A model generated the notes under the pieces. The model was not told where the DNA came from, searched no databases, and saw only the letters and a program-made list of their open reading frames with translations. Both the position numbers and the translations under genes were made by a program. From a virus (lineage: Duplodnaviria; Caudoviricetes): a DNA stretch of 42,398 nucleotides. Each line of letters opens with the position of its first letter. Positions within the stretch are counted from its first letter, which is position 1. The stretch lies in the IMG/VR virus record IMGVR_UViG_3300007959_000005, positions 1 to 42,398 of that record; one strand, given 5' to 3'. Below, one piece after another: positions 1-42,398 of the stretch.

Positions 1-109
1 AATCACCATCAGGGACCTCGCCGACCCGACCCTGGTTCCGGCCCGCAACGCTTCCACCCAGGCCAGTAAGGCGGTCAACCTCCTCCATACCATAACCAAC
101 CGCGGCAAT
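1..109 (+). other. Host flank: fragment of a host CDS (ITIRDLADPTLVPARNASTQASKAVNLLHTITNRGN) interrupted at the phage TG end
   Basis: Open frame from position 2. The HTITNxGN ending resembles Ig-like repeat domains of secreted proteins; identity is uncertain. Confidence 0.5.
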
Positions 110-114
110 TGTTG

Positions 115-158
115 CGGCGCGCGCGATTTGGCAGTGATTCGCGCCCGATTTGGCAGTG
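115..158 (+). repeat. Two tandem 22-bp transposase-binding sites at the tail-proximal phage end (Mu R1/R2-like)
   Basis: CGATTTGGCAGTGA occurs at 124-137 and 146-159 (22-bp period). The site ATTCGCGCCCGATTTGGCAGTG matches the reverse complement of 42094-42115. Confidence 0.85.
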
Positions 159-169
159 AGGTGTTTCAC

Positions 170-221
170 AATTTAAGGGCGGCCAGCGGCATTTAATCAC
201 CGTTGAAACCGCCCTTAAATT
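170..221. repeat. Perfect 13-bp inverted repeat near the phage end
   Basis: AATTTAAGGGCGG (170-182) and CCGCCCTTAAATT (209-221). Confidence 0.7.
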
Positions 222-386
222 ACCTGCACTGTTGAAAATGATTGTCTTTTACTTTTGCCTATTGTCGACCCCTCAGAAAATGCATCTGGCAGGTGCCTCG
301 CAGGATACCCTTTAAACGGCCAATAACGACCAGAACCAACCAAGTGTACGCCTATAGATCGACCTGATAAAACCCATCCTGCTGCA

Positions 387-2516
387 TCAGATGTTCGCCA
401 TGGCCTTCGGCAGATAGGTGATCAGTTTGGCACCTGCGGCGATGCTGTAGCCGGTGGGCACTCCGGCTGCCATGGTGATGTTACCGCCGCTCGGGGCACC
501 GCTCACGGTGGTCCAATGCCAGCGGGTGGTGGAGTCGGCCGCCTTGGTGATCATGACGCCAAGGACATCGCCTGAAGTCACCCCCGTTATGCTCGATACC
601 GCGATCACCGTCTCGCCGGCCGGCTCGCCCACGGTGGCCTGGGTGGTATGCCTCTTGGTGATGATCCACCCCGCCGGCTCGCCTGTCACACCGTCCAGGT
701 GCCAGACCCGCTGGTTGTTGGCAAGCACCCCGCCTTCCGGCGCGGTGTCCAGGGCAAGGTCGAGGCTGTTGAAATCGCCGTAGGTGTCGGCAGCCACTAG
801 GTCGAACCCGGGCCAGCTGGCCGGCACGGACTGGTTACCTTCGACCTTGACGCTCAGGCCGGTGATCTGCACGGGGTTGTCAAGGGCGAACACGCCGACC
901 CAGATGCTCTTGACGGTGTCGGCAACCTGGAAATAGGCCACATCCTCTGCCGCATACAGGGCATAGGCACCACCAAACCCTGCGGTGGTCTCAAACGACA
1001 GGGTGTTGTCGATATTCACGCTCAGCCCCTTGACGTGCCCACCACCGGAGAGGGTGTTCCCGGCGGCATCGAAGCAGCGGACCAGGATGTTGTGCTTGCC
1101 GCTGAGCTTCTCGACGCTGGCCCAAAACCGCTTGGTCTTGCTGGTATCGATCTTGCGGCCCAGCGCGGCGTTTATACCCAGCTGCAGATACTGGTCATTG
1201 AGCTCGATATCGGTTACCTGCATAAGCCCGAACGTGCCAGAGGAACCGAGCCAGGTGAAATCGGGGATCACGTAGCGCGGGCTGCCACTGGAAAAGCTAT
1301 TCACCAGGGCGCGCTGCTTCACGTTGCTGACGTTGAACACCTCCTGGGTACCCAGCTTGGAGAGCGAGGTATTCCGGTTGGAAACCCAGTCCAGGGTATT
1401 GGTGCCGGGGTAGTCGGAGGCCGACTCGTCAATCTGGTCGTAGGCATTGACCGCGACAGGCCCCGCGGCATGGGCGTCCACATGGTTGAACCTGGCGGCA
1501 CCGGAAGCACCCAATACATAGTCCTGCTGCTCCAAATATCCGCCTATGATCTGATTCTGCTTGCTCTCGCCGGCATTGAACATGGTGTAGGCCTTGCCGG
1601 TGCCACCGCTGAAGATCTCGATCAAAGGCCCGTAGAACTTGTTCGTGCCGGCATCGAGGTTGTAGATGCCATACCGATTGACGGTGGTGTTGGTGGTGCC
1701 GTCCTCACTCCACCTGCCGCCCCAGATGGCATTCCCGTTGACATTGCCGCCGTTGGAATGGAGATACTCGCCGTACTGGTTGTTGAAGACCTCGCGCGGA
1801 TAAAACTGGGTGTCGTAAACGGTGCCGCTGGTCGAGTTGACGTAAAGCCCCTTCTCATGGCCACTGGCACCCCAGCGCACGGTGCTGCTGATGCAGTCCT
1901 TTATCTGGATCCCCACGTTGCCGGCGGTCCAGTTGGCAGGCGAACGCACAACCGTCACGTCGATAGTGGCGCGCTGCAGGCTGCCGGTAAAATCGATCCC
2001 CACGCCCGATCCGGTGCGGGTGAGGTATATTCCGGGCGACATGACCACCCCGATGTTTTTGTCGACCGTGGCCACCGCCGAGAAAGCCAGCGCATCGGTA
2101 ACGTACATGGTCTTGCCCACCGGGGTGGCGGCCACGGCGCTGCCCCAGTTGGTCACGGTGGTGCCGAACCATGCCAGGTAGCTATCCTGGTTCAGCACCA
2201 CGGACCCCGCACCGTCGAAAATCTGATAGGGACCGGATTGGATATAGCCCGTGCTGGTGAAGGTCTTACCGGTGGCTACCGTTATTTTACCGCCCTTCCA
2301 CACCATGATGGTGCGATTGCTGGTCTTGTTGTTTATGGCCATCGGCTGCGATACCACCACAGTCTTGCCGGCGGTCATCGGCGAGGCGAGTGCCGTCGAC
2401 AGATTCCTGAATCCGCCGGCGTCGATGCCCCAAGGGCCGCTCGTATTGGAGGGGCCAGCAACGGCGGGCAGTGCGGTTACGATAAGCAGCAACAGGGAAT
2501 AAAACAAGTATCTCAT
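387..2516 (-). CDS. Tailspike/receptor-binding protein, beta-helix-like, with an N-terminal signal-peptide-like leader
   Basis: Last gene after the baseplate and short fibre genes; 709 aa rich in G/S/T/N; YIQSGPYQIFDGAGSV tailspike-type N-terminal motif; leader MRYLFYSLLLLIVTALPAVA. Confidence 0.75.
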   Translation of the reverse strand: MRYLFYSLLLLIVTALPAVAGPSNTSGPWGIDAGGFRNLSTALASPMTAGKTVVVSQPMAINNKTSNRTIMVWKGGKITVATGKTFTSTGYIQSGPYQIFDGAGSVVLNQDSYLAWFGTTVTNWGSAVAATPVGKTMYVTDALAFSAVATVDKNIGVVMSPGIYLTRTGSGVGIDFTGSLQRATIDVTVVRSPANWTAGNVGIQIKDCISSTVRWGASGHEKGLYVNSTSGTVYDTQFYPREVFNNQYGEYLHSNGGNVNGNAIWGGRWSEDGTTNTTVNRYGIYNLDAGTNKFYGPLIEIFSGGTGKAYTMFNAGESKQNQIIGGYLEQQDYVLGASGAARFNHVDAHAAGPVAVNAYDQIDESASDYPGTNTLDWVSNRNTSLSKLGTQEVFNVSNVKQRALVNSFSSGSPRYVIPDFTWLGSSGTFGLMQVTDIELNDQYLQLGINAALGRKIDTSKTKRFWASVEKLSGKHNILVRCFDAAGNTLSGGGHVKGLSVNIDNTLSFETTAGFGGAYALYAAEDVAYFQVADTVKSIWVGVFALDNPVQITGLSVKVEGNQSVPASWPGFDLVAADTYGDFNSLDLALDTAPEGGVLANNQRVWHLDGVTGEPAGWIITKRHTTQATVGEPAGETVIAVSSITGVTSGDVLGVMITKAADSTTRWHWTTVSGAPSGGNITMAAGVPTGYSIAAGAKLITYLPKAMANI

Positions 2517-2528
2517 GCGGTTACTCTC

Positions 2529-2933
2529 CTAGAGTATGGTTTGCCAGGCGGTTCCGTCAAAACAGACGACACTCTTGTCGCCGGGCAGCAAGTACAGTTG
2601 CAAAAGACCGTCGATGGTGGAGGCGTCGGCACCGGCCACGGTCAATTGTCCATTACCGATGTTCTTCAACGTAAAACGCTTGCCGGCAGATAGCCCCGCA
2701 ATAGCCGGCAAAGAGAGTACGATATCGCCGCCGTCCGTGTTGCAGAAGAGGATGCCGTCGTTGTTGGAGACGACACCGGAAACCAGTATCGTCCGCACCG
2801 CGGTCCCCGTGGCGACTATGAAGGCCTGGACTGCGTTCAGCCAGCCAGCCGTAATGACCGTGCCCGGCGTATTGGTGGCGGGGTCGGCGTCATGGAACTG
2901 TCCATCTACGGTTTCTACCGGGAAATCAGGCAT
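2529..2933 (-). CDS. Short tail fibre / baseplate-anchoring adaptor
   Basis: N-terminus FHDADPATNTPGTVITAGWLNAVQ resembles the Mu-type fibre N-terminal motif; lies after gp48. Confidence 0.7.
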   Translation of the reverse strand: MPDFPVETVDGQFHDADPATNTPGTVITAGWLNAVQAFIVATGTAVRTILVSGVVSNNDGILFCNTDGGDIVLSLPAIAGLSAGKRFTLKNIGNGQLTVAGADASTIDGLLQLYLLPGDKSVVCFDGTAWQTIL

Positions 2934-2945
2934 CGCGTGCTCCTT

Positions 2946-3488
2946 TTATACGAACATAACGTGGGAATCGGCAGGCTTCAGATCCTCGAAAATGGCCTTC
3001 AGGTGGCGGTCGTCGCGGTACCAGCCCAGCGGCTCGCCCGCCGCCACCAGACCTGCCCGGGCAAACTGGGCAAAACCGCCGTCTATGGTTACTTGCCAGA
3101 CCCAGCGAGCGACCTGCCCGATCACCTCGTCGCCGCAGCGCATGCTACCGGCCATGGCCGGCCTGCATTCCACAAGGCTGATGGCAAAGCCGACGGTGGC
3201 CGCTATATCGATGAAATACTGGCGGTCCAGCCGCCCCTGGGCGCGCAATCGGTAGAGCACCTCGGCTACCCGCTCGCCGCGCCTGGCATCCGTCGCCGGT
3301 ATGATGCCCAGCATCTTCTCCCAGCGGGTAAAAAAGGCATCCGACAGGTGCGGAAACATCTCAGCCTCCAGGCTCGCAGCCGAGACATGCACCTGGTCCA
3401 GTTGCCGCGCCTCCACGGCCAGGTCGACCGCCTGGTCTCCACCCAGCTCCAGCGGCAGAAGCAGTGATAGCACGTCGCTATAGGACAC
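2946..3488 (-). CDS. Baseplate protein, Mu gp48/YmfQ (DUF2313)-like
   Basis: LLLP start, RWEKMLGI, YFIDIAATVGF and KPADSH motifs; synteny. Confidence 0.85.
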   Translation of the reverse strand: MSYSDVLSLLLPLELGGDQAVDLAVEARQLDQVHVSAASLEAEMFPHLSDAFFTRWEKMLGIIPATDARRGERVAEVLYRLRAQGRLDRQYFIDIAATVGFAISLVECRPAMAGSMRCGDEVIGQVARWVWQVTIDGGFAQFARAGLVAAGEPLGWYRDDRHLKAIFEDLKPADSHVMFV

Positions 3489-4266
3489 TGATCACCCCCG
3501 GCCGAATGGTCTGATAGTCGACCGGCAGCACGTTGACAGCCGGTGCCAGCACGATGGCGTCGTCGGCACCGTTTATGATGGCGATGTTAGCCAGCTGGAC
3601 CAGGTAGAGCGGCTGTCCGGATACCAGCGTGTTCATATAGGCAGTCACATCGGCCGCGGTTTGAGCGCGATCCGCAGCATCTCCTAGGGCCTGGATGGTG
3701 ATGTCGACCAAGAGCACCTGGGTTGCCAGTACCCTGAAGCCCCAACCGGTAACCGGCCGTACCAGGTCGATTGCGGAGCGCACCGCCTCGATCAGATCTG
3801 CATCGGGGACGATAGAACCGCTAGCGGGATCCGCGGCTATCACCACGTCGACCGTGCCCGGGCCGTTGGCTTCCGGAAAGCAGAAGGCCGAGGCCACGCC
3901 GGGCACCGCCATGGCCCATTTCACATAGTCATATCGGTTGCCGCCGGCGGGCGGCCGCCGGATGTAGTCGAGCAGCCGCGCCAGCAGCTCCGAGTCGCTC
4001 TCGCCCGCCTTAGGTGACACGCCCCTCACATAGGCGTGACGTTCCAGGTTGACTCGGCTGGCGGTATCCGGGAAGATTTGATCCCCGATATAGCCCTGTG
4101 CGGCGTAAAGACCCCACAGGGCGCTCGCAGTGCAGGCGCTCTTGATAAAGGCCAGGCTTCCCTTGCTGGTGTCGATGGGGTCGCCGGCCTGGTCCACCTG
4201 GTTGCGGTAGTCGGTTAACAGGCCGTTTAAGAGCTCGTCAAAGGATCTGTCAAAAGGGGTCTCCAC
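3478..4266 (-). CDS. Baseplate J-like wedge protein (Mu gp47)
   Basis: QIFPDTA, ESDSELLARL, PPAGGNRYDYVKWA and GPGTVDV motifs. Confidence 0.9.
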   Translation of the reverse strand: METPFDRSFDELLNGLLTDYRNQVDQAGDPIDTSKGSLAFIKSACTASALWGLYAAQGYIGDQIFPDTASRVNLERHAYVRGVSPKAGESDSELLARLLDYIRRPPAGGNRYDYVKWAMAVPGVASAFCFPEANGPGTVDVVIAADPASGSIVPDADLIEAVRSAIDLVRPVTGWGFRVLATQVLLVDITIQALGDAADRAQTAADVTAYMNTLVSGQPLYLVQLANIAIINGADDAIVLAPAVNVLPVDYQTIRPGVISVL

Positions 4267-4625
4267 TAGATGACCTCCACAAATTTGTCATAGCTGACCA
4301 CTCGGCCATGCTGGTCCTGCACGCTTATGCGTGCCTTGAGGCGGTTACGATCCTCTTGCCGGTCGATCTCCATTACCACCTCCACGCTGGCGGCACGGCC
4401 GGCGTCAATCAACCACTGGAGAGCGGCCCGTATATCGCCCTCTACAAGCCGGGCGGATCCATCGGTGTTCTTGAGTCGCTCCCGGCGCTTAAGCCCGAAG
4501 GAGGGATCCACAAAGAAGCTGCCCTGGGCGATCTCTACTGAGACGATCACGTTGGTCAAGAGGTCGTCGCCTCCCGCCATGCTCAGGTATAGCCTGCCGG
4601 CGCTGGTGGTTATTCCCTGGCTCAT
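4266..4625 (-). CDS. Baseplate protein, Mu gp46-like
   Basis: GSFFVDPSFG and ALQWLIDAGRA motifs; synteny. Confidence 0.85.
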   Translation of the reverse strand: MSQGITTSAGRLYLSMAGGDDLLTNVIVSVEIAQGSFFVDPSFGLKRRERLKNTDGSARLVEGDIRAALQWLIDAGRAASVEVVMEIDRQEDRNRLKARISVQDQHGRVVSYDKFVEVI

Positions 4626-5212
4626 GACATCACCTGATTCGGCGGTTCGGCAACCCCGGCACTTACCGGCTGGGTGTGCTCGTTATAGATGGTGCGCATC
4701 TCGGTCATGGACCCGGCAGAGTCGGCCACCTGGTCAAGGGCAGTGACGTTAGCGCCAATGATGTTGCCGGTTACCGCCAGGTCGCCAAGGATAGCTACAT
4801 CCTCGGTGCACTCAACCAGGGGTGTCTGCAGGGTGATCTTGGTGCTGGCTACCACGGTCACCTCGGGCGCGGTCACCGTCGCGCTCTGGGCTGCGATGGC
4901 TACCAGCGTGTCACAACCGGAGATCTCAATCTCCTTTCCGCTTTTCAGGTGTACCTTCTGCCCCTGCCAGTCGTGCAGGACAACCTCACCCTCGCTCAGA
5001 TCCAGGCGGTAGCGCCGGTCGTCGCTGCCAATGCAGGTGATAACGTTGCCCTCCACCACGATGATCAGCTCGGCGCCGGGCTTCGGGCTGCTGGCAAAGC
5101 CGTAGTGCTGCAAAAACTCGCGCTTGCTGAACTCTTCACCCGCCCGGCCGCTGCCGGAAAAGAGCCGCACCAGGCCGGCGGCCAGCGCTGTCAGTTTGCC
5201 CCTGATGATCAT
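4622..5212 (-). CDS. Baseplate spike, Mu gp45/gpV-like
   Basis: QHYGFASSP, DDRRYR and GEVVLHD motifs. Confidence 0.9.
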   Translation of the reverse strand: MIIRGKLTALAAGLVRLFSGSGRAGEEFSKREFLQHYGFASSPKPGAELIIVVEGNVITCIGSDDRRYRLDLSEGEVVLHDWQGQKVHLKSGKEIEISGCDTLVAIAAQSATVTAPEVTVVASTKITLQTPLVECTEDVAILGDLAVTGNIIGANVTALDQVADSAGSMTEMRTIYNEHTQPVSAGVAEPPNQVMS

Positions 5213-6318
5213 CGGCGCCCCCCGGCCAGTTTCCCGGCATCCTCTATCAAGCCCAGGGGGGAGAGCTTCAGGAGCGTGGTGCTGCCGCTCGACTTGTCCA
5301 GCTGAAAACTGCGGCCGGAGACCAGGAAGCTGCCGTGCACTCCGTGTACCGTGTCGGCCACCCGGGCCACCTTGTTGATGGTGAAGTTGCGCCCGTTCTG
5401 GGAGTGGCGCGGCACCTGGTAGCTCAGCCGGTAGCCGTCGTGGCGCTGCTTGTCCATAAGCAGCCGGGCGTGCTGCTTGGGGGTCTGGCTGTCGTTGTGC
5501 GAGAGCTGCACGAACGGCTTGTAAAAGGGGAAGCTCGGGTCGGTGACCGTGCCCGATATGTTCACCTTGCCGGCGTCTAACCCATCTAGGGTATCGGCCT
5601 GCTGCTGCCCCACCACGGTCACCTTGCTGTAGCGCTGGGAGATGTTGGCATCTTCCTCAGCCATCAGGACGTTGTTACCCAGACCCTCCGGGTTGAACAC
5701 GATCTCGTACTCAGGATCACCGCCGACCAGGGGGCGTCCAAAGACGAAGGTTCCGTTGGGCAACATGTAGAACATCTGCCCGCGCGAAATAGCGTACATC
5801 GAGAGCACCTGAAACTTCGACATGCCAGGGTGGATTTGGGCGATCCGTTCGGCGCCGTCGGCCCCCATGATCCCCTCGAGACCGTAACTGGCATCCCTGC
5901 TGCGCCGCGTCTTCAGCTTGCCCACCAGGTCTTTCTGGTAGAGGATCCTCTTGCTGTTGATGAAGGGGATATCCTTCAAGAGCATGTGGGCCAACTCGCT
6001 CAGCTTTTTCCCCTCCACCGTGACGAACTGTTCGCAGTACGAATCGACCACAAGCCCCATCAAATCGCGCCCTTCTATGGTCATGCGGGAGCCGTTCTTG
6101 TCGGTGCGCTTGCACCTGCGGTCCACGATGCCGGTCAGCTCCTCCTGGTCGTTCACCAGCAGCCGGCAGCGCGCCCCCAGGGAGATGTCGAATTCAGGCA
6201 GGCCAATCTCCAGGGAGAAGGCGTGATCCGCCACGTAGAGGTCGGCCTCCACGCGGTAGGATATAAAGTGCCTCACCTGGCGCCCATTCACCTCGAGGTA
6301 GATGGAGTCGTCGCTCAT
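5209..6318 (-). CDS. Baseplate hub, Mu gpP/gp44-like
   Basis: IEGRDLMGLVVD and RYSKVTVVGQ motifs; synteny. Confidence 0.88.
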   Translation of the reverse strand: MSDDSIYLEVNGRQVRHFISYRVEADLYVADHAFSLEIGLPEFDISLGARCRLLVNDQEELTGIVDRRCKRTDKNGSRMTIEGRDLMGLVVDSYCEQFVTVEGKKLSELAHMLLKDIPFINSKRILYQKDLVGKLKTRRSRDASYGLEGIMGADGAERIAQIHPGMSKFQVLSMYAISRGQMFYMLPNGTFVFGRPLVGGDPEYEIVFNPEGLGNNVLMAEEDANISQRYSKVTVVGQQQADTLDGLDAGKVNISGTVTDPSFPFYKPFVQLSHNDSQTPKQHARLLMDKQRHDGYRLSYQVPRHSQNGRNFTINKVARVADTVHGVHGSFLVSGRSFQLDKSSGSTTLLKLSPLGLIEDAGKLAGGRR

Positions 6319-7658
6319 GCCGCGCCTCCCGCCGGGGTGTAGATCTGTAACGTGCCGCTGGTTGCGTTGGGGTTGGCCAGGGTCGGGTTGATGGACCGGA
6401 TGCGCTCGGCATAGTGGTAGTCGAGGCCATACCTGAGGCAGACCAGGTGCAGCGGTATCGGGTTGTCCAGCTCGACGGTGATGATGCGCTCGCGCTCCAG
6501 CTTGACGCTCGAAACGTAGGTGAGGAGATCAAGCGCCTGGCCTTTCAGTGCCGTCATGGAGCGCGCCTGGTCGACACCCTGCTGCAGCCAGCTGCGCGTG
6601 GCGGCCAGGGTGGTTTCCAGCTGGCGCACGTCCATCACCACCGGTACCGGCTGCCCCAGATAGCGCCCCAGGGCGTCAAAGCTCTTGTTGCGCTCCGACT
6701 GGCGGACCGTCTGGCGGTCGGCCTCGTCGTCGGCATAGCAGTAGGCCGCCTCCAGGGCGATACGGCCGGCGCAGGCTATCACCAGGTGCTTCACCATGAG
6801 GCTGCGGGCTGCAGCGGCGGCCGCGGTCTGGGCAGCGGCCGGGGCGGACAGCGCGGTCACCAGATCCCTAAGGCCGGCATCCAGGCTGCGCAGGTAGTTG
6901 GCCGGGTAGTTGAGACTCGAATCGTAGAGCCTGGCCACGCGCTCCACGCATTTGGTCATGATGCCCAGGACGCGCCCGGGCAGCGTGCTCCGGAAGGTGG
7001 TGGTGGCCACCAGCGAATTTACCGGCTGCACAACCTGATTGGCCTCGGCCGACAAGGCCCCCAGCTGCGCATCGAGCGACCTGGCTATCTCGCGCTGGTA
7101 GACGCTTTTTATCTTGAGCTGTGCCAGCAAGGTCTGATCCGGATCAAGTTCGAGCCCGGCGTCAAAGCCCAGGGCAGCCATGTCGCGGGTCAGTTCCCCC
7201 TCCTGCTGCCCCTGACCTGAAGTAAAGGCCGTCTCGCCGGCACTGGTAACGTCGGTCGACGCGACCGGCACGATACTGTCGCGCATCTGCTCGACAAAGC
7301 TGAAGTCGACGACGGCAGTGCGCTGCTGGTCGTCGTGGCGCGTAGATACCGAATCGACCTTCCCTTTGAGGATGCCGTATTTCGGGTGGTTAAATTCCAG
7401 CAGCTCCTTGACCCTCATCAGGTCGATGAGCTTTAGGTGGTCATCGTAGTTTGACTGGGAGGCGCTATCAAAGAACCAGCAGCGCACCTTGACGATGCGC
7501 GCCTTCTGCCCCATGTCCTCCAGATCTGCGCCGTCGATAAAGGGGTAGTCGTAGCGGACGATTGCTTTTTCAAAGGTGTCATCCAGAGTCTCCATCTCAA
7601 GAACGATGTCGTTGACGCTGTCGCCGATCTTGCTTATGTAGCCCACTTCTTGCGCCAT
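6315..7658 (-). CDS. DNA circularization protein, Mu gpN/gp43-like
   Basis: YDYPFIDGADLEDMG and HPKYG motifs, with a C-terminal PLHLVCLRYG...INP segment. Confidence 0.88.
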   Translation of the reverse strand: MAQEVGYISKIGDSVNDIVLEMETLDDTFEKAIVRYDYPFIDGADLEDMGQKARIVKVRCWFFDSASQSNYDDHLKLIDLMRVKELLEFNHPKYGILKGKVDSVSTRHDDQQRTAVVDFSFVEQMRDSIVPVASTDVTSAGETAFTSGQGQQEGELTRDMAALGFDAGLELDPDQTLLAQLKIKSVYQREIARSLDAQLGALSAEANQVVQPVNSLVATTTFRSTLPGRVLGIMTKCVERVARLYDSSLNYPANYLRSLDAGLRDLVTALSAPAAAQTAAAAAARSLMVKHLVIACAGRIALEAAYCYADDEADRQTVRQSERNKSFDALGRYLGQPVPVVMDVRQLETTLAATRSWLQQGVDQARSMTALKGQALDLLTYVSSVKLERERIITVELDNPIPLHLVCLRYGLDYHYAERIRSINPTLANPNATSGTLQIYTPAGGAA

Positions 7659-9500
7659 CTAGTGCCCCTTCATCATGCCTTCAAAAAACTCGCCGCGTGG
7701 CATGGCGGAGACCTGCGTGTTCATGTCGTTGGAGCGGCTAAACACCCGGCCGGTGCCGTCTATCTGCAGGTCAATCTTGATTTCGTTCATTGGGCGCTTG
7801 CGGCCGATGCCCATCACATCGTATTCGCGGTCATCATCCTTTCCGGAATGGCCAAATGCACGAGGACCCCATCCGTTTTCCTTCATGGCGTTCGAGACCA
7901 TCATGCTAAGAGGGACGCCTGCCACGGCCGCTCCGCCAGCTGCATAACCAGCGAAGGTAGCCTGGGCCGCCAAAGCCGCAGCCCTAGCGGCATGGGTTCG
8001 GGCGGCTGTGGGTAACGCGCCCGGTAGTGCATCACCAATCCCTCCCCCGCCAACCGCGCCACCCGGCCAGTTGGTGACAAATACCGGCGTAACACCGGTA
8101 GCGGCCTGCACGGCCTTGCCCTCAGCTATTCCGAATCCGACTCGGCTCAGCCCCTTCAAGCCGCCGAGCCCGCCAAGGACCTTCTTGCCATACATGCCAC
8201 CTTTGAAAAGGTTGTATGCGCCGTAGCCACCGATCATGGCGATGCCTGCAGCGAGCAGACCGTTGCCGGCATCGGCGGCCTTCGGGTGTTCTTCGGCAAA
8301 TTTGCCGACTGCGGCAACGGCGGTGTTGGCACGATTGGTGATCTCCGCCAACGGCACAAGCCAGGGATCAAAGATGGAGGCAGCGGTGCTTTTCATGGTG
8401 CCAGAGAGGGACTGGGCGGAGCGGTTAAAGCCCTTCAGGCTCTCTGTCATTTTATCTTCGGCGCCAGCGACCTCCATGGACTTCTGCCTCACGAATTCCC
8501 AAGAGCCAGTGCCGGTAGCCATAAGATTAAGAGCCGCCTGTCCGCCTTGTTCTCCAAAAATCTTCTGGAGCAAGGTCATCCTTATTTTTCTATTGTAGGA
8601 ACCGAACGATTGGCGAAGACTCTTAATTATTTCGTGCGTAGGTAAAAGTTCCCCTTGCTTGTCCCAAAATTGTAATGGGGCTTTCCCTTGTTTAAGCAAG
8701 TCACGGTTCATGGCGTTCACGTAACGCCGGGAAATGCGGGATGATGCAGTGAGGCGCTCGTAAAAGTCCTTGAGCCCGACACCCGCATGAGATCCAAGCT
8801 GTCCCTGCTCTCCCAGGACTGCCAAGCCCGTCAGTAAATCTTTCCAGGGTACGCCATAGGCCTTGGTATAAGGTGCGGCATAGGGAAGTGCAGCCTCAAG
8901 TTGGGGCATTTTCATTCGCCCACTCATGACGTGCCTCTGGATCTCGTCGGCCAACACACCGTAATCTCCCCCCTTAAGATGATAGGGGACTCCGATGCCC
9001 AGCATTATGCCCGCCGTAGCTTCTGGAGCCGCTTTAGTGATGGTGGCGAGCATCATAGCGGCACGAGTAGCTCCTCGGCCGACTACATCTCCAAAATCTA
9101 CGCCCGATGTGAGCAGTTCTTTTTGCACCTGGACCACGTCCGACGAGGAGAAAGGCGTGATCTTCTGTAACTCCACAGCCGTAGCACGCACCTGTTTTAG
9201 TTCGGAGTTGAGGGCGTTGGCGTCCTTACCGGAACGCATGAGCGCCATGCGCACTTCGATCATGTTCTCCTGGAGTTCGGCGGCATCCGCCACGCCGGGC
9301 TTGATCTTATTGACAGCGTAATTGGCGACGGCGACCGCCTTCAAGCCCTTGGTGATGTGCGCCTGCATCAGGTCAAAGTCCCGCGCCACCTGTTTACCGG
9401 CCTCACCCATGCCGAGGATGTTGCGCCTGGCTACCGAGGCAACCCCTGAGAGGGCGTCGGTCAGGGTGAGCTGCATTGCAAGCTTGAATTCGTTGTTCAT
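7659..9500 (-). CDS. Tail tape measure protein
   Basis: 613 aa, Ala/Gly-rich; TPFSSSDV, GSHAGVGLK, IFGEQG and TPVFVTNWP motifs. Confidence 0.9.
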   Translation of the reverse strand: MNNEFKLAMQLTLTDALSGVASVARRNILGMGEAGKQVARDFDLMQAHITKGLKAVAVANYAVNKIKPGVADAAELQENMIEVRMALMRSGKDANALNSELKQVRATAVELQKITPFSSSDVVQVQKELLTSGVDFGDVVGRGATRAAMMLATITKAAPEATAGIMLGIGVPYHLKGGDYGVLADEIQRHVMSGRMKMPQLEAALPYAAPYTKAYGVPWKDLLTGLAVLGEQGQLGSHAGVGLKDFYERLTASSRISRRYVNAMNRDLLKQGKAPLQFWDKQGELLPTHEIIKSLRQSFGSYNRKIRMTLLQKIFGEQGGQAALNLMATGTGSWEFVRQKSMEVAGAEDKMTESLKGFNRSAQSLSGTMKSTAASIFDPWLVPLAEITNRANTAVAAVGKFAEEHPKAADAGNGLLAAGIAMIGGYGAYNLFKGGMYGKKVLGGLGGLKGLSRVGFGIAEGKAVQAATGVTPVFVTNWPGGAVGGGGIGDALPGALPTAARTHAARAAALAAQATFAGYAAGGAAVAGVPLSMMVSNAMKENGWGPRAFGHSGKDDDREYDVMGIGRKRPMNEIKIDLQIDGTGRVFSRSNDMNTQVSAMPRGEFFEGMMKGH

Positions 9501-9697
9501 TTCGTCACCGGTGGTTTTTTCTTACGCTTGACCTTCTGTTTAATCCCGGTCTTTTTGGGGTTAGACAGCTCGTCGTAGGCCTGGTCGTAGCTACGAATCT
9601 TTCCTCGGCTCATCCGGAGTATCTCCTCCTCCCGAAAGCCGATCTTCAACATCACTAGGATGTCCTTCCTCAGAGGCCGCAGCTTCCTTTCGAAAAA
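9497..9697 (-). CDS. Frameshift extension of the tail chaperone (gpGT-like)
   Basis: The alternative frame FERKLRPLRKDILVMLKIGFREEEILRMSRGKIRSYDQAYDEL...TK* is open from CTTTTTCGA to a TGA overlapping the tape-measure ATG. Confidence 0.7.
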   Translation of the reverse strand, partial: FFERKLRPLRKDILVMLKIGFREEEILRMSRGKIRSYDQAYDELSNPKKTGIKQKVKRKKKPPVTK

Positions 9698-10025
9698 GCT
9701 CCCTCCGTTGTTCGAGTTGGGAGGAATACATCAGCAACATGCGACCATCGGAGCGGGAAAGCCGCAGCACCATCTCCGGGGTTACCTTCGCAATGCCCGG
9801 CACCGTGAGCCGCTTTGAAAGGAGAGCGGCGGAATAGTAGGCAAAATCCTCAGGAAGCTCGTTAGCCTCATCCCCATAGAGCCGGGCAAAGTCCAGCTCG
9901 GTGTCGTTGGAAACGCGGAGGGTATGTTCCATCACTTCCTCTTCCAGGGTGAAGGCCTTGTAGTAACGGCCCTCGCTGAGCATGCCGTGAAAGAACTCTC
10001 CCGACTCGGTCAAGATATCGTCCAT
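9591..10025 (-). CDS. Tail assembly chaperone (gpG-like)
   Basis: Lies between the tube and tape measure genes; acidic 144-aa protein. Confidence 0.75.
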   Translation of the reverse strand: MDDILTESGEFFHGMLSEGRYYKAFTLEEEVMEHTLRVSNDTELDFARLYGDEANELPEDFAYYSAALLSKRLTVPGIAKVTPEMVLRLSRSDGRMLLMYSSQLEQRRELFRKEAAASEEGHPSDVEDRLSGGGDTPDEPRKDS

Positions 10026-10385
10026 TTAGTTCTCCGTCCGGGACTCGGCAGAGAGCTCGATGGTCTGCTTTGCCACGTTGTCCCCGTCGTATTTGATCTT
10101 GCCGACCTTGGTGGTGTAAATCCCGCCGTAGGTGATGCGGGTCCCATTCATTCGGTCGATGGTGAGCGTGCCACCAGCAACCTGGCGAAAGTCAAAGCTG
10201 GGGGCGTCGGACGGAATGATGTAATCCACGGTGAGCCCCTCGTAGCGCTGTGTAACCGCGGTATGACCGGTCTTATTCATCAGCTTGACCGATTTGAAAA
10301 TTTCGCTTTCGGGCTCCTCAACCGAATCGAAGTCTTCGATCTCCTGTCCATTTATCTCCAGCAAAACCTTGCTGACGTATTCCAT
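10026..10385 (-). CDS. Tail tube protein
   Basis: 119 aa, directly after the sheath gene. Confidence 0.8.
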   Translation of the reverse strand: MEYVSKVLLEINGQEIEDFDSVEEPESEIFKSVKLMNKTGHTAVTQRYEGLTVDYIIPSDAPSFDFRQVAGGTLTIDRMNGTRITYGGIYTTKVGKIKYDGDNVAKQTIELSAESRTEN

Positions 10386-10410
10386 CGGTTAAACCTCCAT
10401 TTAATGCGGG

Positions 10411-11838
10411 TTACAGGTAAAGGTCGATGACCGCCGCGAAGACGTGCAGGCCGGGAACCACGTTAGCCGGGATGCGGGCATTCAGCTGGCCCACGTTCTG
10501 ATCGTCTTTCTCGACGATGAGCTGGTCCTTGTAGGCGTCGACGTTGTCCAGGATCTCCAGATCCTCAAGCTTGTGCAGCACGTCGAGGATCTCGGTGCGT
10601 ACGCGGGCAGCGGTCCGTTTTTTGGTGCTGATCTTATCGCGGGGAAAGCGCAGCGCGATGCGTTCGCGAATGGCCCGGCGCGTGTAGTCGAGGCTGGTGA
10701 TGGTGGTGGCGTCCAAGAGGCTCACGTCGTTAATGCCCTGGGCGTTCTTGGTGTAGCTGGTGATCAGCCGCACGATCTGCACCCGTTCGCCGGGGCCAAC
10801 CTCCAGAGGGGTCATACCATTGGCCAGGCAGTTCTCCTGCTCGGTGCGCGACAGGCGGCTGGCGATGGGCGGCGCCGCGATGGTCACCAGGGGCAGCCCG
10901 TTGAGCGGCCGGGCCGGATCGGGCTCGGAGCACCAAACGGCGGCCAGGGCGGCGGCTATTTCGTAGGCGGGGCTCCTGGTACCGCGCAGCTCGGCCGGCA
11001 CGATGCGACCGCCGTTGATAGCGGCAGCCAGGGTGGTGGCGGCGGCCAGGGCGGAGTCGACCGCCACGACGCCGCAGCCGGGGCGCTGTTCGACCGGGCC
11101 GGAGACGCTGTCCAGGTGGGTGCGCAGTGCGGTGATGCTGGTCTGGTCGTTGTAGGGCATGACGATCTTGTCGAACTGGCTGGCGTAGACCTGGGTAAGC
11201 GCCGTGCTCACATCCGGATCCGTGGCGCCGTTGGCCATGGCTACCACGGCTGCGGCGACACCGGCGGCGGTCACTTCGACGGTGAGGTCGACCAGGTTGC
11301 CCACGGTGCCCTTGTGGCGGTTGGTGCCGGTGAGGACTGCGCCGGCGACGCCGAAGGTTACCGGGAGGTCGGGAATGAGGCCGAGGGCCGCGTTCAGCGC
11401 GGTGGCGATGGCGGCCGCCGTATCGGTGCTGGCAATGGCGACCTCGACCTTGCGGTTGCCGACGTAGACCCGGATCACTCCGGGGCCGGTGGCCGGGCCG
11501 GTGAGGGTGATGGTGCCGGTGGCCTGCGCCCCGCCCACCACGTCGTCCAGGGCGATGGCCGAAAGATCGAGATAGGGGTTCTCGGCGATGGCCGTTTTGC
11601 ACATGAGGTGCAGCTGGCTGCCGGCGCCGAAGTAGTCGGCGGCATCGGCCGCGCTGAAGACCTGGGTGGCGAGTAGGGCGGCAACCGTGCTGTTGGCCAG
11701 GCGCTGCCCCACGATGAGCAGCTTTTGGGAGTTGGCCGGCAGCGTGCTGACCGCCAGCCTGGTGTTGTATTCCAGGTACTGGCCCGGTTTCCGAATCCCC
11801 GCGGGGATCGTGGTAAGGGTGACGTTTTTCGAAGACAT
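10411..11838 (-). CDS. Contractile tail sheath (Mu gpL-like)
   Basis: RKPGQYLEYN, FGAGSQL, DPARPLN, RFPRDKI and VVPGLHVFA motifs. Confidence 0.95.
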   Translation of the reverse strand: MSSKNVTLTTIPAGIRKPGQYLEYNTRLAVSTLPANSQKLLIVGQRLANSTVAALLATQVFSAADAADYFGAGSQLHLMCKTAIAENPYLDLSAIALDDVVGGAQATGTITLTGPATGPGVIRVYVGNRKVEVAIASTDTAAAIATALNAALGLIPDLPVTFGVAGAVLTGTNRHKGTVGNLVDLTVEVTAAGVAAAVVAMANGATDPDVSTALTQVYASQFDKIVMPYNDQTSITALRTHLDSVSGPVEQRPGCGVVAVDSALAAATTLAAAINGGRIVPAELRGTRSPAYEIAAALAAVWCSEPDPARPLNGLPLVTIAAPPIASRLSRTEQENCLANGMTPLEVGPGERVQIVRLITSYTKNAQGINDVSLLDATTITSLDYTRRAIRERIALRFPRDKISTKKRTAARVRTEILDVLHKLEDLEILDNVDAYKDQLIVEKDDQNVGQLNARIPANVVPGLHVFAAVIDLYL

Positions 11839-12041
11839 TACTGAGCACCTCCTTCTTTCTGGTCCTGGGTGCGGGCGGCCTTGGCGGCCGAGGCCGGCAC
11901 CTCCAGGAGCGAACCGTCATCCACCAGGCGACGGTAGTAAACGGTAGCGGGGACTTCGACCCCCTTGGGATCGTCGGTGATGTATTCGCGGGGGGCGGTT
12001 TCTTTGGGGCACTGCAGCCCGGGTGCGGCTTTTACCAGCAT
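11838..12041 (-). CDS. Mu gp38/DUF2635-like protein
   Basis: VKAAPGLQCP...YYRRLVDDGSL. Confidence 0.85.
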   Translation of the reverse strand: MLVKAAPGLQCPKETAPREYITDDPKGVEVPATVYYRRLVDDGSLLEVPASAAKAARTQDQKEGGAQ

Positions 12042-12088
12042 GTTGAACCTCCGTTAAAGAGTGATTTAAATTGGCTGTGACTGGGGCA

Positions 12089-14707
12089 TTACATGCCGAA
12101 CCCCAGGCCCCATAGTTTGGTGAAGCCGGCCGCCACCGACACTGCCACGGCCCCGATATCGACCCCGCCATAGCCTGCCGCTTTCACTGGAGACGATGAA
12201 CTCGGAGTCATATCGGCGAAGGTGAGGCCGGAGGCATTTGAGAGCAGCGGGTCCTGCGCTGTCAGGGAATGGTCGGCAAAGGCGATGCCGGTATCGGTCT
12301 GGGTGCTGGTCGGGAGGCTGGGGAGGTAGATGCCAGCCTGCACAGTCTCTGCCCCGTCCACCAGTGACACATCCGACTTGATGATGGCATAGGTGCTGGT
12401 CGTGTCCGGAGTAGTCGTCCAAGCAGGCGTTACGCTCAGCACCGTGGCGGTGTTATTGGTGATCGCACGGATCTGACCGGATCCGGTGCCGCCGGTGATG
12501 AGCAGCCAGTGTTGCATGGGACAGTTGGCGTCGTTCTTGGTGGTCGGGAAAGTCTTGCCAGAGTCGGTAAGCGTGCCACCTGTCACCACGCCCTGGGTCG
12601 AAAGCGTACCGCCTGCCGTGGCCGTGCCGGTATAGCTGTTCAGCAGGAGCTGCACCGGCGTTCCCGCACCCCATGCCAGCGTTCTGTCGGTCGCACTGGT
12701 ATAGGTGTAGGTCAGCGTGCCGCTGGACTTGGTGCTGAATGTCGGGTTCCAGAGCGCCACCCCGGCTACATTGGACAGGCCGGTGAAGGTGCCCTGGCGG
12801 TTGATGAGGGCATCACCTGCACCGGGAGTACCGCTGCCGCTGTAGCGGGCCTGGTAGTTGTGATCCAGGTTGAAGTCGAACTGAAGCACTTGTCCGCGCC
12901 AGATGCTTGCTGCGGCTACTGTACGTTTTCTTGCACCCGTGCTCGGTGAGGTTCCAATCCGCTTGGCCAGGTTGTTCCTGATGGTCAAACGAGTCACTAG
13001 GGAGTAGGTATCGGTGTCTTGCATATCACCAAAGCCTAACCACCCCTGCGGGTTACCGATGAAGGTGTTGTTTTCGATGGTGAACAGGTCGATCCAGTGC
13101 CGATGGTTGTACCCCAGCTCGATGTTCGGTGACCCATAGCCCGCACCATCAAGTCCCGCCTCGGTGATGAAGACGTTTCGCTTCACCTCGATATCAGTGG
13201 TATAGATATCGTTGAAAGTGTTGGCTACGACTCCGTGATGAAAGGAGTTGTGCACGATGTTATCTGTGAATCTCGAATATGAAGCGTAGTGAAATGTTCT
13301 GTTGATAAAGTGAAATTCGTTATTCTTTATGACCAGTGGTGATCCGCTAAGCCCCCCCGCCTCTATTACTCGCTGATCTCCAGAACCACCGACACCATAC
13401 AAGACGTTGCCGCTTATTTCAGAAGCCGAAAAGGTGGCCAGACCAGGTTGGGCATACAACAGGTTGTTAGCGATTACCCCCGTGTTGCCTTTTACCTGGA
13501 TCCCCGTGTAATCGGTGGTGGGAGAATAGATGGAAGTTAAAATGAAATGTCCGTACAGATTCAGTACGTTGTCGCTGATGTTGACGTATGTGAAAGAGTC
13601 CCGATAAGAGGATATGGCATAGCCGTATGTTCCATTGCCGCCATCGTTGTTGAACGTGTTCCCGGTGATCTGGATCAGGTCGGCGGCGGTGCCGTTCACC
13701 TTTTTCAACCCCAGCGATTCGGAGCAGTAAGTGAATGTGGAGTTCTTCAGGTAGAAGAGCTGGTCGGCCCCAGCCGTTGCCGACTTCTTGTTTTGCACGT
13801 CGAGCGTCCGGCCCACGTCGGCGGGGGTGATGTTCTTGCCCATGTACGAAAAGTTGCAGTGGTCAAAGAGCGCCGTATTGAACGTGGTGCTCTGGGTTGA
13901 GGAAATTCCCCACCCTTTGCTCACAGCGGTGTAGTTGTAGGTCTTGGTGAAGGCCGGGTTCCCGGACGATGAAACATGGTAAAACCAGACCATGCCCATG
14001 TCGTAGTTGATGTAATACTTCCCGGCGCTGTTCACTTCGGCCAGGGTGAACACTTCGGTTGTCAGGATGGTCGAGGGCGTCTTGGCTGAGAAAGATACCG
14101 TGTTGATCCAGGCATGAGTAAAGGCCACACAGCCGATGTTGTTCACCGGGTCATACTTCCAGGATGTGCCGGAGAACGCCTCGCTGGCAACCGCATTGCT
14201 GTTGCTGTAGGCACCCGAAGGAGAGGTAAAGGTGATCGGCTTGAGGGACGTGCCGATGGCAGAGATGTTGCCCTTGTTGAGAATGAACGAGGTGTAGTCA
14301 CCAGCCACATCGCCGATGATGGTCGTCCCAGGTTGCGGGGCAAAGGTGCCGTACCGGTTGACCAGCATCAAAGTGTTGGTGGTCAGATCGGTGCCCCTGA
14401 GCGTCAAGCTCACCCCGTCGGCTACCTGGTACGTGCCGAAGCTGGACGAGCTTGCGCCGTTGATGGTAATGGCATGGCCCACACTGGAGGCGTTGCTGCC
14501 ATAGGTCCGGTTCACGTCCTGGACGATGACCGCGCCGCTCACGATGGTGATCGTGTCGCCGTCCACTGGTGCGACTCCGCCCACCCACGTCGAACCGGCA
14601 GAGGCAAGCGCCGGAGTCCCGGTGGTGCCGACTGCGTTCGAGGTAAGCGCAGCCGCCCAGGCGGAACATGGCAGCAGCAAGATGATCAGCAGCAGAAACA
14701 TTTTCAT
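12089..14707 (-). CDS. Large (872 aa) beta-helix-like fibre/adhesin with a signal peptide
   Basis: The start MKMFLLLIILLLPCSAWA overlaps the upstream stop (ATGA). STWVGGVAP..GDTITI is G8-like, followed by Asn-rich repeats (ITGNTF, IKNNEF, IENNTF) and a DIGA end motif. Confidence 0.7.
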   Translation of the reverse strand: MKMFLLLIILLLPCSAWAAALTSNAVGTTGTPALASAGSTWVGGVAPVDGDTITIVSGAVIVQDVNRTYGSNASSVGHAITINGASSSSFGTYQVADGVSLTLRGTDLTTNTLMLVNRYGTFAPQPGTTIIGDVAGDYTSFILNKGNISAIGTSLKPITFTSPSGAYSNSNAVASEAFSGTSWKYDPVNNIGCVAFTHAWINTVSFSAKTPSTILTTEVFTLAEVNSAGKYYINYDMGMVWFYHVSSSGNPAFTKTYNYTAVSKGWGISSTQSTTFNTALFDHCNFSYMGKNITPADVGRTLDVQNKKSATAGADQLFYLKNSTFTYCSESLGLKKVNGTAADLIQITGNTFNNDGGNGTYGYAISSYRDSFTYVNISDNVLNLYGHFILTSIYSPTTDYTGIQVKGNTGVIANNLLYAQPGLATFSASEISGNVLYGVGGSGDQRVIEAGGLSGSPLVIKNNEFHFINRTFHYASYSRFTDNIVHNSFHHGVVANTFNDIYTTDIEVKRNVFITEAGLDGAGYGSPNIELGYNHRHWIDLFTIENNTFIGNPQGWLGFGDMQDTDTYSLVTRLTIRNNLAKRIGTSPSTGARKRTVAAASIWRGQVLQFDFNLDHNYQARYSGSGTPGAGDALINRQGTFTGLSNVAGVALWNPTFSTKSSGTLTYTYTSATDRTLAWGAGTPVQLLLNSYTGTATAGGTLSTQGVVTGGTLTDSGKTFPTTKNDANCPMQHWLLITGGTGSGQIRAITNNTATVLSVTPAWTTTPDTTSTYAIIKSDVSLVDGAETVQAGIYLPSLPTSTQTDTGIAFADHSLTAQDPLLSNASGLTFADMTPSSSSPVKAAGYGGVDIGAVAVSVAAGFTKLWGLGFGM

Positions 14708-15045
14708 CGCACGTCGATCCTTTGGAATTTGGCGTTGGCCGGAGTACGGATGAAGTTGACAAAGACGTACGTGGAAAAAAGGCTTTCCTGAGTAGCGTCG
14801 TATGCGGTCACCCTGAAATACCACTTCTCCATCGGGTTGACCGTCACGGTCGCCGGTGGCCGTGAAACGGTGGTGTAGCCTCGGTAGACGAATGTCCGGG
14901 CATTGCCCGAGTAGTTTCCGTAGTAGAGCCGGTAACCATCCGGCTTGGCGCCGGCGGTGGAATCATCCCAGGTAATCGTCACGACGGCGGCATGTGCGAC
15001 CGCGGCCGTCAGCACCATGAATAAAGCCAGCAGCATCCGCTTCAT
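14704..15045 (-). CDS. Fibronectin type III-like small protein with a signal peptide
   Basis: VTITWD..GYRLYYG..WYFRVTAYD..ES.FS pattern; leader MKRMLLALFMVLTAAVAHA; strong RBS. Confidence 0.8.
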   Translation of the reverse strand: MKRMLLALFMVLTAAVAHAAVVTITWDDSTAGAKPDGYRLYYGNYSGNARTFVYRGYTTVSRPPATVTVNPMEKWYFRVTAYDATQESLFSTYVFVNFIRTPANAKFQRIDVR

Positions 15046-15054
15046 GTACCCTCC

Positions 15055-16149
15055 TTACCTGAAGTCCTGGGCCGCTACGCAATAGACGTTGGTTCCGTCC
15101 AGGTAGCAGGAAATGAAGTCGACCGCGCTGGCCGTGGCGGTGATCGTCGGGACCGTGGCGGCCGGCCACTTGATGCCGGTCGAGGTGATGGTGCCCGTGG
15201 GGGTCGACGCCTGCACCACCTTGATCCCGATGACGGCAGTCTTGCCGCTCGGCTGGGTGAACGAAGCGCCCGAAAGAGCGCAGGCCGAGCCGGCGGTGAG
15301 CGTGATGACCTGCCGTGCCCCGTTGGCCGCCGTGATAGGGGCAGCCAGGGAAGTGGTGCAGGCCGTGGTGTACTCTGCCGGATAGTAAACGGCGGCCAGA
15401 GTGGCCCCCGGCTGCAGCGCGCTGTCGGCTTTACCGCCCTGGGTGGAGGTTGCCGCGTCGGTGATGCCGTACCCGGCCAACGTGGTCGGTTTGTTTTTGA
15501 TCGAAGCACCGCCAGAAGTCAGGGCCCAATCGGTATACTGGCCATAAAGCCCCGCAGAAGTACCGGTGGTGTCCTGGTTCAGGATCGGGAAGTTGGTGAG
15601 TCCTGCCGCGCTCCCGGTCGGGCTGAGATAATCCGTCCCGGCCACGGCCGCCGACACGGTGCCGCTGCCGTTGGCCTTCATGATTCCGCTTATCGCGCCG
15701 GCGCCGCCTCGGGCGGCAGCGACAGTGCCTGAGGTGAGGTTGGAGGCATTCGACGCACTCGCGGGAGTTGCGTAATCGGTACCGGCAACGAGCGCGCTTT
15801 GCTTGGCACCCCAGGTCGCCTTCTCCGTGTCGGTGGCGAAGCGGTAGGAGGCGCTCTGGGTAATATTCGCCGGGTTGGTCGTGTCGATCGTCGCCGAAGA
15901 GGCCAGCGCTCCGCCGTCCTTGATGACATTCCCCGTCGTGTTGTTGAACACCGCCACATGGTTGGCCACGATGGTGCCGGTGGGTACGACGCTACCGGAT
16001 CCGCTGCCGCCCGTACCATCCGCCCCCTTGGGACCTTGCGGCCCGGGGACGATGATCTTGAGAACCTGGACACCGCTTCCCAGGGCGGAAACACTGAAGG
16101 AGAGCAATACCAGGACAATAGCTAAGCGACTGTAATAGGTAATCTTCAT
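15055..16149 (-). CDS. Fibre-like protein (364 aa) with a short collagen-like motif and a signal peptide
   Basis: Start MKITYYSRLAIVLVLLSFSVSA (ATGA overlap); GPQGPKGADG; KPTTLAGYGITDA fibre repeat; fibre-type C-terminal domain. Confidence 0.72.
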   Translation of the reverse strand: MKITYYSRLAIVLVLLSFSVSALGSGVQVLKIIVPGPQGPKGADGTGGSGSGSVVPTGTIVANHVAVFNNTTGNVIKDGGALASSATIDTTNPANITQSASYRFATDTEKATWGAKQSALVAGTDYATPASASNASNLTSGTVAAARGGAGAISGIMKANGSGTVSAAVAGTDYLSPTGSAAGLTNFPILNQDTTGTSAGLYGQYTDWALTSGGASIKNKPTTLAGYGITDAATSTQGGKADSALQPGATLAAVYYPAEYTTACTTSLAAPITAANGARQVITLTAGSACALSGASFTQPSGKTAVIGIKVVQASTPTGTITSTGIKWPAATVPTITATASAVDFISCYLDGTNVYCVAAQDFR

Positions 16150-16532
16150 CGGGTCACCACCGGCACTACCATGATTTTGCCGCGCAGCAGGTAAGTACGC
16201 TGCCCGGACGGGTCGATCTGCAGCAGGTCCCACACGCCGTGCTTGTTGGTGGCTGCGGCGGTGCTGGCCTGCGAAAGCGATAGGGTCACCTTGTTGGTGG
16301 TGACGATGGTGCTGAAGTTGAAGAAGGGCGCCGATGAGTAGTCGGTCCTGGCCTGGGCCTGGTAGCTGTAGCCGGTCAGGTCGACGGCACGCCCGTTGCT
16401 CTCGGCCGGGGTGATGGCCAAAGCGAAGCTTTCGCCCCCCTGGACGGTCAGATCGTAGGGGATGGGGAAGCCATCCAGGGCGAAGGCGCTGGTGACTGCC
16501 AGGAGTACCAGGGCGATGATCAGGTATCTCAT
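16146..16532 (-). CDS. Virion accessory/adaptor protein (BppU-N/LtfC-like) with a signal peptide
   Basis: DLTGYSYQAQAR..VWDL..LLRGKIMV pattern; leader MRYLIIALVLLAVTSAFA. Confidence 0.65.
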   Translation of the reverse strand: MRYLIIALVLLAVTSAFALDGFPIPYDLTVQGGESFALAITPAESNGRAVDLTGYSYQAQARTDYSSAPFFNFSTIVTTNKVTLSLSQASTAAATNKHGVWDLLQIDPSGQRTYLLRGKIMVVPVVTR

Positions 16533-17080
16533 GGTTGGGCTCCGAGACTCACGGTGTCGCTGGCATCGACCTGGTCGTCGCCGGGCTTCAGGTAGTAGTT
16601 GAGCGCGACGGTCAGGAGGTCTTCGGCCAGATCGTCGTCATCTATGTTGAGGATGAAGCTGGTGGCAAACTCCAGGTCGTAGACGATGAAGTTGCCCTTG
16701 AAGTCCTCTTCGCTGGTCACGTCTTTGAAGCTTCCCGGGAGCAGGTCGGTGATCTTGAGCCCTACCCGCTGCCGCGCGAGCATCCGGATCACGGCGAAGA
16801 CCAGGGGGTGAATGGCGTCGCGCCGGGCTTCCTCACCACGCGCGTCGCTCATTCTCAGCTGCAGGTGCACCTGGCAGTTAACCCGGAAGCTGACCAGCCC
16901 CACCTTTTCGAGCTTTCCCTCGTAGATCGCCACGACGAGCGCCGGGTCGGTGAAGACGTAGCGCATGTTCTTCTGGCGCCGCGCTGCCTTGAAGGCGGTC
17001 ATGCGCTGCACCAGGAACTCCTCGATGGCTATTTCGATGTCCCCGGGCGTGTTCACCGGGGTGGGGGTCGGATCGGCCAT
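16529..17080 (-). CDS. Mu gp37-like head-tail joining/tail terminator protein
   Basis: Follows gp36; C-terminal LNYYLKPGDD..D.V motif. Confidence 0.7.
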   Translation of the reverse strand: MADPTPTPVNTPGDIEIAIEEFLVQRMTAFKAARRQKNMRYVFTDPALVVAIYEGKLEKVGLVSFRVNCQVHLQLRMSDARGEEARRDAIHPLVFAVIRMLARQRVGLKITDLLPGSFKDVTSEEDFKGNFIVYDLEFATSFILNIDDDDLAEDLLTVALNYYLKPGDDQVDASDTVSLGAQP

Positions 17081-17508
17081 TAGTAGTTTTTTAACCTCTC
17101 GGTGGTGAAGACGCCCACCGGCGCGGGCGACACGGCGATGGTCTGACCCTGCTGGGTCGGAGCGTCCTTGCCGGAGATGCCGAGCTGCAGGTCTCCCTTG
17201 CCGATGGAGACGAGCAGTTTGACCGCGTTGGTGTAACGTTTCTCCCTGTTTTCGGGCACATTCTCGCGCCGGGAGAACAGGTGGTAGCAGACGATGTCCA
17301 GGTCAAGCGAGGCTAAGAAGGGCGGCACCGGGCTGAAGGGCACGTTGTAGAGGCTGGAGCAGTAGCCGTCGACCTGGGCCGAGGCGCGCTCCAGGCACTT
17401 GTCAAGGATGTCCTGGTTGACCACGCCGAGGTTATCGTCGTCGGTCAGCTGGATCAGGGTCGCCTCGGGGATCTCGCCCAGGATATCGTCTTTCGTGCTG
17501 TAGGCCAT
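17080..17508 (-). CDS. Mu gp36/DUF1320 head-tail adaptor
   Basis: MAYST..LIQLTDD..ASAQVDGY..Y.VP..DIVCYHL..RY..A. Confidence 0.92.
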   Translation of the reverse strand: MAYSTKDDILGEIPEATLIQLTDDDNLGVVNQDILDKCLERASAQVDGYCSSLYNVPFSPVPPFLASLDLDIVCYHLFSRRENVPENREKRYTNAVKLLVSIGKGDLQLGISGKDAPTQQGQTIAVSPAPVGVFTTERLKNY

Positions 17509-17562
17509 GTCTGTACTCCGGTGCTACCGAAGGGGCGGACTGCGCCCCCTCGGCTCAGTTGG

Positions 17563-18003
17563 TTATTCCCGGTCCTGGCACATCGTCAAAGATGCGCTGG
17601 TGTTGTTGCCGAAGGTCGAGATTGTGTAGGAGGCGTACCCCCTATTGACCGCAATGCTGCCATTGGAAGCGGGCATCCCGGTGGCGTTGGCGCCAAGCTT
17701 GCGCTGCACCACAAACGGGGTGCCGGTGCTGCTGTTTACGACCGTCCAATCGGCCTTCTTGTACCAGCTGTTGGAGGTGTAAAGGTTGAAAGTCTGGATG
17801 GCCCCGGCGTGGTGGATAGCCTTGGTCACGCAAACCGAGCCTTTAAGGTTGGGGGCGGTGGCAGTGTTGTTCTGTACGACGATTCCGTCGGAGTAGATAG
17901 GCTGCCCGGGCTTGACGTTGACGGTTGTGATGGCGTAGGCGACGCCGGCGACGGCGATGGCCAACATGGCGATAACGCCGATCAGAATGCTTTTGTTTCT
18001 CAT
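17563..18003 (-). CDS. Hypothetical head-region protein with a signal peptide
   Basis: Leader MRNKSILIGVIAMLAIAVAGVAYA; AAAGGAG RBS. Confidence 0.7.
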   Translation of the reverse strand: MRNKSILIGVIAMLAIAVAGVAYAITTVNVKPGQPIYSDGIVVQNNTATAPNLKGSVCVTKAIHHAGAIQTFNLYTSNSWYKKADWTVVNSSTGTPFVVQRKLGANATGMPASNGSIAVNRGYASYTISTFGNNTSASLTMCQDRE

Positions 18004-18032
18004 GGAGCGCTCCTTTGTCGATGGAGGTGCTT

Positions 18033-18060
18033 AAAAGGGGGCGCAGCCTGCGCTGCGCCC
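18033..18060 (-). terminator. Probable intrinsic terminator after the capsid gene
   Basis: 9-bp stem GGGCGCAGC/GCTGCGCCC, followed by CCTTTT on the minus strand. Confidence 0.55.
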
Positions 18061-18090
18061 TGCTGCTTTAACTGGCTCTATTGCCGATTA

Positions 18091-19263
18091 TCACGCCGGG
18101 GTGATGACGACCACGTCGCACAGGCCCAGGGAATTGACCACCGGCAACGGCTTGGATTCGGCGATCAGCGCGTAACCGCTGCCGTCGGGGTGGCGCACCG
18201 GCTTGACGAAGAAGGGCATGGGCTCCAGGTTGCCGTCCAGGTCGTCGATGGATGCGTAGGGCATCCGGTGCCCTGCGTCGGTAGCGATGGCTTTCAGAGT
18301 GTCCTTGGGGACGATGGGAGTGAAGAGGCCGGTGACCGGGCTCCAGTACTCCTCCGCTCTCAGCTCGACCTTGATGGTGCCGATCATGATGTAGTTGTCC
18401 TCAAGCTTCATGCTGACGCCCGCCTCGGACTGGAGCTTGGTCGAGGTGAGGATTTTGGAAACGATGGTGAAGAGCGCCTTGAAAGCATCCTCGCCGGCCC
18501 AGAAGAGAACCTCGCCGCCTACGCCGATGCGCTGGAAAACCTTGCGCAGCTGGATAAAGGTGTCGACGATGTCCACGGCCTTGATGGCCGGATCGTCCCA
18601 GTATTTGTAGCTGCCGGCATCGAGGCTCTGCACCCCGCCGTAATCGATCTCGAAGGTGTCGAAACCGCCCCCTTCGAGCTGCACCGGGTAGGAAAGCTTG
18701 CCGGTGAGTGCCGAAGCGCACATGGCCTCGGTGGTGGCGCGCACGGTGCGACGCAGCACGTCGGTCTTGTTCTGCGCCCAGATCTCCAGCTGGTTCTTGC
18801 TGTTGGGACCGCCCTGGGAGAAGAGGCGCAGGTTGTTAAGATCGGCACCGGTGATGTCGATCTTCGGGTGGATCGGGAGCGGCTCGTAGAACTCGGTGCG
18901 GCCGGTTGCCCCGGTGATGGAGATGGCAGGGGACCCGCGGCGACTCAGGGCCATGGCTCTGATGTACTGGCGGACGATGTCGGAGCCGATCAGCGGACCG
19001 GGCTGCTGCGGGCGGTCTTTGAAGATGCGGTCAAGACAGACGGTCGGGTATGCGGGCCCCAGCACCTGGAGGTACCGGATGATGGCTTCCCGGGTGAAGA
19101 GGTTGCGGATGTTAACGAATCCGGCCAGCAGCAGTGTCTTCCCGAGATGGTCGGCATGGGTAGCAGCCATAGCCTCGTGGCCGGAGCCAAGGGCAAAGGC
19201 CACGATGGCCAGTGCCGTGAGGAGCGACCAGGAAAATAAGGTCTTGAATCTGTTAGTGAGCAT
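18091..19263 (-). CDS. Major capsid protein (lambda gpE-like family) with an N-terminal signal-like extension
   Basis: Follows the protease and decoration genes; RRGSP, LRRTVRATTEAMCASALTGKL and ESKPLPV motifs; AAAGGAG RBS before MLTNRF. Confidence 0.85.
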   Translation of the reverse strand: MLTNRFKTLFSWSLLTALAIVAFALGSGHEAMAATHADHLGKTLLLAGFVNIRNLFTREAIIRYLQVLGPAYPTVCLDRIFKDRPQQPGPLIGSDIVRQYIRAMALSRRGSPAISITGATGRTEFYEPLPIHPKIDITGADLNNLRLFSQGGPNSKNQLEIWAQNKTDVLRRTVRATTEAMCASALTGKLSYPVQLEGGGFDTFEIDYGGVQSLDAGSYKYWDDPAIKAVDIVDTFIQLRKVFQRIGVGGEVLFWAGEDAFKALFTIVSKILTSTKLQSEAGVSMKLEDNYIMIGTIKVELRAEEYWSPVTGLFTPIVPKDTLKAIATDAGHRMPYASIDDLDGNLEPMPFFVKPVRHPDGSGYALIAESKPLPVVNSLGLCDVVVITPA

Positions 19264-19339
19264 TGCTGACTCCTTTAAGGGTGGATACATAATTGCTTAA
19301 ATGGTCGTTGAGCCTCGGTCGGATCGGGGCAAACCGGGG

Positions 19340-19696
19340 TTACTGCGGGAAGAGGCCCGCATTCTGCAACGCGATCAAGGCCGCCTTGGTGGGTGCTGCC
19401 GGCACAGCGGCACCGACCTTGAGCACCGGAGCCTGGACGGATCCGTGGATGACCACCAGGCCGATCTGCTCGGCCGCGGTATCGACCTGCTGGTCCAGGA
19501 CCGCGATGAAGGCCTCGCCCTCGGCAGCCTGGAGCAGGGTGAAGCCGTCGGCGTCACGTTTGAGGAGCAAACCGGTGGGATATACCCCATCGTTAGCCTT
19601 CAGTACGCCGGCAACCAGGACGGGCGGGTGTCCGCCGGGAGACTGGGCGCGTACTTCGTCGCGGGTAAAAGCTGCGGTGGTACCGTTAATGGTCAT
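19340..19696 (-). CDS. Head decoration protein (gpD-like)
   Basis: 118 aa between the protease and capsid genes; VVIHGSV and LQNAGLF motifs. Confidence 0.7.
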   Translation of the reverse strand: MTINGTTAAFTRDEVRAQSPGGHPPVLVAGVLKANDGVYPTGLLLKRDADGFTLLQAAEGEAFIAVLDQQVDTAAEQIGLVVIHGSVQAPVLKVGAAVPAAPTKAALIALQNAGLFPQ

Positions 19697-19756
19697 GACT
19701 ACCTCCGATTTTTTGTTCTCTGTTAAAGCCTAGTTAAAGGGTTGATAAATCCGGGG

Positions 19757-20137
19757 TTAGACGTAGGTGGCGATATCCGCCGGAATCGCGCCGGGCCGCT
19801 TGCCCGGGTTCTCATCTCCGGCTGCCAGCTCGCCAAACTCGATGAGCTTTGGGTAGCTGCCCAGGACGGCCTTGATGGTCTCGACGGGGGACTCGGTTTT
19901 CTTGGCGTCACCCTCGCCAAACTCGATGGTGTCACCGGTGGAGATGCCGGCGCAGAAGTCGAGCACGGCGACGATGGCGGCCTTGTTGGCCGCGAGCAGC
20001 TTGCCGTCGACTATCAGCCCTTCGGCAAAGGCGAGGTTGGCGGCGCGCAGACCGCTGGTTTCCTTCTCTTTCAGGGCTTTGTCCCTGGCGTTCAGTGAGG
20101 CCTCTTTCTCGGCCAGTTGTGCGACGGTGAGCGTCAT
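19757..20137 (-). CDS. Nested in-frame scaffolding protein (Mu gpZ-like)
   Basis: Internal GAAGGAGGAGCC-ATG (MTLTVAQLAEKE), followed by a coiled coil. Confidence 0.65.
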   Translation of the reverse strand: MTLTVAQLAEKEASLNARDKALKEKETSGLRAANLAFAEGLIVDGKLLAANKAAIVAVLDFCAGISTGDTIEFGEGDAKKTESPVETIKAVLGSYPKLIEFGELAAGDENPGKRPGAIPADIATYV

Positions 20138-20818
20138 GGCTCCTCCTTCATGGTTGGGTTCACTGTAATCGGTGGTTGATTGGCTATCGCAAATGCACTC
20201 GGCGCAGGGCATGCTGCAGGAGGCACAGGTTCCTTCCTTGCGCTCGGGGGTAAGGGCTTCCTCGGTGACGGATTGAAGGTCCCATTCGCCCAGGGCCTTA
20301 TCGGCCTTCTCCTGGCCGAACTCCCCGATGAGGAAGTTCTTGAGGTTGCGGAACATGCCGGCGATGGTGCGGTCGTTCCAGTCGCCGAAGTCCATCACCC
20401 CCTCCTCGCCCTCGGCAAAGCTTGCGGCACCCAGCCCCTTGCAGCCCGCAGGGACGGCGCCGAGGAAACCGAGATGGCGCGGGTAGAGCACGCCGGGTAC
20501 CGGGTTGGCGGGAGAGTCCGGCGCGTAGAAGCTGGTGGACACCCGGTCATGTTTGCCGGAGTTGACCCACTCGGCAAAAGCCGGGTCGACGTTGGCCGGC
20601 TCGCCCATGAGAAAACCGTCGGTAAACTCCATGCGCTGGATCTGACCGTACTTCGGGTCGTCCATCTTGGGGTGGCCGATCACCAGGGGGGCGGCGTGCA
20701 GCTCGGGATTGTAGACGGCGGCCGTGGCCCTGAGATCCGCCTCAGTAAACTCGTGGACCTTGCCGTCGGCCGATACGTGGCGGCCGGGCTTGAACATCTT
20801 GATCATCTTGGTTGCCAT
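19757..20818 (-). CDS. Head maturation protease I with a C-terminal scaffold (Mu gp32)
   Basis: MFKPGRH, APLVIGHP, VSTSFY and RHLGFLGAVP motifs. Confidence 0.9.
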   Translation of the reverse strand: MATKMIKMFKPGRHVSADGKVHEFTEADLRATAAVYNPELHAAPLVIGHPKMDDPKYGQIQRMEFTDGFLMGEPANVDPAFAEWVNSGKHDRVSTSFYAPDSPANPVPGVLYPRHLGFLGAVPAGCKGLGAASFAEGEEGVMDFGDWNDRTIAGMFRNLKNFLIGEFGQEKADKALGEWDLQSVTEEALTPERKEGTCASCSMPCAECICDSQSTTDYSEPNHEGGAMTLTVAQLAEKEASLNARDKALKEKETSGLRAANLAFAEGLIVDGKLLAANKAAIVAVLDFCAGISTGDTIEFGEGDAKKTESPVETIKAVLGSYPKLIEFGELAAGDENPGKRPGAIPADIATYV

Positions 20819-20828
20819 GGGTTCTCCT

Positions 20829-21091
20829 TCAGGCCAGCTTGGCCGAGAGGTAGTTCTGCAAGGTCATCTGCGCGATCTGGGTGAGCTGCGCCTCGATGTC
20901 GACCAGGTGGTCCACCTCGTCGGCCAGGATCTCCTCGATGACAGCGCGGGTCGCGGCGTCCTTGTGGGTGAGGCAGAGCGCGATCAGGTCGTTGTAGTTG
21001 ACCACCGCCAGCTCCTCGGATGGTTGATCGCGGTCAGCTCGTCGAGTCTTCGGGCGTTCAAGGCAGCTATGATCTCGGGGTGTCCCTTCAT
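20829..21091 (-). pseudogene. bfr: Bacterioferritin remnant with an internal deletion of about 70 codons and a frameshift
   Basis: MKGHPEIIAALNARRLDELTAIN is joined out of frame to EELAVVNYNDLIALCLTHKDAATRAVIEEILADEVDHLVDIEAQLTQIAQMTLQNYLSAKLA*. Residue spacing matches Bfr E18, E94, E127 and H130. Confidence 0.85.
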
Positions 21092-21335
21092 CGGTTGGTC
21101 TCCATTGTCGTATGGTGCATTGGCACCATACCCCTCTATCGTTGTCCGTTGCAGTTGAGGCCCTTCACAAATTCCGGTGGGCCGATCTGGAACCGCATTA
21201 AAACCCCATTTAAAACTCGCTGTACTGGCCGACCCCTTTCAGGCGCGTACCCATTTAGGTTGGAACGGCTGCAGGGCAAATTTGGAAGCCGTAGCAGCAC
21301 AACTGAAATCGGTCGAAGCGGACTGATCGGACCGA

Positions 21336-21923
21336 TCAGCGCACCCCGTTGGTGAGCCAGGCTTTGCCGGCGTCGATCATGCGTTGGATGCCCCCGGGGC
21401 TGCAGTAGAGGATGGGCCGCGCCGGGATCTTGATGGAATAGGCCTTGCCCTTCACCTTCATCGAGTAGCCGGCCTTGCCCGCCTTGGCGAAGGTGTCGCC
21501 GCTGCCGGGTCGGCCGTGGGTCATCTTGCCCGGGGTTTTCTGCTTGAAGTTGAGCACCCGCTCCCGGGCGGCGAACTTGCTGGAGCCGCCGAAGTGCTGG
21601 ATGCGCGCATATGCCACGTTGGTGCCGCAGACGGCGTTGTTGTTGTCGGACTTCACCTGGAAGCTGGCGGCCAGGCGCCCGCGCACCTGCATGATCTTGC
21701 CGGGCCAGTGCCCCTGGGCCTTGCGCCGCCTGATGGTGCCGGGCTTTAGGCCGCGCCACTTGGCGGGGCGCCCCTCGGCTGAGAAGTTCTCCTCGATCTC
21801 GTCGTGCATGATGCCGCCGATCTGCCGCATGAGCCCCACGGTGTTCTTCGCCTGGCGGGCTATCTTGTCCAGCAGCTGGGCGGCCTCGGCAAAGTTGTCG
21901 GTGACCTTGATCATTTCTCCCAT
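21336..21923 (-). CDS. Virion morphogenesis protein (Mu gpG/gp31)
   Basis: ENFSAEGRP.KW..L and GTNVAYARIQHFGG..IPARPIL motifs. Confidence 0.92.
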   Translation of the reverse strand: MGEMIKVTDNFAEAAQLLDKIARQAKNTVGLMRQIGGIMHDEIEENFSAEGRPAKWRGLKPGTIRRRKAQGHWPGKIMQVRGRLAASFQVKSDNNNAVCGTNVAYARIQHFGGSSKFAARERVLNFKQKTPGKMTHGRPGSGDTFAKAGKAGYSMKVKGKAYSIKIPARPILYCSPGGIQRMIDAGKAWLTNGVR

Positions 21924-22735
21924 AGCTGCCTCACCTGCGGGTCGTACTTCTTGAGGTCGGGCTGAAAGTCGACCTTGCCCGGGTTGTAGCTCCAGCCGAC
22001 GTCGGGGGCGACGCTCTCTTTTTTACCGGTCTGGGGATTGCGGTCGCGGAACACGGTGACCGGCTGCATCTCGCCGCTCTTCTTGCTGACCAGCTCGTCG
22101 CGCTGCGAGAGCTTCCCCTGGGAGCTTTCCACCTCGAGGCCGCGGGCGGCCAGGTTCTCCTGGTCCAGGGCGCGCACCCGGCAGCGGCAGCGCCAGCCGT
22201 TGGGCGGGTAAAAGGAGTTCCAGAAGTCGTCGTTGTACCGGAACACCCGGCCGTTAAGCATGGCGTGGGCCGGGCGGGTACGGGCATCCATGACGGCCAC
22301 GTACTGGAAGTAGGGGCGGGCCTCGACGTTTTCGGCCTGGGTGCGGTAGCGCCCCACGTTGTAGGCGGTCTGCACGTTCTGGTCGAAGATGGTGCGCAGC
22401 CGGTAGGGGCTCCCCAGCTGGACGTCGGTTACCTCGCCGGTCTGTTCGTTGACGGTCTCCTGCTTGCCCCACCATCCCTTGGACTTCAGCTTGGGGGTGA
22501 GGCCCTTGGCGAACTCCTGATAGGTGATGCCATTGTCGAGCGCGTCCTGGACGCCGTCGCGGATGTCCTGGAGAATGTCCATGCGGGTCACTTTGGCCAC
22601 GGTGAAGGCGCGGGCCTGGGCTTCCTGCCAGAGTTCCTGCCAGTCCCAGGTGAAGGCGAACCCCTTGGACTTGAAGTACTCGATGGCCTTCTCGGGCTTG
22701 AGCCCAAGGGCGTATGCAAGGTCGACCTTATTCAT
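21911..22735 (-). CDS. Head morphogenesis protein (Mu gpF/gp30, SPP1 gp7 family)
   Basis: AFTVAK, RLRTIF, D.RTRP.H and PPNGWRCRC motifs. Confidence 0.95.
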   Translation of the reverse strand: MNKVDLAYALGLKPEKAIEYFKSKGFAFTWDWQELWQEAQARAFTVAKVTRMDILQDIRDGVQDALDNGITYQEFAKGLTPKLKSKGWWGKQETVNEQTGEVTDVQLGSPYRLRTIFDQNVQTAYNVGRYRTQAENVEARPYFQYVAVMDARTRPAHAMLNGRVFRYNDDFWNSFYPPNGWRCRCRVRALDQENLAARGLEVESSQGKLSQRDELVSKKSGEMQPVTVFRDRNPQTGKKESVAPDVGWSYNPGKVDFQPDLKKYDPQVRQLWEK

Positions 22736-24329
22736 CCGCCTGCAACCTCCCCCAGACTTCGGCCACGAAGATCACGCGGGCCAGCAGATCCTGGAGCTTG
22801 TCGGTATCCAGCTTGGGGTAGATCTTGATCAGCTCGCCCATGACCTCGGTCAGGTCACCGCTCTCCTTGAACAGCTTGAAGACCGGCTTCAACACGCCTT
22901 CCATGAGCGACTGAAGAGCCGCGGGGGTGAACGACTCGGCCAGGGCGTCAATCTCCAGCTCGCCGGGAAAGGGGTCGTCGCCTTCGGCAAATTCGGTACT
23001 GGTGGCTTCCCGGACGGATAGGTCGGATCGGACCGATTTTGTAGGCGGTTCGGCGGCGGTCTCTTCGACGTCGTCGTCCTGAAGGCCCTGGGTGCGCACA
23101 TAGTAGCTCTTGGAAAGCTTGAGCCCGCTACGCTCCATAGCCTGGGAAAGCGAGTTGTCGCGCTCGGCCAGGGTCTTGGAGTCGTCCTCGTCTTCGCTCT
23201 TGATCTCGATCTTCGGGTAGCGGCCGTGCCCGGGGAACTGGTAATCGACCAGCCAGGGGAGGACGCCGTTCTTGCGGTCGTTCTGGGCCTCGCAGATGCT
23301 ATCTCCGTCGTCCTTCAGGTAGTTCTCCAGGACGTCCTGCTGCTCATCGGCATTACCCAGGCCGCCGGGCTTGCCGGAGGTGGTGGCGGTCTGCCCCAGG
23401 ATGCTGATGGTCATCTCGTCGTTCATGAAGTCGCAGAGCTCTTTGTAGCAACTGATGTTGCCGCTGCGCGCCGCCTCGATGAGCTTCAGGTTCATCCCCT
23501 CGGGGTAGATGATGGCGGAGTTGGAGTGCAGGGCCGACGCGGCCGCCAGGAGCTGCTGCTGCTTTTCGGGGGTGGTGCCGTCCGGGTATTCACCGGCGGC
23601 GGTAGGCGCGGCGAACTTCTCCACGAACATGACCCAAAACTTGATGCCGTTTTTCTTGAAGAACCAGGGCCAGTAAAGCTCCTGTCCCAAGCCGTTGCCA
23701 TAGGGGGTGGTCACCTCGTCGCCAAAGGTGAAGACCTGGAACTTTTTCAAGGGGAGGCCGCTCTCCTGGTTGATGGTTACGTTTTCCCCCGGGTAGGGGT
23801 TGGACAGGGTCATTAGGTGCAGGTCGCCGTTGGGGGCGAAGCGAAAGCGGCGCTGGTGCCGGTAGCGCATATCGGAAATGAAGGTATCGCCCTCGGAAAA
23901 ATCCCACATGACCTCGGCGACGGAATACCCCTTGAGGACCCCGCCCCGCAGCACCGGGCGCCGACAGCGGTCGTAGGGGAAGTTCTGGAAGACCTTGGTG
24001 CAGTACTCCGCGATCTTTATGTCTACGGCTTCCTGGGAAAAGGGTACGATCTGCCAGTCGCGGCCGGTGACAGCCTTGGCGCGGGTACGCAAGCTGGCGG
24101 CCACCCGGCTGTCGCGGGCGATGTCGTCGTAGATGCTGATGTCGCCGCCGTTCTCCATGGTGAGCACGGGGTCGAGGTTCTCCATGACGGGGAGCCAGCC
24201 CTGGAACATGTAGACGTCGGTGGCGGCAGATGCCACCTCCTGGGTCACCGGCCGCTTGCCGTCCACGGTGATCACCGGGTTGAGCAGCTGGCCGTTGTAG
24301 CCGTAAAGGGTGTCGAGTTTGTCGGTCAT
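22728..24329 (-). CDS. Portal protein (Mu gp29, DUF935)
   Basis: PYGNGL, FVEKFAAP and ILGQTATT motifs; start MTDKL at an ATGA overlap. Confidence 0.92.
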   Translation of the reverse strand: MTDKLDTLYGYNGQLLNPVITVDGKRPVTQEVASAATDVYMFQGWLPVMENLDPVLTMENGGDISIYDDIARDSRVAASLRTRAKAVTGRDWQIVPFSQEAVDIKIAEYCTKVFQNFPYDRCRRPVLRGGVLKGYSVAEVMWDFSEGDTFISDMRYRHQRRFRFAPNGDLHLMTLSNPYPGENVTINQESGLPLKKFQVFTFGDEVTTPYGNGLGQELYWPWFFKKNGIKFWVMFVEKFAAPTAAGEYPDGTTPEKQQQLLAAASALHSNSAIIYPEGMNLKLIEAARSGNISCYKELCDFMNDEMTISILGQTATTSGKPGGLGNADEQQDVLENYLKDDGDSICEAQNDRKNGVLPWLVDYQFPGHGRYPKIEIKSEDEDDSKTLAERDNSLSQAMERSGLKLSKSYYVRTQGLQDDDVEETAAEPPTKSVRSDLSVREATSTEFAEGDDPFPGELEIDALAESFTPAALQSLMEGVLKPVFKLFKESGDLTEVMGELIKIYPKLDTDKLQDLLARVIFVAEVWGRLQADE

Positions 24330-24526
24330 CGCTTCTCCGAGTTGCTGCCGGCCGCGTGGCCAAAATGGTAACCGCCGCAAAAGCGGCAGGAGTAGATGTG
24401 GAGGTAGCCGCCATTCTTCTTGCCTGAGCGGATCACCTGGTGCATGGCATCCAGGGCGGCGGCGCTGGTCGGAAAGCGCTTCTTACGCTGGCAGGATCTG
24501 CGGCGGATGCGGCGCTTGCTGGCCAT
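24326..24526 (-). CDS. Small basic protein with a YxCxxCGGYH motif
   Basis: Translationally coupled between neighbours; IYSCRFCGGYHFGH. Confidence 0.65.
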   Translation of the reverse strand: MASKRRIRRRSCQRKKRFPTSAAALDAMHQVIRSGKKNGGYLHIYSCRFCGGYHFGHAAGSNSEKR

Positions 24527-24708
24527 TAGCCGAAGATATCGTCAAGGATGTCTTCCAGATCCTCGCCGATCTCTTTTGTCCGACTCACGGAAAAAGGCTC
24601 TTTGCGGCCTGAAACCGTACCGCCAAGCGTTACCACATCGGCCGCCACCGAGAGGGGGGCCGTGACTACATCTACTCCGAGTTTTGCCAAGCTGCCGAAA
24701 AGTCCCAT
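24526..24708 (-). CDS. Small hypothetical protein (60 aa, MGLFGSLAKLG...)
   Basis: GGAG RBS right after the terminase gene; coupled to the next gene (TAATG). Confidence 0.6.
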   Translation of the reverse strand: MGLFGSLAKLGVDVVTAPLSVAADVVTLGGTVSGRKEPFSVSRTKEIGEDLEDILDDIFG

Positions 24709-24710
24709 TT

Positions 24711-26336
24711 TTATCTCCCCATGTAGTTGCTCATGCTGCGGCCTGCCGACAGACACAGCCCGGTGGGGCCTGAGGTCTGGTGCTCGATGGTGACGGTCTG
24801 CTGCCGGATGGCGAAGTCGCCCAGGACCAGGGCCATGCCGGCGTCGCCATGGCGCTTGAACTCGATGTCCTTGGTGTCCTGGGTGCGTAGCCCGGGGAGC
24901 TTGATGATGCCGTCGATCAGCTCGAAGGTGCGCAGGTCGTTCAGCACGTCGGCGTCGCGGGGCAGGTTCCACTTGTTGTCTTCGAAGCTCTGCTGGAACG
25001 CGCCCATGTTGGCCCGGTACCAGGCGTCGTTAAGCATGACCTCCAGGATCCGCGGCCGGCCGTATTTGTCGGCGGTGGCTTCGGCGAGGCCGTACCCGTT
25101 GCCGGTGGCATCCATGGCACCATTGCGAAACCTCGGCAGGTGATCGATGACATGCCAGAGGATCTGCCGTTGATGCCGGGTCGGCACGTCCTTCATTTCG
25201 ATCATGAAGGGGCAGTTGCGGGTCAGGTCCTGCTCCAGGAAAAGCGGCGCTGTTACGGCGAAGTCGCCGAAGCGGGCATAGTCGGACCCGAAGGAGTACT
25301 CACGCCCACGCATCAGCAGATCGATGCAGGGGTTCAGCTTGATGCGGATCCACTCGGCTATGTAGGAGTCGCGGTAGGCGAGGCCTTTGGGCACGAAGTC
25401 TTTGCCCAGGGTGAGTCGCAGGATCGGCCGCACTTCCTTCATGCTCATCTCGATCAGCACGCCGGGGATCGCCACGCCGGAGCCCTCACGGGGAATGGCA
25501 TCTAGCTCCTCTTTCATGGCGGCCAGGTTGGAGCCGTACCCCTTGCGGATCTTGTCGTACCACTCCTTTTTGCCCTTTTCGCTGGGCTCCCAGCCGCGGA
25601 TCATGCAGACCCGCTCATAGAGCCCGTTGTTGACCGCATCGTCAAAGGTGCAGTGGAACACCTTGAAGGCGTTGAGCCCCGCCCAGGCGTCCCTTATCAG
25701 CTGGTTAAAGGGGTTTTTAAACCCGTTGTGGGTGGAGATGATGCGCACCTTGCCGCCCCAGATCAGGAGCGCCAGGCAGGCGTCGATCACGGCCTGGACG
25801 TTGCTGTGGAAGGCGGCCTCATCGATATCGACGATGCCCTGGAGCCCTCGGATGTTGGCCGGGTTGGAGGAGAGCGCCACGATCTGAAAGCCGGAGGCGA
25901 AGCGGATCCGATAGGAGGTAATCTGCCGGCTGTTGCCGTCCTCCATCTGGTCCTCGAAGAGAAAGACCTCGATGCCGTTCCAGCCGGGCGCCATAGCGCA
26001 GGCCATGATCTTGGCCATGGAAGCGCAGTAGCCGATGAATTCCAGGCCCTTGTCCTTGGTATCTCCCACGTAGTAGATGTTGTCGCCGCCGGCCTTGCGG
26101 TTGCTGGAGGCGGTGATGGTGTCGTCCAGGGCGGTGGCATAGGTGATGCCGGTGCGGCGCCCCTTCTCGGCGATGTTCAGGTCGAACTCGTGGATTTGCT
26201 TGATCCACTGGCGCTGGTGCAGCATCAGCACGCCCTCGGCCAGCAGGTCCGCATTGTTGGGGAGCTCGCGCACCGCCGCCGGAAGTTCGGGGGAGTTGAG
26301 GGCGATGACCCCTATGACGTCGCTGGGCTGGCTCAT
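24711..26336 (-). CDS. Terminase large subunit (Mu gp28-like)
   Basis: EKGRRTGIT, LSSNPANIRGLQG, IDEAAFH, ISTHNG, DATGNG and HGD motifs; start MSQPSD. Confidence 0.93.
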   Translation of the reverse strand: MSQPSDVIGVIALNSPELPAAVRELPNNADLLAEGVLMLHQRQWIKQIHEFDLNIAEKGRRTGITYATALDDTITASSNRKAGGDNIYYVGDTKDKGLEFIGYCASMAKIMACAMAPGWNGIEVFLFEDQMEDGNSRQITSYRIRFASGFQIVALSSNPANIRGLQGIVDIDEAAFHSNVQAVIDACLALLIWGGKVRIISTHNGFKNPFNQLIRDAWAGLNAFKVFHCTFDDAVNNGLYERVCMIRGWEPSEKGKKEWYDKIRKGYGSNLAAMKEELDAIPREGSGVAIPGVLIEMSMKEVRPILRLTLGKDFVPKGLAYRDSYIAEWIRIKLNPCIDLLMRGREYSFGSDYARFGDFAVTAPLFLEQDLTRNCPFMIEMKDVPTRHQRQILWHVIDHLPRFRNGAMDATGNGYGLAEATADKYGRPRILEVMLNDAWYRANMGAFQQSFEDNKWNLPRDADVLNDLRTFELIDGIIKLPGLRTQDTKDIEFKRHGDAGMALVLGDFAIRQQTVTIEHQTSGPTGLCLSAGRSMSNYMGR

Positions 26337-26896
26337 TGCACTCCCAGAACTTTCTGGCGCCAGAAGGCGGCTTGCTCGGCATCCTGGCCCATTTGCACGG
26401 CAGTCTGCTCGACCACGTCGGCAACATCCTTGATGGCCTGCTTGCGGATCTCGCCTTCCCGCTTCACACTGAGGTTGGAGGCCGCCTCGAGGCGCTGGAC
26501 GCCGAGGCACAGGTTGGTGAGCTGCTTGATGGTCCCCTTCATTTCCTCGGGGTCCAGGCTGGCGGTCTGCACCTGGGCCGAAATGTCCCAGAGCAGCGTC
26601 CGGAGCAGCTCGTTGGTGACCTGCCCCATGTCGCCGCTTCCCTGCAGGCTGGCCTTGCCGCCCAGGGTGGCGGCCAGCTCGCGGGAGCGCCTGAGCCTGG
26701 CGCCTACGCTCTCCATGCCTTCCAGCATCTTCTTGCGGGCGGCGGCGCGGGCATCGTCCCACTCGGTGCCGGCCCGCTTCTTCCAGGTGCGCAGGCTGTT
26801 CTCGGAGACGCCGATCTCGACGGCGATCTGGGGGATCTCCCGACCGCTGGCGAAAAGCTCGATGGCCTGCTGCTCGTTTTCGGCGCGCTTGCCCAT
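26333..26896 (-). CDS. Terminase small subunit (Mu gp27/DUF3486-like)
   Basis: N-terminal HTH; directly upstream of terL. Confidence 0.8.
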   Translation of the reverse strand: MGKRAENEQQAIELFASGREIPQIAVEIGVSENSLRTWKKRAGTEWDDARAAARKKMLEGMESVGARLRRSRELAATLGGKASLQGSGDMGQVTNELLRTLLWDISAQVQTASLDPEEMKGTIKQLTNLCLGVQRLEAASNLSVKREGEIRKQAIKDVADVVEQTAVQMGQDAEQAAFWRQKVLGVQ

Positions 26897-26897
26897 G

Positions 26898-27200
26898 TTA
26901 GCCCTTGGCCGGGCGCGGCCGGCGGACGCCGGGCACCACAGACAAACCGGTGGCCACGTCGATGCCGCTGGAGGTGAGGGTCGCCACCAGGCAGCCGGCC
27001 ACGTCCTTGAGCGTTACCAGCCCCTGGTCCTTGAGCCAGCTGAGCTGAGTGCGCACCTGGTCGCGGGAGAGCTTGTGGGCGAACTCCACCAGGATGGCGT
27101 GGATGATCGACTCGTTGGCGCTGTAGCCACCGGCGTCCTCTTCAAGGGCGCGCAGGATGACCAGCCGTGCGTCTTCGGTCATGAGGTCCTGGAATGCCAT
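26898..27200 (-). CDS. Mu gp26-like winged-helix protein
   Basis: RLVILRAL..GYSANES..L.WL..QGLV..G.DVA.G....PGV.RP. Confidence 0.88.
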   Translation of the reverse strand: MAFQDLMTEDARLVILRALEEDAGGYSANESIIHAILVEFAHKLSRDQVRTQLSWLKDQGLVTLKDVAGCLVATLTSSGIDVATGLSVVPGVRRPRPAKG

Positions 27201-27616
27201 TATTTCCCTCCGGTCATTAGGTGCTGTTGGATCATGTCGAGGGCGCTGCCGATCCCCTTTAAGCGCCCTTCGACGAGCCCTTCAACGTGCTCGATGTTGC
27301 CGTTCATTTTGCTGAGCTCTTTGGTCGTCTCGTCGAGTCGACGCTCGAACCCCTGATGGTACTTGCAGTCGGAGTGACGCCGCACCTGCTCGCCGAGTTC
27401 CTCCAGGTGCTTGACCATGGCCTCCTGAGTCTGCTGCGCCAGCTGCGCCTTGGTCTCGATGCCGGTAATGCGCTTGTCCTGCTCATCGAAACGGGTGGTG
27501 GTGACCGCATTGCGGTTTTTCCACCAGACGTAGAGGCCGAGAATGGCGGTGCAGACGAACTGGAAAACGTTGAAGCCAAGGATCCAGAGCTGGTAGTTGG
27601 GGGTCGGTGGCGTCAC
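27200..27616 (-). CDS. Mu gp25/DUF2730-like membrane-anchored coiled-coil protein
   Basis: GTG start overlapping the upstream TGA; N-terminal TM segment, then a coiled coil. Confidence 0.7.
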   Translation of the reverse strand: MTPPTPNYQLWILGFNVFQFVCTAILGLYVWWKNRNAVTTTRFDEQDKRITGIETKAQLAQQTQEAMVKHLEELGEQVRRHSDCKYHQGFERRLDETTKELSKMNGNIEHVEGLVEGRLKGIGSALDMIQQHLMTGGK

Positions 27617-27843
27617 ATTGGTCTCCAGTTTTCGTGTAGTGTCTGGCAGCTCACGCAGCGAGCGGCGTGGGGCATTAGCTTCAGGCGGCCGGCGGGGATC
27701 TCCTCGCCGCAGTCGACGCATTCGGTGCCCTGGTCGCCGGGCTGTCTCATGCTGTTGCGGATGCCGCGGCGGAAACATTCCGCCAGGGCGTCATGGGTGT
27801 GTTGCTCGTTGATCTCCTGGGCGCGGTCCATTTCGTCGGGCAT
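27613..27843 (-). CDS. TraR/DksA-family C4 zinc-finger protein
   Basis: MPDEMDRA (DxxDxA); CVDC..IP..R....P....CVSCQ. Confidence 0.9.
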   Translation of the reverse strand: MPDEMDRAQEINEQHTHDALAECFRRGIRNSMRQPGDQGTECVDCGEEIPAGRLKLMPHAARCVSCQTLHENWRPM

Positions 27844-27847
27844 CGGG

Positions 27848-28495
27848 TCACCAGGAGTACAGCAGGCCGGCGCCGCCGAAGAGCCCGCTGGCGGTGTTGG
27901 CCTGGCCGCGCACGGCAAGATGGGCATCCTTGATGCGCAGGAACGACCACTGGACGTCCAGCTGGGATGCCGGGGTCAGGTTGTGGTAGCCGTACCAGGC
28001 ACCCAGGCTGCCGTGGTTTTCCAGGTCGAACCAGGGAGACTCCTTCTCCGTGACGACGGGGGTGACCTCGCCTGTCTCGGTGTTGAACACGTCGACCACC
28101 TGGTAGCCGTTGTCGCTGTCGGGGAGGTCGCTGGTGGCAACCACCTGGAGGTCCTTCTGGTCGCCGGCGACCGGGGCGGGCTGAACGGGAGCACCGGCGA
28201 CCGGGGGCTGCAACCAGGGGAGTTCGAGCTTTTTGGCAACCTCGGTCTTGTCGAGGGTCTGGATCCCCTGCTGCGGGCAGGGGACGAAGACGCGCTGCAC
28301 CTTGGTCACCTCGTGGATCTCGCGGGTCCGCTTGAAGGTGGTGCTGTTGATCTCGCGGACCTGGGGCATAAAGTACTGCCAGAGGGCGCTGAAGACGGCC
28401 AGGATGAGCAGCACCAGGAGGATAGTGCGGGGCCAGTCGTAAAGGCGCCACTCGTGCCAGTCATCGACAAATTTACTGCGCAGCCTGTCCAGCAT
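27848..28495 (-). CDS. Membrane-anchored lysis-cassette protein, possible spanin
   Basis: Follows the holin; one N-terminal TM segment and an amphipathic beta-strand C-terminus ending GLLYSW. Confidence 0.5.
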   Translation of the reverse strand: MLDRLRSKFVDDWHEWRLYDWPRTILLVLLILAVFSALWQYFMPQVREINSTTFKRTREIHEVTKVQRVFVPCPQQGIQTLDKTEVAKKLELPWLQPPVAGAPVQPAPVAGDQKDLQVVATSDLPDSDNGYQVVDVFNTETGEVTPVVTEKESPWFDLENHGSLGAWYGYHNLTPASQLDVQWSFLRIKDAHLAVRGQANTASGLFGGAGLLYSW

Positions 28496-28742
28496 CGTCG
28501 CCCCCTTTGACGGTACGGTATGCCAAGATCCCCTTGCCCAGCCCGATGCCGCAGATCAGGGAGGTGCCGATCCATTCGATCAGCGTTTCCAGGCTGGCGG
28601 GAACTTCGGGCAGCTTGCCGTTTTTGACGGTAAGGTAGACCAGCAGCGCCAGCAATACCGTTACCAGCTGCATCAGCAGCAAGCGCTGAGAGCTGCCTTC
28701 CTGGGTGCCGGGTTCGTTGAGAAAAGACTTGATCCACTTCAT
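28473..28742 (-). CDS. Putative holin
   Basis: 89 aa with two TM segments, adjacent to the endolysin. Confidence 0.7.
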   Translation of the reverse strand: MKWIKSFLNEPGTQEGSSQRLLLMQLVTVLLALLVYLTVKNGKLPEVPASLETLIEWIGTSLICGIGLGKGILAYRTVKGGDDAGQAAQ

Positions 28743-28782
28743 AGGTGTCTCCTGTTATGGTTGATCGCCGGAGGTTGGCCGG

Positions 28783-29457
28783 TCAGGCCGTGGCCTCCAT
28801 GGCCTGTTTGAGCTGTGCTACTTCGCGGGCGTCCAGCTCGCCGTCGCGGGCCGCGGCTCTCACCATAGCGACGATCTCGGGGGGCTGGCCGTCGCGGGTG
28901 AGCCACGAGGTGAGGAACTGGATCTGGCTCGGGTCTTTGTGCGCCACGTCGAGCCGGTAGGCGCCGGCGACGTCCTCGGCGCGGGCCAGCAGCTCGGCGG
29001 GCGGGGTGGCGTTGATGGCCGCGATGGTCTTGGGGCCGATGCCGCCGTCGGGGGTGACGCGGGCGGCGATCTGCATCCATTTGACGCCGCGGCCGCCGCC
29101 GTTGACGATGTGGTTGTAGAGCCAGGTGGCGACGCCCTGGTCGTTCACCTGGTTGAGGCGGTTGGCGGTCCAGAAGTTGTTGAAGTAGAAGATGCGGACC
29201 AGGCTCTGCAGACCGTCGTTCTCGGCCAGCTTCTTGTTGAGCAGCTTGACCCAGAGCGAGTAACCCGGGCCGCCGTAGATCGGCTTCGGGCCCATCGCGG
29301 CCTTGCGGATCTGGTCGACGATGTCCCAGCCCTGCCAGTGCCCCCAGAATTTGCGGGCGATGCCTTTGTAGGTCTCGCCGCCGTGATCGGCAGGGTTGTT
29401 GGCCCAGCCGCCCTCGTCGCCCATCGTTGCCTGGTGCGCCGGCAGGAATTCGGACAT
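28783..29457 (-). CDS. Endolysin, glycoside hydrolase family 108 with a peptidoglycan-binding domain
   Basis: EGGWANNPADHGGETYKGI and DGGIGPKTIAAIN motifs. Confidence 0.92.
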   Translation of the reverse strand: MSEFLPAHQATMGDEGGWANNPADHGGETYKGIARKFWGHWQGWDIVDQIRKAAMGPKPIYGGPGYSLWVKLLNKKLAENDGLQSLVRIFYFNNFWTANRLNQVNDQGVATWLYNHIVNGGGRGVKWMQIAARVTPDGGIGPKTIAAINATPPAELLARAEDVAGAYRLDVAHKDPSQIQFLTSWLTRDGQPPEIVAMVRAAARDGELDAREVAQLKQAMEATA

Positions 29458-29648
29458 CGTTCACCTCGTGGTTGTGGGGGAGACCCGAAGGCCTCCCCGA
29501 TGTGTCAGGGCATGGTTGCACCTCCCGGATGAGAGGTGGCCGCCTCGGGAAAGGAGATGAACCCGAGGCGGCCGATGGTGCTGCAGGCAGAAGCATGGCA
29601 GGGTCGAATCTACAGGAAGGGACAGCGGGGTGCTTTTGAGGTTTTTCA

Positions 29649-29686
29649 ATAAAAAAGCCCCTCTCCGTGGGGGGGAGAAGGGCTTT
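29649..29686 (-). terminator. Intrinsic terminator ending the early/middle operon after mor
   Basis: Stem AAAGCCC-TCTCC/GGAGA-GGGCTTT with a T6 tract on the minus strand. Confidence 0.75.
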
Positions 29687-29725
29687 ATCCGGCACCGTTT
29701 AACTTATTTTAAAGGGGGTGTCAAT

Positions 29726-30070
29726 CTATTCTTCGAAGAGTCGCGGCTGGCGGCGCTTGAACTCGGCCACGCTGACCAGGGCGATGCGCTCGTAGACTTG
29801 ACGGGTGGTGAGGTTGAACCGCTTGCCCAGCTGGCTGTGGTTGGTGCCGTTGAATGCCTCGTACATCTCCAGGTCGCGCTTGTTGATGTCGTGAGCCAGT
29901 CCCTTGGGGAGATAGAGGTTTTCTCCGGCCCAGTCCTTGCGGATGATCTCGCAGACCTGGAACACGGCCTCGCGGGCCTGCTCGGCACTGACCTGCAGCT
30001 TGGCGGCGACGGGCTCGGCCGCCTTGTCGATCAGCTCGCGCAGGATCTCGGGATAACGCGACAGGTCCAT
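29726..30070 (-). CDS. mor: Mor/C-family transcription activator
   Basis: WAGENLYLPKG..RD..MYEAFNG.N...L...FNLT...VY. Confidence 0.92.
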   Translation of the reverse strand: MDLSRYPEILRELIDKAAEPVAAKLQVSAEQAREAVFQVCEIIRKDWAGENLYLPKGLAHDINKRDLEMYEAFNGTNHSQLGKRFNLTTRQVYERIALVSVAEFKRRQPRLFEE

Positions 30071-30073
30071 TCT

Positions 30074-30502
30074 CTACCTCCCCAGCCATTTCTTCATAGC
30101 TTCAATGACCTTTGAAGCCTGCTTTACAGAGAGCCATTCCAGCCGGGCCACCTTGGTCATCCGCTCCACGTAGGCAAGTAAGGCGCTCTCGGCGGGGTTC
30201 TTGACTTTGTCGGCCTGGTGTAGCTGGATCCAGAGGGAGCGGATCTTCTTTGACTGGTCATCGTCGGCCAGCTTGCGGGCGGTCGCCGCCTTGCGGGCAG
30301 GCTTGCGCTTTTCCCAGACACCGGCGGCCACGGCCTTTTCTTCCAGGCCCTGGATCAGCTCGTCGGCCTTGGCGTAGGTGAAGTCGCGGTCCTTGGAGCT
30401 CTTGCACCCATAGCCGGCCAGGGTGGCGCGGTAGGTATCCTCGTCGATGCCGAGGGCCGACTTGAGGATGTGGATTTTCTTTATCTGGGCTGGGGTTGCC
30501 AT
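30074..30502 (-). CDS. gemA: GemA/gp16 (DUF1018) protein
   Basis: QIKKIHI....LGIDEDTYR..L, KIRSLW and VIEAMKKW motifs. Confidence 0.9.
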   Translation of the reverse strand: MATPAQIKKIHILKSALGIDEDTYRATLAGYGCKSSKDRDFTYAKADELIQGLEEKAVAAGVWEKRKPARKAATARKLADDDQSKKIRSLWIQLHQADKVKNPAESALLAYVERMTKVARLEWLSVKQASKVIEAMKKWLGR

Positions 30503-30505
30503 GGT

Positions 30506-31765
30506 CTAGCTCTCCTTCACGGTTACTTCTGGGCCACTTGCCCGTTTCCTAAACACCTTCGTGAAACCACCGTCTACACAATGCCCCTTGCAAAGCGCCA
30601 CCCGCGCTAGCCTCACCCTGTCGTTATGGCTATGGTCCGATTGCCGCAACAGCCCGAGGTAGCTGTTCGAACTTTTCATGAGATCTTCGCCGTTTTTGGC
30701 AGAGATGGCCGTTATCGCGTTTGCAAATGTCGTCCGCCTGAGCACTCGGCGCCACGGCTTAATGATCTGCCCGACGAAGTCCACGCCGCGTTCGATGGGT
30801 TGCAGGATCGTCTTGCGCGGATTCAGGGCCAGGTGGAGACGTTCCGACACGAAGCTGCCGATCTCTTTTGCTGCACGGTTCAACCATTCCGGCGATTCGT
30901 GTAGCAGTACCATATCGTCAACGTACCGGACATAATGCCGGGCGCCGATGCGGTGCTTCACATACTGATCAACTAGGTCGAGGTAGACGTTGGCGAAAAA
31001 CTGGCTGCTCAGGTTGCCTATCGGCAGCCCCAGGTGAGGGGGCTGGTTAAATAGGCTCTTATGAGGTGGGATCAGATCCAGCAGTTCCGGCGTGCCCTTG
31101 ATACGGACGTTCTCCCGCGGGTCGTGAAAGAGGATGGCCTCGGCAAGCCACATGACCCACGGCTCTGCTATTTTCCGCGCCAGGAGGCTGTGAAGAATGT
31201 TCTTGTCGATGCTGACGAAGAAGTTGGCCATATCCAGCTTCAGGTAGTAGGCGCGGCGTGACCAGTTCCGGGTGATGCTTCTGACTTTGTGCTCCAGGCG
31301 CATCGCCCCGTAGAGAGTGCCGCGGCCCGGTATGCAGGCGCAGCTATCGGCTATGAAGGAACGATGGAAGCGGTCCGATATCCGGTTGTAGAGCAGATGG
31401 TGGACTACCCGGTCCCGGAAATCGGCCGCCCACACTTCTCGCGGCTTCGGCCTGGTGACGACGAAGCAAATGGAGGTGCCGGGCCGGTATGTTCCGGCTA
31501 TCAGTTCACGGTAGAGCTCCATGATGTTGCGCTCCAGGTTGGCCTCGAATTTAAGAGCATTGATGGTGTTGCGCTTGTGCCTACGACAGTCGTAGTAGGC
31601 ACAGAGCAACTCGTTTACCGACAAATCGGCATCGTTGTAATCTGCGGACCGCCCTGACTCCGAAATTGTTGTTCTTATTGTTGTTGTTCTGGTTGCCATT
31701 GTTGAAATTGATGTTCCATGCGTTGTTGGAGTAGGAGGCGTTGAGTCGTGCTGTTCACGTCGCAT
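30506..31765 (-). CDS. DGR reverse transcriptase (start uncertain; conserved part begins near 31624)
   Basis: KPREVWAADFRDRVVHH, LKLDMANFF, GLPIGNLSSQFFANVYL, YVRYVDD and GVDFVG motifs. Confidence 0.96.
   Translation of the reverse strand: MRREQHDSTPPTPTTHGTSISTMATRTTTIRTTISESGRSADYNDADLSVNELLCAYYDCRRHKRNTINALKFEANLERNIMELYRELIAGTYRPGTSICFVVTRPKPREVWAADFRDRVVHHLLYNRISDRFHRSFIADSCACIPGRGTLYGAMRLEHKVRSITRNWSRRAYYLKLDMANFFVSIDKNILHSLLARKIAEPWVMWLAEAILFHDPRENVRIKGTPELLDLIPPHKSLFNQPPHLGLPIGNLSSQFFANVYLDLVDQYVKHRIGARHYVRYVDDMVLLHESPEWLNRAAKEIGSFVSERLHLALNPRKTILQPIERGVDFVGQIIKPWRRVLRRTTFANAITAISAKNGEDLMKSSNSYLGLLRQSDHSHNDRVRLARVALCKGHCVDGGFTKVFRKRASGPEVTVKES
31638..31742 (-). repeat. DGR template repeat (TR), 105 nt
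   Basis: AAC/AAT-rich copy of both VRs, located between avd and the RT core. Confidence 0.96.
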
Positions 31766-31912
31766 GGCGGAAGGCTGAGCCGATCCGTCATGAAACTGCG
31801 CCGCGACCTTGCGGGAATCCTTCCCGCTAGTTTCGCTGCCGGCGCCTTACCGTGGGGACTATCCCCAGGGGCACAACCAGATTAATTCGCACGGACATAG
31901 CCGCCGTAACGG

Positions 31913-32272
31913 CTATGCAGCAGGCGACGATGCGGACCTGAGCCAACCGGTCGACTGTCTTCCGATCTGGTCGGTCAGCTCGATGGTTTGGGCAAACTGT
32001 CCGGTGGCGATCAGTTTCATATCCTTAGACAGTCTGAGCAGCAGCGTGACCACCTGGAGGCGTTCCTGCAGCTCCTCCAGGTGGGGCCGCTTATCGCGTG
32101 AGCAGTTTGCCCGATAGATCAGCACTACCAGCTCGACACATTCCTCACGCACCTTATTGCCAAGAGATTGCTTGTAGTCCCGCGGCATGTCCTTGGTGAT
32201 GCGGGTGACTACCTGCAAAAGCTCGTAGGTGACGCGATAAATAGGAAGGGTCGAAGCCAGTGCCATGATCAC
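31913..32272 (-). CDS. avd: DGR accessory variability determinant (Avd, four-helix bundle)
   Basis: LPIYR..YELL....MPRDYK.SLG..IGRQSTGW; directly upstream of TR. Confidence 0.9.
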   Translation of the reverse strand: MIMALASTLPIYRVTYELLQVVTRITKDMPRDYKQSLGNKVREECVELVVLIYRANCSRDKRPHLEELQERLQVVTLLLRLSKDMKLIATGQFAQTIELTDQIGRQSTGWLRSASSPAA

Positions 32273-32293
32273 TACCTCAAAATAGATAAAGGG

Positions 32294-32842
32294 TTAAATT
32301 TTTAATCTGCGGACCGCCCTGACTCCGAACTTGTAGAACTTATTGCCGTTGGTCTGGCCGCCACCGCTGAAAAAGATGACCCATGCGCCGTCGGAGAAGG
32401 AGGCGTACTCGGTGCTGGACCAATACCAGCAATCCTCAAAAGCTTCTGCACCGCCAGCCTTGAACAGTACCGGAGTGTTCTTCCGGTTCGGTCCCAGGCC
32501 CATCCAGATACGCATCAGTTCGTCCCGCGACGGCAGATACCAGTCGTCAAAACCCCCAATCTTGAGCGACCGACAAAACTGAGCCGCCGGATGGTTTGCG
32601 TTGTTAATGCGCTCACTGTTGGAAAGGCCATCGTCGTCATTGTCGGTGCCATCGCTGGTCCCGAGGCTTTTCTTCTTGTACTCCAGCTTCAGCTTTTCGC
32701 CCTTGGCCTTAGGTGCTACCACTAGTGCGTAACGCTCCCCATCGAGAGCAAGTTCCCCTGCAAAGAAACCGCCGGCAAACGGAAGACCAATTACGGGGAC
32801 TTCGATTACTTCTACCTTTTCTGCAAGCTGTTTTCCTGCCAT
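32294..32842 (-). CDS. DGR target protein 1, DUF1566/Lcl C-type-lectin-like fold
   Basis: GGFDDWYLPSRDEL, YWSSTE and VRAVR motifs; C-terminal VR. Confidence 0.92.
   Translation of the reverse strand: MAGKQLAEKVEVIEVPVIGLPFAGGFFAGELALDGERYALVVAPKAKGEKLKLEYKKKSLGTSDGTDNDDDGLSNSERINNANHPAAQFCRSLKIGGFDDWYLPSRDELMRIWMGLGPNRKNTPVLFKAGGAEAFEDCWYWSSTEYASFSDGAWVIFFSGGGQTNGNKFYKFGVRAVRRLKI
32303..32407 (-). repeat. DGR variable repeat VR1
   Basis: Manual alignment to TR gives 21 mismatches, 20 of them at TR adenines. Confidence 0.95.
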
Positions 32843-32871
32843 GTTCATCTCCTTTTTAAATTGGTAAATGG

Positions 32872-33420
32872 TTAAATTTTTAATCTGCGGACCGCCCTGA
32901 CTCCGAAACTGAGGTACTTATTGGTGTTGCCCTGGTAGCCACCGTTGAAATTGAAGCTCCACGCGAGGTGGGAGTAGGAGGCGTGCTCAGTGCTGGACCA
33001 ATACCATGTCGGATTGAACGCTTCTGCACCCTCTTCGTGGAAAAGATCCGGCGTGTTCTTCCGCCTCGGGCCGAGGTTACGCCACAGCATAGCCAGCTCG
33101 TCCCGCGACGGCATATACCAGTCGTCGAAGCCTCCGATTTTGAGCGACTGGCAGAACTGAGCGGCCGGGTGGTTCGCGTCGTTGATCTGCTTGCTATTGA
33201 AGAGACCATCGTCGTTGCTGTCGGTGCCGTCGGCGGTATTCCGGTCTTTTTTCTTGTACTCAAGGTTCAGCTTTTCGCCCTCGGCCTTCGGTGCCACCAC
33301 CAGGGCATAGCGTCCCCCCGCGAGAGCTAATTCCCCGGCGAAGAAACCACCGGCAAACGGCAGGCCGATTGTGGGGAGTTCGATTACGTCTAACTTTTCT
33401 GCAAGCTGTTTTTCTGCCAT
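32872..33420 (-). CDS. DGR target protein 2, paralogue of target 1
   Basis: Same motifs as target 1; AGGAG RBS and a MAEKQLAEK start parallel to MAGKQLAEK. Confidence 0.92.
   Translation of the reverse strand: MAEKQLAEKLDVIELPTIGLPFAGGFFAGELALAGGRYALVVAPKAEGEKLNLEYKKKDRNTADGTDSNDDGLFNSKQINDANHPAAQFCQSLKIGGFDDWYMPSRDELAMLWRNLGPRRKNTPDLFHEEGAEAFNPTWYWSSTEHASYSHLAWSFNFNGGYQGNTNKYLSFGVRAVRRLKI
32881..32985 (-). repeat. DGR variable repeat VR2
   Basis: Manual alignment to TR gives 17 mismatches, all at TR adenines. Confidence 0.95.
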
Positions 33421-33524
33421 GTCCATCTCCTTGAATTGCTGAAGTAACATCTTAATTCCGCCCTGGCCCGGGATAGCTGAGCGCGGGCGGTGCCCTCGTG
33501 CCCTCATCGATATCAACGACCATG

Positions 33525-33722
33525 TCACCACTCCGTTCTGCTGTGCAGGTAGTCATAGAAACCCTTTCCGACGCGGCGCTGGGTCTTGTTCTTGGGAACC
33601 TCGATCTCGAAGCCGCGCTTGACGGGTTCTGCCTTGTGATACTTACCTTTGCAGCGGCAGCTGCAGTAGAACTCCTGGTTTGTCTTCAAACGGTTGCCGC
33701 AGGGGCACACGCGGATCTTCAC
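33525..33722 (-). CDS. Small Cys-rich (Zn-finger-like) early protein
   Basis: CPCG...YCSCRC; overlapping start/stop codons. Confidence 0.55.
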   Translation of the reverse strand: MKIRVCPCGNRLKTNQEFYCSCRCKGKYHKAEPVKRGFEIEVPKNKTQRRVGKGFYDYLHSRTEW

Positions 33723-33982
33723 CTATCACCCCCTTCCCCTGCTTTCAAACAAACGGATATCACGGCTATCAAGCGCTGCATGCTGAGCGGCATGGGCCAG
33801 GGGGGCTCTACGCCCGGCATGACCTTGGTCTCGAAGTCGACGAAGCTGGGGCAGCGACCACCGGCTGCCATGAGGGCGCAGGTACGGCCCGGGGCGAGCG
33901 GCTCAAGGTGGTCCGGATGGCGGCACCATTCGTGGCCGAGCAAAAAGCCGTGGTACTTGCAGGGTTCACTCCGGCAGATCAT
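33719..33982 (-). CDS. Cys-rich hypothetical early protein
   Basis: In operon, coupled to its neighbours. Confidence 0.5.
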   Translation of the reverse strand: MICRSEPCKYHGFLLGHEWCRHPDHLEPLAPGRTCALMAAGGRCPSFVDFETKVMPGVEPPWPMPLSMQRLIAVISVCLKAGEGGDR

Positions 33983-34148
33983 GGGCTTTTACTTGCTGAT
34001 CGCGGTCGACCTTCTCCAGGGCGGCATTGAGAAGGAACAGCGAGACGTTGCCGTTGCTGCCCAAGTGCTCCAGGATCTTGTCGCGCTCATCGTCGCCGAC
34101 ACGTAGGGACATGACGTGATAGCGGGGATTTTCTTTGGCTCGGCCCAC
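33966..34148 (-). CDS. Ribbon-helix-helix repressor, Geobacter HgtR-like
   Basis: MGRAKENPRYHVMSLRVGDDERD..NVSLFLLNAALE; AGGAGG RBS before a GTG start. Confidence 0.7.
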   Translation of the reverse strand: MGRAKENPRYHVMSLRVGDDERDKILEHLGSNGNVSLFLLNAALEKVDRDQQVKAHDLPE

Positions 34149-34150
34149 GG

Positions 34151-34228
34151 CTACCTCCTGGCCAACCAGGCAATGAAGGCCCAGCCGAAAAGGTCGATTA
34201 CGACGGTGAAGGTGAGAATTTCGATCAT
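34151..34228 (-). CDS. 25-aa membrane peptide MIEILTFTVVIDLFGWAFIAWLARR
   Basis: GGAGA RBS; fills the operon gap; below the ORF-track cutoff. Confidence 0.45.
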   Translation of the reverse strand: MIEILTFTVVIDLFGWAFIAWLARR

Positions 34229-34310
34229 GGTTGATCTCCGTTATTTGGCTGCATCATCAGGCCCCGGTAGCCACGCCAGGACGACAGGGCCTAAGCCCTG
34301 TTTCGCAGGG

Positions 34311-34818
34311 TCATGCCGCGGTGTCGAAGGTACGGTCGAGGCGATAAAGGATCTCGGCGGCCAGGGTACGGCGATTGGAGTAGGCCGAGGTCTGCAACTG
34401 CGATAGGAGCTGCTCGTCGCGCGAGTCGAAGATGATCTCGCCCAGGCTGAGCTCGGCTGCCGAGGCAAGTTCCAGAGCCCTGGTCTGCACGATGGGATCG
34501 CTTGCCGGCATGGCGGCTGCAGGGGGGGGGAGACAAGTCGGGTCCCTGCTCCAGGGCCTGGGCAGCCGCCGGGGCCGCAGCTGCTGCGCCGGTTTCTTCC
34601 TCCTCCGGCAGGTGGGCAAACTTTTTGGTTTCGTTTGCCTGCTCGAACATTCGGTTGTGCACATGACAACGATGGTTCTTGACCTGGTGCTTTGTGCATC
34701 CCTCCTCGATACATTCGTACTTTTTAGCCACGGTGTTTTCCTCCGGCACGGTCAAGAACTCAGAACCGCGCATCATTCGTTGTCGTAAGAGTTCAGGGTT
34801 GAGATGTTCCATGGTCAA
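34311..34818 (-). pseudogene. Early gene split by a frameshift at a C9 tract; C-terminal Arc-like RHH segment
   Basis: The N-terminal frame ends ...PDLSPPP at the G9 run 34522-34530. Removing one base continues into AAAMPASD...LLSQLQTSAYSNRRTLAAEILYRL. Confidence 0.65.
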
Positions 34819-35054
34819 GTCTCTTCAGTGACCAGCATTGTGCTGATCACCCTGGCGTGGTAGCGGCAGCTGCAGACGATGGAGGTCGGCTCAGGCCGCT
34901 GGATACCTCCGGTGTCAAGCCTCTGCCCGGTCTTGGGGTGTGGCTTGCGCTCGTAGGGGACCGTGCCACACTGGGGGCACTCCGCCTCTCCGCGGTAAAA
35001 TGGGGGCTTCAACGGTTTTTCCGGTGCCATGCCATGTCTCCTTTGGCTGCTCAT
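34815..35054 (-). CDS. Small Zn-ribbon-like early protein
   Basis: CPQC...CSC. Confidence 0.5.
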   Translation of the reverse strand: MSSQRRHGMAPEKPLKPPFYRGEAECPQCGTVPYERKPHPKTGQRLDTGGIQRPEPTSIVCSCRYHARVISTMLVTEET

Positions 35055-35118
35055 CAGACCTGGAGCGCCGCCTCCAGATGACGACCACCCCGTGGGGATC
35101 CACGAGATGGTCGTTTCG

Positions 35119-35316
35119 CTACGGGATCGGTATCAGTTTAAAACCAAACCTCTTGATGCTGCTTTCGTGAGCCCACCTATTGGGGGGGGCAATCATGATG
35201 ATCGGGTCAACCGATCCGTTCTTGAAGGTGTAAGGGATGACCTCCCCTTCGGTAGAGCTGCATTCTGCGAGCGGGCAGCAAGGGTGCCCCAGGTTGTCAG
35301 TTATCCGTACTCTCAT
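35119..35316 (-). CDS. Hypothetical early protein (MRVRITDN...)
   Basis: AGGAGG RBS upstream. Confidence 0.5.
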   Translation of the reverse strand: MRVRITDNLGHPCCPLAECSSTEGEVIPYTFKNGSVDPIIMIAPPNRWAHESSIKRFGFKLIPIP

Positions 35317-35318
35317 GG

Positions 35319-35516
35319 TCACGCCTCCTTTGTTGGCGGGTCCGGCAGATGGCGCCAGTGGGTCACCGGGGTGCGGCAGGGCCACCCGGAAAGATCCTGC
35401 CATTTCTCCCCATCGTGGTACCCCATCCAGACCGGCTCGCTGGCCGAATCCGGCTCGTATATGAGCACTGTGGTGTCGCTATCGGGGAGCTGCTCTTCGG
35501 TCGAAATCCAGGTCAT
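35319..35516 (-). CDS. DUF551-like protein
   Basis: WISTEEQLP...VTHWRHLPDPP. Confidence 0.85.
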   Translation of the reverse strand: MTWISTEEQLPDSDTTVLIYEPDSASEPVWMGYHDGEKWQDLSGWPCRTPVTHWRHLPDPPTKEA

Positions 35517-35527
35517 GGCACCCTCCC

Positions 35528-36148
35528 CTACAACGAGGCCAGATCGAGGTTGATCAGCTTGTAGCTGTCGTCCTCCTGGCGCTCGTAGATCCTGATATAT
35601 GCCTTGGAGCCGGCGACCTGGATGCTTTCGCCGATGGCGTCCATGGCGCGCTTCCAGGTGGGGTCGTCTATGTTGAGCTGGCGCAGCCCGAGGATGCGCT
35701 TCAAGTTCACCCGGCCAGCCTGATTAACCTGGAAGGCATCCATGACCAGGGCGCGGATCTTGGCGTCGGAACCGTCGCTCCAGGCGCTGATGCACTCGTC
35801 TACCAGGGCCTTGGCAACCTGCAGGCGCTCGTCGTAGGTCAGGAACTCTCCGATGTCCTTGCAGACCTTGTACTGGCCGTCGTAGCTCCTGAGCGTGATG
35901 TTGCCTTTCACGCCGCCCAGGGTGGTGCTGAAGGCCTCGGCGGAGATACTGGTGAAGGCCTTGATGTCGGCATCGGCGGCTGCCTTGAAGCCTTTGACGG
36001 ACTCGGCGAGGACCTGGGCGGCGGCGACGATCCGGCGCACAGTCTGGTCGCGCAGCTTGTCGATCTCTTTCACGGTCTCCACCGGCACCAGGCGGCCCAG
36101 GGAGTCCTTCATGTAACCTGCGGGTACTGCGTTTGCTGTCTGCTCCAT
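35528..36148 (-). CDS. DUF3164-family Mu-like early protein
   Basis: GYMKDSLGRLVP, GGVKGNITLRSYDG, AKALVDECI and SKAYIRIYER motifs. Confidence 0.9.
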   Translation of the reverse strand: MEQTANAVPAGYMKDSLGRLVPVETVKEIDKLRDQTVRRIVAAAQVLAESVKGFKAAADADIKAFTSISAEAFSTTLGGVKGNITLRSYDGQYKVCKDIGEFLTYDERLQVAKALVDECISAWSDGSDAKIRALVMDAFQVNQAGRVNLKRILGLRQLNIDDPTWKRAMDAIGESIQVAGSKAYIRIYERQEDDSYKLINLDLASL

Positions 36149-36163
36149 GGTGGTACTCCTTTG

Positions 36164-36358
36164 CTAGTTGTGTTTGAGCCTGCTGGGCACGATGCGAGGC
36201 GCGGCCAGGGCGCCGGAGATGGTGAGCCGCACGGCCAGGTTGGTGGCGCGATGGTCGGAAAGCGACCGGGCGCGCCGCTCTTCGCTGGAGGTGGTAACGA
36301 GCCATTTAACCCACTTGTAAACCCGCTTTACGGTACGTGTGACGGTCGGTTTGAACAC
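36164..36358 (-). CDS. Small basic hypothetical protein
   Basis: AGGAGGAG RBS before a GTG start. Confidence 0.5.
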   Translation of the reverse strand: MFKPTVTRTVKRVYKWVKWLVTTSSEERRARSLSDHRATNLAVRLTISGALAAPRIVPSRLKHN

Positions 36359-36369
36359 GATCTCCTCCT

Positions 36370-36498
36370 TTAGCAGTGCGGCATGTCGTCGATGGCTTCC
36401 TTGGCGGCCAGCTCATTGTCGGAGCGGCTGACCCGGAAGCAGGCGAGGATACAGATGCCGGCCCAGACTCCGGCGTAAAAGGCGATAAAGTAGCTCAT
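36370..36498 (-). CDS. Small membrane protein (MSYFIAFYAGVWAG...)
   Basis: GAGGAG RBS, ATGA overlap, one TM segment. Confidence 0.5.
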   Translation of the reverse strand: MSYFIAFYAGVWAGICILACFRVSRSDNELAAKEAIDDMPHC

Positions 36499-36806
36499 TT
36501 TTTCTCCTCGCAGTCGCGGCAGGCGGTCCACAGCTCGACCCGTGCCGGGTTGACGGTAATGAAGGGGAGCGCCCGGTTGTAGGCGCACTTGCCCAGGGTT
36601 ATCTCCCCCTGCAGCGGGCAGCGGACGATGGTGCCACCGTAGACTTCGTCAACCCGGGTGAGCAGGTTGGTGAGGTTGCCCTGGTAGCTCCCCTTGATGG
36701 CCTGGTTGATGGCCGAGGGGGAGTAGCGCAGCTTCTTGGCTACGGCGACCTGGCTGGACTCTTCGCACTTGGTCCGCAGCAGTTCGAGCAGATCAGGCTG
36801 CGTCAT
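36495..36806 (-). CDS. HTH protein with a C-terminal Cys motif, typical after Mu B
   Basis: SQVAVAKKLRYSPSAINQ..GSYQG; CP..G.I....C; C..C. Confidence 0.8.
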   Translation of the reverse strand: MTQPDLLELLRTKCEESSQVAVAKKLRYSPSAINQAIKGSYQGNLTNLLTRVDEVYGGTIVRCPLQGEITLGKCAYNRALPFITVNPARVELWTACRDCEEKK

Positions 36807-37215
36807 GGGTTACCTCGTTTTCCAGCCGGTCCTTGATAAGCTTGGCGCCTTCTTTGATGGCGGCCTTTTTGTTTCTTTGCCGCTGTGCCTTTGTCTGTGT
36901 CTCTCTGTCTGTCTCTGTCTGTCTCTTCTGGTTTTTGGAGCAGGCCTTCGCGCTGAAAGGACGGCCGCAGTTTTGACATACCGGCGGTAGGCTTGGACTA
37001 TCGATGGCCTGGGAATATACCTGACGCTTCAGCTGGTACACCTTCGCCACGTAGCCGTGGATTTCAAGCTCGCGCAGGAGAGACCTCCCCTTGCGCACGC
37101 TGAGCCCGCTCACTACGCTGGGCAGTTCGGAGATCGCTGCTGATTTGAGGATTAACAGGCTGCGCCAGATGTTGCGGCGTAGCTGATCATTCGATGTCCT
37201 ATCTACCGTTCCCAT
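36793..37215 (-). CDS. Winged-helix-like hypothetical protein
   Basis: Coupled to B (TAATG); IWRSLLIL..LRELEIHGYV; CQNC. Confidence 0.65.
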   Translation of the reverse strand: MGTVDRTSNDQLRRNIWRSLLILKSAAISELPSVVSGLSVRKGRSLLRELEIHGYVAKVYQLKRQVYSQAIDSPSLPPVCQNCGRPFSAKACSKNQKRQTETDRETQTKAQRQRNKKAAIKEGAKLIKDRLENEVTHDAA

Positions 37216-37982
37216 TACAGTGCTCCTTTGGGTCCGCCTTTTTTACCTTTGCCGAAGATGGGCTGGTCGAAGTAGAGGGGGCGCTCGCCCCAGTTGCTGC
37301 GGGTGACTGTGCCAAGGTCGTTGGCACGGGCGAATTTCTCGATCTTGTCGAGGCCGACCTTGATGCGGCCCACGTTGCCGACGGTCTCGGCATGCACGTA
37401 TTCGATCAGGTCGGGCGCCAGCTTCACCTCGCAGCACTGCTCGGCGACCAGGGCGGTGTCTTCGATGTCGAGGCCTTTGAACTCGACCCACTGGGTGAGC
37501 CGGCGAGCAAAGCGGCCGTTCTCCTGCAGGCGCCGGGCGATGTCCTCCATGCCGACCAGGATGACGGGGCAGCCGGAGATGTCGTAGATGTCGCGCAGGC
37601 TGTCCATGATGTCGAACTGTTTGATGCAGTAGTCGGCCTCGTCGACGATGATGGGACGGGGCACGGGTTTGGGCTCGCCGGCGACGCCGCGGGTGAGTTT
37701 AGTGACGATGTACTCGACCATGTCGGAGCGTCGGCACTTGCGCTCTCCGCCCAGGTAGCGGCAGATGTCGCCCAGGATGCTGGTGACGGTGGAGCAGCCC
37801 AGGGCACGGATGTAGACGGCGTCGTAATCGTTGGCCAGCAGGGTGAGAGCGGTGGTTTTGCCGGTACCGGGCTTGCCCCAGACTACCCCCTGCCCTTCTA
37901 CGCCCTTGGAGCGGTTCAAGAGCTCGTAGATCCCCTGGTCGAAGCGGCGGACGTCTTTGGTCTTTACGGTGACATGTTTCAT
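37215..37982 (-). CDS. Transposition ATPase (MuB-like AAA+)
   Basis: Walker A GKPGTGKT, Walker B IIVDEAD, LRDIYD and PVILVGM motifs. Confidence 0.95.
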   Translation of the reverse strand: MKHVTVKTKDVRRFDQGIYELLNRSKGVEGQGVVWGKPGTGKTTALTLLANDYDAVYIRALGCSTVTSILGDICRYLGGERKCRRSDMVEYIVTKLTRGVAGEPKPVPRPIIVDEADYCIKQFDIMDSLRDIYDISGCPVILVGMEDIARRLQENGRFARRLTQWVEFKGLDIEDTALVAEQCCEVKLAPDLIEYVHAETVGNVGRIKVGLDKIEKFARANDLGTVTRSNWGERPLYFDQPIFGKGKKGGPKGAL

Positions 37983-38032
37983 CTGATATATTCCTCCTGA
38001 TGGTTGAATCCCCCATTGTGGGGGTGTTGAAG

Positions 38033-38065
38033 ACCGCCGGTGATCGCAACACCGGCGGTTTTTTT
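38033..38065. terminator. Hairpin between A and B (T-tract on the + strand)
   Basis: 10-bp stem ACCGCCGGTG/CACCGGCGGT followed by T7. Confidence 0.6.
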
Positions 38066-40346
38066 ATTCTTCATTCTGCGTTTCTCGCTGATCCTCCGGG
38101 TCCCTCAGACAGTAGGGATCGGCCTTGAACAGCCCCAGGTGCTTCTTGGTTTCATCCCAGTACTCGTAGTCCTTTTTCCACTGCAGCTGATAGGCGCTGG
38201 CGTTGCCCTCCTTTATACGGTCGAGCACCATGAAGTAGACATCGAGGAAGCTGGAAACGTCGCGCAGCTTGCGGGACTCGGACAGGCTCACCACCTTCTG
38301 CCGGCGCTCCTCTTCGCCTTTCAGCAGTTCGGCGGAAAGCTCGATGTGGGTTGGTGCCACCTCTATGGCCGGGCGCTGCGCCTCGCTGCGCACCATCTCC
38401 AGCTTGCGCTCCAGGTTTGAGCCGCGGCGGTTCTCGCGGTCCATGACGGCCTTCTCAACCTGGGCGACCGGGCGGGCATGTACCTTGTTGCCCTGCCACT
38501 TGGCCACGCAGACCGGGCGTTCTTCCAGGTCGAGCACCCAGACCTTGGAGGCGTCGTGGATGTCGTAGGCGGCTATCATGTCGCGTTCGTGCCACTGGCA
38601 GAGCTCGTAGGCGTGGTAGGAGTTGCCCAGCAGGGTGAACTTCTCGCGCTTCACGGTGATGCGCTCGTGCGGCATCATCAGGTGCTCCAGCATGTCGCCC
38701 TCGTAGACCGTGGGCTGCCAGCCGTCGGCCACCGCCTGGGCCCAGGCCTCGAAGGGGGTCATGTGGCGGCGCACGGGCTTGCCCTGGGCGTTGCCGACCG
38801 GCGGCGCGCTGATCTTGGGCAGTGCGCTGTGCGGGGTGTTGTTGTAGTCGATCACCCAGTGCTCCAGGAAGTCGAGGAACTCTCTCCAGCTGAGGAGCAG
38901 CTCGGAGGTTTTCTCCACCTGGCCCATCAGCCCCTGGTCCTTGGCCTTCTTCAGGTCGCGCTCCAGGCGGGTGTAGACTTTCTTGCGGACTACGCGGTCC
39001 ATGTCCTTGCCGGTGTAGGTCGGCAGGGTCTTGGCGGCGCGGATCCAGACGGACTGGTTGGAGCGCTCTACCCCGCCGTGCCCCTGGGGGTTGCCGCCGC
39101 GCTCGGGGGGCAGGAATGTGGTGCCGACGCGGGAGAAGATGCCGAAGAACTCATCGGAGTTGACCCCCGCCATGTTGCCGGCGCCACGGTCGGCCTCAAG
39201 CATGGCTATGACTCCGCCCCAGGGCTTCTGCTCGTTGACGGTGCAGGCATGGCGGAAGGCATCGGCGACGGTGCGCCAGCTCTCGGCGAGGCCCGAAGAC
39301 CAGCCGACCAGGGCCTTGGTGGTGAGGCAGATCACGCCGCAGACCTCGGGGTGAAAGTGGGCTCCGGTGACCGGGTGGGCCACGTAGGCCTTGAAGCTGT
39401 GGCCGTCGATCTGGCACAGGGTCATGGGGTGGTACTCGGAGGCGTCGCGCTCGGCATAGCCCTGGATGGCCTTGTACTCGGCGCCGGTGAGGCGGCCCTT
39501 CTGCAGGTAGATCTCGGGGATCTTCTTGCAGATCCGGTCCACCTGGTCGTAGGAGGGGGCCTCGATGCCGGCGGGGAGCACCTTGTTCATCCGTTTCAGT
39601 GCGAAGGCCATGGAGGGTTTGCTGGACATGCGAAAATGGTCGAGAAAGTAAGGGAGCCAGGCGGGGATCCCCTGGGCGAGGCAGACCATAGGGGCCTTGG
39701 AATCATAGTCGCGCACCCAGTTTATAAGGTCCCGCTGAGGGAGTTTTTCGGTGTGTTTGGGCGCCAGGGCCACGGGGTTGTGGCCCGACTTCTGCCAGGT
39801 CGACCACCACTTCATAAGGCCGTCGTAGGACAGGGTACGGCCGAAGCCTTTTCTGGCATTGGCCAGCTCTGCCATGTGCCTGGTTTCCTCGGGCAGCGTT
39901 CCTTCCTGGGCTTTATCGGCGATGCTTCTGATGGCGTTGTTGAGGGTGAGGCCGGTCTTGATGGCCCGCTCGATGTAGCGCATGAAGTAGATGCGTGCGT
40001 CCATGGTTTCACGCTGGAATTTCTTCAGCTCATCCAGGACCGGGAGGTTGGTTTGGGGGATGGTTGCGGGGAGGTTATCCGCCTTAACTGCGGGCAGGTT
40101 TGCTGTAGCATTTGTGGGGTGGTCGGCAAACATATTCTGATCGTGCAGCCAGGCGTCACGATGTGCCGCGGGGATGGCCGGATCGGTGATGTGAATCTGC
40201 CAAATTTGCCCTCCGCGAGAGCCTTTTCCGTCCACTTTTTGCTGGCGAGTTTTGGTGTATTTGCCGCGCTTGATACCCTTCAAAAGGGTATCTTCTTTGA
40301 CGCTTAAAATGTCCGATATCGCTTTTATGCTTAGCCAGCCGCCCAT
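38064..40346 (-). CDS. DDE transposase (MuA-like)
   Basis: CQIDGH, EADRGAG and GHGGVER catalytic motifs; YNNTPHSAL; Mu-transposase C-terminal region. Confidence 0.95.
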   Translation of the reverse strand: MGGWLSIKAISDILSVKEDTLLKGIKRGKYTKTRQQKVDGKGSRGGQIWQIHITDPAIPAAHRDAWLHDQNMFADHPTNATANLPAVKADNLPATIPQTNLPVLDELKKFQRETMDARIYFMRYIERAIKTGLTLNNAIRSIADKAQEGTLPEETRHMAELANARKGFGRTLSYDGLMKWWSTWQKSGHNPVALAPKHTEKLPQRDLINWVRDYDSKAPMVCLAQGIPAWLPYFLDHFRMSSKPSMAFALKRMNKVLPAGIEAPSYDQVDRICKKIPEIYLQKGRLTGAEYKAIQGYAERDASEYHPMTLCQIDGHSFKAYVAHPVTGAHFHPEVCGVICLTTKALVGWSSGLAESWRTVADAFRHACTVNEQKPWGGVIAMLEADRGAGNMAGVNSDEFFGIFSRVGTTFLPPERGGNPQGHGGVERSNQSVWIRAAKTLPTYTGKDMDRVVRKKVYTRLERDLKKAKDQGLMGQVEKTSELLLSWREFLDFLEHWVIDYNNTPHSALPKISAPPVGNAQGKPVRRHMTPFEAWAQAVADGWQPTVYEGDMLEHLMMPHERITVKREKFTLLGNSYHAYELCQWHERDMIAAYDIHDASKVWVLDLEERPVCVAKWQGNKVHARPVAQVEKAVMDRENRRGSNLERKLEMVRSEAQRPAIEVAPTHIELSAELLKGEEERRQKVVSLSESRKLRDVSSFLDVYFMVLDRIKEGNASAYQLQWKKDYEYWDETKKHLGLFKADPYCLRDPEDQRETQNEE

Positions 40347-40382
40347 ATGCCCATCCCGTTGAAATAAATAGAATTTATACTG

Positions 40383-40442
40383 TGTCCGATATTCATTTCA
40401 TGTCCGATATCTCTGTCCGTTATTCGGATGCGATATCGGACA
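40383..40442. promoter_or_regulatory. Cluster of TGTCCGATAT repeats between ner and A
   Basis: Copies at 40383, 40401 and 40414 (TGTCCGTTAT), an inverted copy at 40433-40442, and one more at 40310. Confidence 0.65.
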
Positions 40443-40443
40443 A

Positions 40444-40638
40444 CTACGCTGCTCTTTTGGACGGTGCCTTCTTGAGTAAGGCATCAATGTGATCGGAAAT
40501 GCGTTGACTCTTACGGATGCCATGTATTACCTGATGGACACTCTGTACGCTGACTCCGAGTTCGATCGCGATCTGCGACTGCGTCGTTTTGAGCCGGAGC
40601 AAAGCCACCTTTATTTCAGTTGCCTTGTTGGTTGCCAT
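40444..40638 (-). CDS. ner: Ner/Cro-like HTH regulator
   Basis: EIKVALL...TQSQIA.ELGVS..SV..VI.G; divergent from the repressor. Confidence 0.85.
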   Translation of the reverse strand: MATNKATEIKVALLRLKTTQSQIAIELGVSVQSVHQVIHGIRKSQRISDHIDALLKKAPSKRAA

Positions 40639-40676
40639 TTGTTAATCTCCGTCAGCCTTAATTTTTAGCTACTGAT

Positions 40677-40705
40677 TTTATAATTCGGATGGTCCGAAAT
40701 GTCAA
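40677..40705 (-). promoter_or_regulatory. Early promoter TTGACA-N17-TATAAA with the palindromic operator TTCGGA-TGG-TCCGAA in its spacer
   Basis: -35 at 40705-40700, -10 at 40682-40677, palindrome at 40684-40698; a second related palindrome lies at 40714-40728. Confidence 0.75.
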
Positions 40706-41466
40706 ACCCTAAAATCGGTTCGTCCGATAATATTTTTGGTAAAACCCTGCGTGAGGCCCGCAAGACGCTAGGCCTCACACAGGCCAATTTTGCCGAACCA
40801 CTTAGTATCACTGGCAGTTATGTATCTGATATCGAGAAGGGAAAGGCAATACCCTCCGAGGCGGTTGTCAGAGAGATATCCGAAGTTTATCGGATAAACC
40901 GAGAACGGTTAAAAGCTGGGAGTGGTGATCTGTTTGTTCCTCACCAAGACGTAAAGCCCAACAAGGCGCTTTTTGGTGACAAGGAACTACGGTGGGGTGA
41001 GACAGGCATACAGCACACTGATTATCACGAGCTTCCACCGGTTCCGCCGAAAGGGTATGTCACAGTTCCACAGTACGAGGTAGCGGCAAGCGCTGGCGGA
41101 GGCGCACTGGTGCATTCTGAGCAGATTGTAGATCACCTGGCCTTTAAAGCGGATTGGCTTAAGGCCACCCTAGGCCTCACACCAGGTCACATCGCAGTGA
41201 TCAGCGTGATTGGCGATAGCATGGAACCGTATCTGGCAGAGGGAGACCTAATCCTGGTTGACCTGGATACTCACCATATTGAGAACAACGCGGTTTACGT
41301 TCTTCAGTTTGCGGATTCTCTGTTAGTAAAGCGCGTCCAGGTCAAACTTGATGGTGAGGTGATTGTAAAGAGTGACAACCCGCGCTATGATACTGAGACT
41401 TTCAGAGGTGAGGCTGCTGAGCGGCTGCGTGTGGTAGGCAGAATGGTGCGAAGGCTGGTTAGATAG
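40699..41466 (+). CDS. CI-like repressor: XRE HTH plus S24 autopeptidase
   Basis: N-terminal HTH; ASAGGG cleavage site, GDSMEP serine and LLVKR lysine. Confidence 0.93.
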   Translation: MSNPKIGSSDNIFGKTLREARKTLGLTQANFAEPLSITGSYVSDIEKGKAIPSEAVVREISEVYRINRERLKAGSGDLFVPHQDVKPNKALFGDKELRWGETGIQHTDYHELPPVPPKGYVTVPQYEVAASAGGGALVHSEQIVDHLAFKADWLKATLGLTPGHIAVISVIGDSMEPYLAEGDLILVDLDTHHIENNAVYVLQFADSLLVKRVQVKLDGEVIVKSDNPRYDTETFRGEAAERLRVVGRMVRRLVR

Positions 41467-41487
41467 TAGGTTTAAAGGGGGGGTTAC

Positions 41488-42063
41488 ATGCGGAATATAG
41501 TTGCGCTGATTGCAATTTTGCTGGTGTCTGTTTCTGTCTTTGGTTGCGACAACAAAGCTACAAATACCCAACAGAGTCAGCAAAAGGATACGACACCTGA
41601 GATATCTCTAGCCTCTAACAAGCTAGATTTCAATACATCTGACAAGTCCATAACTGCAAATAACAACTTGGTTGTAGCAGCCGACAGACTCAAGGGCGAA
41701 CAGGCCGGTAGCCTTTTAGGTAAGTCAGAGAAAGTTGTAGCATCAAAGCTGACTAAAAGTCCTTACTCCTCTCTGGGCAAAATTTTTAGGATATCAGGTA
41801 GGGTTTACAAAGTAGAAGAACTACCACCGAGTCTTGGTTTAAAAGGTTCCTGGGGAGAAATCCTCATGCTGGTAGGCAATCCCAATTCCCCTTTGGGCGC
41901 TACGACCGTTGACTTCATTTATAACGGCGATATCTCCCAGATAAATTCCGGCCAGAGTATAACTTGCTCAGGATATTTTGTAGGCACTTTTGATAGCCCG
42001 AACGCTATGGGCGGCACTGTTGAAGCTGTTGTCCTGGTCGGTAACAGCGTGAAGCATTTGTAG
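41488..42063 (+). CDS. Lipoprotein co-transcribed with the repressor (putative lysogenic conversion/exclusion)
   Basis: Lipobox VFGC after a hydrophobic leader; visibly lower GC. Confidence 0.75.
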   Translation: MRNIVALIAILLVSVSVFGCDNKATNTQQSQQKDTTPEISLASNKLDFNTSDKSITANNNLVVAADRLKGEQAGSLLGKSEKVVASKLTKSPYSSLGKIFRISGRVYKVEELPPSLGLKGSWGEILMLVGNPNSPLGATTVDFIYNGDISQINSGQSITCSGYFVGTFDSPNAMGGTVEAVVLVGNSVKHL

Positions 42064-42093
42064 GCGATCACCACCAATCGGTCCAGAGTAGCC

Positions 42094-42275
42094 CACTGCC
42101 AAATGGACCGCGAATATTTGCTAAATTTTCCCCTACTGCCAAATCAAACCCGAAATAGCGCCACGACTGTACCTAGAAGTTTGCCCCAACTTTCCCACAA
42201 GAAAACACACACTTGCCTCAGACCGATCCGAATATTCCTAATAGCTTACACTGCCTAACTGATTCCTTCATCACA
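42094..42275 (-). repeat. Three transposase-binding sites at the repressor-proximal end (Mu L1-L3-like)
   Basis: CACTGCCAAATGGACCGCGAAT (42094), TACTGCCAAATCAAACCCGAAA (42134) and CACTGCCTAACTGATTCCTTCA (42249), then TCACA. Confidence 0.85.
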
Positions 42276-42398
42276 CATCTGGGGCCTGGGCGCCGACTGC
42301 TGCATCGACAACCTGGACGACATCGCCCGCGCCGACAGCCTGATGGACGACATCGGGATCGACTCCATCGAAACCGCGGTCATGTTCGGCGTCGCCAT
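42276..42398 (+). other. Host flank: internal fragment of an aldehyde ferredoxin oxidoreductase-family gene
   Basis: IWGLGADCCIDNLDDIARADSLMDDIGIDSIETAVMFGVA matches the AOR segment following EYET, including the DxxGxD motif. Confidence 0.75.

What the first reader, a model, noticed from the sequence alone, without database searches (positions are those of the whole stretch)
387..19263. Seven late-operon virion proteins carry canonical Sec/SPase I signal peptides, suggesting an export-dependent virion module
Seen in sequence: each has a basic N-region, a hydrophobic core and an A-x-A-type cleavage site. They are the tailspike (MRYLFYSLLLLIVTALPAVA|G), the 872-aa beta-helix protein (MKMFLLLIILLLPCSAWA|A), the Fn3 protein (MKRMLLALFMVLTAAVAHA|A), the fibre (MKITYYSRLAIVLVLLSFSVSA|L), the adaptor (MRYLIIALVLLAVTSAFA|L), the 146-aa head-region protein (MRNKSILIGVIAMLAIAVAGVAYA|I) and the capsid protein. 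Starts are supported by RBSs or stop/start overlaps. Portal, sheath, tube, baseplate and gp36/37 have no leader. Established: tailed-phage structural proteins normally assemble in the cytoplasm without signal peptides. Inference: spikes and appendages may be exported, folded in the periplasm and added at or after lysis, or they may be displayed by the infected cell.
Basis: partly seen in the sequence, partly recalled or inferred. Interest (0 to 1): 0.9.

Follow-up and report, generated by a model that had tools for sequence, protein, structure and literature searches.

The report
Export signals on phage virion proteins
A Mu-like prophage puts conserved bacterial export-type leaders on six spike-, fibre- and appendage-like proteins, which likely fold outside the cytoplasm and would join the particle at lysis, and a different two-part membrane leader on its capsid protein, which is predicted to tether it to the inner membrane until cut off; tailed phages are thought to be built wholly in the cytoplasm.

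Summary

(1) Six genes carry ordinary Sec/SPase I-type leaders that recur in relatives. My rule (not SignalP) flags 22 of 28 tailspike homologues and 8 of 10 adaptor copies, against 0 of 641 core virion proteins. The spike body is 43% identical to a leaderless, virion-anchored tailspike, and the only leaderless fibre gene is a 134-aa stub. Likely: export, then docking at lysis.

(2) The capsid leader is not canonical. It is ~48 aa: signal-like helix, A-x-A, neutral or acidic loop, second hydrophobic patch, invariant Gly. It is on 39 of 120 homologues, changes state at least 9 times on the tree with the core start exactly kept, and also sits on Mu gpT- and GP7-type capsids. Likely: a cleaved membrane tether rather than export.

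The two occur independently (5/14 vs 7/55, p=0.057). Ten literature searches found neither. This scan noted signal-bearing tail fibres on other DNA (17 notes) and one capsid leader. Export, cleavage and virion location are untested.

The parts
387..2516 (-). 709-aa tailspike: 20-aa Sec-type leader, conserved ~100-aa N-module, variable beta-helix-type body; last gene of the tail operon (Mu fibre slot)
   Evidence: residues 150-706 are 43% identical over 572 aligned residues to leaderless P0152, whose N-terminus matches phage tail/tail-fibre PHROGs
2529..2933 (-).
   Evidence: PHROG tail-fibre N-terminus; model pLDDT 84; fold match to CBA120 TSP4 residues 79-176, Z 10.7, rmsd 2.1, 89 aligned; synteny
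12089..14707 (-). 872-aa predicted right-handed beta-helix protein with 18-aa Sec-type leader, 4 Cys
   Evidence: Atlas leads below 0.9 to beta-helix clusters; weak N-terminal relatives also have leaders
14704..15045 (-). 113-aa small protein with 19-aa Sec-type leader (Fn3-like by eye only)
   Evidence: no relative found in the fetched loci
15055..16149 (-). 364-aa side-fibre-like protein with 22-aa leader, short collagen-like stretch, 4 Cys in the C-terminal domain
   Evidence: weak PHROG hit; the 3 relatives displayed of 4 found all carry leaders
16146..16532 (-). 128-aa LtfC-like (L-fibre collar/assembly) adaptor with 18-aa leader
   Evidence: phrog_1084 E 8e-17, phrog_3304, PF23926 weak; leader in 2 of 3 database relatives and 8 of 10 genomic copies
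17563..18003 (-). 146-aa protein directly after the capsid gene, 24-aa leader, Cys pair; no known family
   Evidence: leader in 8 of 8 called homologues, the window's own copy included; alignment; Atlas uninformative
18091..19263 (-). 390-aa lambda gpE-type (PF03864) HK97-fold major capsid protein
   Evidence: fold search against PDB capsids of Chi, YSD1 and lambda
19120..19263 (-). 48-aa bipartite capsid leader: basic n-region, hydrophobic helix with invariant Trp12, A-M-A (31-33), short loop, second hydrophobic patch ending in invariant Gly48

Best explanation
Six appendage genes carry conserved Sec-type leaders and are likely exported to the periplasm, cleaved by host signal peptidase I and added to cytoplasm-built particles when the cell lyses, while the capsid's two-part leader likely tethers the capsid precursor to the inner membrane with the capsid domain in the cytoplasm until a cut after the invariant Gly frees it. 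Shown: the leaders, their starts, their conservation, the homologies and the gene order. Inferred for track 1: export and cleavage (high confidence, about 0.85); that the spike docks on the 134-aa baseplate stub and the LtfC-like/fibre set on the tail or neck at lysis (about 0.55). Inferred for track 2: a hairpin topology resembling filamentous-phage procoat (recalled), loop outside, and removal at G|F by a probably host-encoded protease, giving the same N-terminus as leaderless sisters (about 0.55). The tether is optional and may speed up or localise prohead assembly.
For: Spike: of 28 homologues of its N-module, 22 pass the leader rule, 2 more have one by eye, 2 look start-truncated and 2 are leaderless tailspike-type proteins. 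The body is shared with anchor-bearing P0152 (43% over 572 residues), so the leader plus N-module stands where a virion anchor normally is. A conserved N-module joined to variable C-termini is the usual receptor-binding-protein pattern. In 7 of 7 viral loci the spike follows the baseplate and fibre genes, and in 6 of 7 it directly follows a leaderless stub. That stub ends in one conserved ~90-aa domain fused to several different anchors. In this phage the stub is the only leaderless fibre gene. CBA120 tailspikes bind their hub directly in vitro (PMC8825819 abstract). Adaptor-fibre pair: leaders on both in 7 of 10 genomic copies by rule and one more by eye; the 2 leaderless adaptors are followed by leaderless genes. 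Capsid: leader on 39 of 120 listed homologues; n-region basic in 37/37, A-x-A in 36/37, loop charge <=0 in 36/37, second patch mean hydropathy 2.0; Gly at the same place in 38/38, Trp in 39/39. 18 of 18 distinct leaders have an SD at the leader start and none has an SD-backed start at the core. Leaderless sisters begin M-x-N-I-R with their own SD, exactly where a cut after Gly would leave F-x-N-I-R. 13 state changes on the tree, at least 9 forced. The same leader is on Mu gpT, GP7 and other gpE capsids.
Against: No export, cleavage or virion location was measured, and SignalP was not available. The stub's domain matches TSP4 XD1, which PMC8825819 says does not bind trimeric partners in TSP4, gp9 or gp10. 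The same fold binds glycans in CpaA and another bacterial factor, and is the C-terminal domain of a depolymerase, so the stub could be a minimal receptor-binding protein itself. Adaptor-fibre cassettes often sit right after lysis genes (6 of 10). Spike-like leader proteins also occur in non-phage-looking cellular contexts (L198, L203, L207-L209). Cysteine counts in 26 spike homologues are even in only 13, so disulfide folding does not explain the export. The window's own second hydrophobic patch is short (10 uncharged residues against a median of 18), marginal for a membrane span. No protease for the Gly site was identified.
Confidence: 0.5

Rival explanations
1. The six accessory proteins are exported but never join the virion. 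They act as late-expressed soluble depolymerases or lectins that clear capsule or biofilm for progeny, or as envelope-displayed exclusion factors (Lom/Bor/Cor-like morons, recalled). The 134-aa stub is then the real receptor-binding protein.
For: The XD1 fold is glycan-binding in bacterial proteins. Cassettes lie next to lysis genes in 6 of 10 copies. Cellular leader-bearing relatives of the spike exist. Signal-bearing phage enzymes in print are read as lysis helpers (PMC10975493 passage; PMC6116005 passages).
Against: The spike keeps one N-module across variable bodies and stays directly behind a stub in 6 of 7 viral loci of different tail types. A soluble enzyme has no need of an exported LtfC-like collar protein. 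Leaderless versions of the adaptor-fibre pair match ordinary tail-fibre families (L013).
Confidence: 0.25
2. The capsid leader is a true signal peptide, and part or all of the capsid protein is exported (as a decoy, for exclusion, or for assembly outside the cytoplasm), making one export module.
For: The first 33 residues pass the signal-peptide rule in 38 of 39 leader-bearing homologues. The second patch is short in several, this one included. A weak co-occurrence trend with exported genes (5/14 vs 7/55, p=0.057).
Against: Portal, protease, terminase and decoration protein have no leader (0 of 641). There is only one capsid gene and no internal start. Simple export would not need the conserved second patch and invariant Gly. 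Each trait occurs without the other (G126, G129).
Confidence: 0.1
3. All seven leaders are uncleaved or slowly cleaved membrane anchors that hold virion proteins at the cytoplasmic face for membrane-templated assembly, with no export.
For: It needs no two-compartment assembly. T4 proheads form on the membrane (recalled).
Against: The six accessory leaders have the N-in signal pattern, a conserved small-residue cleavage site (P-A-x-A in the spike family) and no second hydrophobic segment to return the chain to the cytoplasm.
Confidence: 0.1
4. The leaders are mis-called upstream extensions or chance hydrophobic N-termini.
For: Database gene calls choose starts inconsistently (P0127, P0128, P0146, P0147).
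Against: SD or coupled starts; conservation of the pattern at low identity; 0 of 641 controls; no alternative start at the capsid core.
Confidence: 0.03

Closest known systems
Branched tailspike hubs: CBA120 TSP4 / T4 gp10 / G7C gp66 (PMC8825819, abstract and passages read)
   Same: A baseplate-anchored protein with an XD-type beta-sandwich beside a tailspike that lacks its own baseplate anchor; partners associate directly in vitro.
   Different: The paper describes no export signal in the passages read. The stub here has only the XD1-like domain, not the XD2/XD3 docking domains, and the spike carries an export leader.
Leaderless podoviral-type tailspike P0152 (PHROG 1640/6518-type N-terminal anchor)
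   Same: Same body, 43% identical over 572 residues.
   Different: A virion anchor at the N-terminus instead of signal peptide plus N-module.
T5 L-shaped fibre assembly protein LtfC (PF23926, phrog_3304/1084) with a side fibre
   Same: Homologous adaptor followed by a fibre gene.
   Different: Both genes carry leaders here and in most copies found in the likely host order. Leaderless copies also exist (L013, L223, L225).
Filamentous phage (M13) procoat, recalled
   Same: Design of the capsid leader: basic N-terminus, signal helix, A-x-A site, non-basic loop, second hydrophobic segment.
   Different: Here the second segment is shorter and is followed by a whole HK97-fold capsid domain. No sequence homology was tested.
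Cleaved capsid propeptides: HK97 delta domain; Prp-cleaved leader of Staphylococcus phage 80alpha (recalled; the latter also named in earlier scan notes)
   Same: An N-terminal extension that is absent from the mature shell.
   Different: Those are soluble; this leader is hydrophobic, optional among sisters and portable across three Pfam capsid families.
Exported phage proteins in print: signal-peptide and SAR endolysins (PMC6116005, PMC3765740 passages), Cor-like lipoproteins (PMC4936722 passage), PBR31 gp40 esterase (PMC10975493 passage)
   Same: Phage late genes that use the host export machinery.
   Different: They are lysis or exclusion factors, not capsid, spike or fibre proteins. No lipobox here.

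Membership tests
Sec/SPase I signal peptide (six accessory proteins) | Basic n-region, hydrophobic h-region, small residues at -3/-1, at a real start | tested here: met
   own rule plus starts; conserved in homologues
Sec/SPase I signal peptide (six accessory proteins) | SecYEG-dependent export and LepB cleavage | not testable with these tools
   needs fusions or proteomics; SignalP was not available either
Canonical signal peptide (capsid) | Mature domain begins right after the A-x-A site | tested here: not met
   about 15 more residues with a second hydrophobic patch and invariant Gly precede the core start used by leaderless sisters
Lipoprotein or Tat signal | Lipobox Cys or twin-arginine motif | tested here: not met
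   lipobox rule negative for all seven; no RR motif in the leaders
Mu-like (transposable) prophage with contractile tail | MuA/MuB-type genes, Mor, gp36/37, sheath, tube, gp43-48 baseplate | tested here: met
   PHROG and Pfam hits
Lambda gpE-type HK97-fold major capsid protein | PF03864 match and HK97 fold | tested here: met
   E 2e-36; Foldseek to Chi, YSD1 and lambda capsids, E down to 9e-15
Virion tailspike | Body homologous to tailspikes and position in the fibre slot | tested here: met
Virion tailspike | Own N-terminal particle-binding anchor | tested here: not met
   replaced by leader plus N-module; no PHROG or Pfam hit for the protein
Virion tailspike | Present on purified particles | not testable with these tools
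   no cultured match among 50,697 phage records
TSP4/gp10-type docking hub (134-aa stub) | XD2/XD3 jelly-roll domains that bind partner spikes | tested here: inconclusive
   the model matches XD1 (TSP4 79-176) and spans no XD2/XD3; whether a terminal XD1 can dock a spike is open
M13-type procoat hairpin (capsid leader) | Two membrane segments around a non-basic loop | tested here: inconclusive
   charge pattern fits in 36/37, but the second segment is short; topology untested
Phage with its own leader protease (rhomboid or signal peptidase) | PF01694 or PF10502 gene in the phage | tested here: not met
   0 of 5 leader-bearing phage records, 3 of them at least 90% complete; the window's record is estimated 82% complete

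The most novel reading that the evidence does not exclude
Tailed phages of this bacterial group build their particles in two compartments. Heads assemble from a membrane-tethered capsid precursor that a host protease releases at an invariant glycine, using a leader that has spread across at least three capsid families. Spikes, side fibres and head appendages are secreted, fold in the periplasm and click onto the particle only when the inner membrane breaks.
Probability: 0.4. Interest if true: 0.92.

Novelty: new variant of a known kind. Interest (0 to 1): 0.8.

Why it matters
Tailed-phage assembly is taken to be cytoplasmic. If receptor-binding spikes are exported and added at lysis, particles would become infectious only as the cell opens, and spikes could fold away from their assembly site. 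Annotation pipelines that set aside signal-bearing genes as non-structural would then miss host-range genes in such phages. A portable, optional membrane leader on HK97-fold capsids supplies natural with/without pairs of close sisters, which makes the question of why some proheads assemble on membranes directly testable. It also points to an unidentified protease cutting after an invariant Gly.

Tried and rejected
N-glycosylation as the reason for export. Sequons in the six proteins were 39 against 28 expected (p about 0.012), but leaderless Asn/Ser/Thr-rich controls show the same excess (z 3.4) and all called leader proteins show none (z 0.2). STT3 passed the cut-off in only 2 of 61 family genomes. 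Rejected.

Disulfide pairing as a general reason. All six have even Cys counts (2, 4, 0, 4, 0, 2), but spike homologues are even in 13 of 26. Kept only for the 146-aa family.

Phage-encoded rhomboid or signal peptidase: not found in 5 records.

Leader profile against 1.84 billion representatives: 5 hits, 2 capsid fragments and 3 repetitive proteins. A 47-position profile is too weak to measure spread.

Cultured phages: no match to this capsid or spike. For three other leader-bearing capsids only the top 25 of 103, 320 and 515 records were seen. Alignments began at the core, and the two checked are leaderless.

PDB sequence searches for stub and spike: nothing significant. Atlas for the 146-aa protein: no usable lead. 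Sequencing runs: no RNA holder listed.

My first two gene callers broke long genes; the counts use the third (onward). Ten capsid rows were left out of the tree because my pattern missed their core start, and that tree is the quick one.
Full report
Setting. The window is a nearly whole Mu-like prophage with a contractile tail: transposase and B protein, Mor, lysis genes, terminase, portal, protease, capsid, gp36/37, sheath, tube, tape measure and gp43-48 baseplate. The nearest named relatives of its capsid and spike are labelled Geobacteraceae, Desulfuromonadaceae or Desulfobacteraceae. The host of this record itself is inferred from that, not shown. L111 is the window's own DNA and is not independent.

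Observation. All seven N-termini are as described, with SD-like or stop/start-coupled starts. SignalP was not available, so I wrote a rule (basic n-region, hydrophobic 9-mer on the recalled Kyte-Doolittle scale, A-x-A-like site). It flags exactly these 7 of 39 genes called up to 31.5 kb, 0 of 641 homologues of core virion and packaging proteins, and 3 of 1072 internal windows. The feature is real and far above chance.

Track 1, the tailspike. A search with residues 21-220 returned 28 homologues besides the query. 22 pass the rule, two more have a leader by eye after an alternative start, two look start-truncated, and two are leaderless. One of these, P0152, begins with a phage tail anchor and shares the spike's body at 43% over 572 residues. 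The leader-bearing forms keep a ~100-aa N-module and vary in the rest. Of 14 loci found with the baseplate gene, 2 end before the fibre slot, 6 have a leader-bearing gene there (three of them near-copies of others), and 6 have an ordinary leaderless fibre, though three of those loci end soon after it. One such slot protein matches Gordonia phage minor tail or spike proteins at 25-28%. In 7 of 7 viral loci found with the spike alignment it follows the baseplate and fibre genes, and in 6 of 7 it directly follows a leaderless stub. The stubs end in one ~90-aa domain joined to different anchors. The model of the window's 134-aa stub (pLDDT 84) matches CBA120 TSP4 79-176 (Z 10.7, rmsd 2.1, 89 aligned), the matching region of a T4-like baseplate protein (Z 9.7) and the C-terminal domain of an Acinetobacter depolymerase (Z 11.5). 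PMC8825819 (abstract and passages read) identifies that region as XD1. It says XD1 does not bind trimeric partners because flanking domains block it, and that the fold binds glycans in bacterial proteins. In the stub the domain is terminal, so one face is free, but docking remains an inference; the complex could not be predicted. Related leader proteins also occur outside obvious prophages, which may be where the module came from.

Track 1, the other five. The 128-aa protein is LtfC-like. Leaders are present in 2 of 3 database relatives and 8 of 10 copies from 7 of 201 genomes. There the next gene also has a leader (7 by rule, 1 by eye), while both leaderless copies precede leaderless genes. 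Six of the ten follow lysis genes. The 364-aa fibre has leader-bearing relatives in the 3 loci displayed of 4 found. The 872-aa protein is a predicted beta-helix by weak Atlas leads; the 2 weak relatives displayed of 3 found have leaders. The 146-aa protein follows capsid genes, has a leader in 8 of 8 called copies and at least two Cys in each of the five relatives counted. The 113-aa protein had no relative in my loci. For these last three, virion location rests on gene position alone.

Track 2, the capsid. It is a lambda gpE-type HK97-fold protein. Of the 120 listed homologues (145 found, query included), 39 carry a 44-55-aa leader and 81 do not. The leader has a basic start (37/37), a hydrophobic helix with Trp (39/39), A-x-A (36/37, in a permissive window), a neutral or acidic loop (36/37), a second hydrophobic patch and a Gly at a fixed position (38/38). 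In DNA, all 18 distinct leaders have an SD at their ATG and none has an SD-backed start at the core. Leaderless sisters such as L006, L017, L023, L082 and L085 start with their own SD exactly one residue after that Gly. On a quick tree of 110 cores the state changes 13 times, at least 9 forced by strong branches; database start calls were checked in DNA only for some. A profile of the leader alone gave 11 matches in 9 of 239 genomes. Seven lie on capsid ORFs: three of the model's own family, two other gpE subfamilies, one Mu gpT and one GP7. Of the four others, all weak, I read two (non-capsid) and left two unread. Two more gpE subfamilies show with/without pairs (L245/L246, L253/L254). Trp and Gly align across all nine compared. 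The exact loss point implies that the mature protein starts after the Gly. Portal, protease and terminase are leaderless, so the capsid domain should stay cytoplasmic; a hairpin tether like filamentous-phage procoat (recalled) fits best. Against this, the second patch is short, only 10 uncharged residues in this phage. No rhomboid or signal peptidase gene was found in 5 leader-bearing phage records. Because the leader spans phages with different head proteases, a host enzyme is the likelier cutter (inference).

One module or two. A leader-bearing gene lies within 4 kb downstream in 5 of 14 leader-capsid loci and 7 of 55 leaderless ones (p=0.057). G126 has a leaderless capsid with exported 146-aa and spike genes; G129 has a leader capsid and no flagged gene in the tail region. 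They are two traits that meet in this phage.

What is known. Ten full-text searches found no report of signal peptides on tailed-phage capsid, spike or fibre proteins. I read passages of bioRxiv 2026.10.24.761521, PMC4936722, PMC3426561, PMC3765740, PMC6116005, PMC9658991 and PMC10975493, which concern sortase substrates, lipoproteins and lysis enzymes; the other hits were seen as listings only. The library lacks most subscription papers and I opened no supplements, where SignalP tables of phage genomes could mention such cases. This scan's earlier notes report signal-bearing tail fibres in at least 17 other genomes and one capsid leader in a Prevotella-type phage; they are unchecked and not independent support. 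What this window adds is the leaderless twin of the spike body, the conserved stub pairing, and the portable capsid leader with its fixed Gly.

Verdict. Real, conserved and not described in the papers searched. The mechanism is inferred (0.5 for the two-track model; about 0.85 that the six are exported). Novelty: new variant of a known kind; interest 0.8.

Noticed in passing
window 30506-33531 (-): Diversity-generating retroelement: reverse transcriptase 30506-31765, Avd 31913-32272, template repeat about 31635-31741, and two variable repeats (32300-32406, 80%; 32878-32984, 84%) in two Lcl_C-domain genes. The targets lie among non-structural genes, not in the tail; G126 has the same layout.
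   Followed up: partly
window about 20829-21090 (-): Remnant of a ferritin-like (bacterioferritin-type) gene with an internal deletion and frameshift just before the head protease gene; intact 155-aa copies lie in L081 and L082/L120.
   Followed up: partly
L240, L236, L234, L235, L245, L253: The capsid leader also occurs on Mu gpT (PF10124), GP7 (PF20911) and other gpE subfamilies in the same bacterial order.
   Followed up: yes
L181 15453-15914 (-); L107-L109 after the capsid gene; L215: Apparently unrelated small leader-bearing genes occupy the slot after the head genes in other phages, spirochaete prophages included.
   Followed up: no
G128 after gp48; L187 rc 268-1806; L191 6604-7854; L188 8551-9936: Further leader-bearing fibre-like genes inside baseplate regions; the L191 one ends in the same XD1-like domain as the stub.
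   Followed up: partly
L198, L203, L207, L208, L209: Cellular-looking copies of the spike N-module family, one with a lipoprotein-type signal and one beside a glycosyltransferase-like gene; a possible source of the exported spikes.
   Followed up: no
window 41488-42063 (+): Lipoprotein-like gene next to the repressor, a candidate lysogen-expressed exclusion factor; no family hit.
   Followed up: no

Follow-up and report, generated by a model that had tools for sequence, protein, structure and literature searches.

Shell proteins of tailed phages are usually taken to be soluble and cytoplasmic, and in the known membrane cases the anchor is the portal. The N-terminal regions of two familiar examples, the HK97 delta domain and the T4 gp23 propeptide, are soluble scaffolding or pro-regions cut by a phage protease. 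In phage 80alpha the host enzyme Prp cuts leaders from the capsid and scaffolding proteins; in the available text of that work the leader motif lies on non-homologous proteins and the capsid cut is dispensable, pre-cleaved and uncleavable capsid mutants both being viable (PMC5744158). T4 and SPN3US head precursors are described as staying at the inner membrane until proteolysis (PMC9026906, PMC3185693), and in the available portions of these accounts attachment runs through the portal together with YidC or a chaperone, at a single vertex of each head, and is an obligatory step. A 2011 review, as far as its available text goes, regards prohead membrane association as shown only for T4; the same text describes filamentous procoat (pVIII/f1), a major coat protein with a host-cleaved signal peptide (PMC3185693). 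Finally, a single sentence in the available part of a study of the Nixviridae of Porphyromonas gingivalis mentions major capsid proteins with signal peptides (PMC10367356).

The capsid leader analysed here shares something with each of these systems. By analogy with 80alpha, it would be a removable, dispensable leader on non-homologous phage proteins, presumably cut by the host; unlike the 80alpha leader, it has the full build of a signal peptide with a transmembrane-grade helix, in a host class where Prp was detected in 0 of 101 genomes. As with the Nixviridae proteins, a predicted signal peptide is borne by the major capsid protein of a tailed phage. The hosts differ, however, and a second hydrophobic stretch, a Gly junction, optionality and portability are absent from the available text of that account. 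In the tether proposed below, head precursors would be held at the inner membrane until proteolysis, as in T4 and SPN3US; unlike in those phages, the signal is on every capsid subunit and is absent from close relatives. As in filamentous procoat, a major coat protein carries a signal peptide that is predicted to be cleaved by the host, but the filamentous coat is itself the membrane helix and is extruded, whereas this shell protein is soluble, with an HK97 fold, and its second hydrophobic stretch (h2) is too weak for a stable transmembrane helix. Like the HK97 delta domain and the gp23 propeptide, the leader is an N-terminal part predicted to be absent from the mature protein; those two, however, are soluble and cut by the phage protease, and of the capsid frames in this host class that match PF05065, 0 of 28 begin with a hydrophobic leader. 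A dedicated study of such a capsid leader was not found in the searched literature, which largely excluded subscription papers.

The capsid gene and its leader

The window (the whole stretch of DNA analysed, 42,398 nucleotides) is a near-complete Mu-like phage record with a completeness of 82%. Family matches identify its Mu-like features: Mu transposase, Mu gp27, Mu portal, gp36/gp37, and a contractile sheath. The head module (17080-26896, minus) holds a Mu portal, gpF, protease and gp36, but a lambda gpE-type capsid replaces gpT. The capsid core scores 126 bits with the PF03864 Phage_cap_E profile, against a curated cut-off of 22.9, and the phrog_29 match begins at residue 50. The predicted capsid model folds like the Chi, YSD1 and lambda capsids (Foldseek E 2e-13), an HK97-type fold. 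The features are as follows.

18091-19263, minus: lambda gpE-type major capsid gene (PF03864, phrog_29, fold)
18091..19119, minus: capsid core of lambda gpE type, from Phe49, the column of the leaderless relatives' Met
19120..19137, minus: second hydrophobic stretch h2, residues 43-48; Gly48 (19122-19120) is the predicted P1 of the maturation cut
19138..19164, minus: polar, mostly acidic linker, residues 34-42; near-neutral evolution
19165..19185, minus: c-region with A31-M32-A33, a predicted signal peptidase I site; contains the non-conserved Met32
19186..19242, minus: first hydrophobic helix h1, residues 8-26, predicted transmembrane (W12, model, insertion energy, pN/pS)
19243..19263, minus: start codon and basic n-region, residues 1-7 (from the sequence)
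19270..19276, minus: ribosome-binding site AAAGGAG, 6 nt before the leader ATG (19263)
19340..19696, minus: small leaderless gene, without a family match, lying between the protease and capsid genes
19757..20818, minus: Mu-type prohead protease/scaffold gene (protease I), upstream of the capsid gene (phrog_976, E 1.8e-91)

From its position, the small gene at 19340..19696 probably encodes a decoration protein. Directly upstream of the protease, a bacterioferritin-like gene is broken (20829-21091, minus): residues 1-24 and 90-155 are left, in different frames, and intact 155-residue copies stand at the same place in two other loci (L003, L004). The early region, not a tail fibre, holds a diversity-generating retroelement (30506-33531, minus), with a reverse transcriptase at 30506-31765 and a template repeat at about 31635-31741. 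Its variable repeats (32300-32406 and 32878-32984) form the 3' ends of two tandem paralogous genes; 19 of 21 and 16 of 17 mismatches, respectively, fall at a template A. Named leader-bearing relatives come from Geobacteraceae, Geobacter, Geothermobacter and Desulfuromonadaceae assemblies, so the host of the window phage is likely a member of the Desulfuromonadia.

The initial annotation had described a signal-peptide-like extension of about 48 residues before a gpE-like core, and the residues, coordinates and core family all agree. The AAAGGAG that it placed at the first ATG, and the GAGG 2 nt from an internal Met (Met32, at 19170), are both present. The alignment of related leaders that it proposed is equally clear: a leader of the same build, 42-53 residues long, occurs in 39 of the 120 homologs listed of 145 matches, and the remaining listed homologs begin at the Phe49 column.

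Is the leader translated? After removal of duplicates and of four truncated or frame-broken loci (L009, L036-L038), the DNA set comprised 96 loci, 15 of them with the leader, and a GGAG-type ribosome-binding site precedes the leader ATG in all 15. Leaderless loci have a ribosome-binding site of their own, often with an in-frame stop close upstream, and are therefore true leaderless genes. Across five related leader-bearing loci (10 non-independent pairs, uncorrected), pN/pS was 0.17 for the n-region plus h1, 0.87 for residues 27-42 (c-region and linker), 0.20 for h2, and 0.17 for the core. Together, the ribosome-binding sites and these ratios indicate that the leader is translated and that its two hydrophobic parts are constrained as strongly as the shell.

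An untranslated extension, an artefact of annotation with the real start at Met32 or near Phe49, is accordingly very improbable. Leaderless relatives do exist, and a Met directly follows the Gly in a few leader-bearing genes (L050 and some gpT genes). Against this stand the 15 ribosome-binding sites and the protein-level constraint; the junction codon, moreover, is a start codon in only one of 16 genes, being TTC in the window. Met32 is not conserved among leaders, and so is not an alternative start; its GAGG is just 2 nt upstream. The artefact reading is thus largely refuted. An additional in-frame ATG at 19290, which would add 9 residues, has no Shine-Dalgarno-like sequence.

The leader (capsid residues 1-48, 19263-19120, minus) consists of a basic start, a transmembrane-grade helix, an A-x-A, a linker, h2 and Gly48. 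Its anatomy was assessed over 47 distinct leaders, drawn from 15 loci and 32 proteins; figures for a second, distant capsid lineage, introduced below, are given alongside. The first eight residues have a net charge of at least +1 in 47/47, and the second lineage has a basic n-region in 46/47. Trp12 is invariant across 39 leaders. On our own rough scale of insertion energy, h1 reads approximately -1.5 in the window, with medians of -2.5 and -2.4 in the first and second lineages. A strict A-x-A pattern falls within residues 24-38 in 42/47 leaders (45/47 by a loose pattern; 40/47 in the second lineage), and A33 is at least 90% conserved in the two lineages. As judged from sequence, the leader thus has what Sec and signal peptidase I call for: a basic n-region, a transmembrane-grade h-region, and A-x-A at -3,-1.

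The linker averages 0.19 K/R to 0.91 D/E, with pLDDT below 50. For h2 the approximate insertion energy on the same scale is +4.7 in the window, where the usual Pro of h2 is missing; the lineage medians are +3.2 and +2.7, and values at or below +1 occur in 0/47 and 3/47 leaders. The AlphaFold model predicts a helix at residues 3-27, and its confidence at 27-49 is too low to show how the leader packs. An ESM Atlas search with residues 1-60 returned no usable match.

Gain and loss of the leader

A FastTree of 148 cores, which includes protein-only rows with unchecked start sites, places 17 changes of leader state, 14 of them forced by well-supported branches. Restriction to 31 DNA-checked rows, hand-picked from the leader-bearing clade and its neighbours, leaves nine gains or losses (seven forced), a count that cannot separate gain, loss and 5-prime recombination. 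Nine is no fewer than with shuffled labels (mean 10.6; 112 of 500 shuffles as low). Gene order is the same with and without the leader, and siblings that differ in leader state have prohead proteases up to 89% identical. No compensating gene was seen in leaderless phages when 16 leader-bearing and 15 leaderless loci were compared. These comparisons indicate that the leader is optional and dispensable in evolution. It therefore cannot be an obligatory anchor for procapsid assembly. An extension both unconserved and dispensable had been named as grounds against a function; the leader proves conserved where present, and evolutionarily dispensable. An essential propeptide of the HK97 delta type is rejected, given DNA-checked leaderless siblings with the same gene order.

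Rapid gain and loss would fit host-dependent, fluctuating selection, as expected if the leader were a hydrophobic brake or shield that delays folding or assembly, or hides the nascent capsid protein from a capsid-sensing defence, before being clipped at Gly48. Bacterial immunity can reportedly be triggered by capsid proteins, and the weak h2 also suits such a role. The A-x-A conserved at the canonical distance and the invariantly basic n-region, however, point to selection for Sec and signal peptidase I, and no link between the leader and a defence system emerged; a brake or shield is unlikely.

Could the leader instead be a working export signal? Some of the capsid pool would then enter the periplasm to serve a second role, with the remainder assembling. 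The initial annotation had raised such export, and h1 with the A-x-A makes a canonical Sec signal, whose transfer h2 may not be strong enough to stop. In the morphogenesis operon, five further genes (12089-18003, minus) also have signal-peptide-like starts: 17563-18003, 16146-16532, 15055-16146, 14704-15045 and 12089-14704. These secreted-type neighbours do not track the leader, however: L004 is leaderless with one, whereas L043 and L046 have the leader without one. DNA packaging is cytoplasmic, and export leaves the constrained h2 and the invariant Gly at the ancestral start unexplained. Partial export is distinctly unlikely. Where tested, the five genes gave no match to the capsid leader profile; their products may be exported, and become part of the virion or travel with it.

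The same leader on other capsids

A word-index search with the leader alignment gave nine matches, confined to the same capsid lineage. A HMMER scan of 1.84 billion representatives with the leader profile likewise gave nine; several were repeat-rich unrelated proteins, and two led to the second gpE lineage, whose capsid is 25% identical to the window protein. This lineage belongs to lambda-like phages with a lambda portal and either an S49 protease (L117) or ClpP (L121, L128). The leader is present in 47 of the 120 second-lineage proteins listed of 384 matches, with the Gly end in the same register in 47/47. Between lineages, leaders are up to 60% identical and the cores share 20-24%. The first-lineage profile scores second-lineage leaders at a median of 38 bits (range 3-51); eight ordinary signal peptides from the same phages reach at most 8.8 bits.

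How specific is the leader to capsids? With a leader-only profile built from both lineages and every candidate scored in five host genomes, only the capsid gene matched, in four of the five; no non-capsid host protein matched. Among 401 genomes of the host class there were at least 19 matches in 17 genomes, counts that are lower bounds with 17 candidates scored per genome. Thirteen of the 19 are capsid N-termini, including four in or identical to the training set and one fragment assigned by eye (L204). Five of the thirteen belong to Mu gpT, two to a third gpE group, and one to the GP7-type capsid of a podovirus-like cluster. The remaining six matches, to secreted or membrane proteins, are partial and weaker. 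No new full match of the capsid type came from 401 genomes sampled across the phylum, where, apart from the seed genome, five weak partial matches fell on other proteins or reading frames.

The class sample has 15 full-length gpT capsids: six with a Gly-ended leader, three with an Ala-ended variant, and six with none. The variant leaders (L236, L238, L239) are signal-like, with a Trp in the linker and an Ala before the normal start. In the GP7-capsid cluster, an upstream scaffold-like protein (L217:7895-8611, minus; phrog_458, a protease by label) opens with a hydrophobic piece of 20 residues that also ends in Gly and resembles h2 alone.

Judged by these profiles, the leader is common to several unrelated capsid proteins of Desulfuromonadia prophages, spanning three capsid families and three protease types.

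The junction and a possible membrane step

The final leader residue is Gly in 47/47 leaders of each lineage. The residue after it is F, I, V, L or M in 47/47 first-lineage leaders (Phe in 29/47), and drifts among F, I, V, L, M, T and A over all sets. The rule for removal of the initiator Met by Met-aminopeptidase is established. When it was applied to leaderless proteins, with Val counted as not removed, their N-terminal length equalled that left by a cut after the Gly in 71/77 first-lineage and 64/69 second-lineage cases. A fixed small residue followed by a variable one, located at the ancestral start, has the look of a P1 position, and these three features together predict a cut after Gly48.

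Several leader-processing enzymes can be set aside. A lipoprotein signal for signal peptidase II would need a Cys after the Gly, a position held by F, I, V, L or M in 47/47. Type IV prepilin leaders, cut by PilD, have a Gly-Phe junction, Glu at +5 and then a long hydrophobic helix; here +5 is an invariant Arg (R53), and the hydrophobic part precedes the Gly. A search of 101 host-class genomes detected Prp (PF04327) in none, its control being positive in 3 of 14, and a Prp-cleaved leader is rejected on that basis. A hairpin of the filamentous procoat type would need a second full transmembrane helix, for which the insertion energy of h2 (about +3) is unsuitable.

The initial annotation tentatively attributed removal to protease I. 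In the corresponding scheme a procapsid would be bound to the inner membrane by the leader, and the phage's own prohead protease would clip the leader after the Gly during maturation. There is precedent: in the available text of one source, the proheads of T4 and SPN3US assemble at the inner membrane until freed by prohead proteolysis (PMC9026906), and the accessible part of another suggests that prohead proteases cut the capsid signal peptides of Porphyromonas phages (PMC10367356). A protease or protease-labelled gene also adjoins the capsid gene in the loci examined. Yet the same Gly-ended leader accompanies Mu-type, S49 and ClpP proteases, and also appears on capsids of the gpT and GP7 types. 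Nor does the presence of the leader follow protease sequence, as the sibling proteases noted above show. In addition, F-[AGS]-[ED] repeats occur seven times in protease I (19757-20818), three times in the portal (22728-24329), and not at all in the capsid protein; these may be the targets of protease I. (The motifs are conserved over related proteases, as candidate self-cleavage sites; in its available text, the JBD30 paper gives no cleavage site for a Mu-type protease, PMC11445458.) Removal by the phage protease is therefore disfavoured and, as a scheme, unlikely. One junction shared by three unrelated prohead proteases and three capsid families, together with the placement of the repeats, favours a host enzyme.

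The preferred reading is that the leader is a portable, capsid-specific membrane tether removed by the host, by signal peptidase I and then after the Gly, and not by protease I; its chance is put a little below even. In outline, h1 would insert in the inner membrane, N-in, and signal peptidase I would cut at A31-M32-A33, after Ala33. The weak, Gly/Ala-rich h2 would halt export, with the core held loosely on the cytoplasmic side; a postulated host protease would then cut after Gly48 to release a normal capsid subunit into the cytoplasm. The purpose may be transient tethering: new subunits would be concentrated at the membrane, or held back there, which would help in some hosts without being needed to build a capsid. 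Of the inner-membrane anchoring first proposed, membrane targeting survives as the best reading of the anatomy; the obligatory procapsid anchor does not. Several observations count against a tether. As a poor transmembrane segment, h2 leaves a clean helical hairpin unsupported; the first 15 core residues of the second lineage are net acidic (1.0 K/R, 3.5 D/E), contrary to the positive-inside rule; and Ala, not Gly, ends the leader in three of the 15 gpT capsids.

A more general proposal, possible though doubtful, is that the leader is a mobile, capsid-specific maturation cassette of Desulfuromonadia tailed phages. It would be acquired before the start codon of any separate-scaffold shell protein, and would pass that protein through a host membrane-insertion route with two host cuts, the second by a protease that reads hydrophobic-x-Gly.

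Together, these results show that the capsid leader is real, under constraint, optional and portable; the proposed host membrane step is likely. That one leader moves among unrelated capsid folds of a single host class suggests a host enzyme and a host-specific pressure, and almost identical phages that have or lack it offer a clean natural experiment. On the practical side, leader-bearing capsid genes are easily mis-started or annotated as secreted proteins, and recombinant particles may need removal of the leader. If the cassette reading is true, these phages would have an undescribed, host-dependent membrane step in capsid maturation.
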